In this document: one piece after another, positions 1 to 64,000 of the stretch
Layout of the letters: every line of letters starts with the position of its first letter
How positions within the stretch are numbered: position 1 is the first letter of the stretch
Assembly: GCA_963781725.1 (NCBI GenBank)
Contig: CAWAGV010000002.1
Location: 2,969,531-3,033,530 of the forward strand
Direction: 5' to 3'
Origin: an uncultured Alphaproteobacteria bacterium
GTDB taxonomy: Bacteria > Pseudomonadota > Alphaproteobacteria > Rhizobiales > Xanthobacteraceae
DNA length: 64,000 bases
The notes under the pieces: model-generated
Database searches by the model: none
Told to the model about the DNA's origin: nothing
Seen by the model: the letters and a program-made list of their open reading frames with translations, nothing else
Program-made: the position numbers and the translations under genes

Positions 1-153
1 GACTTCCGCGAGCTGTGCGATGCCGCCGGCGCCAGGATAGAGCAGGCGGTGGCGCTCAACGCCTGGGGCAGCCGGATGCGGCTGAAAATGCCGTGGTGGT
101 TCTGGAATCTGTTCGGCGAGCAGGCGGTGTTCCTGCTGAGCCGGCGCGGCTAG
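1..153 (+). CDS. metW: methionine biosynthesis protein MetW, C-terminal fragment (gene enters from left edge)
   Basis: Frame 1 is open from nt 1 to stop TAG 151-153. Translation DFRELCDAAGARIEQAVALNAWGSRMRLKMPWWFWNLFGEQAVFLLSRRG matches my memory of the MetW C-terminus (DF.xLC ... W.NLxGE tail). GC-rich codon use resembles the right-hand part of the window. Confidence 0.55.
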   Translation, partial: DFRELCDAAGARIEQAVALNAWGSRMRLKMPWWFWNLFGEQAVFLLSRRG

Positions 154-232
154 CTGTATTCGTTCATGGTTTTTCAGGCGGCCCTGCGATACAAGCTGTG
201 GCCCGCACCATAGCCGCTCCTTGGCGCGCGCC

Positions 233-308
233 GGGCCCGTAGCTCAATGGTTAGAGCTAGCGGCTCATAACCGCTTGGTTGGAGGTTCGAGTCCTCCCGG
301 GCCCACCA
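233..308 (+). tRNA. tRNA with anticodon CAT (tRNA-Met by anticodon; features suggest lysidine-type tRNA-Ile2), CCA encoded
   Basis: 76-nt cloverleaf folded by hand. Acceptor GGGCCCG/CGGGCCC, D stem GCTC/GAGC, anticodon stem AGCGG/CCGCT with loop CTCATAA, variable loop TGGTT, T stem GGAGG/CCTCC with loop TTCGAGT, discriminator A, CCA at 306-308. Confidence 0.95.
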
Positions 309-310
309 CG
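301..310. repeat. left copy of 10-bp direct repeat GCCCACCACG (tRNA 3' end plus 2 nt); candidate attL core
   Basis: Exact 10-mer recurs at 43494-43503, where base composition switches. Confidence 0.4.
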
Positions 311-661
311 CACTCCGGCGCTAACAGAGATTTCCCGGTCTTTTGGTGTATAGCGGCTATTCGCGGGGTTGCTCACTGGCGATTATTCTCTGGAATGGCC
401 TTCAGTCGATACGCTCCGCTCCTTAGCGATTTTGTCTCTGCTCGCAAATTTCCGTTTCCCGGAAGCAGAGATCTTAGTTCGAAGAGACGTGGTTCGAGGA
501 CGGAGCTGTCGAGGTAGCAAGCCCGAGCATTTTGTGTTGTCGGGACCATTCTGAACTATTATCGCCACGTCCGTTCCATTTGGCTTTCCTCATCGGCACG
601 CGCGGATATGATTCTCGGACGGGACAGCGACGGCGAACGGGACAATCAGGATAAGACTGCT

Positions 662-1501
662 ATGGCAAGCGTAGAAATCCGGCCGGGCGTCATTATGGCT
701 TATGACGACTATTGTTTTGCCGAACCTTGGACCTCGCCGCCGACAATTGTCGCGGTTCATGGCAATGCCGAATCCGCGCGGGCATGGACCTGCTGGATAC
801 CGTTCCTTGCGGACCAGTATCGTGTCGTGCTCCCGGACATGCCGGGTTTCGGCCGCTCTGTCGCTCCCCCGGCCTATCAGTGGCAGGTCACTGAGATTGC
901 CGCCGATCTTGGCCGCTTCCTTGATGCGGCAAAGATTGAGCGCTGCCACCTCATGGGCGCGAAATATGGCGGCTCGGTCGTCACGCAATTCGCAATCGAT
1001 CATTCCGATCGGTTATTTTCACTTTCGCTGTTTGGCTCACCGGTGCGCGGTAGTGGCAGCGGCAATGCTGACAAGATCCGCGATCTTGGCGTTCGCGGTT
1101 GGGCGCAAGCGACGCAGCGCGCGCGTCTCGGCAGCAAGGCTTCGGACGCCCAAATCGCCTGGTGGACCGACGAGCTGATGGGCAAGACTGATCCACGCGC
1201 CGCATTCGGCGCCTCGTCGGCGCGCATAGACATGGAGCTCGAGGAACGGCTTGGCCGCATTACCTGCCCAACCTTGATTGTGACGACCCAAGAAAGCGGG
1301 CTGCAATCGGTCGCGGCTGTCGAATCCTACGCGGGACGCATTGCTGATGCGCGCTTGATCGTGCTGCCGGGGGACAGCTATCACATCGCCGCGGCAGAAC
1401 CGGCCATCTGCGCCAGCCACATGGCCCGGTTTCTCGCCGACGTTTCGGCGCGCTCCGCGGCGGAGGCTCCGGCTAGGACCTCATCGCCTGTAAGCACTTA
1501 G
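662..1501 (+). CDS. alpha/beta-fold hydrolase family protein (atypical nucleophile elbow)
   Basis: ORF 608-1501; ATG 662 (MASVEIRPG...) preferred. It has an HG oxyanion motif (VAVHGNAES) and a C-terminal His (GDSYHIAAAEP). The elbow reads G-A-K-Y-G instead of G-x-S-x-G. Confidence 0.75.
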   Translation: MASVEIRPGVIMAYDDYCFAEPWTSPPTIVAVHGNAESARAWTCWIPFLADQYRVVLPDMPGFGRSVAPPAYQWQVTEIAADLGRFLDAAKIERCHLMGAKYGGSVVTQFAIDHSDRLFSLSLFGSPVRGSGSGNADKIRDLGVRGWAQATQRARLGSKASDAQIAWWTDELMGKTDPRAAFGASSARIDMELEERLGRITCPTLIVTTQESGLQSVAAVESYAGRIADARLIVLPGDSYHIAAAEPAICASHMARFLADVSARSAAEAPARTSSPVST

Positions 1502-1512
1502 GGATAAGTCCT

Positions 1513-2505
1513 GTGACCGTATCGCTTTCACGTCGCGATCTGTTCAAATCAACGATCGGCGTTGCCACTGCGGCCTCCGTACTCGATATCGCATCATTCC
1601 CTGCGCGGGCCGACTGGCCAAGTCGATCGGTCCACATCGTGGTGCCATTTCCGCCTGGCGGTGGTGCCGATCTGATCTCGCGCCTGCTGGCGCCCCATCT
1701 GCAGCAGACTTTTGGCGAAGGCTTCATCGTCGAGAACCATTCCGGCGCGGCCGGCCGCATCGGCACTAGCTATGTAGCCAAAGCCGATCCGGATGGAGAG
1801 ACGCTGCTAGTGACGACCGAGTCCTCGATTGTTATCGCGCCCCATGCTGGCGTCGAAATGAACTACGACCCCCTCAAGGACCTCGTGCCGGTCTCGCTGC
1901 TCACGCGCAACACGGTTCTCCTTGTCGTTCATCCATCGGTGCCGGTGAATTCGCTGCGGGAATTTATGGAACTGTTGCGGTCAAAACCCGGACAGATCAC
2001 GTATGGCTCCTCGGGTGTCGGTGGGCCAAACCATCTCGCCGGCGAGATTTTCAAACGCATGACCGGCCTCGACATCGTGCATATTCCGTTTCAGGGGACG
2101 GGCGCGGCACTACAAGGTGTGATCGCGCACCAGGTCGATGCGATGTGGGGCTTCATGGCGGGTCTGATCCCGCAAGTGCGGGCCGGGACGTTGCGCCCGA
2201 TCGCAATGGGCGGACGCGAGCGCTCGGCGGCGCTGCCAGACGTTCCAACTTTCGCAGAGGCGGGCGTACCCGGTTATGAGGCGGTATCGTGGATCGGCAT
2301 GTTCGCCCCTCGAGGGACGGATCAGGCGATTGCCGAGAAACTTTCCGCTGCAGTCAAGACTGCAATGCAAATGTCTGACGTCAAGGATGTGCTGCAGCGC
2401 GACGGCTCGGAGATCGCTGCCACCGCGCCAGCGGAATTCCGTGACGTGATCGCGAACGATTACGCGAAATACGGCAAATTCGCCGATCTGCTCAAGGGTC
2501 AGTAA
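1513..2505 (+). CDS. Bug family tripartite tricarboxylate transporter substrate-binding protein (TctC-like)
   Basis: 330 aa, GTG start. Tat-like leader (SRRDLFKS...) is followed by WPSRSVHIVVPFPPGGGADL, the hallmark N-terminal Bug motif. About 320 aa, typical of the family. Confidence 0.9.
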   Translation: MTVSLSRRDLFKSTIGVATAASVLDIASFPARADWPSRSVHIVVPFPPGGGADLISRLLAPHLQQTFGEGFIVENHSGAAGRIGTSYVAKADPDGETLLVTTESSIVIAPHAGVEMNYDPLKDLVPVSLLTRNTVLLVVHPSVPVNSLREFMELLRSKPGQITYGSSGVGGPNHLAGEIFKRMTGLDIVHIPFQGTGAALQGVIAHQVDAMWGFMAGLIPQVRAGTLRPIAMGGRERSAALPDVPTFAEAGVPGYEAVSWIGMFAPRGTDQAIAEKLSAAVKTAMQMSDVKDVLQRDGSEIAATAPAEFRDVIANDYAKYGKFADLLKGQ

Positions 2506-2653
2506 CGGCCCTGCATCGCGGCGCCTCTCGATAATATCGAGTCGTCAGCTTCGACTGGAGCAAAGTCGCAGCCGAACGGGCAGGTCCTTCCTTGCCAATG
2601 TCGGTATACCCGGTTATACCGGGCTCAGAACGGAACCGTAGGGAGAGAACGTC

Positions 2654-3250
2654 ATGGCTATTACCACGACCGTCCTTGTGCCAACCGGCGCCCCAGAAAT
2701 TGGCTCAATCCCGACCACCCAGCGTCCGAAGTCGTTGCATGGCCTCCGCGTTGCCCTGTTGGATAATGGCAAGGAATTCTCCGACATCGTTCTTGATGCG
2801 CTAGCGGCGACGTTGAAGAAGGAGCACGGCGTTACCCACATCAAGTTCTGGCGCAAAGGCTTTCCCGCCAAGGGCGCACCGTTCATTGACGAGATGGTGG
2901 CGGAGTCTGATGTCGCGGTCTCCGGCGTTGGCCATTGTGGATCGTCCTCGCCCTGGAGCGTTATTGACGCGGTGAATCTGGAAAAGGCCGGCGTTCCGAC
3001 TGTTGCGTTAATCAGCCGCTCGTTCTGCTCGCTCGGTCAGATCGTCGGTCGCGGCGTCGGCCATCAGGCGCTGCCGATCATCATGTTACCGCATCCGATC
3101 GGCGAGGCTGACGAAAGCCGTATCGCGCAGAAGGGCATTGATGCCGCCGCCGAATGCGTGCGCCTTCTCACGACGCCGGCCGATAAGGTCAGTGCCGAAT
3201 ATGCCAACAAGAAATTCCTGTTGCCGGAACACGCTGTCGCGCGCCGATAA
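2654..3250 (+). CDS. hypothetical protein, possibly UGSC-family / GrdB-like redox protein (Cys form)
   Basis: 198 aa with good coding pattern. Motif VSGVGHCGSSSPW lies after a Rossmann-like stretch (LRVALLDNGKEFSD). The family assignment is from memory only and unverified. Confidence 0.6.
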   Translation: MAITTTVLVPTGAPEIGSIPTTQRPKSLHGLRVALLDNGKEFSDIVLDALAATLKKEHGVTHIKFWRKGFPAKGAPFIDEMVAESDVAVSGVGHCGSSSPWSVIDAVNLEKAGVPTVALISRSFCSLGQIVGRGVGHQALPIIMLPHPIGEADESRIAQKGIDAAAECVRLLTTPADKVSAEYANKKFLLPEHAVARR

Positions 3251-3313
3251 TTCCCGAACCGAAATTCAATCGGCGACGCAGGTTGCGGCCGAAAAGACAT
3301 ATGAGGCCACATA

Positions 3314-4384
3314 ATGTTGGATCGAATTCAAACGCCGGCTCTCAATACCATTGAGCTTCCGGATTTTATCGAGGCAATCAACGACCACTTCTACGAGCGA
3401 GGCTGGACCGATGGCCTGCCGGTAATCCCGCCGACGGCGGAGCGCGTTGAGCGCATGCTCTCGGGCATGAACTGGCGGGCGCCGGATGCGGTCATCGGAC
3501 TGATCCCGCCGGGCATGGGTGTCGCGACGCTGCGCACGATCGCTATCAATGCGGTGATGGCAGGATGTCTTCCGGCCTATCTGCCGGTCGTGGTCGCTGC
3601 GGTCGAGGCGGTGTTGGAGAAACAGTATGGCCTCGCGCATCGCCAGACAACGACCCATGCCGGTGCGCCTCTGCTGATCGTGAACGGTCCGATCATCGAG
3701 GAGATCGGGCTTAACTACGGCAACGGCGTGTTTGGTCCCGGTTGGCGTTCGAATGCGACCATCGGCCGTGCACTGCGACTCACGTTGGTCAATGTCGGCG
3801 GCGCGATCCCGGCGGAAACCGACTTCTGCCAGCATGCGCACCCTGGCAAATACACCTATTGCATCGCCGAGCATCAGGCTGCCAATCCTTGGGAGCCGCT
3901 CCACGTCGAGCGTGGCTTCAAGCCCGAGGAAAGTGTCGTCACGGTGATTAATGCCGAGGCGCCGCACAGCATGACGGAGAATGTGCAGACCGATCCGATC
4001 GAGATCATGCGTACTTTCGCCGACACGATGGCGACCTATGGCAGCAACAATCTCTATTCGCAGGGCAATCCCGTTGTTGTCCTCGGTGTCGAACATGCCC
4101 AGCACATTGCTGCCGCCGGTTGGCGCAAGAAGGATATCCAGATGGCGCTGTTTGAAATGGCGCGCCGTCCGTGGGGTATCGCCAAGAATCGCGGCAAGTC
4201 GAAAGGACCGTTCTTTCCGGTCTGGGTCGACAAGAAAGATGAGAACGCGCTCGTTCCGATTATCAACGAGCCGAAGGATCTGGTTGTCTTGGTGGCCGGC
4301 GGTGCGGGCGGCAAGTCGATGTGGTGCCCGACGGCCGGCGCCCAGAGCCTGAGTGTCAGCAAGGTGATCGAGCGGGGCGAATGA
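3314..4384 (+). CDS. conserved hypothetical protein (no family recognised)
   Basis: 356 aa ORF containing GWTDGLPVIPPT. Its stop overlaps the start of the next gene (ATGA at 4381-4384), which implies co-translation with the MmgE/PrpD gene. Confidence 0.7.
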   Translation: MLDRIQTPALNTIELPDFIEAINDHFYERGWTDGLPVIPPTAERVERMLSGMNWRAPDAVIGLIPPGMGVATLRTIAINAVMAGCLPAYLPVVVAAVEAVLEKQYGLAHRQTTTHAGAPLLIVNGPIIEEIGLNYGNGVFGPGWRSNATIGRALRLTLVNVGGAIPAETDFCQHAHPGKYTYCIAEHQAANPWEPLHVERGFKPEESVVTVINAEAPHSMTENVQTDPIEIMRTFADTMATYGSNNLYSQGNPVVVLGVEHAQHIAAAGWRKKDIQMALFEMARRPWGIAKNRGKSKGPFFPVWVDKKDENALVPIINEPKDLVVLVAGGAGGKSMWCPTAGAQSLSVSKVIERGE

Positions 4385-5817
4385 CGGCAGCGGGCACGGC
4401 CAAGAGCGTGGCAGCCGGAGCGGTCCGATCTGCCGGGTCGCCGACCAAGATACTCGCTGGCTTTGCGGCCGGGTTGCGCGGCGGCGATTTGCCCCGGTCC
4501 GTAGTCGATGCGCTGGGCGACCTCTTTCTCGACTATCTCCGCGTCGGTTCGATCGGCGCGGACATGGAGTGGAGCGGCTGGGCACGTCACTATATGGCGG
4601 CCCTCAAACGGGAGGGTGGTGCGCCAGTTCTCTTCACCAAGACCGGTTGCGATCCGGTCGGCTCGGCTTTCCTGAATACGACCTTTGCAGGAAGCATCGA
4701 TGCCGACGACACCCATGTCGGCTCGATGCTGCATCCTGGCTCAATCGTCTTCTCGTCTGCGCTTGCGGTGTGCGGCGAACGGTCCGGCAGCGAATTTCTC
4801 GCCGCGGTGGCCGCGGGCTACGAGGCAATGATCCGCATCGGCCTTTCGATCCAACCGACGCACTTCCGTCGCGGCTTCCAGAGCACGTCAACCTGCGGCG
4901 GTTTTGGTGCGGCGGTTGCGGCGTCGCGATTGTTGTTTGCTGGCACGGCTGAGGCCGACCGCCATATCGCTGAAGCAATTGGAATTGTCGCGTCGTTTTC
5001 CGGTGGCCTGACGCAGTTCTACCAGTCAGGCTCCACTGTGAAGCGCATCCATGCCGCGCGTGCAGCAGAAAACGGCGTCTCGGCGGCGCTCCTCGTCGCC
5101 GAAGGATTTTCCGGCCCGACCGATATCATCGAAGGCTCCAACGGCTTCGCCCGCGCTTACGCCGACGCATTCGACCCCGCAATTATCACCGACAATTTAG
5201 GAAGCGCCTATCTGCTCGACGGCGTCACCGTTAAGGGGCATGCCGCGAGCGCGCGCGTCCAGGCCGCAATCGAAGGCGTGCTCGATCTCTGCCGTGAGCA
5301 TCGTGTAGCAGCCACCGATATCGCCGACCTTTATGTTGGGATTCCGGCAGTGATCCTGGGTCGGCTGACGATCCCACGTCCGGTGGACGTGCAGGCGGCG
5401 CAGATGAGCCTGCCGCATAGCGTCGCCCTTGCGGCGGTTCTCGCGCCCAAGGCCAGCGATGGTTTTGCGCTCAGCGTGCGCGATTACGAGCAAAGCATTT
5501 CGGATAGCGCCGTGAAGGAAGTCGAGCAACATGTTCGTTGCGAGGTCGATCCGGAGGTCGAGGGGGCAACGACTGCAGAATCTGTTCCGGCTCGCATTGT
5601 CATGAAGCTCAAATCTGGCGCGACGTTCACGACGTTCGTGCCGGCGCCAAAAGGCAGCCCGTCCCGTTCCTTTACTCCAGCAGATCATGCCGCCCGGTTT
5701 CGCCGCGAACTCGAGCGCCGTTGGCCGGCGGGGCGTTGCGACGCGATTATCGAGATGTCGCGCAACCTGCCGGGGCTCAAGGATATGCGCGACCTCGTTG
5801 GCCTGATTGCTTCATAA
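4381..5817 (+). CDS. MmgE/PrpD family protein (paralog 1)
   Basis: ORF 4321-5817; ATG 4381 overlaps the upstream stop. Length and motifs (FLDYLRVGSIGA, DDTHVGSMLHPGS, GFGAAVAASRLL) are typical of the 2-methylcitrate dehydratase / MmgE fold. Confidence 0.85.
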   Translation: MTAAGTAKSVAAGAVRSAGSPTKILAGFAAGLRGGDLPRSVVDALGDLFLDYLRVGSIGADMEWSGWARHYMAALKREGGAPVLFTKTGCDPVGSAFLNTTFAGSIDADDTHVGSMLHPGSIVFSSALAVCGERSGSEFLAAVAAGYEAMIRIGLSIQPTHFRRGFQSTSTCGGFGAAVAASRLLFAGTAEADRHIAEAIGIVASFSGGLTQFYQSGSTVKRIHAARAAENGVSAALLVAEGFSGPTDIIEGSNGFARAYADAFDPAIITDNLGSAYLLDGVTVKGHAASARVQAAIEGVLDLCREHRVAATDIADLYVGIPAVILGRLTIPRPVDVQAAQMSLPHSVALAAVLAPKASDGFALSVRDYEQSISDSAVKEVEQHVRCEVDPEVEGATTAESVPARIVMKLKSGATFTTFVPAPKGSPSRSFTPADHAARFRRELERRWPAGRCDAIIEMSRNLPGLKDMRDLVGLIAS

Positions 5818-5837
5818 TTGCTGCGGGAGAAGGGGCC

Positions 5838-6653
5838 ATGTCATACGCTCGTATAACGAGGGCTCCCGAGAGTGCTGGCGCTCAGCGTGCCCGGAATCAA
5901 CAGAAAATGAAGTCTCGACCGCGCGCCCGGGCTACCGCTGCCAATCCGAAATCTGGCGTAACGGCCACAGGTCTTGCCGCTCTCGCCAAGCGTTTCGCCA
6001 ATGCCGGAACGGCAGCCGAAGTCGCTTATGCGGTCCTGCGCGAAGCGATCCTCAGCAATGCCTTTACGCCTGGAATGCGGTTACGTGCCGACGATCTCGC
6101 CAAGGAGTTGGGCGTCAGCAAGACGCCAGTGCGTGAAGCGATACGCAAGCTACAGGCGGAAGATTTCGTCGTGGTCGGTGCCGGGAATGCGCTGACCGTG
6201 AAGGTCCTTTCCGAGACGCAGCTGCTCGAAATCTACTATACGCGCGAGGCGCTCGAAGGTATGGCAGCGCGGCTCGCTGCAGAAAATGCGGGCCAACTCG
6301 ATCTCACGCAATTGCGCGCTGTGCTGCATGACGTTGAAGTGGCGCTCGATAGATCCGATCGCGACGCTATCCGGAATTACACCGGTGAATTCCAACTCGC
6401 GGTCTTCAAGGCCGCTCACAACGATTTCCTTTTCAATTTGCTCAAGTCTTTGCAGGAAAAGATCCGAAATCACCAGACCAGCACGATCAGCGTACCGGGC
6501 CGCGACGAAGAGGTGGTAGCCTTCTGCCGCGACGCGCTGCGCGCCATCGAAGCGCGAGATCCGGATGCGGCCGAACGGATTTCGCGTGCTAATCGGCGCC
6601 GCACGTTGGAACTTCACCTCAAGATGATGCGCAACTCGCCGGCGACCCAATAA
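5838..6653 (+). CDS. GntR family transcriptional regulator (FCD-type C-terminal domain)
   Basis: Winged-HTH stretch LRADDLAKELGVSKTPVREAIRKLQAEDFVV followed by a helical ligand domain. The track ORF starts at 5538, but that extension overlaps the PrpD gene. ATG 5838 lies just after the PrpD stop. Confidence 0.85.
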   Translation: MSYARITRAPESAGAQRARNQQKMKSRPRARATAANPKSGVTATGLAALAKRFANAGTAAEVAYAVLREAILSNAFTPGMRLRADDLAKELGVSKTPVREAIRKLQAEDFVVVGAGNALTVKVLSETQLLEIYYTREALEGMAARLAAENAGQLDLTQLRAVLHDVEVALDRSDRDAIRNYTGEFQLAVFKAAHNDFLFNLLKSLQEKIRNHQTSTISVPGRDEEVVAFCRDALRAIEARDPDAAERISRANRRRTLELHLKMMRNSPATQ

Positions 6654-6692
6654 AAGCCCCCGTCATTCGATAGAAAAGACCAGGGAGATCTG

Positions 6693-7739
6693 ATGGCCAA
6701 GGATGAGGGACCTGAACGCACGATTGCACGGGACTGGGCCAGGATTACCCGACGGACGCTACTTCAGCTCTCTCCGGCCGCGGTCTTTTGTCCCCTAGCC
6801 GCGGAAGAGGGGCGGGCGGAGGACTATCCCTCGCGATCGATAACGCTGCTTGTTCCTTTTACCCCTGGCGGAAGCGTTGATCTCATAGCGCGGCTCACTG
6901 CGGCAAAAATGGCCGATAACCTTGGCCAGCCCGTTGTGGTGCTAAACCTTCCTGGTGCTTCTGGTGCTATTGCTACAATGCGCGTCGTCAACGCAGCGCC
7001 TGATGGATACACGCTCGAAATCTGTACACCGCGCGAAATCAGCACTGCTGCGCTGGTGAACCCTAACGTTACCTACGACGTGGAGCGTGACTTTACTTAT
7101 ATCGCTCTTGGCGGCAGATCGCCTATCGTTGTAGCCGGTGGTCCGACCCTTAAAAATACGACGACATTTTCCGATCTATTGGCCGAGGCGCGCCGGCGCC
7201 CGCAAGGCCTGACCTACTCAACATCCGGCGTAGGCTCGCCGCAGCATTTTCTCGGTGAGCTGATCAAACAACGGTTCGGCATAGAGCTTATTCACGTGCC
7301 ATTCTCTGGCGGCACAGGCGGCCTGCTCGAAGTTCTCGGCGGTAACGTGGATATAACAATCATTACGCTGTCGAGCGCGTTGCAATACATAGAGTCAAGT
7401 AAGCTGATCGGTTATGGCCTTGCCGAGGTGAAGCGTACGCCACTTGCTCCGGAAATACCGGCACTCGCGGAGTACAAAGAACTCGCCGACGTTGATATGG
7501 GTATCTGGTATGGACTTATCGGTCCCGCCGGAATGCCCCCGGCAGTCGTCGGCCGCCTTAACCACTCTTTCCGTGATGCACTTAAAGACCCCGAAGTGCA
7601 GGCGCAGTTGCATCAACACGCTACCGCCGTGATTACGGGCTCGCCTTCGGATTTCGAAGAATACGCGCGGCATGACATTTCCTTTTATCGCAGAATCGTG
7701 GCGGAAACTCACATGCAGCTAGTTAAACCGTCGAAATAG
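6693..7739 (+). CDS. Bug family TTT substrate-binding protein
   Basis: 348 aa; leader followed by YPSRSITLLVPFTPGGSVDL. Confidence 0.9.
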   Translation: MAKDEGPERTIARDWARITRRTLLQLSPAAVFCPLAAEEGRAEDYPSRSITLLVPFTPGGSVDLIARLTAAKMADNLGQPVVVLNLPGASGAIATMRVVNAAPDGYTLEICTPREISTAALVNPNVTYDVERDFTYIALGGRSPIVVAGGPTLKNTTTFSDLLAEARRRPQGLTYSTSGVGSPQHFLGELIKQRFGIELIHVPFSGGTGGLLEVLGGNVDITIITLSSALQYIESSKLIGYGLAEVKRTPLAPEIPALAEYKELADVDMGIWYGLIGPAGMPPAVVGRLNHSFRDALKDPEVQAQLHQHATAVITGSPSDFEEYARHDISFYRRIVAETHMQLVKPSK

Positions 7740-8153
7740 ATAAACTCATTCTCGCATTTTGGAAGCAGCCTAATCGAAACGGCTGAACCGTTGTTGTCCA
7801 TTCGTCCGCCAGTGTCACTTGATCGCAGGCTAAATGCTTCTGATGGCGGCCGTTGCAGGCGATGAATCCTCGGGCCCGGCCCGCTCCACGGTCAGTATGA
7901 TCGCACTTGTAACTGTGGCCAAGCTTACGATTTTCGATGAAATGTCCCGACGGTCGGAAACTCCCGGTCGGTCGCGGTTTACGCGTAGTGCTGAGATCGA
8001 GAGTTGGCGCTGCATCCCGAGACGGCCTTGCTTGCGCTCCTTCACCGACTGGCGCTGGTCACGGTCTTCCATGGCGGCGATGATTTCTGCATGGAGATCG
8101 CGCCGCGCAGCGCGCATCTTAAGCGGTTGCTTTATGATGACCGCCGGCGCGAA

Positions 8154-8174
8154 GCCTCATCGATGAGGGCTTTT
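8154..8174 (+). terminator. candidate hairpin plus T-run (intrinsic-terminator-like)
   Basis: Perfect palindrome CCTCATCGATGAGG (8155-8168) followed by GCTTTT. It lies in the 479-nt gene-free gap between the Bug gene and the SDR gene. Confidence 0.25.
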
Positions 8175-8218
8175 GAAAGCGCGGATCGTTTCGAGTGAGA
8201 TGCCCCTGCGATCGTCGG

Positions 8219-9016
8219 TCACCATGCAGTCGCGCTCGTCACGCCGCCATCGACGACAAGTTCGGCACCGGTGATAAAGCTAGCCTCGTCCGACGCCAGA
8301 AAGAGGCTGGCATTGGCGACATCCCATGCGGTACCCATCCTGCCCATCGGACACCACATTGCGCGCTCCTTGGTGTACGTCTCGATCGATTCGGGATCGT
8401 CGGGTATCTTCGCACGGACAAATGGCGTGTCGATGTGGCCAGGAAGAACTGAGTTGGCACGAACGCCGCGCGAGGCGTACTCAACGGCAATAATGCGCGT
8501 AAATCCAAGAACGCCCGCATTGCTCGTGCTGTAGGCAAGCAGCGAACGGCGCGCGTACCGTAGCGCGGTTATGGACGAGATATTCACGATTGCGCCCTTC
8601 CGCTGCCTAGCCATGTGCGGCAGGACAGTGCGGCACGTTAGGAACATACTCTTCAGATTTGTATCGATTATAAGATCCCAGTCCTCGACTGAGAGATTTT
8701 CCATCGTCTCAGCTTTGGATATCCCGACGTTGTTATGCAAAACGTCAATCGTGCCGAATTCTTTGAGGGCCTTGGCAACTGCGTTCTCGACATCGGCTGG
8801 TTGTGTCACGTCACAAGCAATGGGGAGGCATATCCCATCTTCATCTCGAATGATGCTGGCGGTTTCATTTGCCGCATCGATATTGACGTCCAATGCAACA
8901 ACCTTTGCGCCCTCACGGGCATATGTCACTGCTGCTGCCTTGCCGTTTCCCCAACCTGGGCCGGAAGAGCCTGCCCCGGAGACGACCGCGACTCGATTCT
9001 GCAGCCATTTCGCCAT
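8219..9016 (-). CDS. SDR family oxidoreductase (YxxxN variant)
   Basis: ORF 8219-9052; ATG 9016 has a GGAGAG RBS 9 nt upstream. Alternative GTG 9052 overlaps the upstream stop as GTGA. Glycine-rich VSGAGSSGPGWGNG; the active-site stretch reads AYSTSNAG (Tyr present, Lys replaced by Asn). Confidence 0.85.
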   Translation of the reverse strand: MAKWLQNRVAVVSGAGSSGPGWGNGKAAAVTYAREGAKVVALDVNIDAANETASIIRDEDGICLPIACDVTQPADVENAVAKALKEFGTIDVLHNNVGISKAETMENLSVEDWDLIIDTNLKSMFLTCRTVLPHMARQRKGAIVNISSITALRYARRSLLAYSTSNAGVLGFTRIIAVEYASRGVRANSVLPGHIDTPFVRAKIPDDPESIETYTKERAMWCPMGRMGTAWDVANASLFLASDEASFITGAELVVDGGVTSATAW

Positions 9017-9048
9017 CGCCGATTTCTCTCCAGTGATTTGACTTCGCT

Positions 9049-9801
9049 TCACAGCCCGAAAGTGGCGCCGCCATTCACGTTGATGATCTCGCCAAAAATA
9101 TAGCTCGCGTCGTTGGACATCAGAAATCCGACCGTTCGCGCGATCTCGTCAGCTTCCCCGATACGGCCAGCGAGCGAACGGGAGCTGACGCCAGCCAGCG
9201 CTTCTTTGGTGTAATGCGCAGTCATCGGTGTTGAAATCGAACCGGGCGAGACCGCGTTGACGCGAATATTGTGCGGCGCGAGCGAGCGGGCGAGCGAGCG
9301 CATCAGGCCGACAATCGCGGCTTTCGATGTGGCGTAGGCTGGGCCGCCCCGGCCGGTGCCGCCCAGACCGCCGACGCTGATGACGCTGGATGTGGTTAGC
9401 ACGATCGCACCGCCGCCATGATTTTCCATGTGCTGCGCTACGGCCTGGGAGATGAGAAAGGAGCCCGTCACGTTAACGGCCAGGATTTTGTCAAAATCAG
9501 AGGCATTCAATTCGCGCCAAGTCTTCATGGAGTGAATCGCGGCCAGATGAGCCAGCCCATCAAGGGCGCCGAAAGCCGCCACAGTCGCGGCCACCGCTGC
9601 GCGACATTGTTCAGCGTCGGAAATATCGGCGGTGAATTCAAAATACCGAGTGTCGTCCGCCGGAGCGGGCGTCGTCTTGCTTCGCGGGACAACGTCAACA
9701 CCACACACTGCGTAGCCGTCTTTCAAAAAATGAGTGACGCAGGCTTGTCCAATGCCGCTGGATGATCCTGTTACGAGAACAACTTTCGTTCTGTCGGTCA
9801 C
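9049..9801 (-). CDS. SDR family oxidoreductase
   Basis: ORF 9049-9864; GTG 9801 is preceded by GGAG at 7-nt spacing. VTGSSSGIGQ cofactor motif and canonical YATSK. Confidence 0.85.
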   Translation of the reverse strand: MTDRTKVVLVTGSSSGIGQACVTHFLKDGYAVCGVDVVPRSKTTPAPADDTRYFEFTADISDAEQCRAAVAATVAAFGALDGLAHLAAIHSMKTWRELNASDFDKILAVNVTGSFLISQAVAQHMENHGGGAIVLTTSSVISVGGLGGTGRGGPAYATSKAAIVGLMRSLARSLAPHNIRVNAVSPGSISTPMTAHYTKEALAGVSSRSLAGRIGEADEIARTVGFLMSNDASYIFGEIINVNGGATFGL

Positions 9802-9888
9802 TGGTGCACTCCGGTTCGGACAACAAGGCTGAGGCGCGTGCAATGAAGCGGCCGTTGCCGCCAACTCACCGTCTCTGGTGCTGCGTCG

Positions 9889-10902
9889 CTAACGACCGGA
9901 GATCGCCACGAGCATGTCCCATAGCGGCTTTAGCTCAGGCCTTTTATTGACGATATCGTCCCCCACCGGTCTGGTTTTTGCCATCAGCTCCTTGAATTCG
10001 TCATCCGGCAAATGGATGATTTCACCGCCGTTCGCGACCCACGTCTTCCTCTGCTGCTCTACAAAGTCGACGCCCCACGGTATGACCTCGCTCGCCATCT
10101 GTTTGCTGGTCATCATGACCTGATTCTGCAGATCAGGGGGTAATGCATCGAACCATTTTTTGCTCAGCATCTCGACGCTGTAAAAATAGGCTTGGCGTGT
10201 TTCCAGCATGTATTTCGCGGCATCGAAATACTTGAGCGGGGTGAATACATTCACGGCACCGTACGCGCCGTCGATCGCGCCCTGCTGCAACGCGGGGAGT
10301 ACGTCCCCGAGCGATAATGGCACACCGGTTGCACCGAGAAGGGTCAGCGGTTCAGTCTGAAATTCCGATGCCAGGACTCTTATTTTCTTGTCTTTCAGAT
10401 CGGCGATGTGCCGCACAGGAATCCGCATGTCGTAGGACGATGGCCCAACGTAGAAGAGCGACGCGCCGATAAGGCCTTTATTCGCCCCGAGCGAAAGAAA
10501 AGCCTTATTGAACTCGACGTCGTCGAATACCTTTAGAGCCTGCTTTTCATTCTGGAACAGACCAGGTGCGCTCAAAATCTCAAACCGGCGGTCAACACCT
10601 ACCAGGAACTCCGGTGGCCCAAGCCAGCACTGTATGGCCCCGAGTTGGACGCCTTCGATCTGCCTGGGAATGCTGCCAAGCTGACTGCCTGGATACAGCT
10701 CCGCCTTGATCCGGCCACCGGTATTGCGCTCGATGGCAACCGCAAACCGCTTCATCCACTCATGTTGGGCGTCATTGACGGTCGCCGCACTCAAGCGCAT
10801 CGTAATGACTTGGGAATCCTGAGCCCAACTGCTGCTTGCTGAGAAGGCCGCGGCAAACAGGACGCCGCACAAGCCAACACATACCTTGGCTAAACTGATC
10901 AT
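9889..10902 (-). CDS. TRAP transporter substrate-binding protein (DctP family), orphan
   Basis: 337 aa. Signal peptide ...SSSWAQ, then MRLSAATVNDAQHEWMKRFA...GGRIKAELYPGSQLGS, typical of DctP. No DctQ/DctM genes nearby. Confidence 0.85.
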   Translation of the reverse strand: MISLAKVCVGLCGVLFAAAFSASSSWAQDSQVITMRLSAATVNDAQHEWMKRFAVAIERNTGGRIKAELYPGSQLGSIPRQIEGVQLGAIQCWLGPPEFLVGVDRRFEILSAPGLFQNEKQALKVFDDVEFNKAFLSLGANKGLIGASLFYVGPSSYDMRIPVRHIADLKDKKIRVLASEFQTEPLTLLGATGVPLSLGDVLPALQQGAIDGAYGAVNVFTPLKYFDAAKYMLETRQAYFYSVEMLSKKWFDALPPDLQNQVMMTSKQMASEVIPWGVDFVEQQRKTWVANGGEIIHLPDDEFKELMAKTRPVGDDIVNKRPELKPLWDMLVAISGR

Positions 10903-11145
10903 GAAGAAACGCTCCCGGTTCGTTCAAAAGTAAAGCTGGCACGCAATGTTCGCCATAACTGTACGGCTTGTCCAGCGCGGGAAGCCTGCGCGGCGCGATC
11001 CTTGGCGCAATCTTCAAGCTGCTTGGCAATTTTTCTCTTCGGGATGGTCCGCAACTTGCGGCTGCGGACTAAGAGCGCAGCGGCTAGATAGGCGCCTGCC
11101 ATCGCGGTAGAATATGCCGAGCAGCGGTAGCGAGGAGGTTGCGAA

Positions 11146-12165
11146 ATGTTCCTGCGCAATGGTTGGTATACGGCTCTTTGGTCCAATGAACTTAAAGACA
11201 AGCCGATTGCCAAGACTCTCCTCAATGAGAAGATCGTGCTGTTCCGTAATGCTGGTGGCGATGTCGGCGCCCTGGAGGACTGCTGCTGCCACCGCGCTGC
11301 GCCACTTTCGCTCGGCGAGATTGCGGGCGACTATCTCGCCTGCGGCTACCACGGACTCAAGTTCGACGTGGACGGCAAATGTGTCGAGCTTCCAGACGGA
11401 AACCAGGTCCCGTCCGGCGCCAAGGTGCGCAGCTATCCGATTGCTGAAAAATGGAACGTCGTCTGGATCTGGATGGGCGACCCGGCCAAAGCAGACCAAG
11501 GAAAGATTCCCGACATGCCGTGGTTGTCGGAAGCTGGATGGGCGGCGACCCCCGGCCGACTCCATGTGAAATCGAATTATCAATTCATCGTCGATAACCT
11601 GCTCGATTTCACCCACGTCGCGTACGTGCATAAGCGCACAATTGCCGGCGACCCGCGCGAAGCTACGGAGCCGCTCAAACCCGAGAGGCTAAACGACGGT
11701 ATTGGCGTCACCCGCTGGCTGCTCAACGTTCAACCGCCGCCGTTATTCGCCAACGCCGGCAACTTGAAGAGCAACGTCGACCGCTGGCAGGTTGCGCGAT
11801 GGTATCCGCCCGGAGTTGTCTATTTGGACGTCGGTTGTGCCAAGGCCGGAACTGGGGCGCCGCAGGGCGACCGCAGCCAAGGCATATCGATTTGGTCTAC
11901 TCACCTGCTCACACCCGAAACGGAACACACCAGCCACTACATGTTCTGCTTCTCGCGGGACTTCGCTCTCGAAGACGAGGGGATGTCGAAGCTTCTTTAC
12001 GAAGGCTCGCGCGCGACTTTTCTCGAGGATGTGGACTTCCTGGAGGCGCTGCAGAACAACCGGACGAACGGCTCGCTCGATGGCCTCGTTCATCTAGCCG
12101 CTGATGCCGGCCAGCTGCAGGCCCGACGCATGCTCAGCAGCATGATATCGGCTGAGCAGGCGTGA
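11146..12165 (+). CDS. Rieske [2Fe-2S] aromatic-ring/O-demethylase-type oxygenase subunit (VanA-like)
   Basis: AGGAGG RBS before ATG 11146. Rieske motif CCH-x16-CGYH. About 340 aa with the N-terminal WY..LWS..L pattern typical of the VanA / phthalate-family class. Confidence 0.85.
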   Translation: MFLRNGWYTALWSNELKDKPIAKTLLNEKIVLFRNAGGDVGALEDCCCHRAAPLSLGEIAGDYLACGYHGLKFDVDGKCVELPDGNQVPSGAKVRSYPIAEKWNVVWIWMGDPAKADQGKIPDMPWLSEAGWAATPGRLHVKSNYQFIVDNLLDFTHVAYVHKRTIAGDPREATEPLKPERLNDGIGVTRWLLNVQPPPLFANAGNLKSNVDRWQVARWYPPGVVYLDVGCAKAGTGAPQGDRSQGISIWSTHLLTPETEHTSHYMFCFSRDFALEDEGMSKLLYEGSRATFLEDVDFLEALQNNRTNGSLDGLVHLAADAGQLQARRMLSSMISAEQA

Positions 12166-12371
12166 TAGTGGCATAGCTCTTCCGGATTGCGGATTACTGC
12201 CCTCAAAAGTGAGCGGCGGAAGGTAGAAATTCAGTTCGCATAAGGCCGATTACGGAACTCACGAACGTTGGTTCGAAGAAATTTCGTTGCACGTGGCATC
12301 ACAGTTAAAGAACCGGGTTGGCATCCAGCGATCTCTTGCTCTTAGAAGCGCTCGGTGTTCTAGTTCGCTAA

Positions 12372-13337
12372 ATGGTTGGATTTTGGATTTGGGGCCGTGT
12401 GGTTGCGGTGCTGGCGGTATTTGCCGGTGGCGCTAACGCGCAGTCTTGGCCGGAACGGCCGATCACCATTATTTCGCCCTTTGCCGCCGGCACCAGCGTC
12501 GATCTCCTGGCGCGCCGGCTCGCAACGGCATTGTCGGAACAATTGGGGCAGCCAGTCATCACCGAGGATCATCCCGGAGCGAACGGCAATGTCGGTGCGA
12601 CGACAGCTGCAAGAGCGGCAGCTGATGGCTATACGCTTTTGCTCTGCACGCCTGGGATCGCGGTGCAAAACAAGTTTATCTACAAGACGATGCCCTTCGA
12701 TGGCGATCGTGACTTCGATCCTATCGTGCTTATCGCCAAGGCTCCGCTCCTGATCGTGGTCAATCCAAAGCTTCCAGTCCACAATCTTTCCGAGTTGCTT
12801 GCCTATTCCAAAGCTAATCCCGGCAAGGTCAGCGTCAGCAGTACAGGTATCGGATCGCAGGGGCATGTTACGCTCGAAATGCTCAATCGGCTGTCCGGCG
12901 CTGACATGGTTCATGTGCCTTACAATGTGGTCTCCGAGCAAAACATGGATCTCGTCAGTGGACGGATCGAGGCGGGCATAGGAAATGTCACGCTGTCGCT
13001 GGGGCTCGTATTGGACGGCTCTCTTCGGGCGCTGGCGATTACCAGCAAGACGCGTATGGAACGGTTGCCCGATGTTCCGACTGTCGAAGAGGTGGGATTT
13101 CCTGGATTCGAATCCGTCGGTGGATATGCGCTCGAAGCGCCACGCGGCACGGCGCCGGAGATCCTGGCGAGGATCAACCGTATCGTAAACGCCTATCTTG
13201 GCACCGACACGGGCCGGCGTGACGTCGACGCACTGGGTATGCAGCCGGCCGGCGGTACGGCCGCGGATGTGCAGGCGTGGAATACGAGCGAGAGTAAACG
13301 GTGGGGACCGATCATCAGGGCTGTTGTGCCGAACTAG
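12372..13337 (+). CDS. Bug family TTT substrate-binding protein
   Basis: 321 aa; signal peptide ...GGANAQ, then WPERPITIISPFAAGTSVDL. Confidence 0.9.
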   Translation: MVGFWIWGRVVAVLAVFAGGANAQSWPERPITIISPFAAGTSVDLLARRLATALSEQLGQPVITEDHPGANGNVGATTAARAAADGYTLLLCTPGIAVQNKFIYKTMPFDGDRDFDPIVLIAKAPLLIVVNPKLPVHNLSELLAYSKANPGKVSVSSTGIGSQGHVTLEMLNRLSGADMVHVPYNVVSEQNMDLVSGRIEAGIGNVTLSLGLVLDGSLRALAITSKTRMERLPDVPTVEEVGFPGFESVGGYALEAPRGTAPEILARINRIVNAYLGTDTGRRDVDALGMQPAGGTAADVQAWNTSESKRWGPIIRAVVPN

Positions 13338-13472
13338 ATTGGCGCCGCGCTCCCAGCGAGTCTCGATGAAGATCTCGCTGAAAACACCAGCACGGCCGCC
13401 GCGGCGTGTGTTGCCGCTGCGTGATTAGCAGCGAGCTTCCAGCTGTACTGACAATCATCGCGAACGCAGCGA

Positions 13473-14408
13473 TCAGAACGATACGTTTGCGCCACCTTTG
13501 AGACCGAGAATTTTGCGCGCGTCGTCCGGCGTCGCGACTTCCAAACCAAGCCCCTCGATAATGGCGCGTACATTTTGAACTTGTTGCGCATTTGATGCGG
13601 CGAGCTTTCCGGGTCCGATCCAGAGCGAATCTTCGATGCCGACGCGCACGTTGCCTCCCATGGATGCACCCATGGCGGCGATCGCCATTTGCGAGCGGCC
13701 GGCGCCCAGCACGGACCACCGATAGTTTTCCGGCCCGAGCAGCCGATCTGCGGTTCTCCTCATTGTCATTACATCCTCGGGGTGAGTGCCTATGCCGCCG
13801 AGAATGCCGAAGACAGTTTGAACAAAGAGCGGTGGCTTCACCAACCCGCGCTCGAGAAAGTGGGCCAAGTTATAAAGGTGTCCGACATCGTAGCACTCGA
13901 ATTCAAATCGCGTTCCGTTTTCGGAGCATGTCTTCAATACAAATTCGATATCTTTGAAGGTGTTCCTGAAAATCAGATCTGTCGTGCTTTCAAGATACGT
14001 TCGTTCCCAGTCGTGCTTGAATTCCTTGTAGCGGCCCAACATTGGAAAGAGACCGAAATTGATCGATCCCATGTTGAGACTCGCAACTTCAGACTTGAAG
14101 TGAGCCGCGGGCCGCACGCGCTCCTCGACGCGCATGGTCGGCGCTCCGCCCGAAGTCAGATTGATGACAACATTCGATTGCTGCTTAATGCGGCTGAGAA
14201 AGCGATTGAAGGCTTCAGGGCTTTGGTCCGGGCGGCCGGTCTTCTCGTCGCGCGCATGAAGATGAACGATGGCAGCACCTGCTTCCGCTGCACCGAGCGC
14301 CGATTCCACGATCTGGTCGGCGGTTATGGGAAGAAACGGGGACATTGAAGGCGTGTGGATGGCGCCCGTGATGGCACAGGTGATGATGACTTTGCGTGAT
14401 GTTGCCAC
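13473..14408 (-). CDS. beta-keto acid cleavage enzyme (BKACE / 3-keto-5-aminohexanoate cleavage family, DUF849)
   Basis: KVIITCAITGAIHTPSMSP...IVHLHARD...INLTSGG are hallmark BKACE motifs. GTG 14408 has GGAG 6 nt upstream. Alternative ATG 14471 overlaps the upstream stop (ATGA). Confidence 0.85.
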   Translation of the reverse strand: MATSRKVIITCAITGAIHTPSMSPFLPITADQIVESALGAAEAGAAIVHLHARDEKTGRPDQSPEAFNRFLSRIKQQSNVVINLTSGGAPTMRVEERVRPAAHFKSEVASLNMGSINFGLFPMLGRYKEFKHDWERTYLESTTDLIFRNTFKDIEFVLKTCSENGTRFEFECYDVGHLYNLAHFLERGLVKPPLFVQTVFGILGGIGTHPEDVMTMRRTADRLLGPENYRWSVLGAGRSQMAIAAMGASMGGNVRVGIEDSLWIGPGKLAASNAQQVQNVRAIIEGLGLEVATPDDARKILGLKGGANVSF

Positions 14409-14467
14409 GTCTTTCTCCGATTGGGTTGCTGTGATAGTTGTTACCGCCGCCACGAGGTAAATGGCGC

Positions 14468-15436
14468 TCACTCTATTTGTATGGCGGCATCCTTGATGAG
14501 CTTCTGGTAGAGCGCGCGCTGATCGTCCACAAAAGTCGAAAACTCCTTAGGCCCCATACCGCTCAAAAGCGTTCCATAGACCGCCATTTTCTTTTCGTTG
14601 CTTTCCCTGGTAGCCGCGGCGTGTATGGCAGCCGCGAGACGATCAATCGCCTGCTGGGGGACGCCCTTCGGCGCAAAAAGCCCGAACCAGCCTTCGATCA
14701 CCATTTTGGGAAGTCCGACGTCCGCAAATGATGAAACGTCGGGTAAAAGCGAGCTGCGTTCGGGTAGCGTGACCAAAAGCGATCGAACTGCTCCGGAGTC
14801 GATGAAAGATTTCGCTACGCCGAGATCGAGCACGATCGCGTCGACGCGGCCCGCCATCATCTCGTTGATGGCTTGAGGCGTCGCATCGAATGGTATGAGC
14901 GTATTGTTGATGCCGGCCGCATGTGTGATGGCATCGGTCACGACGATGGCAAGCGATGACGCCGTCGCAAAATTCAGGCCGCCTGCCTTATCCTTCGAAA
15001 GCTTCACAAGGTCGGCGAAGGTCTTTGCCGGCGAGTCCTTGGGGACGATCAAAACCTGTGGAACGGTGCCGAAGAGACCGACGGCATCGAAGTCTTTCCG
15101 TGAATTGTAGGTTGGGCTTTTGTAGAGAAAATCGTTGGCCGCGTGAGTCGATACATTGCCGACCAGAAAGGTCAAACCGTCCGGCGTTGCGCTTGCGACG
15201 TACCGCGCGGCAATCGCTCCGTTTGCGCCGACCCGGTTCTCAACCACGAAGGTTTGGCTCAACTGATCCTGCAGATCTTGCGCGATAAGCCGGGTTACCG
15301 TGTCGGTGATCGTACCGGGTCCTGTTGACACAACGAATCGGGCAGGGCGCGATGTATAGCTTTGTGAGAAAGCTGCAGGTGGCAGCAACAAACCGCCTAT
15401 GAGCGCCGAAAATAGAAACAGCTTCTTGAACATCAT
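14468..15436 (-). CDS. Bug family TTT substrate-binding protein
   Basis: 322 aa; signal peptide ...AAFSQS, then a Bug-like core (RFVVSTGPGTITD variant of the N-terminal motif). Confidence 0.85.
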   Translation of the reverse strand: MMFKKLFLFSALIGGLLLPPAAFSQSYTSRPARFVVSTGPGTITDTVTRLIAQDLQDQLSQTFVVENRVGANGAIAARYVASATPDGLTFLVGNVSTHAANDFLYKSPTYNSRKDFDAVGLFGTVPQVLIVPKDSPAKTFADLVKLSKDKAGGLNFATASSLAIVVTDAITHAAGINNTLIPFDATPQAINEMMAGRVDAIVLDLGVAKSFIDSGAVRSLLVTLPERSSLLPDVSSFADVGLPKMVIEGWFGLFAPKGVPQQAIDRLAAAIHAAATRESNEKKMAVYGTLLSGMGPKEFSTFVDDQRALYQKLIKDAAIQIE

Positions 15437-15494
15437 GCTCTCCCTCGACTTGGACTGTTTGCAATTCGATTTGTCAGTTCATTGAGGCGACGTT

Positions 15495-15923
15495 TCAGTC
15501 GCCGGGCCGGACAAATACGGCTTGGGGAAAGACCGTTTTGACAGCCGCTTCGGCAATTTGTTCATCCTCGTTCGACAGCACCCCAGATACGCCAATCGAG
15601 CCGATGCATTGGCCATTGATGATAATCGGTAGACCGCCACCCATGGGCAGGACTGGAAACCGTAAGAAGGTCAGATGACCCTCGCGAATTCGATCCTCCC
15701 AGAGACGTGTTGTGCGCTCCGTCATGACAGCGGTGTGTGCCTTCTGGATTGCGATGTCTGGGTTTCCAGCTCGTGCACCGTCCATCCGATGAAGCGCGAT
15801 CATATTGCCGCCGTCGTCGAGAATGGCGATGACAACTTCCCAATTGTGCTTCTTTGCCTCTTCCTCGCCCGCAGCCATGAGCCGCTTCGCGTCATCGAGG
15901 GATAAAACATTCTTCTGTCGCAT
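15495..15923 (-). CDS. GlcG/HbpS-like heme-binding protein (DUF336)
   Basis: 142 aa; LSLDDAKRLMAAGEEEAKKHNWEVVIAILDDGGNMIAL...GGGLPI fits the GlcG family. Confidence 0.8.
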   Translation of the reverse strand: MRQKNVLSLDDAKRLMAAGEEEAKKHNWEVVIAILDDGGNMIALHRMDGARAGNPDIAIQKAHTAVMTERTTRLWEDRIREGHLTFLRFPVLPMGGGLPIIINGQCIGSIGVSGVLSNEDEQIAEAAVKTVFPQAVFVRPGD

Positions 15924-15983
15924 GAGATGTTATTCCTTGTTAGTTGAAAAAAAGAGTTGGCATTAGGCTCATAAATGAGCCCT

Positions 15984-16997
15984 TCAGGGCGGGAGAAGTT
16001 GTCGCTTGTTGTCGCGACGGCTGACGCACCGGGGTCCGAATAGCCAATGCGTCGGCATCTTTCCCGATACTGGCGATCGAAAACTCGCGATTCGATCGTC
16101 GGTCAAGGATCCGAGAAAAATGGTTTTGAGGTCCGGCCCGCCAAAAGCTATGGATGTAATTGCCGCCAGCTTATGCCCGGATGGGGTGTAATAATGCTGG
16201 CGGTTAAAAGTCTTTGCCGAGCGGGCACGCTCAATGTCTTCGATGTGGCCCGGAAGGACATCTTCGATGACGATTTCAATATTGCGATCCGGCGCGACGC
16301 GTAAAACACGATTGCTGATGACGCTGACCACCCACAAATGGCCATCGGCATCAAAAGCACAGCCGTCGGGATACGTTCCTGGCGGGAATTCAACCCAGGT
16401 CTCTCGTGGTCCAAGATCTCCAGATGGCTGCACGGCGAACCGGCTTACCCGTGCGCCGGCCGTCTCGCACACATATAGCCACGTATTCGAAGGATCTATC
16501 CGGCATTCGTTGGTTAGGGCGAGACCTTCTCCGACGACATGGGCCCCGTGCTGGTCGGCGCGGACGATAAATCCGTCGGCAATGCCGTGATTCATCGATG
16601 CTGTGCGATCCGGCGTCCGGGTGGTGCAAGTGATCCACTGGCGGTTTAGACCATCGATCAAAATGAAATTGGCCGCTTCAAGTTTGATGCCGTCGGCTTC
16701 CATGAGTCGAGGGACAGGACCATTGCCTTCGATCGCCCAAATGCCGCCGTCCCCGAGAAGATTTGCGGCAAGGATTGTTCCTTCAGCGTCGATAGCCAGG
16801 CCGTTCGGAAGAAATTGTTCCGTGTCTGTCAGTCCTTGCCGATGCCCTAAGACCTCGAAGGTGCCGTCGGGCCTGATGTGGAGTGCAGTCGCACCAGCGT
16901 GAGATGTAAACATGTCCCCGGATGCGCAACACAACACACATTCAGGGCGGCGAAACATCCGCGGAGAGAACGAAATATCATCAAGAGCTATACGCAT
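15984..16997 (-). CDS. SMP-30/gluconolactonase/LRE family protein (module copy A)
   Basis: 337 aa beta-propeller-type sequence (PNGLAID, NECRID, YPDGCAFDADGHLW, IAFGGPDLKTIFLGS). Paralog of 31968-32945. Confidence 0.85.
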   Translation of the reverse strand: MRIALDDISFSPRMFRRPECVLCCASGDMFTSHAGATALHIRPDGTFEVLGHRQGLTDTEQFLPNGLAIDAEGTILAANLLGDGGIWAIEGNGPVPRLMEADGIKLEAANFILIDGLNRQWITCTTRTPDRTASMNHGIADGFIVRADQHGAHVVGEGLALTNECRIDPSNTWLYVCETAGARVSRFAVQPSGDLGPRETWVEFPPGTYPDGCAFDADGHLWVVSVISNRVLRVAPDRNIEIVIEDVLPGHIEDIERARSAKTFNRQHYYTPSGHKLAAITSIAFGGPDLKTIFLGSLTDDRIASFRSPVSGKMPTHWLFGPRCVSRRDNKRQLLPP

Positions 16998-17010
16998 CGG
17001 GGCACAGGCT

Positions 17011-18420
17011 TTAGGCAGCTATATTCGCTATTGATCCTGCGTCTTGCGTCTCGTCGATTTTCCAACACGCAGCGATTAGTCGCTCGGCTGACTGCGGCTC
17101 CAGTATCTGGTTGCAGAGGCCTAGAAATTTTCGCTCGAGATCGCGGTCGGACATGGGCTTGGAAACGCTTCCAAGACAATGCTCAATACTCTTGGTCCAC
17201 GTTCCGTGAGCAGTCTTCACGGTGACGCGTGCGGCGTCGGGCATAAGAGAGGGCTCGGAAATAGCGTGGACTCGGTCGCGTAACGCCTTGATCGCCGGGT
17301 CCTGGACGATCTTGTCCGTATTTATGCCGATATCGCCGCGACCGGTCGCCAATGGACCTGCGGTCCAGTGGAACAGGCTAACGACAGATTCAAAGTCGTT
17401 TGCCGGATGGCGGCGATTCGTCAGAGTGATTGTGGTCGGATGCACATGGACTTCGACGCTCTGAATGTCTTCCGGGCGTAGTTTTGTCTGGTGACGAATT
17501 TGGAGGCATGCATCGACCACTGGATGAATGACAATCCCGCAAGGCCAAGGCTTGTGGGTATTAGCCATGATTTCGTAACGCTCACCGAGACCATCGGTAA
17601 GTGAATTAGGATCTGCCTTTTCAGCAAAAAGGCTGAGAAAGCCATTCGGATTCTCAAGAGAATTAGCACCGCAGGTAAATCCTGCTTGCGCCATCAGTGC
17701 CGCCCTGAGACCGCATTGGCCGGCATGGGCCGGCACCATCGCGCTGGTCATGGCAGCATGCATGGCCCGGTTGCCAGCGCCCTGGCCCGAGGCAATGCCT
17801 ATCGCCCATGTTGTGGCGGTCGCTGAAAGCTTCAGCATTTTGGCGGTTGCGGCCGCTGCGCCCACCCCACCGGTGAGGCCCGTCAAATACCATCCAACAT
17901 GGCAGTTCGCAGGGGAGACCGCGATGGCGCGGCTTAGCCGGCTTTCGATCTCGATACCCAGAACGAGCGCAGTAAGAAAATCCCGGCCGGATACCTTGTT
18001 GCTTTCGCTCATTGCCAGCAGCGGCGCAGCAATGGGCCCCGTAGGATGAAGGATAATTTCGGCGTGAGTATCGTCGAAGCTATGAACGCCGGAACTCGTA
18101 CAGTTCAACAGCGTCGCGGTGAGGACATCGGTTCGTCGGCGGCGTCCGACAATCGTGGCGCGCGGTTCGCCACCGACCGGCAGCAGAGCTTTCTCAGCGA
18201 CGGCGATATTTTCATGTTGCGATCCGCCAATGGCGCATCCGAGCCAATTCAATAGCGCACGCTTGGCTTCGTGACGAACCTCTTGCGGGAGGTCCTCCCA
18301 CCTGTGCATCAACACGAATTCCGCCAATTGAGTGGCCAGCGTTGAGCTCATCACGCCGTTGGTGCTGCCGTTACTCGCTTTCGACGGTGAGAGGGGGCCA
18401 GCCACGGCGCTAGATGCCAT
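17011..18420 (-). CDS. MmgE/PrpD family protein (module copy A, paralog 2)
   Basis: 469 aa; DDTHAEIILHPTGP, GWYLTGLTGGVGAAAA, IGIASGQGAGNRAMHAAMTS. The start overlaps the upstream SDR-like gene by 11 nt. Confidence 0.9.
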   Translation of the reverse strand: MASSAVAGPLSPSKASNGSTNGVMSSTLATQLAEFVLMHRWEDLPQEVRHEAKRALLNWLGCAIGGSQHENIAVAEKALLPVGGEPRATIVGRRRRTDVLTATLLNCTSSGVHSFDDTHAEIILHPTGPIAAPLLAMSESNKVSGRDFLTALVLGIEIESRLSRAIAVSPANCHVGWYLTGLTGGVGAAAATAKMLKLSATATTWAIGIASGQGAGNRAMHAAMTSAMVPAHAGQCGLRAALMAQAGFTCGANSLENPNGFLSLFAEKADPNSLTDGLGERYEIMANTHKPWPCGIVIHPVVDACLQIRHQTKLRPEDIQSVEVHVHPTTITLTNRRHPANDFESVVSLFHWTAGPLATGRGDIGINTDKIVQDPAIKALRDRVHAISEPSLMPDAARVTVKTAHGTWTKSIEHCLGSVSKPMSDRDLERKFLGLCNQILEPQSAERLIAACWKIDETQDAGSIANIAA

Positions 18421-19192
18421 GGCTCACCCCGCCGTCGATCAGAAGGGAGGTACCCTGGAAATAGGATCCCTTTTCAGTGACGAAAAGCTCGACCACGTTG
18501 GCAACGTCCACCGGCGTCCCGAACCGACGAACGCCGAATTCCTTGGCATAGATTGCTTCCGCTTGATCGCGCGGAATTCCTCTTTCTTTTGAATAGCCGT
18601 CCAGCCATTCATTAAGCCGCCGTCCGGCTATCCAGCCCGGCGCAACGCAATTCACCGAGACATCGTCCTGGATGCCGGTTTCGGCTATTGCCTTTGCAAA
18701 ATTGAGAATGGCCGCGCAGATCGAACCGCTGATAACCGACTCGCCGTGAGGCTCGATGCCTCTGAGCCCGGACAACATGACGACGTTGCCCTTGCGCGCT
18801 TTTAGGTGCGGCCATGCCGCCGTGACGATGCAGACAGCGCTGAAAAACATCAAGGAAAAGGCGTCTTCCCAATCGCGCCGGGTTGCTGAAGCAACATCGA
18901 CGCGCTTGAAATCGCCGGCGCAAGTTACAACGATGTCCAGAGCGCCAAATTTGGCGAGTGTTTCTTTGATAACCGCATCCGGTGCGCCTGCTTCCCGCAA
19001 GTCATACTGACCAATCATGGCAGATCGGCCAGTGTCCCGCTTAATCTCCTCTGCGACACGATCAAGCTTTGCCTTTGTCCGCCCGATGATCGCCACATCT
19101 GCGCCCAGTCTTGCAAGGCGCGTCGCAATCGCGCTGCCCAGATCACCACTGGCTCCAGATACAAGTGCGACTTTGTTCTTGAGTTCGGTCAT
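18410..19192 (-). CDS. atypical SDR-like NAD(P)-binding protein lacking YxxxK (module copy A)
   Basis: 260 aa. Rossmann motif VSGASGDLGSAIA. Where Y-x-x-x-K is expected the sequence reads SGSICAAILNFAKA. Confidence 0.85.
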   Translation of the reverse strand: MTELKNKVALVSGASGDLGSAIATRLARLGADVAIIGRTKAKLDRVAEEIKRDTGRSAMIGQYDLREAGAPDAVIKETLAKFGALDIVVTCAGDFKRVDVASATRRDWEDAFSLMFFSAVCIVTAAWPHLKARKGNVVMLSGLRGIEPHGESVISGSICAAILNFAKAIAETGIQDDVSVNCVAPGWIAGRRLNEWLDGYSKERGIPRDQAEAIYAKEFGVRRFGTPVDVANVVELFVTEKGSYFQGTSLLIDGGVSHGI

Positions 19193-19305
19193 AACGCGCT
19201 CGGGAAGGTTGGTGGGATGCCAAAGATGCGAGCCAGCGCAATGTCAAAAAGCGGAAGCAGCGCCAGCTGGCCTTGACTGAGAATCTTGGATGAACTGATG
19301 CTCCT

Positions 19306-19315
19306 CCCCCCCCCC
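19306..19315. repeat. homopolymeric C10 (G10 on minus strand) tract in a divergent promoter region
   Basis: CTCCTCCCCCCCCCCAATTG read directly. It lies 114-123 nt upstream of the SDR-like start (19192) and 261-270 nt upstream of the ACAD start (19576). Confidence 0.9.
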
Positions 19316-19474
19316 AATTGCCGCGCTTCTCGTAACGGGCGTGATGCTTCTTGGTTTTTGATCGCCAAAACGATTGCAATAAATATCAGACCAAAATAGA
19401 ATTGTCGAGGTTTCGATAAATATTCAGTTTAGTCAGTATGTTACCTCGATGCCTTCTTGCCGGTAGGCCAAGAG

Positions 19475-19505
19475 TTGTCAAATGGTCCAATTTTTTAATT
19501 GACAA
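19475..19505. promoter_or_regulatory. inverted repeat TTGTCAA-N17-TTGACAA, candidate operator in the shared control region
   Basis: 7-bp perfect arms read directly. The site is in an AT-rich stretch 71 nt upstream of the ACAD start. No cognate regulator is identified. Confidence 0.35.
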
Positions 19506-19575
19506 GGCGCTGGCCCGTATAGGACTAGCGGCATTAGCCTAATCAAGCGACATAGAAATCGACCGGGAGGAGTGA

Positions 19576-20760
19576 GTGACAGGTTCGAATAGCGACGGTG
19601 CGTGGGAACTACCCGACGAATTCCGGTCTCTTAGAGACACTGCCCGTCGTTTCATGCGCAACGAAGTTTTGCCCGAGGAGGCGAAACTTTCTCATGATGC
19701 CATTGCGCTGCCGAAGGACGTTTTGACCGGCCTGCAGAAGAAAGCGAGAGACCTTGGTTTCTGGCAAATCGAGTCTCCTTCTGAGTGGGGCGGGGCGGGC
19801 CTCAATCTTCTCGGTCAGGCGGTCGTTGCGGAAGAGTCCTCCCAATGCAAAATGGGTGCGTATATCCCTGCCTGTCACGCGTTCGGGTGGGATCCGCCGA
19901 ATGCGATTTTTCTCGGCCGCAAGGATCAGATTGAAAAGTACGCTGTCTCGACCCTGGATGCCGGTGACAAGACATTCGTTGCGATTTCCGAACCGAGTGG
20001 TGGATCGGATCCGGGCCGTGCAATTCAGACCAGAGCCGAGCGGCGCGGCGATCGTTATGTTTTGAATGGAACGAAAACCTGGATTTCCGGCGTAGGCGAA
20101 TCTGAATGGGGGCTCGTGTTTGCCCGAACGGGCCCAAGCAAAGGACGCGACGGCGTCACTGCGTTCATCGTCGAAAAAGCATTTAAGGGCTTCAGCTACA
20201 AGCCGATCCCGGTAATCAGATCCTATTCGCCGTACGAAATCAGCCTGGCCGATTGCGAAGTTCCGGAAGAAAATCGGTTGGGCAACGAAGGCGAAGGATT
20301 CAAACTGGCCGAGACGTGGTTGGTCCATGCTCGAATCCCTTATGCGGCTGCCGTTATCGGTATCGCTCAGGCCGCCCTGGAACTGACGATCGACTGGGCA
20401 CGAGATCGAAAAACGTTCGGGTCTGCGCTCGCCGATAAACAGGCGATCCAGTGGATGCTGGCAGACTCCGAGATTGAACTGCGCGCGGCGCGGCTTTTGG
20501 TCTATCAGGCTGCATGGCGCGGCGATCTCGGTCTCGACATCAAAGTCGATGCCTCGATCGCCAAGGTTTATGCCACGGAAACCGCAGGCCGCGTGGTCGA
20601 CCGATGCATTCAGATCTTTGGCGGTCTCGGTGTTGCGCAAGAAATGCCGCTTGAACGCTGGTACCGCGAACTAAGGATCAAGCGTATCGGAGAGGGGCCG
20701 TCGGAGGTACACAGAATGGTCGTCGCCCGTAACCTCTTTGGCCAGCGCCGCGGAGGCTGA
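19576..20760 (+). CDS. acyl-CoA dehydrogenase family protein
   Basis: 394 aa, GTG start after GGGAGGAG. C-terminal IFGGLGVAQEMPLERWYRELRIKRIGEGPSEVHRMVVAR is a typical ACAD signature region. Confidence 0.9.
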   Translation: MTGSNSDGAWELPDEFRSLRDTARRFMRNEVLPEEAKLSHDAIALPKDVLTGLQKKARDLGFWQIESPSEWGGAGLNLLGQAVVAEESSQCKMGAYIPACHAFGWDPPNAIFLGRKDQIEKYAVSTLDAGDKTFVAISEPSGGSDPGRAIQTRAERRGDRYVLNGTKTWISGVGESEWGLVFARTGPSKGRDGVTAFIVEKAFKGFSYKPIPVIRSYSPYEISLADCEVPEENRLGNEGEGFKLAETWLVHARIPYAAAVIGIAQAALELTIDWARDRKTFGSALADKQAIQWMLADSEIELRAARLLVYQAAWRGDLGLDIKVDASIAKVYATETAGRVVDRCIQIFGGLGVAQEMPLERWYRELRIKRIGEGPSEVHRMVVARNLFGQRRGG

Positions 20761-20761
20761 G

Positions 20762-21535
20762 ATGTCGATTGATTTCACAGTCGAAGAGAATATCGCGACG
20801 ATTACCATCAATCGTCCCGAGCGCCTCAACGCAATGGACGCAGAGCATTATCAAGGGCTGTCAGCAGCCTGGACACGCGTTCGCGACGACAACGATATCC
20901 GCGTCGCCATCGTGACGGGCGCCGGCGAACGCGCGTTTAGTACCGGCGCCGATATCAAAAGCTTTCTGACAGCGCCGACCGAGTTGCGTGAGATGTGGCT
21001 GACACAGCGTGAGCAACTTCTCAATCGCGGTCTTGAAGTCTGGAAGCCGGTCATCGCCGCCGTCAACGGATATTGTCTGGCCGGTGGCATGACGCTGCTG
21101 CTGGCGACGGACATCCGCATTGCCGCAGAGCACGCTACCTTCAGTGTCGCCGAGGTGAAGCGGGGCATAATTCCCGGCAACGGCGGCACGCAGCGCATTC
21201 TTGAGCAGTTGCCTTACGCAATTGCTATGGAACTTCTGCTGACGGGAGATGCGATCGATTCCGCGACGGCTGCCCGCTTCGGCTTGATTAACAAGGTTGT
21301 GACTAAAGAAACTTTGATGGACGAAGCAAGGGTAATGGCGCGCCGGATCGCCGCCAATGCACCGCTTGCGGTCCAGGCAGCCAAAGAACTTGCCGTTCGT
21401 TCACGGGAAATGGATCGCACGACCGGCTTCAGGGTCGAAGCGCTGATCACCAGGCTTTTGCAATTTACCGATGACGCAAAAGAAGGCCCTGCGGCGTTTG
21501 CAGCCAAGCGGCCGGCCGAATTCAAAGGAGGATAG
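20762..21535 (+). CDS. enoyl-CoA hydratase/isomerase (crotonase) family protein
   Basis: ATG 20762 sits 1 nt after the ACAD stop with GGAGG upstream. ITINRPERLNAMD and AAVNGYCLAGGMTLLLATDIRIA are crotonase motifs. Confidence 0.9.
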   Translation: MSIDFTVEENIATITINRPERLNAMDAEHYQGLSAAWTRVRDDNDIRVAIVTGAGERAFSTGADIKSFLTAPTELREMWLTQREQLLNRGLEVWKPVIAAVNGYCLAGGMTLLLATDIRIAAEHATFSVAEVKRGIIPGNGGTQRILEQLPYAIAMELLLTGDAIDSATAARFGLINKVVTKETLMDEARVMARRIAANAPLAVQAAKELAVRSREMDRTTGFRVEALITRLLQFTDDAKEGPAAFAAKRPAEFKGG

Positions 21536-21536
21536 G

Positions 21537-22736
21537 ATGTCCAGTCAGCGTCCATATCCGCTTGCCGGTATCGTCGTTCTTGATCTCAGTCAGATCTACA
21601 ACGGTCCCTACGCGACATTTCTCCTCGCTCAGGCCGGCGCCGATGTGATCAAGGTCGAACCGCGCAATGGAGAGCATTTGCGACGCCGTGGGGCGCTGAG
21701 TGCGGCTGCGTTGCCGTTCGCAATGCTGAACCCCAACAAGCGTTCAGTGTCTCTTGACCTAAAGACCGAGAAGGGCCGCGAACTATTGTTGAAGCTCGCC
21801 GCGCGAGCGGATGTGCTGGTGGAGAATTTCGCGCCGGGCGCGATGGAACGGCTCGGGCTCGATTACCAAAAAGTCCGCAAGGTGAACCCGCGGCTAATCT
21901 ATGCATCGAGCTCGGGATACGGAAGCTCGGGACCCTATCGGAATTATCCTGCGATGGACCTGACGGTGCAGGCGATGTCCGGAATCATGAGCATCACTGG
22001 TTTTGACGATCGACCGCCAGTGAAGTCAGGCCCTGCCGTTTGCGATTTTTTTGCTGGCGTTCACCTTTACGGAGCGATCGTCACCGCGCTTTTTGAACGG
22101 GAACGAACCGGTCAGGGGCGCGCTGTTGAAGTGGCGATGCTCGAGTCGGTGTACATGTCGTTGGCCTCGAACCTCAGCCTTTCCCACAGCAGGGGCTGGA
22201 AGGACACGCCGCGCACCGGGAATCGGCACGGTGGTCTCGCCGAGGCGCCCTACAATGTCTATCCGACGAAATCCGGTCACATCGCCATCATCTGCGTCGG
22301 CGAACAGCATTGGAAGAACCTCCTCAAAGCTATGGGCCGTGAGGATCTTGATTCGGATCCGCGCTTCCAGTCGATGAAAGACCGCGCCTTGAATATCGAC
22401 GTCGTCGATCAGATCGTGAGCGATTTTAGCAAGAATTTTGAGACCAACGAGCTGTTTGATGTTCTGCTGAAGTATCGTGTGCCCTGTGCTCCAGTTCGCA
22501 CGCTCGAAGACGTGGTCAATGATCCACATTTGCACGAGCGAGGCATGCTTCAGTGGATTGACCATCCTTCGCTGGGCCGGATTGTCGTGCCGGGGAGCCC
22601 GATGCGTTACGAGGGTGCTTCCCCTTTGCCGCACAAGGTCAGTTCCGAGCTGGGCACAGACAACGAAGATGTCTTGAGCAGCCTTGGTCTTTCCAAGGCA
22701 GAGATAAATCAACTCAAAGACGAAAAGGTCATTTGA
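21537..22736 (+). CDS. CaiB/BaiF family III CoA-transferase
   Basis: ATG 21537 after AAAGGAGGA. GIVVLDLSQIYNGPYATFLLAQAGADVIKVEP is the typical N-terminus. Confidence 0.9.
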   Translation: MSSQRPYPLAGIVVLDLSQIYNGPYATFLLAQAGADVIKVEPRNGEHLRRRGALSAAALPFAMLNPNKRSVSLDLKTEKGRELLLKLAARADVLVENFAPGAMERLGLDYQKVRKVNPRLIYASSSGYGSSGPYRNYPAMDLTVQAMSGIMSITGFDDRPPVKSGPAVCDFFAGVHLYGAIVTALFERERTGQGRAVEVAMLESVYMSLASNLSLSHSRGWKDTPRTGNRHGGLAEAPYNVYPTKSGHIAIICVGEQHWKNLLKAMGREDLDSDPRFQSMKDRALNIDVVDQIVSDFSKNFETNELFDVLLKYRVPCAPVRTLEDVVNDPHLHERGMLQWIDHPSLGRIVVPGSPMRYEGASPLPHKVSSELGTDNEDVLSSLGLSKAEINQLKDEKVI

Positions 22737-23860
22737 TGGACGGCCGTTACGTCATTGCTGGAATTGGACATACTGAATTCGGGCGTCTGCCTGAACGCAG
22801 TACTCTGTCGATGAATGCTGAGGCCTGCAAAAATGCCCTCAAGGATGCAGGAATAGACAAGTCGGTCGTCGACGGATTGCTGGTCAAGGTGCCGACGTCG
22901 AAATACGACGCGATGTACGGCCAGACCCTTGCGGAAAATTTGCGTCTGCAGCCCAAGGTCGGCGGCGTTTGGGATCAGGGCGGTGCGACCAACATCAGCA
23001 TGATCTCATTTGCCTGTATGTCGATCGATGCCGGGCAGTGCGACATTGCGCTCGTATGTCTTGCCGATAATCCCAAAACCGGAACGCGCCAGGCTTATGA
23101 AAAAGGGTGGGGTCCTGATTCAGCCTATGGGTGGTTCAGCATTGCCGCCGGTTACGCGCTCATCGCGCAACGTCACAAAGCCGAATATGGGACGACGTCG
23201 GAGCAGCTCGGCGCCATTGCAGTCGCGTGTCGAAACAATGGCGCAAACAATCCGCATGCGCACCTGCGTCTGCCGCTGACGATCGATCAGTACATGAAAT
23301 CGCCTTACATCATCGAGCCGTTGCGACGCGATGACATTTGTCTGGTCTCCGACGGTGCGGCCGCTGTGGTAATCATGAGCGAAAAGCGGGGGCGGGAACT
23401 TAAAGTTGCGATGCCTGTCCCCATCCTCGGCTTTGGCCAGGCCCATACCTCTTGGGACGTACCGCTTCGTCCGGTGCTGACGTCGACTGCCGCGCGAGAC
23501 TCGGCGCAGACCGCATTCCGAATGGCCGGATTGACGCCGAAAGATATCGATGTCGCGCAGATTTACGACTGCTACACGATCGCTGCGTTGATGACGCTGG
23601 AAGACTACGGCTTTTGCAAAAAAGGCGAAGGCGGCCGGTTCGTCGCCGAGGGCAACATTGCTCCGGGTGGGAAGCTGCCGATCAACACGAGCGGCGGATT
23701 GCTTTCCGAAACCGGCATGCCTGGACTGCAAATGGTGATGGAGGGCGTTCGCCAGATGCGCGGGACCTCAGTCAATCAGGTGCGTGGCGCCAAAAAGTGC
23801 GTCGTCAGCAACCAAGGTGGCATCATGACAACTCATTCGACACTTCTGTTGGGGCAATAA
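22736..23860 (+). CDS. thiolase-fold protein (SCP-x / lipid-transfer type), possibly non-thiolytic
   Basis: ATG 22736 overlaps the upstream TGA (TGATG). VIAGIGHTEFGR and NTSGGLLSETGMPG show the thiolase fold. I could not find the usual nucleophile C-A-T/S-G (reads GGATNIS) or the GHP His (reads TGMPG). Confidence 0.8.
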   Translation: MDGRYVIAGIGHTEFGRLPERSTLSMNAEACKNALKDAGIDKSVVDGLLVKVPTSKYDAMYGQTLAENLRLQPKVGGVWDQGGATNISMISFACMSIDAGQCDIALVCLADNPKTGTRQAYEKGWGPDSAYGWFSIAAGYALIAQRHKAEYGTTSEQLGAIAVACRNNGANNPHAHLRLPLTIDQYMKSPYIIEPLRRDDICLVSDGAAAVVIMSEKRGRELKVAMPVPILGFGQAHTSWDVPLRPVLTSTAARDSAQTAFRMAGLTPKDIDVAQIYDCYTIAALMTLEDYGFCKKGEGGRFVAEGNIAPGGKLPINTSGGLLSETGMPGLQMVMEGVRQMRGTSVNQVRGAKKCVVSNQGGIMTTHSTLLLGQ

Positions 23861-23861
23861 A

Positions 23862-24257
23862 GTGAGTTATCCGCTTCCCGAGATTACACCTTTATCCAAG
23901 CCTTACTGGGATGCACTTCAGGAAGGGCGCCTGTGTTTTCAGCAATGTGAATGCTGTGGCCACGCTTGGCTGCCGCCGCGCGCCGAATGTCCCGAATGCT
24001 GGGAGTGCAAATGGCAGTGGAAGACCGCGTCAGGTAAAGGCCGCCTCATAAGCTGGGTCGTCTATCACCACGCCTATCATCCCGAATTCAAAGCGCGCTT
24101 GCCTTATAACGTGGCGCTCGTCGAATTGGACGAAGGGCCGCGTCTCATCACCAATATTGTGAACGTTAACGATCGCAAGCTCGACATCGAGCTTCCGGTC
24201 AAATTGCGCATCGAGAAAGAACAGGACTTTTCGCTAGCCAGATTCGAGCTGGCGTAG
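23862..24257 (+). CDS. Zn-ribbon OB-fold protein (DUF35 family), thiolase partner
   Basis: 131 aa; four-Cys ribbon CECCGHAWLPPRAECPEC followed by an OB-like domain. The start is 1 nt after the thiolase-fold gene stop. Confidence 0.85.
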   Translation: MSYPLPEITPLSKPYWDALQEGRLCFQQCECCGHAWLPPRAECPECWECKWQWKTASGKGRLISWVVYHHAYHPEFKARLPYNVALVELDEGPRLITNIVNVNDRKLDIELPVKLRIEKEQDFSLARFELA

Positions 24258-24268
24258 GTGGTCCGGTT

Positions 24269-25633
24269 CTATTCCGCAGCTTGTGTGCCGGTCCTGCTAT
24301 AGCGGCTTTCCGGCCGCGGCAGACCCAGGTGCTCGCGCAATGTACGGCCGGTATATTCTTTCCGGAATAAACCGCGCCGCTGCAATTCCGGTATCACCAG
24401 GTTGACGAAGTCATCGAGCGACCCCGGCAAATAGGCGGGTATGAAATTGAAGCCGTCGGCGGCTTCCTTTTTGTACCAGTCTTCCATGATGTCGACGATT
24501 TGCGCGGGCGTGCCGCGAATGACGCTCTTGCCGCGCGCGCCCGCGGCGCGTAGCGCCGTCTCACGGAGAGTGAGGTTTTCCCGTCGGGCGGCGTCGAGGA
24601 CGTTCTGTCTTGCACTTTGACTGGTGCCGACCTCAGGCAAGTCCATCGGCATCGGCCCATCCGGTGGATATTTCGAAAGGTCGACGCCTCCCAATATGGT
24701 CGAGAGCATTTCTCGCGCGGCAATAGGATGGATCAGCGACTGGAGATATTCATATTTCTCATTGGCTTCGGCTTCGGTTTCGGCAACGAAGCAACTGAGG
24801 CCCGGCATGACCTTGATGTGGTCCGGATTACGGCCGAACTTGTCGGCCGCACGCGTTTTCACCTCGGAGTAATATTTCTGGCAGGACTCGATGGTGAGAT
24901 GCGCACTGAAGATCACCTCTGCAAAACGTGCGGCAACGTCCATCCCGTCGTCTGATGTGCCGGCTTGCACGATAACCGGGTGACCTTGCGGCGGCCGTGG
25001 TGTGTTCAACGGGCCTTTGACCGCAAAGTGTTTTCCCTTGTGATTCAGATAGTGGAATTTGGCTGGATCGAAGAATTGACCGGTTTCCTTGTTACGAACG
25101 AAGGCGTCGTCATCCCAGCTGTCCCACAGGGCCAGTACAATTTCGGCAAATTCACGGGCGCGATCATATCGTTCGGCGTGTCCATAATGCTGATCGCGGC
25201 CGAAGTTATAGGCTTCGGCCGGGGTTCCCGAAGTCACCAGGTTCCAGCCGATACGTCCACCGCTGATGTGATCGAGCGACGCGAATTTCCGGGCGACGTG
25301 ATAGGGTTCGTAATAACTCGTCGTTGCCGTGCAAATAAGGCCGATACGTTGTGTCACGGCGGCTAGACCGCCTAGCAGCGTCATTGGGTCGAAATTCGCA
25401 ATGAACTGCGCGGACCGCGACAACGCCTCCATGCTCGCTTCCCGCATGGCCAGATTGTCCGCGAGAAAAAGCATGTCGAATTTGCCGCGCTCCGCGGTCT
25501 TTGCGATGTCCGCGTAGTGCTGAAAATTCACGCCGGCATCGGCTTGTGCCTCAGGGTGCCGCCAGGACGCGACATGGCTGCCCGTCGGATTGAAGAACGC
25601 ACCAAGACGAAGTTCACTTGATGGCCTTGCCAT
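24269..25633 (-). CDS. LLM-class flavin-dependent monooxygenase (NtaA/SnaA/DszA family)
   Basis: ORF 24269-25750; ATG 25633 (MARPSSELRLGAFFNPTGSHVASWRHPEA) avoids overlap with the upstream Bug gene. About 450 aa, typical of the family. Confidence 0.85.
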   Translation of the reverse strand: MARPSSELRLGAFFNPTGSHVASWRHPEAQADAGVNFQHYADIAKTAERGKFDMLFLADNLAMREASMEALSRSAQFIANFDPMTLLGGLAAVTQRIGLICTATTSYYEPYHVARKFASLDHISGGRIGWNLVTSGTPAEAYNFGRDQHYGHAERYDRAREFAEIVLALWDSWDDDAFVRNKETGQFFDPAKFHYLNHKGKHFAVKGPLNTPRPPQGHPVIVQAGTSDDGMDVAARFAEVIFSAHLTIESCQKYYSEVKTRAADKFGRNPDHIKVMPGLSCFVAETEAEANEKYEYLQSLIHPIAAREMLSTILGGVDLSKYPPDGPMPMDLPEVGTSQSARQNVLDAARRENLTLRETALRAAGARGKSVIRGTPAQIVDIMEDWYKKEAADGFNFIPAYLPGSLDDFVNLVIPELQRRGLFRKEYTGRTLREHLGLPRPESRYSRTGTQAAE

Positions 25634-25707
25634 ACGCGATGGTCCCTGGTTGGAGATGGGAACGGATACCCCGTTTCGGTCCGCATGGCGGCCGATGACG
25701 TCACCGG

Positions 25708-26763
25708 TCAGTCGAGAGAGATGTGCTCCGATTTGATCAATGGACCCCAAAGGGCTTTTTCCTGATCCATCAGTTTAACGAAGTCTTCCGGAGATCCGCC
25801 GAGCGGCTCCGAACCGATTATTTCGATCTGCTTGCGAACTTCCGGATTCTTCAGCGCATCGTTCATCGCTTTTCCGATGGCGCTTACGACATTCGCGGGG
25901 AGTCCGGCTGGACCCATGATGCCGTTCCAGGTGGTGGCTACAATGTCGAGACCGGATTCACGGAAGGTCGGGACATTTGGCAAAAAGCTGACTCGCTCTG
26001 CGCTTGCCGTGTTCAGCAGCTTCAGCGAGGAAACTTGTGGCACATAAGACGGGAAACCGATGTTGATGTGTCCGCCCATTACGTCCGTTATCAGCGGCGC
26101 GGTGCCGTTGTAGCTGATCAAAATACCCTTCAGCCCTGTCTTTGCGAGGAATAGCGCTCCGGTAAGGTATTCGATGCCGCCCAAGCCGCCGCTGCCGATT
26201 GTCAATTTGCCGTTTTGGGACTGGGCATAGGCCTTTAAATCCTGAAGATTGTTGATTGGAAGCGCAGGGTCGACTGCGAGTACGACAGGGACTTGACGCG
26301 TTAAAACGATGGGCGTGAATTCGCTGTCGGAATCGTAGGTCAGCTTCTTGTAGAGCATTTTGTTGAAGACCGACGGTCCTGAACCTCCAACGACAAGCGT
26401 GTAGCCGTCGGGCTTCGATTTCCCGACGTAAGTCATGCCAACCGCGCCATTGGCGCCGGCACGGTTTTCCACGACAACAGATTGTCCCAGTCTCTTGGAG
26501 AGCTCCTGCGCATAAAGACGGGCCGCGACGTCCATGCTGCCTCCGGCAGCGTAAGGCACGATCAGGGTGATAGGCCGCGTTGGCCAAGCATCATCAGCCG
26601 CGGCGGGCAGGGGCGATAACAGGAGCTGCGTCGCCAAAGCGGCAAAAAGCGCGACAACGAGAGCGCGCCGTATGAAGGTCCCGAATCCGGGACGTATTGG
26701 CGTAACTGGCAAGGCATCTCCCCCGTTTGCGGTGGCCGCTTTTCTGGCGTTGTTGACCAGCAT
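25708..26763 (-). CDS. Bug family TTT substrate-binding protein
   Basis: WPTRPITLIVPYAAGGSMDV after a hydrophobic leader. The true start may be downstream of 26763. Confidence 0.85.
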   Translation of the reverse strand: MLVNNARKAATANGGDALPVTPIRPGFGTFIRRALVVALFAALATQLLLSPLPAAADDAWPTRPITLIVPYAAGGSMDVAARLYAQELSKRLGQSVVVENRAGANGAVGMTYVGKSKPDGYTLVVGGSGPSVFNKMLYKKLTYDSDSEFTPIVLTRQVPVVLAVDPALPINNLQDLKAYAQSQNGKLTIGSGGLGGIEYLTGALFLAKTGLKGILISYNGTAPLITDVMGGHINIGFPSYVPQVSSLKLLNTASAERVSFLPNVPTFRESGLDIVATTWNGIMGPAGLPANVVSAIGKAMNDALKNPEVRKQIEIIGSEPLGGSPEDFVKLMDQEKALWGPLIKSEHISLD

Positions 26764-26882
26764 TTTGACGTAAAAGGAAAGGCCCTACAAGGTAAATATC
26801 GGATGTTTTCGTTTTAATGCATATTGTCAGACCGTAATGCTGACGGCTATGGCTGACGGATCGGGAGGCGGAGGAAACTGGA

Positions 26883-27851
26883 ATGACCGGGAAAGTCGGC
26901 AAATTGATCGACGTGCAGCATCATTTGTATCCGCCAAAGTTCCTGGCGGAACGCCGTGAGGCCCTGCTCAAGTTTTCACCCGGATTTCCGCACATCGTGG
27001 ATTGGACGCCGCAGCAGTCCATCGATGACATGGATCGAAACGGATGTGCGGCTGCCGTCTTGTCAGCCGGGCCTCCCGGCGTTTGGCTCGGAGAAACCGA
27101 ACAAGCGCAAAGACTGACCTCAATTATAAACGAATTCGGCGCCGAACTCGTTTTGAAGTATCCGAAGCGGTTTGGTTTTCTCGCGACATTGCCGCTGCCG
27201 GATGTCGATTTTTCGCTCCGTCAAATCGAAAATGTCTTCGACAACCTTCACGCCGACGGCATCGGCCTGATGTCGAGCTATGACGGAAAATGGCCCGGTC
27301 ATCCCGACTTCGCTCCGATTTTCGATGAACTCAACCGGCGCGGCAGTGTTGTGCAGTTTCATCCGACGGCTGGCCGCCATACACAGGGCCTGCTGCGCGA
27401 GCCGGCACCGCCGATCATCGAATTTCTATTCGACACCACGCGAGCAATTACGGATTTGCTCTACAGCGGCACGTTTGCGCGGTGTCCAAACATCCGCTGG
27501 ATATTCCTGCACGGCGGCGGCACCTTGCCGTTCCTGGCCGATCGTATCGGCATGTGGGCCAGAGCAAAGAAGACCGACGCCGCGCTGATGGCGCGCATTC
27601 CAAATGGCGTCGAATATGAGTTGAAACGGCTTTATCTGGACGTCTGCTCGATGTGCAATCCGGTTTCGATGGGGGCGATTCTCAAATTTGTTCCGAGCAA
27701 TCAACTGATGTTCGGCTCTGACGCGCCGTTCTTCTCGATTGCCAGCGCCCTGGAAGAATTCGATACGGTTCGTCCCCTTCTGACAGAAGGGCAAATCGCC
27801 GATATTCAATACAATACGGCTGCCGGCCTGTTTCCGAGACTTGCGCAGTAA
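26883..27851 (+). CDS. amidohydrolase-2 family protein (ACMSD / LigI-type decarboxylase or lactonase superfamily)
   Basis: GGAGGAAA RBS. N-terminal metal motif IDVQHHLYPP and C-terminal LMFGSDAPF are typical of PF04909-type enzymes. Confidence 0.8.
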   Translation: MTGKVGKLIDVQHHLYPPKFLAERREALLKFSPGFPHIVDWTPQQSIDDMDRNGCAAAVLSAGPPGVWLGETEQAQRLTSIINEFGAELVLKYPKRFGFLATLPLPDVDFSLRQIENVFDNLHADGIGLMSSYDGKWPGHPDFAPIFDELNRRGSVVQFHPTAGRHTQGLLREPAPPIIEFLFDTTRAITDLLYSGTFARCPNIRWIFLHGGGTLPFLADRIGMWARAKKTDAALMARIPNGVEYELKRLYLDVCSMCNPVSMGAILKFVPSNQLMFGSDAPFFSIASALEEFDTVRPLLTEGQIADIQYNTAAGLFPRLAQ

Positions 27852-27885
27852 GTAGGGCCTGATTTAAGCGGGCGAAGTGCCGCGA

Positions 27886-28608
27886 TCATTCGACGATGCT
27901 GCTGGCCAAATTGCTGTAAGCCGCAATATGCCGACGCATGCGGCGGAAAGCGGCCTCGCCGTCTTGCTCAATGATGGCTTCCAGAACGCGTCCATGAACC
28001 TTGATGACCTGACGGCGCAAATCCGCAGTGTGCAGGCTTTGGTATTCGGTCGCCGCATAAATGGGCCGTGAAATGGCATCAACGAAGGTAATCAAAAGCT
28101 CGTTCTTGCTGGCTTTGACCACGGCAAGGTGCCATTTGAGGTTGACCTTCGCAAAGCGTGCAAAATCCCCGGAGAGGCTTTCAAGCTCCTCGTGGATCAT
28201 TCGCATTTCCTGAAGGTCTTCTTCGGTCCTGTGCAAAGCTGCCAGCCGCGCTGCGGCTGGTTCGACTAACTCGCGCGCTTCGATGAGTGCATCGAAACGA
28301 ACGCCGTGACTGCGCAGAAAAAGCTCGAACGAACGAGAAATCAACTCGCGCGTTGGGCGTCGAATTGCCGATCCACCGTTGCGGCCAGCGCGCGTGGCTA
28401 TTAGCCCTTCAGTTTCGAGAACGCGCAGGGCTTCACGGACGGACCCGCGGCTCAACCCCGACTGAGCGACAAGCTCGCGTTCGGTGGGTAAAGGAGTTCC
28501 TTCGGGCAGGCGTTCATCGAGAATAAGCTCTCGAAGTCGGTCTGCCAGCACGTCGGAAGCTTTGGGTACCGATACCGCGAGGCTCTCGAGCTTTAGTGAA
28601 CTGCGCAT
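27886..28608 (-). CDS. GntR family transcriptional regulator (FadR/FCD subfamily)
   Basis: 240 aa; wHTH LPTERELVAQSGLSRGSVREALRVLETEGLI plus a helical FCD-like domain. Divergent from the DLH / module B operon. Confidence 0.9.
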   Translation of the reverse strand: MRSSLKLESLAVSVPKASDVLADRLRELILDERLPEGTPLPTERELVAQSGLSRGSVREALRVLETEGLIATRAGRNGGSAIRRPTRELISRSFELFLRSHGVRFDALIEARELVEPAAARLAALHRTEEDLQEMRMIHEELESLSGDFARFAKVNLKWHLAVVKASKNELLITFVDAISRPIYAATEYQSLHTADLRRQVIKVHGRVLEAIIEQDGEAAFRRMRRHIAAYSNLASSIVE

Positions 28609-28731
28609 GCAGTTTCTCCGTGTGGAAACATGGCCGGCAAGTCGGGCGATATTATCCGACCAAAAACCTTTTGCCCTTGTGTCGGCAGCAGGATGACTTG
28701 GTTAGGCCGAGCGATCGTACACCATTTTTTT

Positions 28732-28758
28732 TGCATAACACTTTGATATTATGCATAA
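28732..28758. promoter_or_regulatory. TGCATAA-N10-TTATGCATAA palindrome set, candidate GntR operator
   Basis: TGCATAA (28732-28738) is the reverse complement of TTATGCA (28749-28755). TTATGCATAA (28749-28758) is itself a perfect 10-bp palindrome. It lies in a strongly AT-rich 400-nt divergent intergenic region. Confidence 0.4.
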
Positions 28759-29008
28759 AACTATAGAGTAGTAAGGCGCTAAATTCGGCAAATTGGGAAA
28801 GCGACAGGCCTACCCAGTTTGGTCTAACAATTACATTATTATTTGACGAACGCTGACGGGACATCTAGGTTCATTATATCGACATTGATCGGAAGTTCCA
28901 GCTCCTCACCACTTAAAAGAGTGCCCGAGCTCCCCGGAGCAATGTTGGCCTTACAAACGCGACAGTGCGGGTTTGCCGCCGTCGAACCAGCTTTTGAGGG
29001 GAGGGAAC

Positions 29009-29785
29009 ATGCGAGACCGTATGGTCGATATCGCGACGCCCGAAGGCGCGATGAATACATTCTTTTGCCAGCCCGAGGGGGCCGGGCCGTTCCCCGCGGT
29101 TGTGATCTACATGGATTTTTGGGGCTTTCGCGAGGAGCTTTTCGATCTCGTGCGTCGCGTCGCGTCTGTCGGCTATTACTGCATCATGCCGAATTTCTAT
29201 TATCGCCAGGGCAAGAAGGTCAGCCACGCATTCTATGATGAAAAAGGCCGAATGATTTCGTTTGAGACGCTGGACGAGGAGCGTCAGAAAATTGCGCTGG
29301 AGCCGCTCAACAATTTGTCCAACGCAATGGTCGTGCGCGATACGAAGTCGCTACTCGATTTCATGTTCAATGGAGAGCCGGTGCGGCGAGGCGCCATTGG
29401 CTCGATCGGCTACTGCATGGGCGGACGGCACGTGCTCTGTGCGGCCGGGAACTTTCCGGAGTTCTTTCGTGCGGGCGCCAGCCTTCACGGCACCAATCTC
29501 ATCCTCGATCAGGAGGATTCTCCGCATCATCTGGCCGACAAGTTTCGCGGAGAACTGTACTGCGGATTTGCCGAAACTGACCCCTATGCCAAGCCCGAAC
29601 TTATCCGCCGTCTAGGCGAGATCATGGCGAAGTGTCCCTTCGTGGATTATCGCTATGAGATCCATAAAGGCGCAGATCACGGCTACGCTCTGCCGGATCG
29701 CGATGTCTACCACAAACAGGGCTCGAATCGCGATTGGGAGCTCATGCTCGCGATGTTTCGTCGGCAATTGCCACCCTTTCCATAA
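29009..29785 (+). CDS. dienelactone hydrolase family protein
   Basis: ATG 29009 after GAGGGGAGGG. The nucleophile elbow G-Y-C-M-G (SIGYCMGGRH) is characteristic of DLH Cys hydrolases. Confidence 0.85.
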   Translation: MRDRMVDIATPEGAMNTFFCQPEGAGPFPAVVIYMDFWGFREELFDLVRRVASVGYYCIMPNFYYRQGKKVSHAFYDEKGRMISFETLDEERQKIALEPLNNLSNAMVVRDTKSLLDFMFNGEPVRRGAIGSIGYCMGGRHVLCAAGNFPEFFRAGASLHGTNLILDQEDSPHHLADKFRGELYCGFAETDPYAKPELIRRLGEIMAKCPFVDYRYEIHKGADHGYALPDRDVYHKQGSNRDWELMLAMFRRQLPPFP

Positions 29786-29818
29786 ACACACTTGATACTC
29801 GCAAAACAGGAGAACGCG

Positions 29819-30601
29819 ATGGCGGCTCTCGTCGATCGATGCGCGATCATTGCGGGCGGTAGCGGGGATATCGGAAGCGCGATCGCCTTAAAGCTGGCTG
29901 AGCTCGGCATCAACATATCGCTTGCCGGGCGTACGCAATCGAAGCTCGATACTGTTGCAGCGCGATTGCGGCATGAGGCCGGGCGCGAGGCCCTGGTGAC
30001 ATCCTGCGATTTGAGAAAAGCCGGTGCCGCAGCCGATCTGGTCGAGAAAACCGTGAGCAAATTCGGACGGCTCGATATCGTCGTGACTTGCGCCGGCGAT
30101 TTCAAGCGCGGGACTGTCGTATCGGTGCCGCGGGATGACTGGGAAGACGGCTTTGCATTGATGTTTCACGGCGCCGTCGGTCTGGTATCGGCATCGTGGC
30201 CGCATCTAAAGGCAGCAACCGGACACGTCGTGATGATCTCCGGCATTCATGGCGTCGAGCCGCATGCCGAGTCGATCATCGGAGGTGCGATTTGCGCGGC
30301 GCTATTGAATTTTGCCAAGGCCGCATCACAGACCGGCAGACAGGACAAAGTGTCCGTGAATAGCATTGTCGCCGGATACCTGCAGGGGCGACGCCTTAAC
30401 GGCATGGTGGACAAGCTCGCCAACGAGCAAAACCTTGCGAAGGAAGAAGCAAGACAGGTTTTTGCAGATAAACTCGGCCTGCAGAGATTCGGAACGCCGG
30501 AGGATGTGGCTAATATCGTTGAGCTGATGATTAGCGAGAAGGGATCGTATCTGCAGGGATCCGCCATCGTTCTCGATGGCGGTGTTACCCATGGCCGCTA
30601 A
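29819..30601 (+). CDS. atypical SDR-like NAD(P)-binding protein lacking YxxxK (module copy B)
   Basis: ATG 29819 after AGGAG. Rossmann motif AGGSGDIGSAIA. The expected YxxxK position reads GGAICAALLNFAKA. Paralog of 18410-19192 (shared LDIVVTCAGDFKR, RFGTP.DVAN.VEL). Confidence 0.85.
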   Translation: MAALVDRCAIIAGGSGDIGSAIALKLAELGINISLAGRTQSKLDTVAARLRHEAGREALVTSCDLRKAGAAADLVEKTVSKFGRLDIVVTCAGDFKRGTVVSVPRDDWEDGFALMFHGAVGLVSASWPHLKAATGHVVMISGIHGVEPHAESIIGGAICAALLNFAKAASQTGRQDKVSVNSIVAGYLQGRRLNGMVDKLANEQNLAKEEARQVFADKLGLQRFGTPEDVANIVELMISEKGSYLQGSAIVLDGGVTHGR

Positions 30602-31958
30602 CGATAGTTCTTTGGCGAATGAGACCATCGCAAGCCGCCTGGCCGATTTCATCGTTGCACTGCGCTGGGAAGTTGTCGAAGAACGCGTCCGCCATGAAGT
30701 TAAGCGGGCATTTTTTAACTGGCTCGGTTGTGCCGTCGGTGGTTCGAAACACGGCAGTATAGCTTTGGCGCAGGCCGCACTCCTGCCGGTCGCGGGCGCC
30801 CCGCAGTCAACCATCATCGGGCGGCGGCAGCGCACCGACATGCTGACGGCATCGCTCCTTAACTGTACAAGCTCAAGTGTCTACGGCTTCGACGACACGC
30901 ACGCCGAGACCATACTGCATCCGACTGGTCCTGTGGCCGCGGCCCTTCTCGCCTTGTCCGAAACGACACCGATCTCGGGGCAGGACTTCCAGTTGGCGCT
31001 CTTGCTCGGGGTCGAAATCGAGAGCCGGCTCAGCAAAGCGATTGCGGTCGCGCCTGCGCGATGCAAGGTAGGCTGGTATCTTACCGGACTGACCGGCGGC
31101 GTCGGCGCCGCCGCTGCTGCAGGTCTTGTTCTCGGGCTAACACCGCAGCAGATTGTGTGGGCAATGGGCATAGCCTCGGGTCAGGGCGCAGGAAATCGTG
31201 CAATGCACGCCGCGATGACGAGCGCATTGGTGCCCGGTCATGCCGCATATTGCGGCTTGCGCGCGGTGCTTCTGGCCAAGGCCGGTTTCACATGCGGGGC
31301 CAATTTCATCGAGAACCCCAACGGCTTTCTCAATTTGTTTGCCGAGGAACCAAATCCGAAGGCCCTGTTCGACGGTCTTGGCGAGCGCTACGAGATCATG
31401 GCAACCAACTACAAGCCATGGCCTTGCGGGATTGTGCTTCACGCGATGGTGGACGCCTGTCTCCAGATCTATCGGCACCAGCGGATTGCTGCCGCCGATA
31501 TCGCTCGCATCGAAGTGACGGTCCATCCAACGGCAATTACGCTTGGCAACCGGCCTAATCCGACCGACGATCTTCAGGCGATCGTCAGCCTGCATCACTG
31601 GGCAGCTGCGACACTTGTCCGCGGTCAGTCCGGAATCGATGTTCTGGACATGAGCACCATAACCGATCCGGAAATAGCCAAAACGCGCAGCAAGGTTCAC
31701 GCTGTTGCGAGTGATGCCCTCGCGCCGGATGCTGCTCGGGTTCTGATCGAAACTACAGCCGGCACAAGACTCGGAGCCGAAGTCGAGCATTGCCTGGGCA
31801 GTGCGACGCGGCCGATGTCCGATGGTGACCTTGAGGCTAAATTCCGGGCACAGTGCACCGGGATTATCGACGAGAAATGCGCTGATGGGCTCGTTCTGGA
31901 ATGTTGGCGTCTCGATCAATGTGCCGACATGGCGGAGCTTGGACGATTGGCTGCCTGA
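30591..31958 (+). CDS. MmgE/PrpD family protein (module copy B, paralog 3)
   Basis: ORF from 30576. ATG 30591 gives the same 11-nt overlap with the SDR-like stop as in copy A. It shares long identical strings with 17011-18420. Confidence 0.9.
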   Translation: MAANDSSLANETIASRLADFIVALRWEVVEERVRHEVKRAFFNWLGCAVGGSKHGSIALAQAALLPVAGAPQSTIIGRRQRTDMLTASLLNCTSSSVYGFDDTHAETILHPTGPVAAALLALSETTPISGQDFQLALLLGVEIESRLSKAIAVAPARCKVGWYLTGLTGGVGAAAAAGLVLGLTPQQIVWAMGIASGQGAGNRAMHAAMTSALVPGHAAYCGLRAVLLAKAGFTCGANFIENPNGFLNLFAEEPNPKALFDGLGERYEIMATNYKPWPCGIVLHAMVDACLQIYRHQRIAAADIARIEVTVHPTAITLGNRPNPTDDLQAIVSLHHWAAATLVRGQSGIDVLDMSTITDPEIAKTRSKVHAVASDALAPDAARVLIETTAGTRLGAEVEHCLGSATRPMSDGDLEAKFRAQCTGIIDEKCADGLVLECWRLDQCADMAELGRLAA

Positions 31959-31967
31959 GATACGACG

Positions 31968-32945
31968 ATGCCCATAGCACTTGACGATCTGCTTTTCTCT
32001 GAGCCGATTTTCAGTAGGCCTGAATGCGTGTTGTGCTGCGCGTCAGGCGATATCTTTGCTTCCCACAAAGGCGCCAGCGTCCTTCACGTTCGGCCTGATG
32101 GAAAAAGTCGTGTGCTGGGTTTCGTTTCCGGCTTCACCGATACCGACAAGTTCCTTCCAAACGGCATTGCACTCGCGCGCGACGGTGCGCTGTTCATTGC
32201 CAACATTGCCGGCGAGGGGGGCGTCTGGCGTACCGGGACTGATGGCGCGCTGGGTCCGTATCTGATGGAAGTCGACGGTACCAAGCTTGTTGCAGCCAAT
32301 TTCGTCTGGTTTGATCGCTTGAACCGGATGTGGATCACTTGCAGTACGCGATCCGCCGATCGTTCCGCCCCGATGAACGAAAACGTCAGAGATGGCTTTG
32401 TCGTGCTGGTGGATGATCGCGGTCCGCGCATCGTAGCGGACAGCCTTGCCTTCACCAACGAATGTCGAATCGATGGAGAAGGCAAGGCACTCTACGTTTG
32501 CGAAACCGCAGGCTACAGCATCAGCCGCTTCCCGATCCGTTCATCTGGGGAGCTTGGGCCTCGCCAACTGTTCGTCGAGTTTGCCCCGGGGACTTATCCC
32601 GACGGATGCGCGTTTGACTCAGCCGGCCATCTCTGGATGGCGAGCCCCGTCAGTAATCGTGTGATCCGTGTCAGTCCGGACGGGCGACAAGAAACCGTGA
32701 TCGAGGACTCGGTGCCTGGTCATATTGAAACGGTGGAAGCTGCCCGTGCGCGCGGCCGGTTTTCGCGCGATCATTTCTACATGAAGTCCGGCGAGCGTTT
32801 GGAGGCGATCACATCGGTAGCGTTCGGCGGAACTGACCTGCGAACGATCTATCTCGGCTCGCTGACGAACAGGCAACTCGTGTCATTCCGGTCGGATGTC
32901 GCTGGCGAAGCACCGGTCCATTGGAATTTTAATCGCGCATTCTAA
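31968..32945 (+). CDS. SMP-30/gluconolactonase/LRE family protein (module copy B)
   Basis: 325 aa. Shares RPECVLCCASGD, FLPNG, NECRID, GTYPDGCAFD and ITS.AFGG.DL.TI.LGSLT with 15984-16997. Confidence 0.85.
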   Translation: MPIALDDLLFSEPIFSRPECVLCCASGDIFASHKGASVLHVRPDGKSRVLGFVSGFTDTDKFLPNGIALARDGALFIANIAGEGGVWRTGTDGALGPYLMEVDGTKLVAANFVWFDRLNRMWITCSTRSADRSAPMNENVRDGFVVLVDDRGPRIVADSLAFTNECRIDGEGKALYVCETAGYSISRFPIRSSGELGPRQLFVEFAPGTYPDGCAFDSAGHLWMASPVSNRVIRVSPDGRQETVIEDSVPGHIETVEAARARGRFSRDHFYMKSGERLEAITSVAFGGTDLRTIYLGSLTNRQLVSFRSDVAGEAPVHWNFNRAF

Positions 32946-32980
32946 CTGCGCCGTGCTTCGATGCACTTCGGCGGGGAGGA

Positions 32981-33874
32981 TTACGCCTGCATTCCCCAGC
33001 GCCTGACGGTCCGTGCTTCGATAACGCGAAAGATCACGTTTTCAACAATAAGGCCGATGATCGTGACCATCAAAAGGCCCGCGAATACCGAAGCGATATC
33101 CAGCTGATTGCGGCTTTCGAAGATGAACCATCCCAGCCCGCCCTGATTTGACGTGACACCGAAGACGAGTTCTGCGGCGATCAAGGTGCGCCAGGCAAAG
33201 GCCCATCCAATTTTCAAACCGGTGAGAATAGATGGAAACGCTGCCGGCACCAGGACCTGTACGAGAAATGGTATTCCTCTCAGACCATAATTCATTCCCG
33301 CCATGCGCTGTGTTTGGGGTACCGAGGCGAAACCTGCCACCGTATTGAGCGCGACAGCCCAGATCACCGAGTGCACGATAACAAAGACCGGACTCGGCGT
33401 TCCCAGACCGAACCACAAAAGCGCGAGCGGCAGCAGAGCAATTGCGGGAAGAGGATTGAACATAGCTGTGAGAATAGCGAGAAAATCAGTGCCGTAGCCA
33501 CTAGTCGCGGCGATCGCGGTTGCGACGGCGGCCGCAGCGAGACCGATAGCGTAACCGGTCAGCAATGTTTCAAGTGAGATCAACGTGCGCAAAGCCAGCG
33601 TACCGTCGACGATGCCGGCCACGAATGCCTGCAACGTTTCAACGAAAGTCGGAAAGATCAGCGAATTCCCGATCCACAGAGCGCCACCCTGCCAGAGCAA
33701 TGCCAATATCAGAATAATGGAGCTGTAGCGGACTGCCTTGTTGTGGAGCAGATGGCGTGCTGTCGGTAATGGCTGCTTGATCGGCTCGGCCCGGTCCGCC
33801 GATACCGCAATTTCGTATTCCGGGCGGCTGATCAAGACAGTTTGGTCGGGCTCGGTGCTTATGGTTTCAGCCAT
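32981..33874 (-). CDS. ABC transporter permease (NitT/TauT family)
   Basis: ATG 33874 overlaps the ATPase stop by 8 nt. Multi-TM protein with a binding-protein-dependent transport signature region (LKIGWAFAWRTLIAAE). Confidence 0.85.
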   Translation of the reverse strand: MAETISTEPDQTVLISRPEYEIAVSADRAEPIKQPLPTARHLLHNKAVRYSSIILILALLWQGGALWIGNSLIFPTFVETLQAFVAGIVDGTLALRTLISLETLLTGYAIGLAAAAVATAIAATSGYGTDFLAILTAMFNPLPAIALLPLALLWFGLGTPSPVFVIVHSVIWAVALNTVAGFASVPQTQRMAGMNYGLRGIPFLVQVLVPAAFPSILTGLKIGWAFAWRTLIAAELVFGVTSNQGGLGWFIFESRNQLDIASVFAGLLMVTIIGLIVENVIFRVIEARTVRRWGMQA

Positions 33875-34655
33875 TGTGATAGGTCCCGGCGCCGAACAGC
33901 AGCGAGTTGATCTTCCGTTGCAGCGCCATGAATTCGCCCCCGCCGATATCCCCGCGCCCAAAATCAGCGGCATTGAGTTCGGCCCGCACCCGCCCAGGGT
34001 GAGGACTCAGCACAAGAATGCGCGAGCCGATAACAATGGCCTCTTCGATCGAGTGGGTTACGAAGATGACCGTAAAGTTCGTCTCCTCCCAAAGCCGGAG
34101 CAATTCGTCCTGCATTTGCTGACGGGTCAGCGCATCGAGCGCAGCAAACGGCTCGTCCATTAGCAATATCTTCGGCTCCATCACCATCCCGCGCGCGATG
34201 GCGACCCGTTGTTTCATTCCACCGGATAGAGTGTGGGGATAGGCGTTGCGAAAGGCGCCAAGACGGACTTTTTCGATGACGGCAAGGGCGCGTTCCTCGG
34301 CATCCTTGCGGGTCGCTTGCTTGCTGGCAAGCAGCGGAAACATCACGTTTTGCAGCACGGTTTTCCAGGGCATCAACTGGTCGAATTCCTGGAAGACCAT
34401 CATGCGATCGGGGCCCGGCCGCAGAGTCGGACGTCCATTCAGTTTCACGCTGCCTTCGATCGGCGGGATGAATCCCCCGATGCATTTGAGAAGGGTCGAT
34501 TTTCCGCAGCCCGATGGACCCAGCAGCATAAAGCGGTCGGCTGAAAACACATTGAAGCTGACGCGCTGGGTTGCCGTGATCAGGTCGTCACGTGTCTCAT
34601 ATTGAATCGTGACGTTACTGACGTCCAACAAAGCGATCGGAGCATTCTCCGACAT
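33867..34655 (-). CDS. ABC transporter ATP-binding protein (NitT/TauT family)
   Basis: Walker A GPSGCGKST, signature LSGGMKQR, Walker B ILLMDEPF. Confidence 0.92.
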   Translation of the reverse strand: MSENAPIALLDVSNVTIQYETRDDLITATQRVSFNVFSADRFMLLGPSGCGKSTLLKCIGGFIPPIEGSVKLNGRPTLRPGPDRMMVFQEFDQLMPWKTVLQNVMFPLLASKQATRKDAEERALAVIEKVRLGAFRNAYPHTLSGGMKQRVAIARGMVMEPKILLMDEPFAALDALTRQQMQDELLRLWEETNFTVIFVTHSIEEAIVIGSRILVLSPHPGRVRAELNAADFGRGDIGGGEFMALQRKINSLLFGAGTYHNG

Positions 34656-35666
34656 TCAATTGCCTGGAAGGCTTTGCGCGCTCTCGAAGAAAAGGTCCTT
34701 CCAGGACGGAAGTTTTTTCGAGATCGATCCCGTTTCGTACATGAAGTCAGCGAACTGCTGCATCTTCGCAGGTATGTTGGTGAAGTCGATATCGGGGTCC
34801 GTCACCAGCTTGACGATATCGTCCTGTTTGTCTTTTTTATCGTTCGCCAAGCGCAAGTAGATGTCAGCGACCCGTTTGGGGTCGCGTTTGATCATGTCGT
34901 TTGCCTCGTTCTGCGCAGCGAGTATCGCAGCGATCACTTTGGGATTGTCCCGATAGAAGTTTCGGGTGACGCCGAGCAACCCGTTGTTGTGAGGACCGCC
35001 AGCCACCTCATAGGATTTCATGACGACATGAACCGCGGGATCCGCCAGTTCCTGCTGATAAAACGGAGCCGTCGCCACATGGGCATCGACCGGTCCGTTG
35101 TCGGTCAGGAGCGAGACGACGGAGCTCGGATGGCTCATCTGAACCGTGATCGGATCGAGCTTGTTGAAGTTGGCCATGCCGAACTGCTTGGCGACCGCCA
35201 TTTGCAGCAACAACGCCATGGTCGAGATTTTCACTGCCGGAACAGCGATACGATCCTTGGTCGTGAAATCGGCGACCGAATGCACGTCCGGGTTCCGAGT
35301 TGTCAGCATGAACGGCATGTTGAGCGTTGCGGATATAGACTTGATTTCGTTCGGGGTGCCGGCGGTTTTGCTCCAAATCGTGGCGGCCGTCGGAAAGCCC
35401 ATCAAGACAACGTCAGCGGTTCGGCTCAAAAGAACGTCCGTAATCTGTGCCGCGCCGCTTACCGAAACGTAGCGAACGGTCAGATCATTGACGCCGTCGG
35501 CCGCTGCTCGCTTTTCGACCAGCTTCTCGCTTTCCATGACCATTATGGGGAGGGAAGTGAGGCCTATTTGCTGGACTATTGTGACGGTTTTCGTCTCGGC
35601 CTGGGCGAGCGAAGTGAATGTCAGCGAGAGCAGTCCGGAGAAAATTAGTTTTCCCGACAAGTGCAT
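34656..35666 (-). CDS. ABC transporter substrate-binding protein (NMT1/SsuA-like)
   Basis: ATG 35666 with GGGGGAGGG 7 nt upstream. Signal peptide MHLSGKLIFSGLLSLTFTSLAQA. Its stop abuts the ATPase start. Confidence 0.8.
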   Translation of the reverse strand: MHLSGKLIFSGLLSLTFTSLAQAETKTVTIVQQIGLTSLPIMVMESEKLVEKRAAADGVNDLTVRYVSVSGAAQITDVLLSRTADVVLMGFPTAATIWSKTAGTPNEIKSISATLNMPFMLTTRNPDVHSVADFTTKDRIAVPAVKISTMALLLQMAVAKQFGMANFNKLDPITVQMSHPSSVVSLLTDNGPVDAHVATAPFYQQELADPAVHVVMKSYEVAGGPHNNGLLGVTRNFYRDNPKVIAAILAAQNEANDMIKRDPKRVADIYLRLANDKKDKQDDIVKLVTDPDIDFTNIPAKMQQFADFMYETGSISKKLPSWKDLFFESAQSLPGN

Positions 35667-35691
35667 CGTCAATCCCTCCCCCAATTTATTC

Positions 35692-36699
35692 TTAGTCGAC
35701 CGTACCGATGACCGGAATCAGTTTGGCGAATTTGTCGACTTCCTGCTGGTAATAGATGGAGAAGTCGTGCGGCGTGCCGTACATCGGTGAATTGCCCTGT
35801 GCGGAGAGAGACGCTTTTAGGTCGTCAGATTTTAACGCCTGTTCAGTTGCGGTCGCCAACCGGTCGATGATTTCCGGTGGAGTCCCGTGTGGGGCCAGAA
35901 GCCCAGTCCAGAGCCACACATTGAAACCAGGGATCCCAGCCTGCGCTACGGTCGGAAGATTCGGAAGCGCGGGGTCCGGCTTGTCGCCGGTTGTGGCCAA
36001 TCCGATGAGCTGACCGTTCCTCACGAAACCCAGAACCGGCGGTATCGAAGAAAACATCACCTTCTCCTGGCCGGACAAGAGATCTTTAATAGTTTCACCG
36101 CCGCCTTTGTAGTGCACCGCCGTCATCTTTATTCCCGCGGCCAGGTTGAATAGTTCTGCAGCAAGATGAGTCGATGTTCCCTTACCCGCCGTCGCATAAA
36201 GCAGATCATCGGGATGGAGCTTGGCATAACTGATCAGCCCGGCAACATCGGTTATGTTCAACGATGGATGAACGACGAGCACGAGGGATGTTCCGGCAAG
36301 CGGTGCGATCGCAGTAAAGTCCTTTGCAACCTTGATCGGAAAGTTTGCAAACAAGCTTTCGTTGACCGCGGTGCTCGGCGCCGCGATCATTAGTGTGTAG
36401 CCATCAGGTGCTGAATGAGCGACGTATTCGGTTGCGATGTTACCGGAAGCACCGAGCTTGTTCTCGACGTAGATTTGCTGACCCAGAATTTCGCCGAGCT
36501 TCGCGGCAATTGTTCGCGCGATGATGTCCGCCGGGCCGCCGGCGGCGAACCCGACGACCACCTTAATCGGCCTGACCGGATAGTTTGTCTGTGCCTGGGC
36601 GGCGCTAGCGATCAGCGCGACGGCGGCCGCGATCACCACTAGCAATCGCAGCCCGACAGGCCGCTTCGGAATCTGCCACTCGTTAATCAGACCTCTCAT
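35692..36699 (-). CDS. Bug family TTT substrate-binding protein
   Basis: YPVRPIKVVVGFAAGGPADI after a signal peptide. ATG 36699 (alternative 36708) chosen for RBS spacing. The track ORF extends to 36807. Confidence 0.88.
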   Translation of the reverse strand: MRGLINEWQIPKRPVGLRLLVVIAAAVALIASAAQAQTNYPVRPIKVVVGFAAGGPADIIARTIAAKLGEILGQQIYVENKLGASGNIATEYVAHSAPDGYTLMIAAPSTAVNESLFANFPIKVAKDFTAIAPLAGTSLVLVVHPSLNITDVAGLISYAKLHPDDLLYATAGKGTSTHLAAELFNLAAGIKMTAVHYKGGGETIKDLLSGQEKVMFSSIPPVLGFVRNGQLIGLATTGDKPDPALPNLPTVAQAGIPGFNVWLWTGLLAPHGTPPEIIDRLATATEQALKSDDLKASLSAQGNSPMYGTPHDFSIYYQQEVDKFAKLIPVIGTVD

Positions 36700-36882
36700 T
36701 GAAAACATTCCTCTCCCATGGTGTCGCTCATTGGATTTTTCTGGGCAAGTTCCTGCAAAAAACAAATGCAGGCCTAGCAAATGGAGATTGGTATTAATAT
36801 TGGACATTTAGCCCTAAAGACAACTATCTTCGTCACGCCGCTTTTCCGTGGGGCAAAATGAGAACGTCAGGAGGGATGCAAC

Positions 36883-37869
36883 TTGGGTACGTTCAGGGCA
36901 ATCGTGATTGAGAAGGCCGAGGGAGGCCAAACCACCAAACTGGCCGATTTTGACGATGCCAATCTGATGGACGGGGATGTAACGGTCCGGGTCCTGTGGT
37001 CGACGATCAATTATAAGGACGGTCTCGCGATCACAGGGAAAGCACCGGTGGTTCGTCGTTTCCCGATGATTCCCGGTATCGACCTCGTGGGAGAAGTCGA
37101 AGCCTCTTCGCATCCGGACTGGGTTTCGGGAGATCAAGTCATCCTCAACGGTTGGGGGGTCGGCGAAAATCACCTAGGCGCGTTTGCAGAGAAAGCGCGC
37201 GTAAAGGGCCAATGGCTGGTGCGATTGCCGGACGATCTCAGCGCACGCGAGGCTATGGCTCTCGGCACCGCAGGCTACACCGCGATGCTATGCGTTATGG
37301 CGATCGAGCGTCACGGACTGACGCCCGATCGGGGGCCGATATTGGTCACGGGTGCAGCGGGCGGCGTGGGATCGGTTGCCATCGCGTTGCTGGCAACGCT
37401 CGGCTTCAAGGTCATCGCATCGACGGGAAGGCCAGAGGAAGCCACCTATCTCACCGCATTGGGTGCAAGCGAGATTATCAATCGCAGTGAGCTTTCTGAA
37501 CCAGCGCGGCCGTTGGCAAAAGAACGCTGGGCCGGCGCCGTCGATACGGTCGGGTCAAATACCTTGGCCAATGTCTTGGCGATGACCAGGTACGGCGGTG
37601 CAGTAGCTGCCTGCGGGCTCGCCGGCGGCATGGATCTGCCGAGCAGTGTTGCGCCCTTTATCTTGCGGGGCGTCGCGCTCCTCGGCATCGATTCGGTGCA
37701 GTGCCCGCTCCCGGAGCGTTTGAAGGCATGGCATCGGCTGAGCATGGAAGTCGACCGCGACAAACTCAAAATGGCAACTCGAGAGGTCGGCCTCCCTTAC
37801 GTCATCAAGGAGGCCGACGCTATTGTTGCCGGACAAGTGCGCGGTCGGACGGTTGTGCGGCTCGATTAG
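36883..37869 (+). CDS. YhdH/AcuI-type MDR NADPH-dependent oxidoreductase (acrylyl-CoA reductase family)
   Basis: TTG start after GGAGGG. WSTINYKDGLAITGK and VTGAAGGVGSVAI are typical of the YhdH subgroup. Confidence 0.8.
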   Translation: MGTFRAIVIEKAEGGQTTKLADFDDANLMDGDVTVRVLWSTINYKDGLAITGKAPVVRRFPMIPGIDLVGEVEASSHPDWVSGDQVILNGWGVGENHLGAFAEKARVKGQWLVRLPDDLSAREAMALGTAGYTAMLCVMAIERHGLTPDRGPILVTGAAGGVGSVAIALLATLGFKVIASTGRPEEATYLTALGASEIINRSELSEPARPLAKERWAGAVDTVGSNTLANVLAMTRYGGAVAACGLAGGMDLPSSVAPFILRGVALLGIDSVQCPLPERLKAWHRLSMEVDRDKLKMATREVGLPYVIKEADAIVAGQVRGRTVVRLD

Positions 37870-37876
37870 CGGCCGC

Positions 37877-37895
37877 GGAGGGATTCTATCCCTCC
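37877..37895. terminator. hairpin GGAGGGA-TTCTA-TCCCTCC between convergent genes
   Basis: 7-bp perfect stem and 5-nt loop read directly. There is no flanking T-run, so terminator function is uncertain. Confidence 0.25.
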
Positions 37896-37905
37896 CTAGG
37901 CGGAG

Positions 37906-38202
37906 TTATTCAAGGCCTTCGACGATACGGAGATCGCGTTCGGCGCAGTCTCCAAAAACTTTAAGAGCAGCCTGGTAATCGGGGCTATCGTGGGCCTCGA
38001 TTGCCTTTTCTACGCTTTCAAACTCGATGAGAACGACGCGTTGAGCGACGCCAGCCTCGTAGGCCTTGGCGGCAACGCCGCGGGCCAGATTACGGGCGCC
38101 ATATTTTGCGAACGCCGGTCCGGCAAGTTTGGCGTACTCGCCGAGCTTGTTTGGATCTTTGATCGAACGATAAACCGATACGAGATAGCCTTTCTTCGCC
38201 AT
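37906..38202 (-). CDS. DUF1330 domain-containing protein
   Basis: ATG 38202 with GGAG 6 nt upstream. MAKKGYLVSVYRSIKDPNKLGEYAKLAGPA... fits the DUF1330 pattern as I recall it. Confidence 0.75.
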   Translation of the reverse strand: MAKKGYLVSVYRSIKDPNKLGEYAKLAGPAFAKYGARNLARGVAAKAYEAGVAQRVVLIEFESVEKAIEAHDSPDYQAALKVFGDCAERDLRIVEGLE

Positions 38203-38260
38203 GTTAATCTCCATTGTTGGCGGGTTGAGGTCGTTATGACTGGGTGCGCGCCTGCGACGC

Positions 38261-39163
38261 CTAGATGCCGAAATGGTTGCCGATGAATTTGAGCATGCGC
38301 TCGAACGTGTCGCCGATCTTTGTCAAATCGGGCGCATGGCCGACATTGCGCTCGCCGTCGAAGTAGCACAGTTCGATCTCTCCGCCGGCCTTGCGATAGT
38401 TCTCGGCAAAACGCGGCGCTTCCGTCAGCGGCGAGCTCGATTCTTCATCCTTGTAGTCGTGTAGCGGGTCGTCCGTGCATTGATGCCAAATGGACGGTGG
38501 CAGCTCTACGGCTTCTCCACGCTCGAGGATCAGCGTCGGATTTCCATCAGCCATCGCCGCTTCGTCTGACCAGAACTGGTTATGTTTATCGACGATCGCA
38601 GAGGCCCATTCCGGCGGGTTCGCCAATGCGGCTTGTCGTTTCGCATAACGGTACCGGCTGAGCGGATTGATCACCGGCCAGGACATGATGACGCCGCGTA
38701 CTGTGGCGTCGAACCGTGCCGAACCGGACTTCAGCGGGATCGAGCAATAGCGGGGATCATTCGGCCGCATCCCCGCCAGCATCGCAAGGTGCCCGCCGCT
38801 GGACTGACCGGAAATTCCGATCAATTCCGGTCGCGTCTTCAGTTCTTTGGCGTGAGCCTTGCACCAGCGGATGGCGTAATTGATGTCTTGCAGCGACTTT
38901 GGGTAGTATCCCTCGCGGGCGACCCGCCAATCCAGCGAAACGACAACAACGCCGTGGGCTGCGAGCCACTCGTGGCGCACTTTGTCGCTGAATCGATTTT
39001 GCAAGCACCAGGCGCCGCCGTGCAGATCGATGACGGCGGGGAAAGGTCCTGCACCGCGCGGTTTGAACACGCGGGCCATGAATGGCTTGTCGCCGTGGCG
39101 CAAATACTCCACGTCCTCGACGCTAAACTCATGAGTGGCCGAAACCGACGCTTCAGCGTCCAT
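38261..39163 (-). CDS. alpha/beta hydrolase (esterase/lipase, HGG-type)
   Basis: Oxyanion DLHGGAW and nucleophile elbow GQSSGGHLA. Confidence 0.85.
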   Translation of the reverse strand: MDAEASVSATHEFSVEDVEYLRHGDKPFMARVFKPRGAGPFPAVIDLHGGAWCLQNRFSDKVRHEWLAAHGVVVVSLDWRVAREGYYPKSLQDINYAIRWCKAHAKELKTRPELIGISGQSSGGHLAMLAGMRPNDPRYCSIPLKSGSARFDATVRGVIMSWPVINPLSRYRYAKRQAALANPPEWASAIVDKHNQFWSDEAAMADGNPTLILERGEAVELPPSIWHQCTDDPLHDYKDEESSSPLTEAPRFAENYRKAGGEIELCYFDGERNVGHAPDLTKIGDTFERMLKFIGNHFGI

Positions 39164-39458
39164 GACGTGATTCCTCCCACATTATTTCTGGACGGACATA
39201 CGCCGCCGGACGCTGCTGAGCCAGCGAAGATAATATCAGACTTTTATCTATTTTGGATTAATGTTAGACATTTAGCAACTCGCGACGCGACGGAAGACTG
39301 AGAATTTAGTCCTCACAAGGTGCGCCATTCCAGCAAGCTACGAGGCGATAGCGTCGAGCTCCGGACTTTATTGGCGCATCAGTTCTTTTCCGAAGCGATG
39401 GCTAACAAGGCGGCAAATTATTCGCGGGCACCAAAGCCGCCGCTCGGGAGGAAACGGT

Positions 39459-40427
39459 ATGCTCAGGGCTTTGCTCGTCTGTTTGCAGGCGCTTGTGATT
39501 GTTTCGGTTGCTCAAGCGCAGCAGGATTATCCAAACAGATTGATCAAGATCATTTTTGGTTCGCCGCCGGGCGGCAACCTTGATGCCGTCACGCGCCTCC
39601 TGGCTCACGGCATTGAGACCAGCATGGGACAGCATGTCATCGTTGAAAGTTCATCGCCTGGATTGGGCGGCGCGGCCGCAGCCGTGACAACGGCCCGCAG
39701 CGATCCCGACGGCTATTCGCTTCTGGTTCTATCGGCTGGATTTCCCGCTTATTCCGCGTTGTCGAAAAGCACCCTGATCCAGCCTGTCGACGGACTGACA
39801 TGGATTTCGCTGATTACATCCTATCCTTTCATGATTTACGTGAAAGCCGATTCGCCCTTTAAGACGCTGGGGCAACTTATCGAGGCTGCGCGAGCGCATC
39901 CCGGCGAACTCAAATATGGCTCCGCCGGAGCGGGTTCGCTGCTGCACACCAGTGTCGAACTGCTGGCAAACAAGACCGGCGTAAAATTTCTGCACGTGCC
40001 TTATCGCGGCGAAGTTCCCGCGATCACGGCGTTGATCGCCGGAGAGATCGACTTCGTCTCTACGACAACCGGTCCAACGACGGAGAGGGTGCGAGCGGGC
40101 GAACTGCGGGCGCTTGCGGTCACTGGCAAAACGCGATGGCCCGAATTTCCCGACGTGCCAACCGTTGGAGAGGCGATTTCGCTTCCAGATTTCGAGGTTA
40201 TTTCATGGTCTGCGCTGGCAGGTCCGCCCAAACTTCCGGAACCGATCGTAAGCCGCCTCAACGCCGAAGTTCGCAAGGCGCTTGCCGTTCCCGATATCAA
40301 ATCCAAGCTCGAGGCATTGGGGGGAGACCCACATGCCAATTCGCCCGCGGACATGGAAGCGCTCGTTCAGAGCCAGTACGAAACCTGGAAACAGCTTGCC
40401 GTGACCGCTCACATCTCGATCGAATGA
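39459..40427 (+). CDS. Bug family TTT substrate-binding protein
   Basis: GGGAGGAAA RBS. Signal peptide ...VAQAQQ, then YPNRLIKIIFGSPPGGNLDA. Confidence 0.9.
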   Translation: MLRALLVCLQALVIVSVAQAQQDYPNRLIKIIFGSPPGGNLDAVTRLLAHGIETSMGQHVIVESSSPGLGGAAAAVTTARSDPDGYSLLVLSAGFPAYSALSKSTLIQPVDGLTWISLITSYPFMIYVKADSPFKTLGQLIEAARAHPGELKYGSAGAGSLLHTSVELLANKTGVKFLHVPYRGEVPAITALIAGEIDFVSTTTGPTTERVRAGELRALAVTGKTRWPEFPDVPTVGEAISLPDFEVISWSALAGPPKLPEPIVSRLNAEVRKALAVPDIKSKLEALGGDPHANSPADMEALVQSQYETWKQLAVTAHISIE

Positions 40428-40496
40428 GGTCGTGGCGGCGATGAAAATGCACAAGCCATTGCCGCGTTTGACCGGTCATTAAGGCGGACAGTTCTT

Positions 40497-41837
40497 ATGA
40501 AAGAACAGATGCACCTCGCGATAGACGTCTCCTGGACAAACGTTGAAACGACCTGGCGGGAGACAGGATCCAGAATGGGGCGGCATTATCCGGATATCGG
40601 TCTTTTTGAAGATATCGCCCGCATTTCCGAGCGGGGCCTGTTCGACATGATCTTCTCCGGTGACAGCACGGGGATTCCCGGAACGTGGCGGAGCTCGATT
40701 GACGACGCGGTTCGATATGGGGTGGCTTTTCCACGGTTCGACATGAGTCCGTGGGTTGCCGCAATGTCCCGAGTCACCAGTCATATCGGGTTTGGGCTGA
40801 CTTACGCGACGACATTCATGCATCCATATTACGTCGCCCGTCTGCTCAATTCGCTCGACCACCTGAGCAGCGGACGCATTGCGTTCAACGTCGTCACTTC
40901 GCAGCGTAAGGCCGATGCTCAGAACTTCGGTTTTGACGAACTTATGGAGCATGGCGATCGCTACGATCGGATGGATGAATTCATCGATGTCTGTCGCGGC
41001 CTGTGGGCGGGCGTTGAGCCTGACGCATTTGAGTGGGACCGCAATACCGGGCTGGTTGCCGATCCTGCAAAGGTACACGCCATCGATCACGCTGGAAAAT
41101 ATTTCAAGGTGAAAGGGCCGTTGAACGTACCCGCGTCGCCACAGGTTGCGCCGGTTCTCATCCAGGCCGGCGGTTCTCAGCGGGGTATCCGTGCTTCCGC
41201 CCGTTTTGCCGATCACATATTCGGCGGCCGCTTGCCGCTTCCGTTGATGACAAAGCAGCGCCAGGAGCTTGACGAAGCGTTGCGTGCCGAAGGGCGGGAT
41301 CCGCAAAAGGTCGGGATCATATGGGCTACGCCGATTATCGTTGCGGAAACCGAAGACGCTGCGTTGGCCCTGAAAGAGCGGCTTATTGCGCACGTGCCGC
41401 GGGAAGCTGCCGGCGTCTGGCTCTCGTATAATACCGGCTTTGACATGGCGACGCTGCCGCCACGCTTCTCCTTGCGTGAACTCAATGAGCGAATTATCGC
41501 CGCGAATGCCTCTCCTCTGGGCTTTGTCGGCATTCTCGCGAAAACCTATGGTGAGCATACGGAGATGACGCGAGAGGAGTTCTTCGATCACGGCATCAAA
41601 GCCGCGACAGGCTATGGCAGTACGGAGGCTGGCACGTCAGCACAGATTGCCGATTATTTGGAGGAACGATTTGAAGCGGCTGGAAGCCGTGGGGGTTTCA
41701 TGATTCGACACTCGCAAGGCGATCAGATCGACTTGCTATACAATATCGTCGATCTTCTGGTGCCCGAATTGCAACGCCGCGGGCGCTTCCGCACGCGATA
41801 TACAGGCAACACGTTGCGGGAGAATCTTGCGTCGTGA
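40497..41837 (+). CDS. LLM-class flavin-dependent monooxygenase (NtaA/SnaA/DszA family)
   Basis: 446 aa; same architecture as 24269-25633 (FGLTYATTFMHPYYVARLLNSLDHLSSGRIAFNVVTS). Confidence 0.85.
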   Translation: MKEQMHLAIDVSWTNVETTWRETGSRMGRHYPDIGLFEDIARISERGLFDMIFSGDSTGIPGTWRSSIDDAVRYGVAFPRFDMSPWVAAMSRVTSHIGFGLTYATTFMHPYYVARLLNSLDHLSSGRIAFNVVTSQRKADAQNFGFDELMEHGDRYDRMDEFIDVCRGLWAGVEPDAFEWDRNTGLVADPAKVHAIDHAGKYFKVKGPLNVPASPQVAPVLIQAGGSQRGIRASARFADHIFGGRLPLPLMTKQRQELDEALRAEGRDPQKVGIIWATPIIVAETEDAALALKERLIAHVPREAAGVWLSYNTGFDMATLPPRFSLRELNERIIAANASPLGFVGILAKTYGEHTEMTREEFFDHGIKAATGYGSTEAGTSAQIADYLEERFEAAGSRGGFMIRHSQGDQIDLLYNIVDLLVPELQRRGRFRTRYTGNTLRENLAS

Positions 41838-41863
41838 GCATCCTCGGCACTGAAGCACCGCGG

Positions 41864-42772
41864 TTAAACGCTGCGTGCTCGGAAAGCATTTGCCAGAAAG
41901 CTAATGAATAGCCGCGTTTTAGCGGGCGTATATCTGTTTCTGGGCAGAAGCACGTAAATTCCCGTTTCGTAACCGAACTGACTGGCGACGTACCGCGTGA
42001 GTAAGCGCCGCACTTGGCCGGAGGCTAACTCCTTTCGGATCGCCCACTCGGGCATCAGTGCGACGCCCATGTCCTGGGTCACCGCATCCAGTAATGAAGG
42101 ACCATAGTCGGTTTGAAAGTTTCCTTTCACTTCAACGTCGCTCTGCTTTCCCGAAGGATCGACAAATGACCAATTGGGCCCGCCGGCTGCGAAAGTGTAG
42201 GCCATGCAATTATGGTACTTGAGGTCGGCGGGTTTCTCCAATGGAGGGGAAGAATCCAGGTAACCGGGCGCCGCGATCACGTACCACTCCGTCTCGCCGA
42301 GTTTTCTGACCATGAGATCGCCTTCACTCATTCTGCCAAAACGGATATCCAGATCGATGTTTTGCTCAGCGAGATTGACGCTGGAATTGGACAGAAAAAG
42401 TTGGATTTTGATCTCCGGGTATTTCTCAAGAAAATTCGGAATCAGCGGAGAAACAAACCGGTTGCCCAGCAGCGACCAGGCGTGAACGCGGAGCGTCCCG
42501 CTCGCTTTTTTGATCGCGCTCGACACGCTGCCTTCAGCTTCTGCGACCTGCTGTAAAATCGCCTCGGCGTGGCTGAAATAAAGAGCGCCGGCCTCCGTGA
42601 GGGACATCGTACGGCTGGTACGATTGAGCAATTTTGCACCCAGCTTTTGCTCCAGTTCACTGATAGCGCGCGATATGGCAGCAGGCGACAAGCCAAGTTC
42701 GCGTCCGGTCGCGGAAAAGTTGCCTCGATGAACTGCGCTGACGAAAACCGATATAGAACGCAAAAAATCCAT
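41864..42772 (-). CDS. LysR family transcriptional regulator
   Basis: MDFLRSISVFVSAVHRGNFSATGRELGLSPAAISRAISELEQKLGAKLLNRTSR is a typical LTTR HTH. ATG 42772 preferred over 42781. Confidence 0.9.
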   Translation of the reverse strand: MDFLRSISVFVSAVHRGNFSATGRELGLSPAAISRAISELEQKLGAKLLNRTSRTMSLTEAGALYFSHAEAILQQVAEAEGSVSSAIKKASGTLRVHAWSLLGNRFVSPLIPNFLEKYPEIKIQLFLSNSSVNLAEQNIDLDIRFGRMSEGDLMVRKLGETEWYVIAAPGYLDSSPPLEKPADLKYHNCMAYTFAAGGPNWSFVDPSGKQSDVEVKGNFQTDYGPSLLDAVTQDMGVALMPEWAIRKELASGQVRRLLTRYVASQFGYETGIYVLLPRNRYTPAKTRLFISFLANAFRARSV

Positions 42773-42781
42773 GATGATCAT

Positions 42782-42800
42782 CTTTGCGATTTACGCAAAG
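42782..42800. promoter_or_regulatory. LTTR-type box CTTTGCG-ATTTA-CGCAAAG (contains T-N11-A)
   Basis: 7-bp perfect inverted arms. T42785-N11-A42797. It lies between the divergent LysR and flavin reductase genes. Confidence 0.5.
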
Positions 42801-42886
42801 ATACTATCCCGTCGCAGTGTCTTGATCAAACTGACACTTCGGCCGAAATCTAGACCATCGCGCCCTTTCAAAATCCTGCGAGAGCC

Positions 42887-43414
42887 ATGATGACTGACAA
42901 TGCTGGAGAACTGACGCCGGCTACGCTGCGAAAGGTTTTTGGGCGGTTTCCGACAGGCGTCGCCGCGGTGTGCGCCCAGGTGGGCGGCGAGCAGTACGGA
43001 ATGGCCGTCAGTTCATTTACTTCGGTGTCGCTCGACCCTCCGTTGGCCTCGATCTGCGTGGCGCGGACGTCGACAAGTTGGCCCATTTTGCGCAAGACCG
43101 AGTGCCTCGGCGTCAGCGTTCTTGCCAAGGAACATGATTTGATTTGCAAACAGTTGGCGTCGCGCTCGCGAAACCGGTTTGAAAATGTGCCCTTGTGGAA
43201 CGGGTCTGGAGGGGCGCTTTTTGTCGAAAAAGCTGCGGCTTGGTTTGGTTGCCTAATAGAACGCGAAATTGACGCGGGCGATCATTACATCGTCTTGCTT
43301 CGAATAAATTCGCTAGGGCTGACCCATTCTGCACGTCCGCTGGTTTTTCATGACAGTGCTTTCGTTAATTTAGCAGAGCCGATCAATTCATTAGAAGTGC
43401 GCCCGACAATCTAG
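42887..43414 (+). CDS. flavin reductase family protein (NAD(P)H-flavin oxidoreductase)
   Basis: 175 aa; FGRFPTGVAAV...GMAVSSFTSVSLDPPL is typical of the flavin reductase-like domain. Confidence 0.85.
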   Translation: MMTDNAGELTPATLRKVFGRFPTGVAAVCAQVGGEQYGMAVSSFTSVSLDPPLASICVARTSTSWPILRKTECLGVSVLAKEHDLICKQLASRSRNRFENVPLWNGSGGALFVEKAAAWFGCLIEREIDAGDHYIVLLRINSLGLTHSARPLVFHDSAFVNLAEPINSLEVRPTI

Positions 43415-43429
43415 GGACGGGTCAAGCTA

Positions 43430-43487
43430 AAGTTTCCCTGTTTTGCGAATGGTTTTCCCTGTTATGGCGGCAGCAAGTTTCCCTGTT
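43430..43487 (+). repeat. three direct copies of TTTCCCTGTT (two extended to AAGTTTCCCTGTT)
   Basis: Cores at 43433-43442, 43454-43463 and 43478-43487 (spacing 21 and 24 nt). They sit in the convergent gap between the flavin reductase and MFS genes, 7 nt before the tRNA-end repeat. Confidence 0.85.
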
Positions 43488-43493
43488 CTTCTC

Positions 43494-43503
43494 GCCCACC
43501 ACG
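43494..43503. repeat. right copy of 10-bp direct repeat GCCCACCACG; candidate attR core
   Basis: Exact match to 301-310. With one gap, 15 of 20 positions match the tRNA 3' segment 291-310, and three of the four mismatches are C to T. Confidence 0.4.
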
Positions 43504-43527
43504 TAAACCGGCATTTTCACGGGCATC

Positions 43528-44748
43528 TCAATCTCTGGAGAAGGTGACGGCGATCGCCGAGGCAAGCGCCATCACGATAACGATCGCGCCATAGACGTAG
43601 GCCGCGACGGTTAATCCGACCACCGGTACGGCGAATCCCGTGACGACCGCCGGAAGACTGAACGACAGGTAGCCCACGACGTAGAATGCCGCCAGGAGTT
43701 CGGCACGCTGATCCGCCTGCGCGAGAGGCAATACGGTCCGCAGGGCGCCGGAAAAGGTGGAGCCGAAGCCCACCCCGGAGACGGCCGTGCCGACCAGCAT
43801 CAGCCACACGAGCTGCTCACGCACACCCGCCAGCGTGAGTGCGACGCCGGCGGCGAGCGCGACGGTACCGCCGCTCAGCATACGGCGAGGTGATGCGGAC
43901 CGCAGCCACAGCACGCTGATCGCGCCGCTCAATGTCAACGCACTGACGACGAGACCGCCGACCACCGGAACGGTTACGCCGGTCGCCACGCGCACCAGGG
44001 CCGGCATCAGTGAGAAGTAGAAGCCGCCCAGGGCCCAGGTCGCGATCGTCACCGGCGTGACCCGCATCATCGCCCGGCTGGCCCGCGCGGGGACGCTGAC
44101 GTGCGGGCGCAGCGATGCGATTGCGCCGGTGCGCGCGTGCGCGGTTTCCGGCATGAACCCGAGAACAAGGGCTTCGACGGCGGATAGAACCAGAAGCAAC
44201 GCATAAACGAGCTGGCGCGGATCGGGCGCATAAGTCACCAGGATGGCACCGCCAAGGCTGCCGACAGTCATGCCGCAGAACGCGGTGATGCTATTGAGCA
44301 GCGCTCCACGACTGCGATCGTTATCGAGGATCGCTGCGCCGAGCGACGCGGTTGCAAGCCCGGTGGCAAAGCCTTGCACAGCGCGCGCGGCGATCAGAGC
44401 CGCTTCCGAGCCGGCCGTCATGAACGCCGCCATCGCGACGATGTTCAGGACCAATGCTGCGAGGATAGCCGGCCGCCGCCCGATAAAGTCCGATAACGAA
44501 CCGACGGTGAGCAGTGCAGCCAGCAGGCTCAGGACATAGGCGGCGAAGATGATGGTGATCGCAGAGGGGGCGAGGCCGAAACTGTCCTGATATTGGCGGT
44601 AAAGCGCGGTGGGTGCGGCTCCGCTCGCTGCAAATGTCATGGCTGCAATCACCGCGACAACGGTGGTGCTTACATTTGAAAGCAGCGAGCGCGGCTGCGG
44701 TTCGTTGCAGGTGACACAAACGCTCATAGCGCTCATGGCTTGCTCCAT
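43528..44748 (-). CDS. MFS transporter
   Basis: 406 aa, about 12 predicted hydrophobic segments, GC-rich codon use. Confidence 0.85.
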   Translation of the reverse strand: MEQAMSAMSVCVTCNEPQPRSLLSNVSTTVVAVIAAMTFAASGAAPTALYRQYQDSFGLAPSAITIIFAAYVLSLLAALLTVGSLSDFIGRRPAILAALVLNIVAMAAFMTAGSEAALIAARAVQGFATGLATASLGAAILDNDRSRGALLNSITAFCGMTVGSLGGAILVTYAPDPRQLVYALLLVLSAVEALVLGFMPETAHARTGAIASLRPHVSVPARASRAMMRVTPVTIATWALGGFYFSLMPALVRVATGVTVPVVGGLVVSALTLSGAISVLWLRSASPRRMLSGGTVALAAGVALTLAGVREQLVWLMLVGTAVSGVGFGSTFSGALRTVLPLAQADQRAELLAAFYVVGYLSFSLPAVVTGFAVPVVGLTVAAYVYGAIVIVMALASAIAVTFSRD

Positions 44749-44778
44749 CTGTTCGGAAGGGACGGTCGCAACGGCGGC

Positions 44779-45525
44779 TCAGAGTTTTGAGCCGCCGTCG
44801 ACTGCGATGATGTCGCCGGTGATCCAGCGCGATGCATCGGAAGCGAGGAATGCGATAGCGGAAGCGACGTCGTCGGGCTGGCCGATGCGCTTGAGCGACT
44901 GCATCCCCATCACCGTGGCGCGGCCCGCCTCGGTCTTGGTGAAACTCGACATGTCGGTGTCGATGACGCCGGGCGCGACCGCATTGACGCGGATGCCACG
45001 CGGACCGAGCGCGGACGCGAGGTATTTCACCAGCGTATTGATGGCGCCCTTGGTGCTGGCATAGGCCGCGAGTGTGCCGACCGCGGCGCGGGCGCCGAGC
45101 GACGAGACAAAAACGATGGTGCCGCCTTCGCCCATGATCGGCAGCAACTGCTGCACCAGGAAATACGGTGCGCGGACATTGACGGCGAACAGGCTGTCGA
45201 AGTCCTTCACCGACAGGGTCTCGATCGTGGTGTTGCTGGAAATGCCGGCGTTGGACACCAGAACGTCGAGTTTGCCGCCGACCAGGTTGCGCACCTGCGC
45301 GGCGAGCACATGCGCGCCGTCCGGCGCGGCAAGGTCGGCGGCTATAGCGTCGGCCTGTCCGCCATTGGCGCGGATCTGGTCGACGACGGCTTTGGCTTCA
45401 TCGGCGTTGCGGCCGTAGTGGACGATGACACGAGCGCCGGCGGCGCCGAGCGCAAGCGCAGTGGCACGGCCCATGCCGCGGGATGCGCCAGTCACGAGAG
45501 CGGTCTTGTTGGCAAGCGTTGTCAT
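44779..45525 (-). CDS. SDR family oxidoreductase
   Basis: ATG 45525 (MTTLANKTALVTGASRGMGRA), canonical YASTK. The track ORF extends to 45606. Confidence 0.88.
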   Translation of the reverse strand: MTTLANKTALVTGASRGMGRATALALGAAGARVIVHYGRNADEAKAVVDQIRANGGQADAIAADLAAPDGAHVLAAQVRNLVGGKLDVLVSNAGISSNTTIETLSVKDFDSLFAVNVRAPYFLVQQLLPIMGEGGTIVFVSSLGARAAVGTLAAYASTKGAINTLVKYLASALGPRGIRVNAVAPGVIDTDMSSFTKTEAGRATVMGMQSLKRIGQPDDVASAIAFLASDASRWITGDIIAVDGGSKL

Positions 45526-45623
45526 GGGTGTGGTCCTGATCCGGGGACGATGCGCCATGCATCGCCTTCGGGCATGAAACTGGTCCTCACTTGCCCTAAA
45601 AACCAAGACTTCGTATGTTCAAG

Positions 45624-45642
45624 CCATACTTTTAAAGTATGG
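45624..45642. promoter_or_regulatory. LTTR box: 19-bp palindrome CCATACTTT-T-AAAGTATGG (ATAC-N7-GTAT, T-N11-A)
   Basis: 9-bp perfect arms read directly. It lies 11 nt upstream of the LysR GTG start and in the divergent region toward the SDR / MFS genes. Confidence 0.6.
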
Positions 45643-45652
45643 ATAAAGGGCC

Positions 45653-46573
45653 GTGGAGCTGCGCCATCTGCGTTATTTCATTGCCGTTGCCGAGGAAGGC
45701 AGCCTGACCAATGCCGCCGAGCGCAGGCTCCATACCGCGCAGCCATCGCTGAGCCGGCAGATCCGCGATCTCGAACTCGAAGTCGGTGTCCCGTTGCTGG
45801 AGCGCGGCGCGCGCGGCATCGCGCTGACCGCGGCCGGCCGCACCTTTCTCGATCACGCGCGTCTGGCGCTGCTGCAGGTCGATGCCGCTGGTGAAGCGGC
45901 GCGGCGGGCGGCCCAGCCGGAGAAGCGGGCCTTTACGATCGGCTTCCTGGCCGGACAGGAACTGGTGTGGCTGCCGGAGGCGCTGCGCATTCTTCGCGGC
46001 GAGCAGCCGGACACCGAGATCACGCTGGCGAGCCAGTCATCGCCGGAGCTTGCCGGCGCGCTGATGCGCGGCAAGGTGGACCTGGCGTTTCTCCGACGCG
46101 AAAAGGATGCCCCCGGCATTACATTCAAATCTCTGATCCAGGAGCCGCTGGTCGCGGTGCTGCCGGCCGGTCATCGCCTCGCCGCGCAAAGTGCGGTGCG
46201 CGTCCACGACTTCGCCGACGAAATCTACATCTCACCGACGCGGGTGGCGCCAGCCTTGAAAGCGGTGATCGAAAATTACGCGGCAAAATCGGGCGTCGTT
46301 TTGCAACCGAAATACGATGCCGAAAACCTGTCCGCGGTGCTGTCGCTGGTGACGTCGACGGGCGGCGTGACGCTTATGCCGCTCTACGTCAAGATGATGC
46401 TGCCGTCTTCAGTCGTCATTCGCCGGCTGCAAGGCGAAGCGCCGACGATCGAACTGGTTCTCGGTTACAGCAGGTCGAATACCTCGGCACTGCTGAAGCG
46501 ATTTCTGGCTCGCGTGGATCAGTTGGTTGCCAACGTGGCGCGGCCCGACGCGGATTTTTTGTCCGTGCCTTAG
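45653..46573 (+). CDS. LysR family transcriptional regulator
   Basis: MELRHLRYFIAVAEEGSLTNAAERRLHTAQPSLSRQIRDLE is a classic LTTR N-terminus. Confidence 0.92.
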   Translation: MELRHLRYFIAVAEEGSLTNAAERRLHTAQPSLSRQIRDLELEVGVPLLERGARGIALTAAGRTFLDHARLALLQVDAAGEAARRAAQPEKRAFTIGFLAGQELVWLPEALRILRGEQPDTEITLASQSSPELAGALMRGKVDLAFLRREKDAPGITFKSLIQEPLVAVLPAGHRLAAQSAVRVHDFADEIYISPTRVAPALKAVIENYAAKSGVVLQPKYDAENLSAVLSLVTSTGGVTLMPLYVKMMLPSSVVIRRLQGEAPTIELVLGYSRSNTSALLKRFLARVDQLVANVARPDADFLSVP

Positions 46574-46713
46574 TTGAGCCATCCGAAATCAGAAGTCGTT
46601 GAGTCGATCGACGCCTCCATTCTCAATCCGAAGGCCAATGCAGACCTTGTGGTCGGCGGAAATTTCCAATAAGCCGTTCTGCTCGGTTCTGTTTGGCTAG
46701 CGTCGGCGTCTCA

Positions 46714-46968
46714 ATGGTCGAAGTCTCCGTCCATCTGCTTTATTTATTTTTGGCTTTTGCCGAAGTTCTGGTGCTTCTCGCATCGGCGATGGGTTTATTG
46801 GGGTTCGTCGTCTGGCGGCTGGCAAAAAAGATTCTCGACATCCTGGATGCGGGCGTAACCGCGAAATCGCCCGATACGCAGCCTCCGATCAAGACTTCAA
46901 GTCCACTTGGCGCAATGGCCGGGCGGCGTGCCCGCCAAATCCCAGGCGGCCACAACGAGCGTTTCTGA
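46714..46968 (+). CDS. hypothetical small membrane protein
   Basis: One strong hydrophobic helix (LLYLFLAFAEVLVLLASAMGLLGFVVW) and no recognisable family. It lies in an otherwise empty 446-nt gap. Confidence 0.3.
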   Translation: MVEVSVHLLYLFLAFAEVLVLLASAMGLLGFVVWRLAKKILDILDAGVTAKSPDTQPPIKTSSPLGAMAGRRARQIPGGHNERF

Positions 46969-47019
46969 TCAGCATCGCGCCGGAGCCTTATCCCGGCTTC
47001 GGATCATGAGCAAAGTGCC

Positions 47020-48540
47020 TCAATTGCGCACGGCCCGTTCCATCGCCAGTTCTTCGCGAAGGTTTTCGGCGTCGCGGAAGATCGAGGCGACGGCGAGCAG
47101 GGTGCCTTTGTTCCGGTAACGCAGCAGGCAATCCTTTGCCTTGATGTCGCCTTCGATGGCGATTTCGTCCCAGTGCTCGGCGTGTCCCACATAGTTGATC
47201 GGGATGTCGTAGTGCTGGCTCCAGAAGAACGGCACGGCGTTGAACGGCTCCGCCATGCCCAGCATATTGCGCGCCGCAGTTTGGCCCTGCCGTTCGGCAA
47301 CGACCCAATGCTCGACCCGGATGCTTTGTCCGGAATGCGGATCCGGCCAGCGGGCGATATCGCCGGCGGCATAGACGCCGGGCGCACTGGTTTGCAGAAA
47401 TTGGTCGACAACGACGCCACGGTCGAGCTTGAGACCGGCTTTTTCAGCCAGACCGAGGCGCGGCCGCACGCCGACGCCGACGACGATCAGGTCGGCTTGC
47501 AGGCTGCCGCCGCTCTTGAGGGTGGCGCGCTTGCCGTCGATCGCAGTCACGGTGTCGTTGAGGTGAAAGATCACACCGTGCTCTTCATGCAGCGCCCGGA
47601 CGAAGTCGCCCATGTCCGGTCCGAGAATACGCTCCATCGGCCGCGCCTCCGGCGCCACCACATGGACTTCGATATCACGGGCGCGCAACGAGGCCGCCGC
47701 TTCCAGTCCGATGAAGCTTGCGCCGATCACGACGGCGCGCTTTGCATCTTTGGCGCCGGCGACGATGGCGCGGGAGTTGGAAAGCGATCGCAACGTATGC
47801 ACGTGGGGTTGGTCGGCTCCGGGAATCGGCAGGCGGACCGGTTCGGCGCCGGTCGCGAGCAACAGCCGGTCGTAGGGCACGTTTTCGCCGCCACCAATGA
47901 TGACTTCTTGCGTGTTCACTTCGATACTGACGACGTCCGAACCGAGGCGGAGGTCGATCTTGTTCGCGGTGTAGAAATCATCGGGCCGCAGCGGCAGCCA
48001 GTCTTCCGGAGCGCTGCCCGCAAGATAGTCTTTCGACAAATTGGGCCGGTCGACCGGCGGTGCGGAATCCTGGCTCAGCATGACGATGCTGCCGCTATAG
48101 CCGTGCCGCCGCAGCATTTCGGCCGCGGCAAGGCCGGCAGCACCGCCGCCGACGATTACCACCCGGCCCGGCACATTGGCCTTGGGGGTCGCGTGCGAAC
48201 CGGCGGGCTTGAGTTTTTCCCGGACAAAAATCTTGCCGTCGCGCTGTTCGACCTCCCAGCAGGCGAGGGGATCCAGCGCGGGAGCGCGGAGCGCTTCGCC
48301 GCTGCGCAAATCGAAGCAGGCATGGTGCCACGGGCAACGCACGGTTTTGTCGACGACGATGCCGTCGGCGAGCGGGCCATGATAGTGCGTGCAGAGCGAT
48401 CCCACGGCGAACAGGTCGGCGCCGATCCTGACCAGCAACACCTCGTCCTGGCCGACGTGCCCAACCAGCTTGTTGTCCTTGAATTGCGCGGGGGTGACGC
48501 CTTGGGTGAGATCCGGGCCGGACGGCTTTTCATCGGCCAT
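47020..48540 (-). CDS. Rieske [2Fe-2S] domain fused to FAD/NAD(P)-dependent ferredoxin-reductase-type oxidoreductase
   Basis: N-terminal CTHYHG-x14-CPWHH, then VVIVGGGAAGLAAAE (FAD) and VVIGASFIGLEAA (NAD) dinucleotide motifs. Confidence 0.88.
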   Translation of the reverse strand: MADEKPSGPDLTQGVTPAQFKDNKLVGHVGQDEVLLVRIGADLFAVGSLCTHYHGPLADGIVVDKTVRCPWHHACFDLRSGEALRAPALDPLACWEVEQRDGKIFVREKLKPAGSHATPKANVPGRVVIVGGGAAGLAAAEMLRRHGYSGSIVMLSQDSAPPVDRPNLSKDYLAGSAPEDWLPLRPDDFYTANKIDLRLGSDVVSIEVNTQEVIIGGGENVPYDRLLLATGAEPVRLPIPGADQPHVHTLRSLSNSRAIVAGAKDAKRAVVIGASFIGLEAAASLRARDIEVHVVAPEARPMERILGPDMGDFVRALHEEHGVIFHLNDTVTAIDGKRATLKSGGSLQADLIVVGVGVRPRLGLAEKAGLKLDRGVVVDQFLQTSAPGVYAAGDIARWPDPHSGQSIRVEHWVVAERQGQTAARNMLGMAEPFNAVPFFWSQHYDIPINYVGHAEHWDEIAIEGDIKAKDCLLRYRNKGTLLAVASIFRDAENLREELAMERAVRN

Positions 48541-48712
48541 AGGGCGTCCTCCTTTTATGCGTCAAAGGGCATTCAATAATGTCTGGCGAAACTGGCGTTG
48601 ATGCAATGCGCGACGCACCGGCCTGACGGCGACATGATTTAAAGCAAACACCGTTTCCGGCCCGAATGTTCCAGAACCGCCGGCCGCAAGGCCGCGCCGA
48701 GCCCGAGGGTCC

Positions 48713-50248
48713 TCAGCGGCTGTCGATCAGTCGCAGGTCCGAAGGGAACAGGAGGACCGATGCCAGAACCAGAAGCGCAATCAGTCCGCTGAGCAGATAA
48801 ATGTCGTGCACCGAGCGGGCCAGTGCGTCGAGAACGCCCTGGATTCCCGGAATGCTGGCGATCTGCCGGTGGCCTTCCTGAAGCAGATGGACGAACTCGC
48901 TGCCGTTGAGCGAACCGCGGCTGGCGAGGCCGGCGTTGAAGATGCCGCCAAACACGGCGCTGCCAAACGACTGGCCGATCAGGCGCGAGAAGAACAGGCT
49001 CGACATCGCCGCACCGCGCTGCGACCAGTCGATATTGGACTGGATTGCGACTACGTAGGAAATGTTGGTTATGCCCATGCCGATTCCCATCACACCCGCG
49101 GCAATGATCGGCTGCAACGGGCTGGCGCCGGGATGAAGCAATATGAGCAATAAGCTTCCGCTTACGAGAATGATGCCGCCGATCGTTGTGGAATGACGAT
49201 ACGACATCCGGAGCACGAGGCGGCTGCCAACGAAGCCGCCGGTTGGCCACAGCACCGACATGGCGCCGAGCGCAAAGCCTGCGGTCAACGCGCTCGATCC
49301 CATCAGGCCCTGCATGTACACCGGCAGAAACCCGACCACCGCCATCGAGATCGCGCCATTGGCGGCACCAGTCCAGTTGCCGCCGGCAACGATGCGGTTG
49401 CGATATAACCGGACCGGGATCATCGGCTCGGATATCCGGCTTTCGTAGAAAATGAGTGCCGCGAGCAGCACCGCGGATACGCAGAGCGCTCCGGCCAATG
49501 CGACGACGTTGAATGTATCGGCGTGCATCAGCACGATCATGATGAGCGCGGTCGCGGATGCCATCAGCGCCGCGCCGATGTAATCGATGTGATGTTTGCG
49601 CTTCTGCACATTCTCCTTGAGTGCGACGATGAGCAGGGACGCGGCGATGATGCCGAGCGGGATATTGATCCAGAAAATCGCCTTCCAGCTCACATGGGTG
49701 GCGATTAGCCCGCCGATCATCGGTCCAACGATGGCGGCGCTGCCAAACGTGCTCGATATGTAGCCCTGCATCCGCGCGCGCGCTTCGCCGCTGTAGATAT
49801 CCGCAACGACGGTTTGCGATACGGGAATCAGCGCACCGGCGCCGATACCCTGCACGACGCGGAATGCGATCAGCGACATCATATTCCACGCCAGTCCGCA
49901 CAGCGCCGAGCCGACCAGAAAGACGGCAATCCCGAACAGCAGGACCGGCTTGCGGCCGTAGAGGTCAGCCAGGCGGCCGTAAATCGGGATCAGGATCGCC
50001 TGCGTCAGCAGATAAGCGCCGAAGATCCAGCTGAACAGGTCGATGCCGCCCAGCGCGCCGACGATCGTCGGCATCGCGGTGGCGACAATCGTTCCTTCGA
50101 TCGCCGCCATGAAAATCGTCGACAGCGCCGCCGCGAACACCAACGGCCGATGCGGCGGTGTTCCGGGTTCTGCGGTCCGCTTTGGGGAAGCAGACATTGG
50201 GCTCGTTCGAGGACGAGTTTCGGCGTCTGTTGCAATGTCCATCATCAA
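48713..50248 (-). CDS. MFS transporter, DHA2 (14-TMS, EmrB/QacA-like)
   Basis: 511 aa. The MPTIVGALGG...YGRLADLYGRKPV motif region is typical of drug:H+ antiporter-2 proteins. Confidence 0.85.
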   Translation of the reverse strand: MMMDIATDAETRPRTSPMSASPKRTAEPGTPPHRPLVFAAALSTIFMAAIEGTIVATAMPTIVGALGGIDLFSWIFGAYLLTQAILIPIYGRLADLYGRKPVLLFGIAVFLVGSALCGLAWNMMSLIAFRVVQGIGAGALIPVSQTVVADIYSGEARARMQGYISSTFGSAAIVGPMIGGLIATHVSWKAIFWINIPLGIIAASLLIVALKENVQKRKHHIDYIGAALMASATALIMIVLMHADTFNVVALAGALCVSAVLLAALIFYESRISEPMIPVRLYRNRIVAGGNWTGAANGAISMAVVGFLPVYMQGLMGSSALTAGFALGAMSVLWPTGGFVGSRLVLRMSYRHSTTIGGIILVSGSLLLILLHPGASPLQPIIAAGVMGIGMGITNISYVVAIQSNIDWSQRGAAMSSLFFSRLIGQSFGSAVFGGIFNAGLASRGSLNGSEFVHLLQEGHRQIASIPGIQGVLDALARSVHDIYLLSGLIALLVLASVLLFPSDLRLIDSR

Positions 50249-50470
50249 GCCGGATCGGGCACGAACGTGCCGTGCAAACGGCCAACGCTTCAGCGAAATA
50301 GTTTCGCTGCTTCAAGCCGTGCAAGAGATTCTGGCGCGTTTTGACAGCGCCGCCGCGACTTGTCCAGCGTTGCGGCTCTGCGTTCCGCTCGTGGCCGCAA
50401 CCCTGAAACAGCAGGGCCATTTATGTGCCGGTTACACGGTCGTGCCGGTTGCGCGCGGTTGCCGCCCCGT

Positions 50471-50785
50471 TCAGTTTCCTTCCGCCGATTTCGGCGCGGC
50501 GTCCGGATTCCACTGGCCGCGGCGCATCCGTGTGATCTTCACCGACTTGAAGGTGCCCGCGCACCGCAACGGCTCGTTGGCCGAGAACGCCTCGGCCGCC
50601 GCGCGGTTCGGCACGTTGATGATCAGCACGCTGCCGACACGTTCGTCGCTGTCGTCGGCCAGCGTCGCGCCGCCCAGCACCAGGATGTCCTTATGTTGCT
50701 CCAGATATTCGAAATGGCTCTTCCTGGCGCGCTCGCGGCCCGCCGCGCCGTCCGGCCCGTCTTCCTGATAGATAATGTACAGCAT
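50471..50785 (-). CDS. YciI family protein
   Basis: 104 aa; MLYIIYQEDGPD...HFEYLEQHKDILVLGGA fits the YciI-like fold family. Confidence 0.8.
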   Translation of the reverse strand: MLYIIYQEDGPDGAAGRERARKSHFEYLEQHKDILVLGGATLADDSDERVGSVLIINVPNRAAAEAFSANEPLRCAGTFKSVKITRMRRGQWNPDAAPKSAEGN

Positions 50786-50822
50786 TATTTTCTGCCTGCG
50801 CTTTGAGTCCCGTGCCTGACGC

Positions 50823-52205
50823 TCACCCCGCGATTGCCTCCAGCCGCCGTTTCACCACCGCGGGGCCGAAGCCGCCGATGACGATGAATACGATCACCAT
50901 CGCGCCGGCGATGAAGGTGAACACGCCGGTGGTGCCGTAATTGCCGAGCAGGAAGGCGATGATGAAGCCGGAGAAGATCGCCGAGAAGCGGCTCCACGAA
51001 TAGACGAAGCCGACCGCCTGGGCGCGAATGCGGGTCGGATAGAGCTCGGCCTGGTAGGCGTGGAACGAGAATGACATCCAGTTGTTGCACAGCGTGATCA
51101 GCAGCCCGCAAATGATCACGCCGGCTGCAGTGGTCTGCTGCGCGAACAAGAGGCCGGACGCGGCGATGCCGATCGCCGCCCAGGCGATCTGCCATTTCCG
51201 TTCGAACCGGTCGGCGAACAGCACGCCGACCAGCGGCCCGATCGGGGCGGCGATCGCGATGATGAAAGTGTAGGCCAGCGACCGCGTCACTTCGATGTGC
51301 TGCGAGATCAGAAGCTGCGGCACCCAGCTCGAAAAGCCGTAATAGCCGATGGTCTGGACCAGATTGTAGATCACCAGCATGATGGTGCGGCTGCGATAGT
51401 CGGGTCCCCACATTTCCATCCACGCGCCCGGCTTCTGCGCGGTCTCGCCTGCGACGGTTTGAGGCGGCGGCAGGTCGTGGCCGATGTCGGCGCGGATCTT
51501 CTGCTCGAGATCGGAAACGATGGCTTCGGCCTCGGCCTTGCGGCCGTGCTGCTCGAGCCAGCGCGCCAATTCCGGCAGAGTGCGCCGGATCCACCAGATC
51601 ACCGCGGCGCCGATCGAGCCGATGATGACGACCCAGCGCCAGCCGTCGAGCCCCCAGATAGTCAGCGGCACCAGTTGCCACGCGATGAAGGCGACCACCG
51701 GCACGGCGGTGAACATGACGAACTGATTGTAGGCGAAGGCAGGGCCGCGCTCTTCCTTGGGAACCAGCTCGGACACGTAAGTGTCGACGTTCACCAGTTC
51801 GACGCCGAGCCCGATGCTGGCGATGAAGCGCCACAGGTCGATGCTCTCCGGCGAATTCTGGAACGCCATAATCAGCGCGCCGATCGAGTACCACAGCAGC
51901 GCGAAGGTGAAGATCGAGCGGCGGCCGTAGCGGTCGGCCAGCCAGCTGAAAGCCAAGGTGCCGACAAACAGTCCGGCAAACAGCGCGGCGACGAAGCTGG
52001 CAAAGCCTTGCAGGTCGAACAGGCCCTGTGTGGTCGGCGTGAACAGCTTGGCCTTGAACAGGCCGATGGCGATGTAGGCGGTGAAGAACAGGTCGTAGAA
52101 CTCGAACCAGCCGCCGAGCGATACCAGCGTCACCAGCCGGCGCGTATGACGCGATGGCGGCAAGCGGTCGAGCCGCGCCGCAACCGTGACCGCAGAATCC
52201 GTCAT
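50823..52205 (-). CDS. MFS transporter (metabolite/sugar porter type)
   Basis: ATG 52205 (MTDSAVTVAARLDRLPPSRHTRR...). LADRYGRR loop motif. The track ORF extends to 52361. Confidence 0.85.
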   Translation of the reverse strand: MTDSAVTVAARLDRLPPSRHTRRLVTLVSLGGWFEFYDLFFTAYIAIGLFKAKLFTPTTQGLFDLQGFASFVAALFAGLFVGTLAFSWLADRYGRRSIFTFALLWYSIGALIMAFQNSPESIDLWRFIASIGLGVELVNVDTYVSELVPKEERGPAFAYNQFVMFTAVPVVAFIAWQLVPLTIWGLDGWRWVVIIGSIGAAVIWWIRRTLPELARWLEQHGRKAEAEAIVSDLEQKIRADIGHDLPPPQTVAGETAQKPGAWMEMWGPDYRSRTIMLVIYNLVQTIGYYGFSSWVPQLLISQHIEVTRSLAYTFIIAIAAPIGPLVGVLFADRFERKWQIAWAAIGIAASGLLFAQQTTAAGVIICGLLITLCNNWMSFSFHAYQAELYPTRIRAQAVGFVYSWSRFSAIFSGFIIAFLLGNYGTTGVFTFIAGAMVIVFIVIGGFGPAVVKRRLEAIAG

Positions 52206-52434
52206 GTGAAATGCCTCCCCACGCCCACTATTCTTATTTTCTATTGGGCAGGCAACTCTATCAGGGTGCGGTGCTGCCCTGTCAAACGATCGGAGCGCCA
52301 TCGGTTTGTGCGGACGGCCCGATTTTTCTTTTCTGTTTCGCCTATCGCTCGCCGCGTCCAAGCATCAATTTTGCCATCTTTGCGACGACGATAGTGTGAA
52401 GGATGCCGGGCCGCGGTGCGCGGGGGGACATGCG

Positions 52435-52785
52435 ATGGCGGAGGGTGATGCGGCCTATGCCATGGCCATTGAATCGGCTGCGATCGCGTTTGCAGCCTGC
52501 GACCGGCGGCTTGGCCCGCAGCTAAGCGAGGCCTTTGCCGAGGCGCTTGAGTTGCGGGGCGCCGCGGCGGCCGGCGGCCTTTATCGCAAGAGCACGGTGA
52601 TCGAGGTGCTGGACAAGGTGTTCGGACGCGTCGTCGATCTTTACGCCGCGGACCTGGTGCCAGTGCGGGAGCACGTTCTGCGTGAACGCGCCGAAATGCT
52701 GCTGCGCAAAATCCTCGCCGAGGTCAGCACCGATTTCCTGGTGGAGTGGCCATTTCCTGAGCGGAACGGCGACGACGCGAATTAG
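52435..52785 (+). CDS. hypothetical protein
   Basis: 116 aa from ATG 52435. GC3-rich codon pattern consistent with coding. Helical, no family recognised. Confidence 0.45.
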   Translation: MAEGDAAYAMAIESAAIAFAACDRRLGPQLSEAFAEALELRGAAAAGGLYRKSTVIEVLDKVFGRVVDLYAADLVPVREHVLRERAEMLLRKILAEVSTDFLVEWPFPERNGDDAN

Positions 52786-52899
52786 GCTGTAGCCCGGGGC
52801 GATCTGCTCGGCCGTCCAGCGGGGCGGCGAGCCCCTTCGTTTACTCGGTCCGGCGCGGGCGGTACGGTTCGCTCACGATAACGGGCGCCGGGGACCGCA

Positions 52900-54189
52900 A
52901 TGAGCGCGACGACAGGAACATTGACCGCAACGCCCGGCGAGGGGCACGGCGCTGCGGAGGCGACTCGGCTGATCGTCGCCGCTTCGCTCGGCAACGCCCT
53001 CGAATTCTATGAGATCCTGGTCTACGGCTATTTCGCCGTCGTCATCGCGAAGGTGTTCTTCCCGGCTGCCGACGAAGCCGTTTCGCTGCTCGTCACCTTC
53101 GGCACTTTCGGCGCCTCGTTTCTGGCGCGGCCGGTCGGCGCGATTTTCCTCGGTGCTTACGGCGACCGCAAAGGCCGCAAGGCGGCGCTCACGCTGTCGA
53201 TTTTTCTGATGACCATCGGCACCGGCTTGATGACGATCATGCCGAGCTACGCCACGCTCGGGCTATTGTCTCCGGCGCTGGTGATTGCCGCGCGCCTCCT
53301 GCAAGGCTTTTCGGTCGGCGGCGAATTTGCGAGCTCGACTGCATTCCTGGTCGAGCACCGGCCGGACCGCGCCGGCTTCTTCGCCAGCTGGCAATGGGCG
53401 AGCCAGGGGCTGGCGGCGCTGATCGCAACTGGTTTCGGCGTGCTGCTGACCAGCACGATGTCGGCAGCGGATCTGCAAGCCTGGGGCTGGCGCATTCCGT
53501 TCGCGTTCGGATTGCTGATCGGCCCGGTCGGCTACTATGTGCGCAGCCACATGGCGGAAACCCCGGAATTCGTCGATGCCGGCGCGGCGCGCGCACCGGT
53601 GCGCGATCTTCTGGTCACGCAATGGGACCGTCTGCTGCTGGCGACCGGCGCGGTCGTTGCCTCGACCAGTTCGCAATACATGATCGTCTACATGCCGACC
53701 TACGCAATCCGCGAACTGCACCTGCCGCAGTCGGTGGGTTTCATGGCGGCGGTTCTTGCCGCCGCCCTGCAGTCGCTGGTCGTGCCTCTCGTGGGTCTCC
53801 TGGTCGACAAGACCGGGCAAATTCCGGTGATGATCTGCGCCGCGACGCTGTTCGTCGTCAGCGCCTATCCGGCTTTTGCGCTGCTCGGCGCCAATGCGTC
53901 GATGCCGGTGCTGATCGCGATGGTATGCTGGCTCGGCCTGCTGAAATCATTCTATAGCGGCGCGCTGCCGTCGCTGATGGCGAAGATTTTTCCGACTGTG
54001 ACGCGCGTGACCGGCATGTCGTTGAGCTACAATGTCGGCGTCGCGCTCTTCGGCGGCTTCGCGCCGCTGATCGCGCAAACCCTGATCGATGTCACCGGCT
54101 CAAAGCTCGCCCCGAGCTACTACATGACCGGGACCGCGCTGCTCAGCCTCGTGGCGGTCATTCTATTGCGGCGGCGCTACCGGGCCTGA
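52900..54189 (+). CDS. MFS transporter (metabolite:H+ symporter type)
   Basis: 429 aa; GAYGDRKGRK loop motif and 12 hydrophobic segments. Followed 2 nt later by an FAD monooxygenase gene. Confidence 0.88.
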   Translation: MSATTGTLTATPGEGHGAAEATRLIVAASLGNALEFYEILVYGYFAVVIAKVFFPAADEAVSLLVTFGTFGASFLARPVGAIFLGAYGDRKGRKAALTLSIFLMTIGTGLMTIMPSYATLGLLSPALVIAARLLQGFSVGGEFASSTAFLVEHRPDRAGFFASWQWASQGLAALIATGFGVLLTSTMSAADLQAWGWRIPFAFGLLIGPVGYYVRSHMAETPEFVDAGAARAPVRDLLVTQWDRLLLATGAVVASTSSQYMIVYMPTYAIRELHLPQSVGFMAAVLAAALQSLVVPLVGLLVDKTGQIPVMICAATLFVVSAYPAFALLGANASMPVLIAMVCWLGLLKSFYSGALPSLMAKIFPTVTRVTGMSLSYNVGVALFGGFAPLIAQTLIDVTGSKLAPSYYMTGTALLSLVAVILLRRRYRA

Positions 54190-54191
54190 TC

Positions 54192-55442
54192 ATGGACATC
54201 CTGATTGTCGGCGGCGGCATTGGCGGTCTGACGCTGGCGCTGTCGATCCACGCTTCGGCGCCGGACAGCAAAATCCGGATCTTCGAAGCCGCGCCGGATA
54301 TCCGTGCGCTCGGCGTCGGCATCAATTTGCAGCCGCACGCGGTGAAGGAGCTCAGCGCGCTCGGCCTGGAGGACGCGCTGGTCGCGGTGGCCTGCTTGCC
54401 GCAGGACTATGCCTTCTTCACGCGGCACGGACAGCTTGTCTATCGCGAGCCGTGGGGCAAGGCCGCGGGGCATCAATGGCCGCACACCTCGATCCATCGC
54501 GGCGAACTGCATCGCATTCTGCTGGACGCCGTGCAGCAACGGATCGGCGCGGCGAATTTCATCACCGGGCATCGCTGCGTCAGCGTCGCGCAGGACGATG
54601 CTTCGGTCACGGCGCGGTTTGCCGATCCGGAGGGCAAAGCTCTGCCGCCGCAACGCGGCGACATTCTCATCGCCTGCGACGGCATTCACTCCGCGGTGCG
54701 CGCGCAATTTTATCCGGACGAAGGCCCATTCTGCTTCCGCGGCACCAATCTGTGGCGCGGCGTAACGCGGCGGCCGCCGTTTTTGACCGGGCGCAGCATC
54801 GCGCGGATCGGCGCGCGGCACGCCACCATGATCATCTACCCGATCCGCGACAATATCGATGCGGCCGGCAATCAGCTCATCAACTGGGTGGCCGAGATCG
54901 AACAGCCGGTGGCGGTGCCGGTGGACTGGAGCAAGCCCGGGCGGCTCGAAGATTTCTATCCGACCTACCAGGACTGGACATTCGATTGGCTTGATGCGGC
55001 GGCGCTGATCCGCGATGCCGATTTCAACTTGTCCTATCCGATGGTGGACCGCGATCCGCTGCCGCGCTGGACGTTCGGGCGGGTGACGCTGCTCGGCGAC
55101 GCCGCGCACCCGATGTATCCGCAAGGCGGCAACGGCGGCGCGCAGGCGATCATCGATGCCGGCACGCTCGGCCGCCTGCTCGGGAGCGAGCCGGACCCGG
55201 TTGTGGCGCTGAAGGTCTATGAAGACACGCGGCTTCCGGCCACCAGCCGGATCGTGCTGCAAAATCGCTCGGCGCCGCCGAACGCCATCGTCGATGCCGT
55301 CGAGCAGAAAATCGGCGACCGGAGATTCGACCGCCTTGAGGACGTGATCAGCCGCGATGAACTGCGCGCGATTTTCGAGCGTTACCAGAAAGTCGCGGGT
55401 TATCATGTCGATCAGGTCGGGCGGAAATCTGCGGCGCAATGA
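54192..55442 (+). CDS. FAD-dependent aromatic-ring monooxygenase (salicylate / 3-hydroxybenzoate hydroxylase class)
   Basis: MDILIVGGGIGGLTLAL (GxGxxG), CDGIHS (DG motif) and LLGDAAHPMYPQGGNG (GD motif). Confidence 0.88.
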   Translation: MDILIVGGGIGGLTLALSIHASAPDSKIRIFEAAPDIRALGVGINLQPHAVKELSALGLEDALVAVACLPQDYAFFTRHGQLVYREPWGKAAGHQWPHTSIHRGELHRILLDAVQQRIGAANFITGHRCVSVAQDDASVTARFADPEGKALPPQRGDILIACDGIHSAVRAQFYPDEGPFCFRGTNLWRGVTRRPPFLTGRSIARIGARHATMIIYPIRDNIDAAGNQLINWVAEIEQPVAVPVDWSKPGRLEDFYPTYQDWTFDWLDAAALIRDADFNLSYPMVDRDPLPRWTFGRVTLLGDAAHPMYPQGGNGGAQAIIDAGTLGRLLGSEPDPVVALKVYEDTRLPATSRIVLQNRSAPPNAIVDAVEQKIGDRRFDRLEDVISRDELRAIFERYQKVAGYHVDQVGRKSAAQ

Positions 55443-55484
55443 AGTTCGCCGCGCCATAGCGGTCCGCTTCAGGGAGTAAACGGC

Positions 55485-55733
55485 ATGCAGACCAACGGCG
55501 GTTACTGGTTTCCCGCAAAGCGCTACGGCTGGGGATGGGGTTTCCCGATCACCTGGCAAGGCTGGCTGGTGCTTGCCGCATTCTTCGCGCTGGTTCTGCT
55601 CGGCATCTATCTGTTCCCGCCGCGGCAATCGCTCGCCGCTTTTCTCCTGTATGTTGTCGCGTTTACCGTGCTGCTCGTCGGCGTGTGCTGGCTCAAGGGC
55701 GAACCGCCGCGCTGGCGCTGGGGCAACGACTAG
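55485..55733 (+). CDS. hypothetical Trp-rich small membrane protein
   Basis: 82 aa; YWFPAKRYGWGWGFPITWQGW followed by two hydrophobic helices. Confidence 0.5.
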   Translation: MQTNGGYWFPAKRYGWGWGFPITWQGWLVLAAFFALVLLGIYLFPPRQSLAAFLLYVVAFTVLLVGVCWLKGEPPRWRWGND

Positions 55734-55782
55734 ATCCGGCTCGGAGCGCGCTTTTTTCCGGATCATGCTCTAGGTTCGGCCG

Positions 55783-57366
55783 ATGTCCGATCTCGATGCC
55801 ATCGTCATTGGCGCCGGCCATAACGGGCTGACCTGCGCCGCCTATCTCGGCATGGCGGGCTTGCGGGTGCGCGTTCTCGAGCGCCGCGACATCGTCGGCG
55901 GCGCCTGCGTCACCGAAGAATTCCATCCCGGATTCCGCAACTCGACCGCCGCTTACACCGTCAGCCTGTTGCAGCCGAAGGTCATCGCCGACCTGAAGCT
56001 TCACGACTACGGGCTGCGGATCGTCGAGCGGCGCGTGCAGAATTTCCTGCCGCTGCCCGACGGCCGCTATCTGCTGTCGGGAGAGGGAAGGACCGCCCGC
56101 GAGATCGCGAAGTTCAGCAGCGAGGATGCGGAACGCTATCCGCAGTACCAGGCCGAGATCGGCCGCGTCGCCGATGTGCTACGCGGCCTCATGCTTAGCG
56201 CGCCGCCCAATTTGTCTTGGGGTTTCTCCTGGGGCGCGTTGCGCGACTTCGGAAAATTGGCCGCGCTCGGCGAACGGCTTTGGAAGAACAAAGGTCTCGA
56301 CACGGCACTGCGCCTGGCTCGCCGGTCGGCGGGCGACATCCTCGACGGCTGGTTCGAGTCCGATCCGATCAAGGCGGTGCTCGGCTTTGACGCAGTCGTC
56401 GGCAATCTGGCGAGCCCGTACACGGCCGGCTCCGGTTATGTGCTGCTGCATCACCTGCTCGGCGAAGTGAACGGCAAACAAGGCGCGTGGGGCCATGCCA
56501 TCGGCGGCATGGGTGCGATCACCCAGGCCATGGCACGCGCGGCCGGCGCCCACGGCGTCCGGATCGATACGGGTTCCGCGGTGCGCGAAGTCCTCGTCGA
56601 GGGCGGCCGCGCAGCGGGGATCGTGCTGGACGACGGCACGGCACTGCGGGCCCGTGCGGTCATCGCCAACGTCAACCCGCAGTACTTGTTCCAGAAGCTT
56701 GTGCCGCGCGAAGCCGTTTCGCACGCCGTCACGGCTCGCATGCAATCGTGGAAGGCCGGCTCCGGCACTTTCCGCATGAACGTCGCGCTGTCGAAGCTGC
56801 CGGACTTTGCCGCGCTGCCGGGGCCGGGCGATCACCTGACCGCCGGTATCATCATGGCGCCGAGCCTGTCCTACATGAACCGCGCCTATCGCGACTGCGT
56901 TGCGCACGGCTGGAGCCGGCAGCCGATCGTCGAAATGCTGATTCCCTCGACGCTGGACGACAGTCTTGCCCCGCCCGGCGCCCATGTCGCGAGCCTGTTC
57001 TGCCAGCATGTCACGCCGCGTTTCGCCGATGGCGCATCGTGGGACGATCATCGCGAGGCCGTTGCCGACCTGATGATCGACACGGTCGAGACCTATGCGC
57101 CGGGCTTCAAGGCCAGCATCGTCGCGCGCCAGATCCTGTCGCCGTCCGACCTCGAACGCATCTTCGGCCTGCCGAACGGGGACATCTTCCACGGCGCGAT
57201 GTCGGCCGATCAGCTCTATGCGGCGCGCCCGATGCGGGGCTACGCCGATTACCGGATGCCGGTCCCGGGACTTTACCTGTGCGGCTCCGGTGCGCATCCC
57301 GGCGGCGGCGTGACCGGGGCGCCGGGCCACAACGCGGCCCAGGCGGTGATTGCCGATCTCGTGTGA
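55783..57366 (+). CDS. NAD(P)/FAD-dependent oxidoreductase, phytoene desaturase (CrtI-like) family
   Basis: DAIVIGAGHNGLTCAAYLGMAGLRVRVLERRDIVGGA N-terminus and C-terminal LYLCGSGAHPGGGVTGAPG. Confidence 0.88.
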   Translation: MSDLDAIVIGAGHNGLTCAAYLGMAGLRVRVLERRDIVGGACVTEEFHPGFRNSTAAYTVSLLQPKVIADLKLHDYGLRIVERRVQNFLPLPDGRYLLSGEGRTAREIAKFSSEDAERYPQYQAEIGRVADVLRGLMLSAPPNLSWGFSWGALRDFGKLAALGERLWKNKGLDTALRLARRSAGDILDGWFESDPIKAVLGFDAVVGNLASPYTAGSGYVLLHHLLGEVNGKQGAWGHAIGGMGAITQAMARAAGAHGVRIDTGSAVREVLVEGGRAAGIVLDDGTALRARAVIANVNPQYLFQKLVPREAVSHAVTARMQSWKAGSGTFRMNVALSKLPDFAALPGPGDHLTAGIIMAPSLSYMNRAYRDCVAHGWSRQPIVEMLIPSTLDDSLAPPGAHVASLFCQHVTPRFADGASWDDHREAVADLMIDTVETYAPGFKASIVARQILSPSDLERIFGLPNGDIFHGAMSADQLYAARPMRGYADYRMPVPGLYLCGSGAHPGGGVTGAPGHNAAQAVIADLV

Positions 57367-57479
57367 GTTGCAACGGCGGGTGGGCAGCGAATGTCCAATC
57401 CGCTTCACCGGATGCGTAACCTGTCGATTACTCGACGATTGCTGGTGACATCGTGGAGAATCGCGGTTATCGGCAGACG

Positions 57480-57980
57480 ATGTCTTCACGCCGTTATCGC
57501 ATTGGCCGCGCCTATACCGGGCTCGGCATGTTTGCAACCAAACCGTTTCGCCGCCGCGATTACATCGCGACCTACCGCGGTCCGGTGATCACCAACGAAG
57601 AATCCGATAAGCGCGAGGCCCGCGGCGCGGCCTATATGTTCGCGCTCGGCAAGAAATACACTATCGACGGTTCGCCCCGCTACAACGTGGCGCGTTACAT
57701 CAACCATTCCTGCCGGCCGAACGCCGAACCGGTCGGGCGCAACGGCGGCATCGTCATCGTCGCCTTGCGCAAGATCGAACCCGACGAGGAAATCACCTAC
57801 GACTACGGCAAGGATTACTTCTCGTATTTCCTGGAAGCCGGCGGCTGCCGATGCGCATGGTGCCGCGAGAAGAAGGCCCGCAAGCGGCGCAAGGCGCGGA
57901 TGCTGCGGGCGAAAGCCGCCAAGCGGAAGCAGCGGGCCAGGCCGGCCAGGAAATCGAAGAAAGCCCGAGCAAAAAAGTAG
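57480..57980 (+). CDS. SET domain protein-lysine N-methyltransferase with highly basic C-terminal tail
   Basis: ARYINHSCRPN (NHSC motif), EEITYDYG and post-SET-like CRCAWC. The tail is REKKARKRRKARMLRAKAAKRKQRARPARKSKKARAKK. ATG 57480 preferred (alternative GTG 57453). Confidence 0.85.
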   Translation: MSSRRYRIGRAYTGLGMFATKPFRRRDYIATYRGPVITNEESDKREARGAAYMFALGKKYTIDGSPRYNVARYINHSCRPNAEPVGRNGGIVIVALRKIEPDEEITYDYGKDYFSYFLEAGGCRCAWCREKKARKRRKARMLRAKAAKRKQRARPARKSKKARAKK

Positions 57981-57989
57981 CCTGGCGGC

Positions 57990-58958
57990 TTATTCCGCGT
58001 GCAGGCCTTCGGCCTTGATGATCGGCCACCACTTTTCGATTTCCGCCTTGTAAAGCGCGCCGAGCGCCTGCGGCGTTTGCCGGTCGCGCGGCCAGATATC
58101 CTGTCCCTGCTGGGCGAAGCGCTGCTGCACGTTCGGATCGGCCAATGCGGCGACGGCGGCGGCGTTGACCTTGGCGATGATGTCCGGCGGCGTCGCTTTC
58201 GGCGCCCACAGCGCGTGCCAATAGGCGATGTGAAGGCCTTGCACCCCCAACTCGTCGAGCGTCGGAATGTCCGGCGCGAGATGCCAGCGCTGCTCTGTCA
58301 GCATCGCATAGGGCTTGATGGTGCCGGCGCGAAGCTGCGTCAGCGCGTTGGCCGCCTGGTCGAACATGAAATCGACGCGGCCCGCCATCAGGTCCTGCAT
58401 CGCCGGCGCACCACCGCGATAGGGCACGAAGCCGAACTTCGTACCGGTGACCTGCTGGAAATACATGCCGGAAACCTGCGAGCCACCCGCCGCGCCGACC
58501 GTGGCCGCCTGCGCTTTGTCGGGATTGGCTTTCAGCCAGGCGATCAGTTCGCGAACATCGTTCGCTGGGAAGTCCTTGCGGGCGATGATGAGCTGCGGCG
58601 TGTTGGCGAGCAGCGCCACCGGCGCGAATGAATCAACGATGTCATAGTCGAGCTTATAGGTCGCCGGGTTGACGACCTGCGTGCTCCATTGCCCGATCAG
58701 CAGGGTGTAACCGTCGGGTTCGGCACGCGCGGCGCGGCCGACGCCGACGGTACCGCCGGCGCCGCCGATATTTTCGATCACGATCGGCTGGCCGAGCGCC
58801 GCCTCCAGCGGCCCGGAGAGAATGCGCGCCAGCACATCGGACGGGCCGCCGGGCGGGAAGGGCGCGATCACCGTGACCGGACGCGACGGATAATTCTGCG
58901 CAGCAGCGCTGCCGCCGCCGGCCAGCGCGAGGGCCAGAACGAAAAGAAACCTTTTCAT
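57990..58958 (-). CDS. Bug family TTT substrate-binding protein
   Basis: Signal peptide ...GGSAAAQN, then YPSRPVTVIAPFPPGGPSDV. The start overlaps the HpaB-like stop (ATGA). Confidence 0.9.
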   Translation of the reverse strand: MKRFLFVLALALAGGGSAAAQNYPSRPVTVIAPFPPGGPSDVLARILSGPLEAALGQPIVIENIGGAGGTVGVGRAARAEPDGYTLLIGQWSTQVVNPATYKLDYDIVDSFAPVALLANTPQLIIARKDFPANDVRELIAWLKANPDKAQAATVGAAGGSQVSGMYFQQVTGTKFGFVPYRGGAPAMQDLMAGRVDFMFDQAANALTQLRAGTIKPYAMLTEQRWHLAPDIPTLDELGVQGLHIAYWHALWAPKATPPDIIAKVNAAAVAALADPNVQQRFAQQGQDIWPRDRQTPQALGALYKAEIEKWWPIIKAEGLHAE

Positions 58959-60430
58959 TTTTTGGCTCCGGCGCCGCGCTCACGCGGCAACTGCAACGCG
59001 CGCTCCACGATTTTGATCAGCGCGGTGTGGTCCTGCGAGTGATAGATCGACGCGCCCAACTGGACCGGATCGCCGGCATAGTAGCGTTCGTATTGCAATT
59101 GCCGTTGCCCGAACTGCGTGCCGGTCGCATCCCAGGCGAGCTTCGACAGCCGGATTCGCGCTTCGGCGTCGCGGTCGGCGCCCTTGTAGTAGCGGTGAAT
59201 GTCGGCGGCGATCTCGGAGTGCAGATCGGCCTCGGTCGGGTTGGCGAGGATACCGCCGGCGCCCATGACCTGCGTGAGCCGCACCATGCGTTCATAGAAG
59301 CGCGGGATGTTGTAGCGCAGCGCCTGCAACGGCGGAAACGCCGGGCGCAGCGTGCCGTGATCGCTGTGCTCCGGTTTTTGCTCGGAGAGGACGATGCCGC
59401 CCTCGATCAGCTGCAGGTAGCTCAGGCATTCGCCAAGCTGCTCCTGGACGTGGATGAAGCCGTCGGTCTTGACGCTGCGCGACAGCGCCAGCGCCAGCGC
59501 GGTCATGAATTCGCACTTGGCGAAGCCACGCACCGCGCTCTGATGCCCGGTATGGGTCTGCATCCTGGTGCGCGCGAACATGGTGTTGGCGAGCTGGACA
59601 TTGCCGTAGAGGAAGACCCGGTCCCACGGCACCAGCACATCGTCGAAGATCGCCATCGCGTCCGGTTCTTCGAAGCGCGAGCCGAGCGGATGATCCCATT
59701 CCGATTGATCGCCGACATCGAATGGCTCGCGACAAATGAAACGCAATCCCTTGGTGCCTGCCGGAATGGCAAAGGAGAGAGCGTACTTTTCTTCGTTCGG
59801 CCGCACCGAGAACGGAAGCGGATAAACGATGATCTCGTCGGCGGTCGGCCCTTGCGTCGCCAGCATCTTGGCGCCGCGCACAATCAGGCCGTCCTTGGTC
59901 TCTTCGACGAGGCCCAGATAGGCATACTCGTCGGCCTGTTGCGCGGCGGACTTGCTGCGATCGACCGGCGGATTGACCAGCGTGTGAGTCAGGAAAATAT
60001 CGTTGTCCTGGCAATAGCGGTAATAGCGCTTTACGTTTTCGGCGAATTCCGGCTTGCACTCCGCGAACACGCCGGGCTCGTCCGCCATCGACGCCAGCAC
60101 GCAATTGAGAAAGTCCGGCGAGCGACCCATGGTGCCGAAGCTGGCGTCGGCCCAGGCTTTCATCGCCTTGCGGCGGTGCACCAGGTCGGCGTGGCTGCGC
60201 GGGACAATAAATGTCACGCCCGCCGGCTCGCTGGCGTCGTCCGGCAGATAGGTCATGGTCGAGCGCAATTCCGGATCGCTCTGCATGTCATAGAGCCGCG
60301 CCATGGCCGCGATCGGGCTGCGGAATATCGGGTCCGCCGTCACATCGGTCACTTTTCGCCCGGCAACCCACACTTCGCGCGGGTTGGCTTTTAGCCCCGC
60401 AATGTAACTTTTGCCGTCCCGCGCACCCAT
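58955..60430 (-). CDS. 4-hydroxyphenylacetate 3-hydroxylase (HpaB) family oxygenase component
   Basis: ATG 60430 (MGARDGKSYIAGLKANPREVWVAGRKV). About 490 aa with GRSPDFLN and YERYYAGDP regions as in HpaB-family flavin-dependent oxygenases. Confidence 0.82.
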   Translation of the reverse strand: MGARDGKSYIAGLKANPREVWVAGRKVTDVTADPIFRSPIAAMARLYDMQSDPELRSTMTYLPDDASEPAGVTFIVPRSHADLVHRRKAMKAWADASFGTMGRSPDFLNCVLASMADEPGVFAECKPEFAENVKRYYRYCQDNDIFLTHTLVNPPVDRSKSAAQQADEYAYLGLVEETKDGLIVRGAKMLATQGPTADEIIVYPLPFSVRPNEEKYALSFAIPAGTKGLRFICREPFDVGDQSEWDHPLGSRFEEPDAMAIFDDVLVPWDRVFLYGNVQLANTMFARTRMQTHTGHQSAVRGFAKCEFMTALALALSRSVKTDGFIHVQEQLGECLSYLQLIEGGIVLSEQKPEHSDHGTLRPAFPPLQALRYNIPRFYERMVRLTQVMGAGGILANPTEADLHSEIAADIHRYYKGADRDAEARIRLSKLAWDATGTQFGQRQLQYERYYAGDPVQLGASIYHSQDHTALIKIVERALQLPRERGAGAKK

Positions 60431-60605
60431 CACCGCCCCTTTTTCAAGCTGGCTAACCCCGCTGCTCATTCAACAAGCGGGTTTGCCGCCGATTTTCAAG
60501 GGTGTTCTGCAATTTCCGGTCGAGGAACTCGCGCGCTCTCAAAACGTTATCAAACGTGGCGCGGTGTGGGCGCCAGAACAGGGGCGCTTCCCGGATAAAA
60601 AGACG

Positions 60606-62378
60606 ATGTGCGGTATTTGCGGTGAGTTGACCTTCAATGGCGACACTGCGGGACATTGCATTGCGGCAATGACCGCGCAGATGCGCCCGCGCGGCCCCGA
60701 TGCCGGCGGCGCATTCATGCAGGATCGTGTCGCGTTCGGTCATCGCCGGTTGAGCATCATCGATCTTGCGTCGGCTTCGCAGCAGCCGATGGTCGATCCG
60801 CAACTTGGCCTTGCGATCGTGTTCAACGGTTGCATCTACAATTACCGCGAATTGCGCAGCGAGCTTACGGCGAAGGGCTATACGTTCTTCTCGCAGGGCG
60901 ACACCGAGACCATCCTCAAGGCTTACGCCGAATGGGGGCCGCGCTGCGTCGAACGCTTTTACGGCATGTTTGCCTTCGCGATCTGGGAGCGCAATTCCGG
61001 GCGGGTGGTGCTGGCGCGCGACCGGCTCGGCATCAAGCCGCTTTATTATGTCGAGCAGCCGGGCTCGTTCCGCTTCGCCTCGACGTTGCCTGCGCTGCTG
61101 GCGGCGGGCGGTGTCGATACCTCGATCGATCCGGCGGCGCTGCATCACTACATGAGCCTGCATGCCGTCGTGCCGGCGCCGATGACCATCCTCAAAGGCG
61201 TGCGCAAACTGCCGGCGGCGACGATCTGCACCATCGAGCCTGACGGCAAGCGCAAGGAGGAAACCTACTGGCAGCTTGAAGTCGGGCCGCGCTCGGATGA
61301 CCGAGGCCTCACCGAAGGCGACTGGCGCGACGCCATCCTTGCCGGCTTGAGCAAGGCGGTGGATCGCCGCCGCGTCGCCGACGTGCCGGTCGGCGTGCTG
61401 CTGTCCGGCGGCCTCGACAGCTCCATCCTGGTCGCGCTACTCGCCGAGCTTGGGCAGAAGGATTTGAAAACCTTCTCGGTCGGGTTCGAGACGGTCGGCG
61501 ACGTTAAGGGCGACGAATTTCATTTTTCCGATCTTATCGCCCGCAAATTCGTCACCGAGCATCACCGGCTGAAGGTCGATACGTCGCGCGCCATTCATGC
61601 ATTGCCGGGTACGATCGCGGCGATGTCCGAGCCGATGATGAGCCACGACGCTATCGGCTTCTATCTGCTGTCCCAGGAGGTGTCGAAGCACGTCAAGGTC
61701 GCGCAGAGCGGGCAGGGCGCCGACGAGATCTTCGGCGGCTATCACTGGTATCCGAAGCTGATGCACTCGAACGACCCGACGACAGATTACGCCAATGTGT
61801 ATTTCGACCGCGACCACGATGAGATGCGGACCGTGCTGGCACCCGAGTTGATGGTCAACGGCGATTACAGCCGCGACTTCGTCGAAGATTTCTTCCGCAA
61901 TTGCCGCAGCTCAAGCCCGATCGACAAGACGCTGCAGCTCGATGCGCAGATCATGATGGTCGACGATCCGGTCAAGCGCGTCGACAACATGGCGATGGCC
62001 TGGGGCCTCGAGACCCGGGTGCCGTTCCTCGATCACGAGGTGGTCGAACTTGCCGCCCGCATTCCGGCCGAGTTGAAAGTGCGCGACGGCGGCAAGTACA
62101 TTCTAAAAGAAGCCTCGCGTGGCGTGGTACCCGACGAAGTCATCGACCGGCCGAAAGGCTACTTCCCGGTGCCGGCGCTGAAATACCTGCGCGGGGCGTT
62201 CTACGATTTCGTTCACGACGTGCTGGATGCGCCGGCGGCGCGGCAGCGCGGCGTCTTCAGCCGGCCGTATGTCGACCGGTTGCTGGCCAATCCCGAAGCC
62301 GAGCTGACGCCGAAAGGTCATTCCAAGCTTTGGCAAGTCGCGTTGCTTGAGTGCTGGCTGCAAACCCAGGGCGTTTGA
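60606..62378 (+). CDS. asparagine synthase (glutamine-hydrolysing) family amidotransferase
   Basis: Ntn start MCGICG. The SGGLDSS PP-loop (LLSGGLDSSILVALL) defines the AsnB-type synthetase domain. Confidence 0.9.
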   Translation: MCGICGELTFNGDTAGHCIAAMTAQMRPRGPDAGGAFMQDRVAFGHRRLSIIDLASASQQPMVDPQLGLAIVFNGCIYNYRELRSELTAKGYTFFSQGDTETILKAYAEWGPRCVERFYGMFAFAIWERNSGRVVLARDRLGIKPLYYVEQPGSFRFASTLPALLAAGGVDTSIDPAALHHYMSLHAVVPAPMTILKGVRKLPAATICTIEPDGKRKEETYWQLEVGPRSDDRGLTEGDWRDAILAGLSKAVDRRRVADVPVGVLLSGGLDSSILVALLAELGQKDLKTFSVGFETVGDVKGDEFHFSDLIARKFVTEHHRLKVDTSRAIHALPGTIAAMSEPMMSHDAIGFYLLSQEVSKHVKVAQSGQGADEIFGGYHWYPKLMHSNDPTTDYANVYFDRDHDEMRTVLAPELMVNGDYSRDFVEDFFRNCRSSSPIDKTLQLDAQIMMVDDPVKRVDNMAMAWGLETRVPFLDHEVVELAARIPAELKVRDGGKYILKEASRGVVPDEVIDRPKGYFPVPALKYLRGAFYDFVHDVLDAPAARQRGVFSRPYVDRLLANPEAELTPKGHSKLWQVALLECWLQTQGV

Positions 62379-62411
62379 AGCCTCCGTTTAAAGCATCAAG
62401 GGGATCCGACC

Positions 62412-63608
62412 ATGGAATTCAGATACGATCCTTTCGCGCGGCGCTTTCGCATCCGGACGCTGGTTCCGGCCGGGCAGCCCGAACGCACGTTCACCGTAGA
62501 CGATCAATTCCAGTTCGGCATCGAGGAAGAATACTTTCTGTGCGATGCGCAGACGCTCCAGGTGCCGGCCGAGACGCCGGACGCGCTGTTCAAGCGCGCC
62601 AATTTCGGCGTCACCGGCAGCATCGGGCGCGAATTCCTGCAAGCACAGATCGAGGTCGCAACCGAGCCGCACACCAATGCCGGCGACGCGCGGCGCGAAC
62701 TGCTGCGGCTGCGGCAGAGCGCGGCCGAGGCTGCGGCCGAGCACGGCCTGTCGGTCGCCGCTTGCAGCACGCACCCGATGGCGCATTGGCGCGAGGCAGT
62801 GCAGTCGCCGAAGGACCGCTATGCCAATGTGATGGACGCGCTGCAAATGATCGGCCAGCGCAACATGCTGTGCGGCATGCACGTCCATGTCGAATTCCCC
62901 GATCCGTCGCGGCGCGTCGACGTGATGACGCGGATGCTGCCTTACGTGCCGCTGTTCATCGCGCTGTCGGCATCGTCGCCGTTCTGGCAAGGCCACGCCA
63001 CCGGGCTGAAAGGCTACCGGCTCGCCGCTTACGACGAGCTGCCGCGCACCGGCCTGCCGGAGCTGTTCCACAACAACGCCGAATACGAAGCCTATGTCGA
63101 TGCCATGGTGCTGTCCGGCGCCATGCAGGACGCAAGCCACCTGTGGTGGGCGGTGCGGCCGTCGCTGAAATATCCGACGCTGGAACTGCGCGCGCCGGAT
63201 TGCTGCACCCGGCTCGACGACGGGCTGGCGCTGGCTTCGCTGTACCGCGCGCTGGCGCGTTTCCTGTACGGCCACCCGGAGCACAACGCCGGGATCGACG
63301 TGGTGGACCGCTCGATCGCGGTGGAGAACAAGTGGCGGGCCCAGCGCTACGGCGCGCAGGGCACCTTCGTCACCCGGTCCGGGGCGCTGTCGGTCGGCGA
63401 CATGGTGGCGCACCTGCTCGACCTGGTCGCCGCGGACGCCGAGGCGCTGGGCTGCGCCGGCGAGTTGGACCACTGCCGCAGCATCGTCGCCGAGGGCACC
63501 TCGGCCGACGCCCAGTTACGGATTTTTACAGAAAATGAACACGAAGGTGCCGATATTGCGTTACAAAAGGTGACCCGATGGATTCGCGACGCCACGCTGG
63601 TAGCCTGA
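62412..63608 (+). CDS. carboxylate-amine ligase (GCS2 / YbdK-type glutamate-cysteine ligase family 2)
   Basis: 398 aa; FGIEEEYFL, REFLQAQIEVATEP and GMHVHVEF are hallmark GCS2 motifs. Confidence 0.88.
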   Translation: MEFRYDPFARRFRIRTLVPAGQPERTFTVDDQFQFGIEEEYFLCDAQTLQVPAETPDALFKRANFGVTGSIGREFLQAQIEVATEPHTNAGDARRELLRLRQSAAEAAAEHGLSVAACSTHPMAHWREAVQSPKDRYANVMDALQMIGQRNMLCGMHVHVEFPDPSRRVDVMTRMLPYVPLFIALSASSPFWQGHATGLKGYRLAAYDELPRTGLPELFHNNAEYEAYVDAMVLSGAMQDASHLWWAVRPSLKYPTLELRAPDCCTRLDDGLALASLYRALARFLYGHPEHNAGIDVVDRSIAVENKWRAQRYGAQGTFVTRSGALSVGDMVAHLLDLVAADAEALGCAGELDHCRSIVAEGTSADAQLRIFTENEHEGADIALQKVTRWIRDATLVA

Positions 63609-63641
63609 CCGGCCTGGCGGCATGACTGACAAGGCCTTTTT

Positions 63642-64000
63642 ATGTGCCGCTGGATTGCATATCGCGGGGAATTGACCGCTCTCGAACACTACGTGACCGA
63701 GCCGTCCCACTCGCTGGTTTCCCAAAGCATCCACGCGCTGGAGGCGACCGCCAGCGTTAACGGCGACGGCTTCGGGCTCGGCTGGTACGGCAGCCATCCC
63801 GAGCCGGGGCTGTACCGCGAAATCCGCCCGGCCTGGTCCGACGAGAACCTGCGCTATCTTTGCCGGCACCTGCAATCGCGGCTGTTCTTCGCCCATGTCC
63901 GCGCCGCGACCGGCACCGCGATCACCCGCGCCAACTGCCACCCGTTCGCCTGCGGCACCTGGCTGTTCATGCACAACGGCTTCGTCGGCAACTGGAGCCG
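63642..64000 (+). CDS. class II (Ntn) glutamine amidotransferase, EgtC/YafJ-like; 5' part, runs off right edge
   Basis: ATG 63642, open to the window end. Translation MCRWIAYRGELTALEHYVTEPSHSLVSQS...NGDGFGLGWY...FFAHVRAATG...NCHPF. Not in the ORF track because no stop is reached. Confidence 0.8.
   Translation, partial: MCRWIAYRGELTALEHYVTEPSHSLVSQSIHALEATASVNGDGFGLGWYGSHPEPGLYREIRPAWSDENLRYLCRHLQSRLFFAHVRAATGTAITRANCHPFACGTWLFMHNGFVGNWS

Follow-up and report, generated by a model that had tools for sequence, protein, structure and literature searches.

Does the lower-GC, catabolic DNA that follows a tRNA(CAT) gene in the 64,000-nt stretch analysed here (the window) represent a genomic island, as the original prediction proposed, and if so, what type of element would have delivered it? 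The computed base composition of the block, its location at a recurrently used tRNA gene, and the sequences retained at its two ends bear on this question from separate directions.

Base composition of the block and its flanks

Overall GC is 0.573 at positions 309-43503 versus 0.640 at 43504-64000, with likelihood change-point analysis placing the main switch at ~43.6 kb (LLR 130). At the level of individual genes the separation is complete: third-position GC (GC3) spans 0.57-0.74 (mean 0.65) in the 43 genes that precede 43.5 kb (608 to 43414) and 0.77-0.84 (mean 0.80) in the 14 genes beyond it, i.e., with no overlap (Mann-Whitney U = 0, p = 2.5e-8). The predicted lower-GC block with an edge near 43.5 kb is thus borne out by a profile that is not flat, and the hand counts on which it had been based were exact on recount for 18 of 18 60-nt values. 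As the fragment of metW that opens the window (1..153, + strand; Pfam MetW, PF07021) has a GC3 of 0.92, it is the right side that is host-like. Within the block, GC3 is fairly even from 6.7 to 43.4 kb (0.64 +/- 0.04). A second, weaker GC switch at ~6.3 kb (LLR 21) was considered as an island junction and rejected, since it falls inside a module (2603-7738) that has the same drop in the relative L055.

The metW-linked tRNA(CAT) gene is an integration hot spot in relatives

Immediately downstream of metW lies the presumed integration target, a tRNA gene with anticodon CAT (233..308, + strand; ARAGORN; Rfam RF00005, 72.9 bits). Of 80 related metagenome loci, about 50 have metW and tRNA(CAT) in this order. 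When the roughly 30 loci that extend for about 600 nt or more past the tRNA are considered, 9 have a tyrosine integrase gene directly after it, and 2 have a serine recombinase gene in first or second place. Three integrase families were seen at this tRNA, with downstream DNA differing in nearly every relative; tyrosine-integrase islands (e.g., L143, L135, and L150) and tandem arrangements (L113 and L099) are both present. In L113, L143, and L146, the tRNA end is genuinely repeated at a distance of 0.7-6.4 kb; for neighbouring elements in relatives, such repeats measure 17-28 nt. The metW-linked tRNA(CAT) gene is a hot spot for integration in these relatives.

A short core repeat gains its meaning from flanking sequence

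The 10-mer GCCCACCACG, which covers the final 8 nt of the tRNA and 2 nt beyond it (301..310, + strand), recurs exactly at the right end of the block (43494..43503, + strand), as had been claimed; the window contains no copy beyond these two. The GC change point is no more than about 100 nt away from the distal copy. By itself, the repeat is without significance: a second copy in the window has a chance expectation of ~0.17 (the earlier estimate was ~0.1, with such a match described as not rare), and two copies were obtained in 2 of 100 shuffles. The proposed extension of the match into the tRNA, at 15 of 20 positions, did not hold up, with 31 of 2122 scanned windows scoring as well or better in alignment to the tRNA 3' half. 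Any meaning of the 10-mer must therefore derive from the sequences flanking it.

The left end retains a serine recombinase stub

Positions 309-551 of the window align collinearly with sequence downstream of this tRNA in L140, L116, L106, L122, and L160. In the first three of these relatives, a large serine recombinase lies beyond the spacer; in L140 and L106 it is intact, reads toward the tRNA, and contains the Pfam Resolvase and Recombinase domains. In L122 (80% identity over 269 nt) and L160 (75% over 270 nt), other, unrelated DNA lies behind the arm. In the window, a spacer constituting the putative attL arm (309..515, + strand) separates the tRNA end from a recombinase stop codon, followed by the last 13 codons of the gene on the reverse strand (516..554), encoding SEWSRQHKMLGLA. 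This stub matches the recombinase C-termini AEWSRQHEMLGLPS (L140), AEWSRQYTMLGLSI (L106), and AEWTRQYERLGLSP (L099), with a BLOSUM62 local score of 63 versus 26 +/- 3.6 in 2000 shuffles (maximum 42), a score reached by 0 of 420 control windows. Homology to relatives ends at about 552. On this sequence evidence, the 245 bp following the tRNA represent one end of an integrative element, on the side of its recombinase. The earlier statement that no integrase is visible thus stands for intact genes, as Pfam searches of 301-43503 turned up neither an intact integrase nor intact transposase or conjugation genes; given the stub, it is not strictly true. The remnant is of a serine recombinase and not of the tyrosine integrase that had been suggested as the cognate enzyme.

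The two ends match two halves of one attachment site

At the opposite end of the block, TTCCCTGTT occurs three times in direct orientation, with start positions 43434, 43455, and 43479; these copies form a truncated, putative attR arm (43434..43487, + strand), with the distal core 6 nt past the third copy. Three copies in 56 nt compare with 0.48 matches expected window-wide (11-mer, <=1 mismatch). The same arm is present in L409 and, in L113, at the distal boundary of an insertion into this tRNA gene; in L060, L065, L079, and L095 it adjoins ParB-methylase, DUF5681, and terminase genes. Among loci fetched otherwise than with the TTCCCTGTT repeat-pair pattern, the arm repeats are limited to the window, L111 (same strain), L113, and L409. 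Relative to L409, about 46 of 58 positions match up to TTCCCTGTTCTT, beyond which the window is without roughly 150-200 nt present in other copies of the arm.

The link between the two ends comes from L065, L079, and L095, which were retrieved by the repeat motif only. These contigs contain no tRNA genes; they encode ParB-N/methylase, DUF5681, large terminase, DUF3489, and serine recombinase proteins, plus a tail sheath in L079. In all three, the CCACCACG core sits between both arms: CCGCCACCACGCAGTCC occurs 45-56 nt after the TTCCCTGTT arm, and the first 30 nt of the window's left arm (CGCACTCC..AGAGATTTCCCGG) also follow the core. In L079, AGAGATTTCCCGG continues after CCGCCACCACGCAGTCC, and CCGCCACCACGCAGTCC then AGAGATTTCCCGG is the very sequence found after the window's tRNA. 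As the TTCCCTGTT repeats, core, and left-end spacer are thus side by side in phage-like contigs, the window's block appears to lie between the two halves of a single attachment site. This match, together with the hot-spot tRNA, supports the predicted decayed, integrase-less tRNA island and gives it a firmer basis than the original prediction had.

Cargo

The 43 low-GC3 genes of the interior (608..43414) encode functions in uptake and catabolism almost exclusively, in agreement with the original prediction. By Pfam content, these comprise (i) uptake proteins, namely seven TctC/Bug receptors, a TRAP DctP protein, and an ABC system; (ii) three MmgE/PrpD proteins, SDRs, a VanA-like Rieske oxygenase, BKACE, lactonases, and hydrolases; (iii) acyl-CoA dehydrogenase, hydratase, CoA-transferase, and thiolase-like proteins; (iv) two luciferase-like monooxygenases with a flavin reductase; and (v) GntR and LysR regulators. 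These 43 kb of modules would be usable by the host as ordinary chromosomal genes. Searches of the block interior with phage-like proteins (tblastn) returned no match at E <= 0.05.

Two modules have close counterparts elsewhere. The first (2603..7738, + strand; UGSC, an unknown ORF, PrpD, GntR, and TctC) is 83% identical at the nucleotide level to L055, and in L055-L057 it has IclR and AMP-binding genes upstream and no tRNA. The second (8199..12168; two SDRs, DctP, and the VanA-like oxygenase) is 87-91% identical to a module in L409 that directly follows the TTCCCTGTT arm, adjoins rpoD, amylase, and glycosyltransferase genes, and has a lower GC3 than the neighbouring rpoD. As judged from such matches, the cargo is a mosaic of modules found in other contexts in relatives. 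In L409 the low-GC3 module is on the core side of the arm, whereas in the window it is on the opposite side; the association of arm and cargo therefore does not fit a simple picture of cargo inside an element.

The right flank and the search for an empty site

To the right of the distal core, a host-like module of MFS, SDR, and LysR genes (43528..46573; GC3 0.77-0.79) is kept in >20 Xanthobacteraceae-type genomes. Positions 43534-46574 are 83.6% identical to L054 in nucleotide sequence, with homology stopping at the MFS stop codon, and the orthologous modules of relatives reside in contigs of uniformly high GC3. The predicted empty site, i.e., the tRNA abutting the MFS gene, was absent from ~135 related loci: the tRNA did not neighbour the right-flank MFS gene in the predicted arrangement in any of 53 genome loci, and neither right-flank genes nor the junction occurred at any of 80 metW loci. 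The three closest relatives examined have a DUF2189 and RND efflux cluster beside the MFS/SDR end of the module, with two extra genes intervening in L411. Given these neighbours, the DNA right of the distal core may not originally have been downstream of the tRNA.

Origin of the block

We favour, with a probability of about 0.7, the explanation that a grounded genomic island, no longer self-mobile, extends from the tRNA(CAT) 3' end to 43503. An element of a phage-like family, carrying a large serine recombinase, would have inserted at the 3' end of the tRNA(CAT) gene beside metW. Recombination of its attachment site with the end of the tRNA gene, around CCACCACG, would have placed one half-site at each end, such that the recombinase-side half now occupies 309-554, beside the tRNA, and the TTCCCTGTT-repeat half occupies 43434-43503 at the far end. 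Later deletions would then have removed the recombinase gene except for its last 13 codons, all other element genes, and ~150-200 nt of the repeat arm. The catabolic DNA would be either cargo of the element or a later replacement of the interior of a grounded prophage. We infer both the derivation of the two ends from one integration event and the order of integration and deletion. The island is real but ordinary, and now immobile. Certain features sit uneasily with this reading, among them the missing empty site, the chance expectation of the 10-mer, and the arrangement of arm and module in L409. With the distal arm truncated, the retained 10-nt core could be a coincidental deletion end point; the recombinase-side arm, which L122 and L160 keep in front of other DNA, could be an old, clade-shared relic; and the interior is without any phage gene trace, its modules lying in unrelated contexts in relatives.

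In a less probable scenario that nonetheless merits consideration, the end remnants would stem from separate integrations of related elements at the hot spot and the catabolic DNA would have arrived independently, for instance via one or more other islands or homologous recombination with incoming DNA, with deletions then erasing the mobility genes; 301-43503 would thus be a genome plasticity region rather than one former element. The variable DNA and three integrase families downstream of the tRNA, the tandem arrangements in L113 and L099, the two modules at 83-91% nucleotide identity in other contexts, the arm kept before unrelated DNA in L122 and L160, and the different arrangement of arm and VanA module in L409 are all in keeping with such accretion. 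However, newer insertions at the tRNA would separate it from the older recombinase-side arm, yet that arm abuts the tRNA; a second arm is present at the far end in matching orientation; GC3 is fairly uniform over 6.7-43.4 kb; and the block interior lacks copies of the core or arm motif that would point to a sub-junction.

That there is no island, and that the lower GC is ordinary accessory-gene heterogeneity with the 10-mer and motifs present by chance, is very improbable. The chance expectation of the 10-mer, the background level of its tRNA extension, the accessory-type genes in the right flank as well, and the missing empty site are what one would expect in this case, but the recombinase stub lies far above chance, the arm repeats are restricted to the window, L111, L113, and L409 among loci not fetched by the repeat-pair pattern, in independent phage-like contigs the counterparts of the two ends flank a single site, and the GC3 separation is complete. 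Slimmer still is the prospect that the high-GC stretch at 43.5-64 kb is foreign and the low-GC block native. The right side does carry accessory genes (MFS transporters and oxidoreductases) in an order unlike that of relatives; however, the GC3 of housekeeping metW is near that of the right side and far from that of the block, the orthologous LysR-SDR-MFS module occurs in uniformly high-GC3 contigs, and the VanA module of L409 is again below neighbouring rpoD in GC3.

Relationship to known elements

Classical tyrosine-integrase islands target tRNA 3' ends, have atypical composition, carry a far-end repeat, and bring adaptive cargo. The grounded island proposed here resembles them in all of these respects, the repeat being of the tRNA end; it differs in its serine-family remnant, its lack of an intact integrase, and a repeat much shorter than the 17-28 nt of neighbouring elements in relatives.

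The ssrA islands of Dehalococcoides occupy the 3' end of a gene for a small stable RNA, have a G+C content below that of the host, are bounded at the far side by a short direct repeat matching the end of that gene, and contain a reverse-strand serine-recombinase integration module beside attL, a ParB-domain gene, and metabolic cargo; 15 islands without the integration module are proposed to be cis-mobilizable (PMC3146451). The RNA-gene target, low G+C, short repeat, reverse-strand serine recombinase beside attL, ParB-domain gene, and metabolic cargo are shared features, as is, with those 15 islands, the missing integration module. In contrast, the target here is tRNA(CAT) beside metW and not ssrA, the core is 8-10 nt and not 20 nt, the recombinase is reduced to a 13-codon stub, and its family travels with DUF2924, DUF3489, and phage packaging and tail genes, unlike the CcrB-homologue integrase of Dehalococcoides.

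In grounded prophages, recombinase loss or att-site damage fixes the element, after which the region gains and loses genes (PMC6379469). A lost recombinase and a damaged site are likewise proposed here; however, the interior of the window's block is all catabolic with nothing phage-like, and a past as a complete prophage would be hypothetical.

Serine integrases act on small sites and do not need long repeats (PMC1470463). The Resolvase plus Recombinase type, the small sites with little shared sequence, and the position of the recombinase gene at one end of the integrated element are as in serine-recombinase prophages such as Bxb1 (PMC1470463); serine integrases have not been described as requiring a repeat arm such as that formed by TTCCCTGTT beside the window's site. 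Unlike in those prophages, no phage gene is left in the window and identity to cultured phages is low: the closest cultured relatives of the recombinase are from Acidithiobacillus phage AcaML1 (53% identity over the N-terminal 62%) and Wolbachia phage WO (32%).

Composition and Limits of the Block

GC content is 0.573 across positions 309-43503, i.e., from the 3' end of a plus-strand tRNA gene with a CAT anticodon (233-308; called by both ARAGORN and Rfam), versus 0.640 across 43504-64000, and a likelihood change-point search placed the main composition switch at ~43.6 kb (LLR 130), with a weaker one at ~6.3 kb. On recount, all 18 of the hand counts of GC in 60-nt lines with which the original prediction had delimited a block were exact. 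Third-position GC (GC3), computed on genes called with Pfam support and compared within the 64-kb window, separates the two sides without overlap, the 43 genes of the block (608-43414) ranging from 0.57 to 0.74 and the 14 right-hand genes from 0.77 to 0.84 (0.65 vs. 0.80; Mann-Whitney p = 2.5e-8). At the left window edge, the terminal 50 codons of metW have a GC3 of 0.92, which marks the block as the deviating part and the right-hand side as resembling the host. The proposed compositional block is thus borne out by the complete GC3 separation together with the ~43.6-kb change point. Among the traits of a classical genomic island, deviating composition (a window-internal comparison) and linkage to a tRNA or small RNA are both present, the block beginning at the 3' end of tRNA(CAT), and of a mobility gene a 13-codon stub alone is left.

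The weaker change point was considered as an internal junction and rejected, because it lies inside a gene module (2603-7738) and the same drop occurs within the copy of that module in comparison locus L055. ARAGORN labels the tRNA itself Met on account of the CAT anticodon; in anticodon arm and acceptor stem (C4-G69, C5-G68) it presumably resembles the lysidine-modified tRNA-Ile2 of Escherichia coli, and it could be either an elongator Met or an Ile2 species.

A Recombinase Scar beside the tRNA

Immediately beyond the tRNA, window positions 309-551 align collinearly with the sequence downstream of the same tRNA in three comparison loci (L140, L116, and L106); L122 and L160 show the same left-end collinearity, with 80% identity over 269 nt and 75% over 270 nt, respectively. 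In L140 and L106, this spacer borders the stop codon of a large, intact serine recombinase gene oriented toward the tRNA. The recombinase-side arm of the family (CGCA(G/C)TCC..AGAGATTTCCCGG.. spacer) stands directly after the core at window 309-515, and its first 30 nt are common to three phage-like contigs, L079, L095, and L065. Where the family carries a serine recombinase gene facing the target RNA from ~200 nt away, the window retains a stub of its last 13 codons (554-516, minus strand), encoding SEWSRQHKMLGLA, to be compared with the recombinase C-termini AEWSRQHEMLGLPS of L140 and AEWSRQYTMLGLSI of L106. The BLOSUM62 local score of this stub is 63, against 26 +/- 3.6 with a maximum of 42 in 2000 shuffles, and 420 control windows taken elsewhere in the window scored 44 at most. 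Recombinase homology ends at ~552, ~55 nt short of the first cargo gene. The earlier statement that no integrase is visible hence holds for intact genes, a Pfam search of the block having returned no intact integrase, transposase, or conjugation gene, but it passed over these 13 retained codons of a serine-family recombinase.

In L160, an apparent IS630/Tc1-type transposase (10738-11421, 300-983 nt past the tRNA; a call made by reading the sequence by eye) replaces the recombinase behind the recombinase-side arm, apparently another mode of overwriting the same scar.

A Repeat Arm and Core at the Distal End

The window contains just two perfect copies of the 10-mer GCCCACCACG, which we refer to as the core, at 301-310 and at 43494-43503. 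As a direct repeat it had been predicted correctly at both places, but it is not significant by itself, with ~0.17 extra copies expected in the window by chance; short cores are, for their part, what serine integrases work with (PMC1470463). The proposed extension of the repeat into the tRNA (15 of 20 positions) did not hold up, since 31 of 2122 scanned windows match the tRNA 3' half equally well or better, and the distal site as a decayed tRNA 3' half was rejected on the same background-level alignment score.

It is the position of the distal 10-mer that supports the repeat. In the convergent gap, three direct copies of TTCCCTGTT (43434-43487; starts at 43434, 43455, and 43479) form a repeat arm before the core, as at the other end of the element family, and the last copy ends 6 nt before the 10-mer. 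Among all loci not fetched by the repeat-pair pattern, the window (with L111, from the same strain) shares TTCCCTGTT clusters only with L113 and L409, and an insertion into the same tRNA in L113 has its cluster immediately inward of its distal repeat. The IMG/VR contigs L065, L079, and L095, fetched solely by the motif, each carry three TTCCCTGTT copies at 21-22 nt spacing, followed ~100 nt beyond the triplet by the near copy TTCCCTGTA and one exact TTCCCTGTT copy, with a CCGCCACCACGCAGTCC core 45-56 nt after the last of these. The core of L079 continues into AGAGATTTCCCGG, i.e., the sequence behind the tRNA of the window (301-338). No tRNA gene is present in these three contigs, which encode a ParB-N/DNA methylase, a DUF5681 protein, a large terminase, a DUF3489 protein, and a large serine recombinase, with a tail sheath also encoded in L079. 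Since arm, core, and spacer lie side by side in these phage-like contigs, we infer from them that the order of the family's attachment site would be repeat arm, core, spacer, and recombinase end. In the window, the spacer and recombinase end lie beside the tRNA, and the repeat arm and core lie 43 kb away, both in matching orientation; judged from sequence, this would be exactly the layout expected of an integrated element.

The distal site is nonetheless incomplete. The window arm is truncated in comparison with those of L113, L409, and L079, which comprise five copies and a tRNA T-arm mimic. Up to TTCCCTGTTCTT, about 46 of 58 positions are equal between the window and L409 arms; past it, the window is without ~150-200 nt that L409, L113, and L079 have ahead of the core, so that its distal site is damaged. 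Also missing is the 45-56-nt stretch between arm and core of intact relatives; its loss would argue against a functional distal att site.

Repeats of the type TTCCCTGTT(A) precede the ParB-methylase, DUF5681, and terminase genes and adjoin the core (L079, 7188-7347; L113, 13742-13903; window, 43434-43487), in a pattern of three copies ~21 nt apart, a ~100-nt gap, and two more, with inverted copies in some elements. To our knowledge, serine integrases have no requirement for arm sites; the TTCCCTGTT repeats could be packaging, operator, or directionality-factor sites. IMG/VR scans for a repeat arm plus the exact tRNA-Met core returned just chance matches and an unrelated conserved 46-nt sequence, and in the two gaps, searches for Rfam families, promoters, and terminators returned the tRNA only.

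Cargo of the Block

By Pfam, the block encodes seven TctC/Bug receptors, one TRAP DctP receptor, and one ABC system for solute uptake, alongside three MmgE/PrpD proteins, several short-chain dehydrogenases, a VanA-like Rieske oxygenase, and a BKACE enzyme. A CoA set (acyl-CoA dehydrogenase, hydratase, CoA-transferase, and thiolase-like proteins), two luciferase-like monooxygenases with a flavin reductase, lactonases, hydrolases, and GntR and LysR regulators are also present. Backbone Pfam domains of the phage-like family are absent from the block, and tblastn of family proteins (ParB-N/methylase, DUF5681, large terminase, DUF3489, and DUF2924) against the window yielded nothing at E <= 0.05; phage-gene remnants inside the block were thus rejected. 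The right flank encodes MFS transporters, oxidoreductases, HpaB, and others, i.e., genes accessory in kind with a high GC3.

The interior of the block is a mosaic of modules that have other neighbors in relatives. Module 2603-7738 is 83% identical to L055, with different neighbors there; L409 matches module 8199-12168 at 87-91% identity and carries it next to rpoD; and the VanA gene has yet another set of neighbors in L408. The TTCCCTGTT arm variant of the window recurs in L409 (5940-6850), there in complete form and accompanied by a tRNA-3'-end-like fragment, GGTTCGAATCCAGGCGCCCCAGCCA. This arm separates host-like rpoD, amylase, and glycosyltransferase genes from an SDR-SDR-DctP-VanA module, and GC3 changes across it from 0.76-0.83 in the host-like genes to the low values of the VanA module; 8 kb further along is an unrelated serine recombinase. 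The L409 arrangement hints that the arm and catabolic modules may travel together. Unlike in the window, the VanA module of L409 is on the core side of the arm, a differing layout that shows rearrangements in the history of the locus.

The tRNA as an Integration Hot Spot

Among 80 metagenome loci containing the metW end, ~50 have the same tRNA directly after metW, and the DNA downstream of this tRNA is different in almost every relative. Integrases (called with Pfam) adjoin the same tRNA in 11 related loci; i.e., two tyrosine-integrase families and one serine-recombinase family lie directly after the tRNA in metW-linked loci, the first gene being a tyrosine integrase of one family in 5 loci and of the other in 4, and the first or second gene being a large serine recombinase in L116 and L140. 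Genuine tRNA-end repeats were found in L143 (28 nt at 6.4 kb), L113 (18 nt at 3.8 kb), and L146 (17 nt at 0.7 kb). The metW-adjacent tRNA(CAT) is thus a multi-family integration hot spot in soil relatives (L112-L191; e.g., L143, L135, and L150).

A complete 6.4-kb islet (~1,700-8,100 of L143) lies between the 28-nt repeats, which span tRNA positions -16 to +12. Partial copies of the tRNA 3' half also accompany serine recombinase, DUF2924, and DUF3489 genes in IMG/VR contigs. A perfect ~45-nt copy of this 3' half, without the full tRNA, is present in L099 (5480-5526) and also in L098, L100, and L101; in L099, it sits between two sets of serine recombinase and DUF2924 genes, either as part of a tandem array or as an attachment site that includes a long tRNA mimic. 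This is a second variant of the family, with an identity segment far longer than the 10 nt of the window.

An empty site, with the tRNA directly beside the MFS gene, had been predicted and was not found from either flank, the relatives being too distant or too rearranged. Judged by the MFS protein (75-81% amino acid identity), MAGs of Xanthobacteraceae and Pseudolabrys come closest, and across 53 genome loci with the right-flank MFS gene, synteny is limited to a three-gene LysR-SDR-MFS module. The tRNA lay beside the MFS gene in the expected arrangement in none of the 31 of these loci scanned for tRNAs; in one (L016), a tRNA-Met is 8 kb from the MFS gene in the opposite orientation. Three relatives, the closest of those examined (LysR identity of at least 90%), have a DUF2189 gene and an RND efflux system at the MFS or SDR end of the module, separated from it by two additional genes in L411. 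From the other side, none of the 80 metW loci contained right-flank genes or the junction. The sole near-identical sequence, L111 (99.95%), is from the same strain, has the same junction, and is uninformative.

Proposed Origin of the Block

We consider it probable (roughly 70%) that the block is a grounded island, bounded by the attachment-site halves of a serine-recombinase, phage-like element that integrated in the tRNA and has since lost its recombinase and backbone. A serine-recombinase, phage-like element would have entered tRNA(CAT); its recombinase and all backbone genes would later have been deleted, with the att-site halves persisting, and the catabolic DNA may be either original cargo of the element or a later arrival. 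With both ends matching halves of one attachment site, the original prediction of a decayed, integrase-less island is supported, with corrections.

Under an accretion history, the two ends would stem from separate events and the cargo from elsewhere; we regard this, the main rival, as rather unlikely. That there is no island at all, or that the right side is the foreign part, runs against the GC3 split, the GC3 of metW, the homologies at both ends, the stub score, and the GC3 values bordering the L409 arm, and each of these two readings is highly improbable. A broader proposal, and a doubtful one, would be that low-GC3 catabolic modules of soil Xanthobacteraceae repeatedly travel by way of the att arms of this serine-recombinase phage family, with the block as recombinase-less, att-flanked cargo that could still be excised or moved, in trans or by accretion, given a recombinase from a phage of that family; it is hinted at by the same arm variant lying beside the same VanA-type module at another chromosomal site, in L409.

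Grounded prophages have been described as sites of gene gain (PMC6379469), and the closest described analogue of the grounded island proposed here is provided by the Dehalococcoides ssrA islands, which have a serine-recombinase module at attL on the reverse strand, a short RNA-gene-end repeat on the far side, lower G+C, and metabolic cargo (PMC3146451). Many of these are without an integration module and were proposed to be cis-mobilizable (PMC3146451). The window likewise contains attL and attR without recombinase or transfer genes, both as end remnants. It differs in its target (the tRNA next to metW), its shorter core, its repeat arm, and its recombinase, which is of another family with phage-type companions. 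Relative to cultured phages this family is distant, with 53% identity over 62% of the query to Acidithiobacillus phage AcaML1 and 32% to Wolbachia WO.

Island decay at tRNA genes is common, and apart from the element family and its signatures the case is ordinary. It shows a route by which a soil bacterium probably gained 43 kb of extra uptake and degradation genes, i.e., a tRNA hot spot and the scar of a serine-recombinase element. Its useful additions are the identification of the family and of end signatures for recognizing integrase-less scars in other genomes, namely (i) the CGCA(G/C)TCC..TTTCCCGG spacer, (ii) the recombinase C-terminus EWSRQ..LGL, and (iii) the TTCCCTGTT repeat arm. Such cases are likely to escape island predictors that depend on an integrase gene.

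Other Features of the Window

A plasmid origin was rejected: with 50 kb of the window as query, megablast against PLSDB gave just tRNA and single-gene matches. A cassette of lactonase (SGL), MmgE/PrpD, and short-chain dehydrogenase genes occurs twice in the island in inverted orientation (15984-19192, minus strand; 29792-32945, plus strand), the two copies having ~72% nucleotide complementarity over 311 and 116 nt. Eight TctC/Bug-type periplasmic receptors are encoded between 1513 and 58958, seven of them inside the island, and no TctA/TctB membrane component is among the genes called in the window. The LysR gene at 41864-42781 encodes 305 amino acids in a Logan assembly versus 247 in the NCBI record of the source genome, a start-codon discrepancy in the public annotation. 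At 60411-63608, an AsnB-type amidotransferase gene adjoins one for a GCS2-family ligase; a homologue of the former is annotated as N-acetylglutaminylglutamine amidotransferase in plasmid records, an annotation which suggests that the two may form an osmoprotectant synthesis pair.

Follow-up and report, generated by a model that had tools for sequence, protein, structure and literature searches.

This locus raises the question of what a gene module would degrade when its SDR-like protein is without the standard catalytic residues, and why the module is present twice. The window, the whole stretch of 64,000 nucleotides that was analysed, contains two SDR-like/MmgE-PrpD/SMP-30 triads that are mutually inverted, have the same gene order and lie about 10 kb apart. 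The open reading frames of both triads were recovered where the original prediction had placed them. Copy A, on the minus strand, encodes an SDR-like protein of 260 residues (18410-19192), an MmgE/PrpD-family protein of 469 residues (17011-18420) and an SMP-30/gluconolactonase-family (SGL) protein of 337 residues (15984-16997). The corresponding proteins of copy B, on the plus strand, have 260 (29819-30601), 455 (30591-31958) and 325 residues (31968-32945). The Pfam families adh_short/adh_short_C2, MmgE_PrpD_N and MmgE_PrpD_C, and SGL were all assigned far above the curated cut-offs; for copy A, the scores were 110 bits (adh_short), 206 and 106 bits (MmgE_PrpD_N and MmgE_PrpD_C) and 81.5 bits (SGL). 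SGL A carries the motifs PEC, PNG, TNE and PDG.

The locus was initially described as a three-gene module. The triad is conserved, but the unit is larger, with genes for GntR/FCD, DLH, Amidohydro_2, HbpS-like, TctC and BKACE proteins and a CoA block. Nine independent modules were identified: copies A and B of the window and those of loci L001, L004, L005, L007, L167, L170 and L171. The copy-A operon continues on the minus strand with an HbpS-like/GlcG (DUF336) gene (15495-15923; Pfam HbpS-like, 127 bits), which has the same position after SGL in L167 (92% identity), and a gene for a TctC (Bug) periplasmic carboxylate-binding protein (14468-15436; Pfam TctC, 164 bits). The latter overlaps by 4 nt the final gene, which encodes a BKACE β-keto-acid cleavage enzyme (13473-14471). 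The BKACE protein scored 541 bits against NCBIfam NF053538 (3,5-dioxohexanoate:acetyl-CoA acetone transferase; cut-off 430) and matched BKACE15, PDB 8rip, with an E value of 8e-140. A BKACE 72% identical adjoins the module in L001. Of the nine modules, these two, copy A and L001, are the only ones that contain or adjoin the enzyme, but the contigs of most others are too short to tell. On the plus strand, divergent from copy A, lies the CoA block (19576-24257), in which Pfam identified an acyl-CoA dehydrogenase, an enoyl-CoA hydratase, a family-III CoA-transferase, a thiolase-like protein and a DUF35/OB-fold protein. The CoA-transferase is closest to dicarboxylate CoA-transferases, its nearest NCBIfam matches being the formyl-, mesaconate- and glutarate-CoA transferases, all below cut-off. 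Homologues of the acyl-CoA dehydrogenase (85% identical), the hydratase and the DUF35 protein are beside the module in L007.

The copy-B operon begins on the plus strand with a dienelactone-hydrolase-family gene (DLH; 28973-29785, probable start ATG 29009; Pfam DLH, 113 bits), whose product has the nucleophile motif GYCMGG, a Cys-type GxCxGG. DLH adjoins the SDR-like gene in L001, L004, L005, L007 and L170 (69-81% identity), and copy A has no DLH. The gene of a GntR/FCD-family regulator (27886-28608, minus strand; Pfam GntR and FCD) is divergent from this operon, and homologues with 51-82% identity flank the module in L001, L004, L005 and L007. The Amidohydro_2 protein (26883-27851, plus strand; Pfam) belongs to the non-oxidative decarboxylase branch; it matched PDB 2f6k at 1e-27 and ACMSD, IDCase and LigW at about 1e-19. 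Its homologues, 60-75% identical, adjoin the module in L001 and L007. Amidohydro_2, HbpS/GlcG, BKACE and the dicarboxyl-CoA β-oxidation block are accessory and occur in some loci only.

The twin modules probably degrade an unsaturated lactone-type acid. The best explanation, to which we assign about an even chance, is that they are A-type and B-type lineages of one conserved module that performs lactone opening, conjugate reduction and an enolate step, feeding BKACE and the CoA block, with a single GntR/FCD regulon being probable. The module would be made up of the GntR/FCD regulator, a Cys-type DLH, an atypical AerF-like SDR, usually an MmgE/PrpD protein, and an SMP-30 lactonase, and an inherited 11-nt overlap would usually couple translation of the PrpD gene to that of the SDR-like gene. 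The accessory set of some loci would comprise the Amidohydro_2 decarboxylase, HbpS/GlcG, the carboxylate-binding transporter protein, BKACE and the dicarboxyl-CoA transferase/dehydrogenase/hydratase/thiolase-like block. DLH, SGL or both would open the ring of an imported unsaturated lactone or enol-lactone carboxylate. By analogy with AerF, which reduces C=C without Tyr or Lys, the SDR-like protein would still be an NADPH-binding Rossmann protein and would reduce the conjugated C=C or enone, the job that maleylacetate reductase does after dienelactone hydrolase. The PrpD-like protein may then catalyse an enolate-type reaction at the carbon beside the carboxylate, be it epimerisation, isomerisation or decarboxylation. 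A C5-C6 β-keto acid would result, to be cleaved by BKACE with acetyl-CoA, and/or a substituted dicarboxylate that would enter the CoA block. As had been stated for the triad, no characterised pathway was found that matches the triad or the module. The twin modules are not a new kind of system; their SDR-like core, without all four standard catalytic residues, is a useful clue to a pathway that is still uncharacterised.

The modules could instead be a variant of the phloroglucinol/triacetate route (reductase, ring hydrolase, dehydrogenase, triacetate acetoacetate-lyase) or of 2-pyrone breakdown, of the triacetic-acid-lactone type, ending at BKACE. The BKACE score above the equivalog cut-off for the 3,5-dioxohexanoate enzyme speaks for this route, as do the Amidohydro_2 protein of the aromatic-acid decarboxylase branch and the substrates of BKACE15, which accepts β-ketohexanoate and also, in line with the route, 3,5-dioxohexanoate and 5-hydroxy-β-ketohexanoate. 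The triacetate lyase of the phloroglucinol pathway (PGR, DPGC, TfD, TAL) has been characterised (PMC10470551), and a terminal BKACE of this type is what the module has in common with it. However, no cyclase-family dihydrophloroglucinol cyclohydrolase was present among the 46 ORFs scanned (608 to 50248), the SDR-like protein is atypical and without the standard reductase residues, and BKACE accompanies some modules only. Moreover, the published pathway gives no role to PrpD, DLH or SGL, which would be left unexplained. We consider this route unlikely.

Degradation of an unsaturated lactone-type acid, the preferred reading, has partial parallels elsewhere. The itaconate-methylsuccinate cluster of Pseudomonas/Cupriavidus (PA0878-0883) serves branched C5 dicarboxylates and likewise pairs an MmgE/PrpD isomerase and a lactonase (for 2-hydroxyparaconate) with an acyl-CoA dehydrogenase, a family-III CoA transferase and a hydratase. 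However, that cluster has no SDR-like protein and no BKACE, and its PrpD is of a different clade. Its lactonase has the glyoxalase fold, whereas those of the window are SMP-30 and DLH proteins, and it uses citramalyl-CoA lyase where the window block has a thiolase-like/DUF35 pair. In the chlorocatechol and hydroxyquinol pathways, a Cys-type DLH is followed by maleylacetate reductase, which reduces a conjugated C=C with NAD(P)H to give a β-keto acid; in the window module, such a β-keto acid could pass to BKACE. Maleylacetate reductase belongs to the iron-type alcohol dehydrogenase family, not to the SDRs, and the present module, unlike these pathways, has no ring-cleavage dioxygenase.

The closest PDB entry to PrpD A is IDS epimerase (E 2e-26), and the nearest solved relatives of the PrpD-like proteins are IDS epimerase and CAD/IRG1. 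In the NCBIfam profile comparison, no equivalog was reached. Both Pfam domains, the DD, the His residues of DDxH and GHP, and the YK Lys are shared with known MmgE/PrpD members, namely IDS epimerase (2HP0), the (S)-(R)-methylsuccinate isomerase (PA0881/C. necator), cis-aconitate decarboxylase and 2-methylcitrate dehydratase. Unlike these, the PrpD-like proteins have Tyr for the His of GWH (GWY) and Ser for the Lys of MTK (MTS), and two carboxylate-binding residues are thereby lost. The Tyr and Ser replacements are common to all 119 of the 119 top matches, a large uncharacterised PrpD subclade. Characterised members work via enolate intermediates on C4-dicarboxylate backbones (PMC12290011). Since the GWH His and MTK Lys are absent, the substrate of the PrpD-like proteins may be other than a classical 1,4-dicarboxylate.

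The SDR-like proteins had been said to have no catalytic Tyr or Lys and a conserved Cys. The alignment bears this out and puts the Cys at the Lys position: SGSICAA (copy A) and GGAICAA (copy B) stand where canonical SDRs have Y-x-x-x-K. The catalytic Ser and Asn are replaced too, so that the whole Asn-Ser-Tyr-Lys tetrad is missing (M-G-S-C in copy A and M-G-G-C in copy B), and NNAG has become TCAG. The Rossmann glycine motif described as kept is present as GxxGxxG (G-x-S-G-D-x-G) but is not the classical TGxxxGxG. Both proteins belong to the ICAA clade, which keeps GxxGxxG, Arg38 after β2 and Asp64. About 55 positions of the clade are invariant, including C91 and the pocket-loop residues E147, P148, I158, N164, F165 and K167, and H149 and C159 are nearly so.

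While the loss of YxxxK is real, the original prediction missed a large known group of YxxxK-less SDRs that includes the active enzyme AerF. The closest PDB sequence is AerF 6jh7 (E 8e-30), and the top fold match of the AlphaFold2 model of SDR-like A (pLDDT 94.5) is AerF 6jhb (E 1.6e-24, TM 0.90), which has NADPH and 4-hydroxyphenylpyruvate bound. AerF (6JH7/6JHA/6JHB), whose relative is BacG/YwfH (3U49), is an NADPH-dependent alkenal C=C reductase of Choi/aeruginosin biosynthesis. The shared features are a classical-length SDR fold, no YxxxK (the AerF segment reads KSGVVNAAL), a small residue at the Tyr position, a G-x-E-P loop after β5 and N-F-x-K downstream. However, the identity is only 29%, and AerF has TGxxxGxG and NN(S) where the window proteins have GxxGDxG and TCAG, Asn instead of Cys at the Lys position, and Lys instead of Met at the tetrad Asn position. 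Moreover, AerF is biosynthetic and cyanobacterial, whereas the present module is catabolic and its two assigned relatives are proteobacterial, one of them an alphaproteobacterial MAG. Because the ICAA clade differs from AerF at AerF-defining positions, NADPH binding and reductase activity of the SDR-like protein are extrapolations from AerF. Other SDR folds work or persist without Ser-Tyr-Lys, among them Q9HYA2 of P. aeruginosa (3LF1, 'atypical catalytic center') and SimC7, which performs a substrate-assisted ketoreduction (PMC5039031). These have other replacement residues, and neither combines Cys at the Lys position with Met at the Asn position. In mint reductases, replacement of the SDR Tyr switches keto- to ene-reduction (PMC4988501). 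Additionally, a group with Y-to-S and K-to-R replacements was seen among the top representatives.

The 11-nt overlaps between the SDR-like stop and the PrpD start that had been reported for both copies were verified. The junctions read ...CCATGGCATCTAG and ...CCATGGCCGCTAA, the overlaps being ATGGCATCTAG in copy A (18410-18420, minus strand) and ATGGCCGCTAA in copy B (30591-30601, plus strand). An independent gene call from a public collection likewise starts PrpD B at 30591 (455 residues) and PrpD A at 18420 (469 residues); in PrpD A, translation could instead begin at an in-frame ATG 23 codons further downstream, which would abolish the overlap. The triad recurs outside this genome in the same order, and the 11-nt junction is the same in five of six lineages with an SDR-to-PrpD junction, homologous junctions occurring in L167-169 (with a GTG start), L170 and L007.

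Inheritance of the overlap in both lineages and in these loci would suit a catalytically dead Rossmann-fold pseudoenzyme acting, through coupled translation, as the structural or regulatory partner in an obligate complex with PrpD. The replaced tetrad and NNAG and the altered glycine motif point the same way, and inactive SDR subunits exist, such as BbsC in BbsCD. However, the gene order in L001 is PrpD-DLH-SDR, with DLH separating the other two, and L004 and L005 have no PrpD within about 10 kb, their SDR-like gene lying between DLH and SGL. With PrpD missing in two of the nine modules and reordered in one, the obligatory co-translation or complex that had been claimed is not supported; genes in operons often overlap by 4, 8 or 11 nt without this implying a complex. 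Furthermore, the many invariant positions, pocket-loop residues among them, argue for a conserved ligand site, and the nearest relatives, AerF for example, are likewise YxxxK-less yet active. We regard a dead partner protein as improbable.

Distinct from the NADPH-dependent reduction that we favour would be a non-redox or thiol-dependent chemistry of the SDR-fold protein, in which C159 at the Lys position and C91 of TCAG would serve, for example, a cis-trans or allylic isomerisation through Michael addition; this would be a new SDR-fold reaction type beside a PrpD-like isomerase. C91 is invariant, 15 of the 16 clade members have C159, and among 1.84 billion 50%-identity representatives no more than 2-3 carry the signature. 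Moreover, both possible holders of the nicotinamide ribose, the classical Lys and the AerF-like relocated Lys on helix α4, are lost. However, P0014 and P0206 have Ala at the Cys position, and GxxGxxG, Arg38 and Asp64 still resemble an NADP(H) site, which makes this chemistry very unlikely.

In pairwise BLASTP, the two copies were 54% identical for the SDR-like protein (E 5e-111), 58% for PrpD (E 0.0) and 58% for SGL (E 6e-144), in keeping with the half to two-thirds estimated by eye. The shared strings quoted at that time are present in the translations, but for one small slip: the PrpD string is GIASGQGAGNRAMHAAMTS, and the preceding residue is I in copy A and M in copy B. At the DNA level, similarity was 72% at best, over at most 311 nt, indicating that the duplication is old. 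In neighbour-joining trees of each of the three proteins, copies A and B fell into separate subclades, which upholds the proposed old duplication or double acquisition. Furthermore, for all three proteins each copy has orthologues in other organisms that are closer than the sister copy, those of A type in L167 (SDR, PrpD, SGL and HbpS; 85, 78, 74 and 92% identity) and those of B type in L170 (DLH, SDR, PrpD and SGL; 81, 67, 70 and 72%). The two triads represent a single rare, conserved catabolic module in two lineages, A-type and B-type, that separated anciently. A recent inverted duplication of the segment, or an artefact of assembly, would fit the gene order, orientation and spacing of the copies but is ruled out by the protein and DNA identity values, and the closer orthologues elsewhere and the unlike flanks (HbpS/TctC/BKACE on one side, GntR/DLH on the other) also leave it next to no probability.

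Copy A and the CoA block are divergent, and the promoter region between them (19193-19575) contains box 1 (19384-19396) and box 2 (19483-19503); the divergent promoter of GntR and the copy-B operon (28609-29008) contains box 1 at 28653-28665 and box 2 at 28820-28847. Upstream of A-type SDR genes, box 1 forms a conserved island. The two promoters of the window have box 2 (TGGTCYAA...TTGAC), as do the GntR/operon promoters of L004, L005 and L007, and among 179 loci there was a single unrelated match. Both boxes were defined post hoc, from the window's own two regions. The common TGGTC-type box suggests that copies A and B form one regulon, and together with the CoA block they are probably one regulon of the GntR/FCD protein.

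The SDR-like, MmgE/PrpD-like and SMP-30 (SGL) triads are both present in the window. All six open reading frames were found where they had been predicted, copy A on the minus strand (SDR-like, 18410-19192; PrpD-like, 17011-18420; SGL, 15984-16997) and copy B on the plus strand (29819-30601, 30591-31958 and 31968-32945, respectively), and their translations contain the peptide strings claimed for them. Pfam assigned adh_short/adh_short_C2, MmgE_PrpD_N+C and SGL domains, all well over the curated cut-offs. The pairing is real and more than chance, and the interpretation placed on it proved partly right.

Comparison of gene orders indicates that the conserved unit exceeds a triad. Copy A is continued on the minus strand by three genes, encoding an HbpS-like/GlcG protein, a TctC binding protein and a β-keto-acid cleavage enzyme (BKACE), the last overlapping tctC by 4 nt. 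The BKACE reaches the NCBIfam equivalog NF053538, the 3,5-dioxohexanoate (triacetate) type, at 541 bits against a cut-off of 430 and closely resembles BKACE15 (8rip), an enzyme active on β-ketohexanoate, 3,5-dioxohexanoate and 5-hydroxy-β-ketohexanoate. Ahead of copy B lies the gene for a Cys-type dienelactone hydrolase (DLH; Pfam DLH, 113 bits), in which the nucleophile motif G-x-C-x-G-G reads GYCMGG. Just upstream of copy B lie a divergent GntR/FCD regulator gene and an Amidohydro_2 gene, whose product falls within the branch of non-oxidative decarboxylases (2f6k, ACMSD, IDCase, LigW). Between the copies, and divergent from copy A, a CoA block (19576-24257, plus strand) encodes an acyl-CoA dehydrogenase (ACAD), an enoyl-CoA hydratase (ECH), a family-III CoA-transferase nearest to dicarboxylate CoA-transferases, a thiolase-like protein and a DUF35 protein.

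Related loci elsewhere carry the same parts in other arrangements. The order in locus L001 is BKACE ... TctABC, PrpD-DLH-SDR-GntR-Amidohydro_2, with SGL on the other strand. In an alphaproteobacterial MAG (L007), genes for Amidohydro_2, DUF35, ECH, an ACAD 85% identical to that of the window, and GntR are divergent from DLH-SDR-PrpD-SGL; the SDR, PrpD and SGL genes there (10001-13000) seem to be split over several frames, probably by long-read frameshift errors. In L004 and L005, genes for a Liv-type ABC transporter and then DLH-SDR-SGL run divergently from GntR, and PrpD is absent. Among nine independent modules, SGL was present in all nine and PrpD in seven; DLH accompanied six of the seven modules evaluable for it, and the GntR/FCD regulator all five.

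Both SDR-PrpD junctions are 11-nt overlaps, as had been claimed, in which the PrpD ATG is formed from the His codon CAT and the G of the next SDR-like codon. The PrpD starts of both copies agree with public gene calls for the source genome, whose proteins match both PrpD copies at 100% identity, and copy A has an in-frame ATG 23 codons downstream as a possible alternative start; its N-terminus is of low complexity and not conserved when set against metagenome contig L167. The conserved C-terminal D-G-G-V-(S/T)-H-G codons of the SDR-like gene supply a G-rich, Shine-Dalgarno-like stretch. The overlap is an inherited trait of the SDR-PrpD gene order, because it is kept at five of six SDR-to-PrpD junctions, the exception being L171, a contig with an 18-nt spacer instead. 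The original prediction had gone further and read it as a sign of obligatory co-translation and perhaps a complex. However, the overlap does not show that the two proteins form an obligate complex, and the L004 and L005 modules lack PrpD.

A literature search on the triad and its components did not find a characterised pathway, in agreement with the earlier claim. The module is a rare, uncharacterised variant of an ordinary catabolic operon architecture, built from known superfamilies, and its unusual component is the Cys/Met variant of the SDR, together with one member of a large unexplored PrpD subclade. We hold these module-level statements with considerable confidence.

That the SDR-like proteins have the SDR fold is clear from Pfam (adh_short/adh_short_C2, 104-116 bits against cut-offs of 26.6-27) and from an AlphaFold2 model (pLDDT 94.5) that matches SDR structures at TM 0.85-0.94. 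The catalytic residues had been said to be missing, and alignment with canonical SDRs bore this out: in the ICAA clade, which reads ICAA at the YxxxK position, the catalytic Tyr is Ser or Gly, the Lys is Cys, the Ser is Gly and the tetrad Asn is Met. YxxxK was absent throughout the SDR-like sequence. A Rossmann glycine motif had also been claimed; a glycine-rich motif is present, but all ICAA-clade members have S/A-G-x-S-G-D-x-G, with GxxGxxG spacing, in place of the classical TGxxxGxG, and T-C-A-G in place of NNAG. Since Arg38 after β2 and Asp64 are kept, a putative NADP(H) site is suggested.

The closest structural relative is AerF, an NADPH-dependent C=C reductase without YxxxK. Its structure 6jh7 was the best full-length PDB sequence match (E 8e-30), only the two-domain 2et6 having a lower whole-protein E-value, and 6jhb was the top Foldseek match of the model (TM 0.90). 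AerF reads K-S-G-V-V-N-A-A at the YxxxK position, and the Tyr is absent from AerF-like SDRs and window proteins alike. The Lys position, however, is Asn (V-N-A-A) in AerF-like SDRs and Cys in the window proteins, and around the tetrad-Asn position on helix α4 AerF has G-K-L and the N-type clade L-K-F, whereas the window proteins have L-M-F. Asn also occupies the Lys position in a sister clade of about 40% identity and in the majority of the top 150 representatives. When 1.84 billion representatives were searched with a profile, the top 150 matches were mostly AerF-like (Tyr to Gly/Ala/Ser, Lys to Asn, tetrad Asn to Lys), an exchange of Lys and Asn that, on alignment, resembles a swap; in another group Ser replaces Tyr and Arg replaces Lys, as in Q9HYA2 (3lf1, "atypical catalytic center"). 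SDRs without YxxxK are therefore not new, and the Cys/Met/TCAG variant is a very small, distinct offshoot. The exchange of the catalytic Tyr for Glu in mint SDRs turns keto-reduction into ene-reduction (PMC4988501), which by analogy only supports a role of the SDR-like protein as a C=C reductase.

Among the 1.84 billion representatives, the window signature was found only in the proteins P0001, P0205 and, with Ala, P0206. Scans of genomes and metagenomes with the ICAA alignment were swamped by actinobacterial SDRs of about 30% identity carrying the unspecific pattern LDIVVTCAG, and each yielded one new true relative (L007; L087, which is L005). A tblastn search of 72,556 plasmids returned no ICAA members, only N-type SDRs of 39% identity or less, whose contexts beside LeuCD-like dehydratases or CoA enzymes are only loosely informative. 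With one close relative among 185,579 species genomes and two to three matches among the protein representatives, the ICAA clade is very rare, so its ecological weight is probably small. The N-type SDRs of about 40% identity lie beside LeuCD-type dehydratase subunits in Aquabacter spiritensis (L172, 5926-8786) and on Bradyrhizobium guangxiense p53363 (L179, 6887-9809), two unrelated alphaproteobacteria; the pairing hints that the wider N-type subfamily acts on substituted maleate- or malate-type acids.

The PrpD-like pair scored 186-206 bits for the N domain and about 106 bits for the C domain (Pfam cut-off 32.1). Among solved structures, IDS epimerase (E about 1e-26 to 1e-28) and the IRG1/CAD proteins are the closest. 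Characterised MmgE/PrpD members are 2-methylcitrate dehydratase, cis-aconitate decarboxylase, IDS epimerase and an (S)-(R)-methylsuccinate isomerase; the substrates of all of them have C4-dicarboxylate backbones, and an enolate is the proposed intermediate (PMC12290011, PMC9875883). A true 2-methylcitrate dehydratase PrpD was rejected, the best NCBIfam equivalog score being 28.6 bits against a cut-off of 950, and no NCBIfam equivalog was reached. Judged by the reference residues of PMC12290011 and alignments to 2hp0 and 7bra, the pair retains the DD, the DDxH His, the GHP His and the YK Lys. Tyr takes the place of the GWH His, and Ser that of the MTK Lys, in both copies and throughout the subclade. 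This replacement pattern (S/Y and S/T at the GWH/MTK columns) is common to all 119 of the 119 best database relatives, which places the proteins, by alignment, in a large uncharacterised subclade; more than 1,000 of its proteins at E ≤ 1e-40 are mislabelled "2-methylcitrate dehydratase". No SDR or SGL partner was seen in the wider subclade contexts (L175, L177). A third MmgE/PrpD-family gene of the window (4321-5817, plus strand) keeps the MTK Lys and has Gln at the GWH position; it adjoins a UGSC-family gene and a 356-aa ORF without Pfam or NCBIfam match (2654-3250, 3314-4384), and UGSC genes also adjoin a PrpD homologue in L175. The SGL proteins (Pfam SGL, 81.5 and 83.7 bits; cut-off 26.3) both carry, by motif, the candidate metal ligands Glu, Asn, Asn and Asp in PEC, PNG, TNE and PDG.

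A pathway can be proposed in which a carboxylated unsaturated lactone or enol-lactone would be taken up, TctC or Liv-type binding proteins accompanying the module, and hydrolysed by DLH, SGL or both. Using NADPH, the SDR-like protein would then reduce a conjugated double bond, and the PrpD-like enzyme would carry out an epimerisation, isomerisation or decarboxylation next to a carboxylate. In some lineages the Amidohydro_2 protein might take off a further carboxyl group. The end products would be a C5-C6 β-keto acid passed to BKACE and/or a substituted dicarboxylate passed to the CoA block. Dienelactones/maleylacetate, 2-pyrones and paraconate- or itaconate-type lactones are guesses at the substrate. 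The proposed chemistry is tentative and falls somewhat short of an even chance; the module-level description and the chemistry jointly, as the best explanation, stand at about evens.

The possibility was considered that the SDR-like protein is a dead scaffold bound to PrpD, but this is unlikely given that modules without PrpD exist and that the pocket residues are strongly conserved. It is likewise doubtful that the modules are a variant of the phloroglucinol or 2-pyrone pathway, as the cyclase-family hydrolase is missing from the ORFs scanned. The published phloroglucinol cluster has a cyclase-family cyclohydrolase next to a reductase and TAL, whereas no match to a cyclase-family dihydrophloroglucinol cyclohydrolase was found among the 46 ORFs scanned (608-50248), and a canonical phloroglucinol degradation cluster was therefore rejected. 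The L-ascorbate and sugar-lactone pathways were also rejected; their component sets differ from that of the module. Quite improbable is the bolder reading in which the ICAA clade would be an SDR-fold enzyme with a new catalytic solution, Cys for Lys with Asn, Ser and Tyr lost, possibly for thiol-assisted isomerisation or non-canonical hydride transfer, paired with a PrpD-like protein of an uncharacterised subclade in an unknown pathway for an unsaturated-lactone natural product. Cys-based non-redox chemistry in the SDR-like protein is more improbable still.

The copies had been judged by eye to share half to two-thirds of their residues and to reflect an old duplication or a double acquisition, and both judgements hold. 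Identity is 53-54% for the SDR-like pair (BLASTP E 5e-111), 58% for PrpD (E 0.0) and 58% for SGL (E 6e-144), and the DNA of the copies is similar only over 311 nt and 116 nt, at 72% identity. For each copy, closer relatives exist elsewhere. Among database proteins, P0001 and P0002 share 90% and 85% identity with SDR_A; for SDR_B the values are 81% with P0010 and 72-75% with P0003, P0005 and P0006. An A-type set, SDR-PrpD-SGL-HbpS, occurs on L167 (85, 78, 74 and 92% identity), and B-type sets, (DLH-)SDR-PrpD-SGL, occur on contigs L170 and L171 (67-81%). In neighbour-joining trees of all three families, A and B fall into different subclades. The weak DNA match, the closer relatives elsewhere and the separate subclades argue for an ancient module duplication or two acquisitions rather than a local inverted duplication. 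A recent segmental inverted duplication lacks its near-identical DNA arms, the best being 311 nt at 72%, and the chance that a recent duplication or an assembly artefact accounts for the pair is negligible, being refuted by the identity values.

Within the window, two short TGGTC-containing boxes are confined to the promoters of the two modules: box 1, TATC(A/C)GACCAAAA, at 19384-19396 and 28653-28665, and box 2, TGGTCYAA-N8-25-TTGAC, at 19483-19503 and 28820-28847. Because both patterns were drawn up post hoc from these same regions, their statistics within the window are circular, and the real support comes from independent loci. Upstream of A-type SDR genes (L168, 225-235; L169, 16-26), box 1 stands out as a conservation island from DNA that has otherwise diverged, and a related site lies in the GntR-DLH spacer of L007, where TGGTC-containing boxes are at 8648-8657 and 8803-8832. 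Box 2 is found in the GntR/operon divergent promoters of L007, L004 (4595-4620) and L005 (2132-2157), with one unrelated match among 179 loci. The TGGTC core is similar to FadR/FCD-type half-sites. The boxes are candidate operators of the GntR/FCD regulator, which probably controls copy A, the CoA block and copy B as a single regulon. The promoter from which SDR-like A and the acyl-CoA dehydrogenase gene diverge contains a ten-C homopolymer (19306-19315).

Should the chemistry be confirmed, the SDR-like protein would represent a new active-site variant of the SDR superfamily, with Cys for Lys and without Tyr, Ser and Asn, and the module would give a first functional foothold in the large MmgE/PrpD subclade. 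It would also establish how a lactone-type natural product is broken down, by a route connected to the BKACE enzymes, about whose physiological roles, to our knowledge, little has been learnt so far. Two diverged copies in one predicted regulon amount to a natural experiment on substrate or stereoisomer specialisation.

Several features of the surrounding genes were also recorded. Two adjacent SDR genes on the minus strand (8219-9052 and 9049-9864) overlap by 4 nt and are followed by a DctP gene; one product has a canonical YATSK, and the other has Asn for Lys (YSTSN) and an unusual glycine motif, GPGWGNG; the two are a possible heteromeric pair. Genes for oxygenase functions lie between the modules and next to them (24269-25750, minus; 40497-41837 and 42887-43414, plus), encoding an NtaA/DmoA-family FMN monooxygenase (578 bits; cut-off 280), another luciferase-like monooxygenase and a flavin reductase. 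Seven TctC ("Bug") genes lie within 40 kb (starts 1513, 6693, 12372, 14468, 25708, 35692 and 39459), and neither TctA nor TctB was found among the window ORFs scanned. Such an abundance is typical of Betaproteobacteria of the Alcaligenaceae or Comamonadaceae type. The G+C content climbs from about 0.57 to 0.62-0.65 near 44 kb (about 44000-64000), which suggests that the catabolic island and the DNA to its right differ in compositional history.
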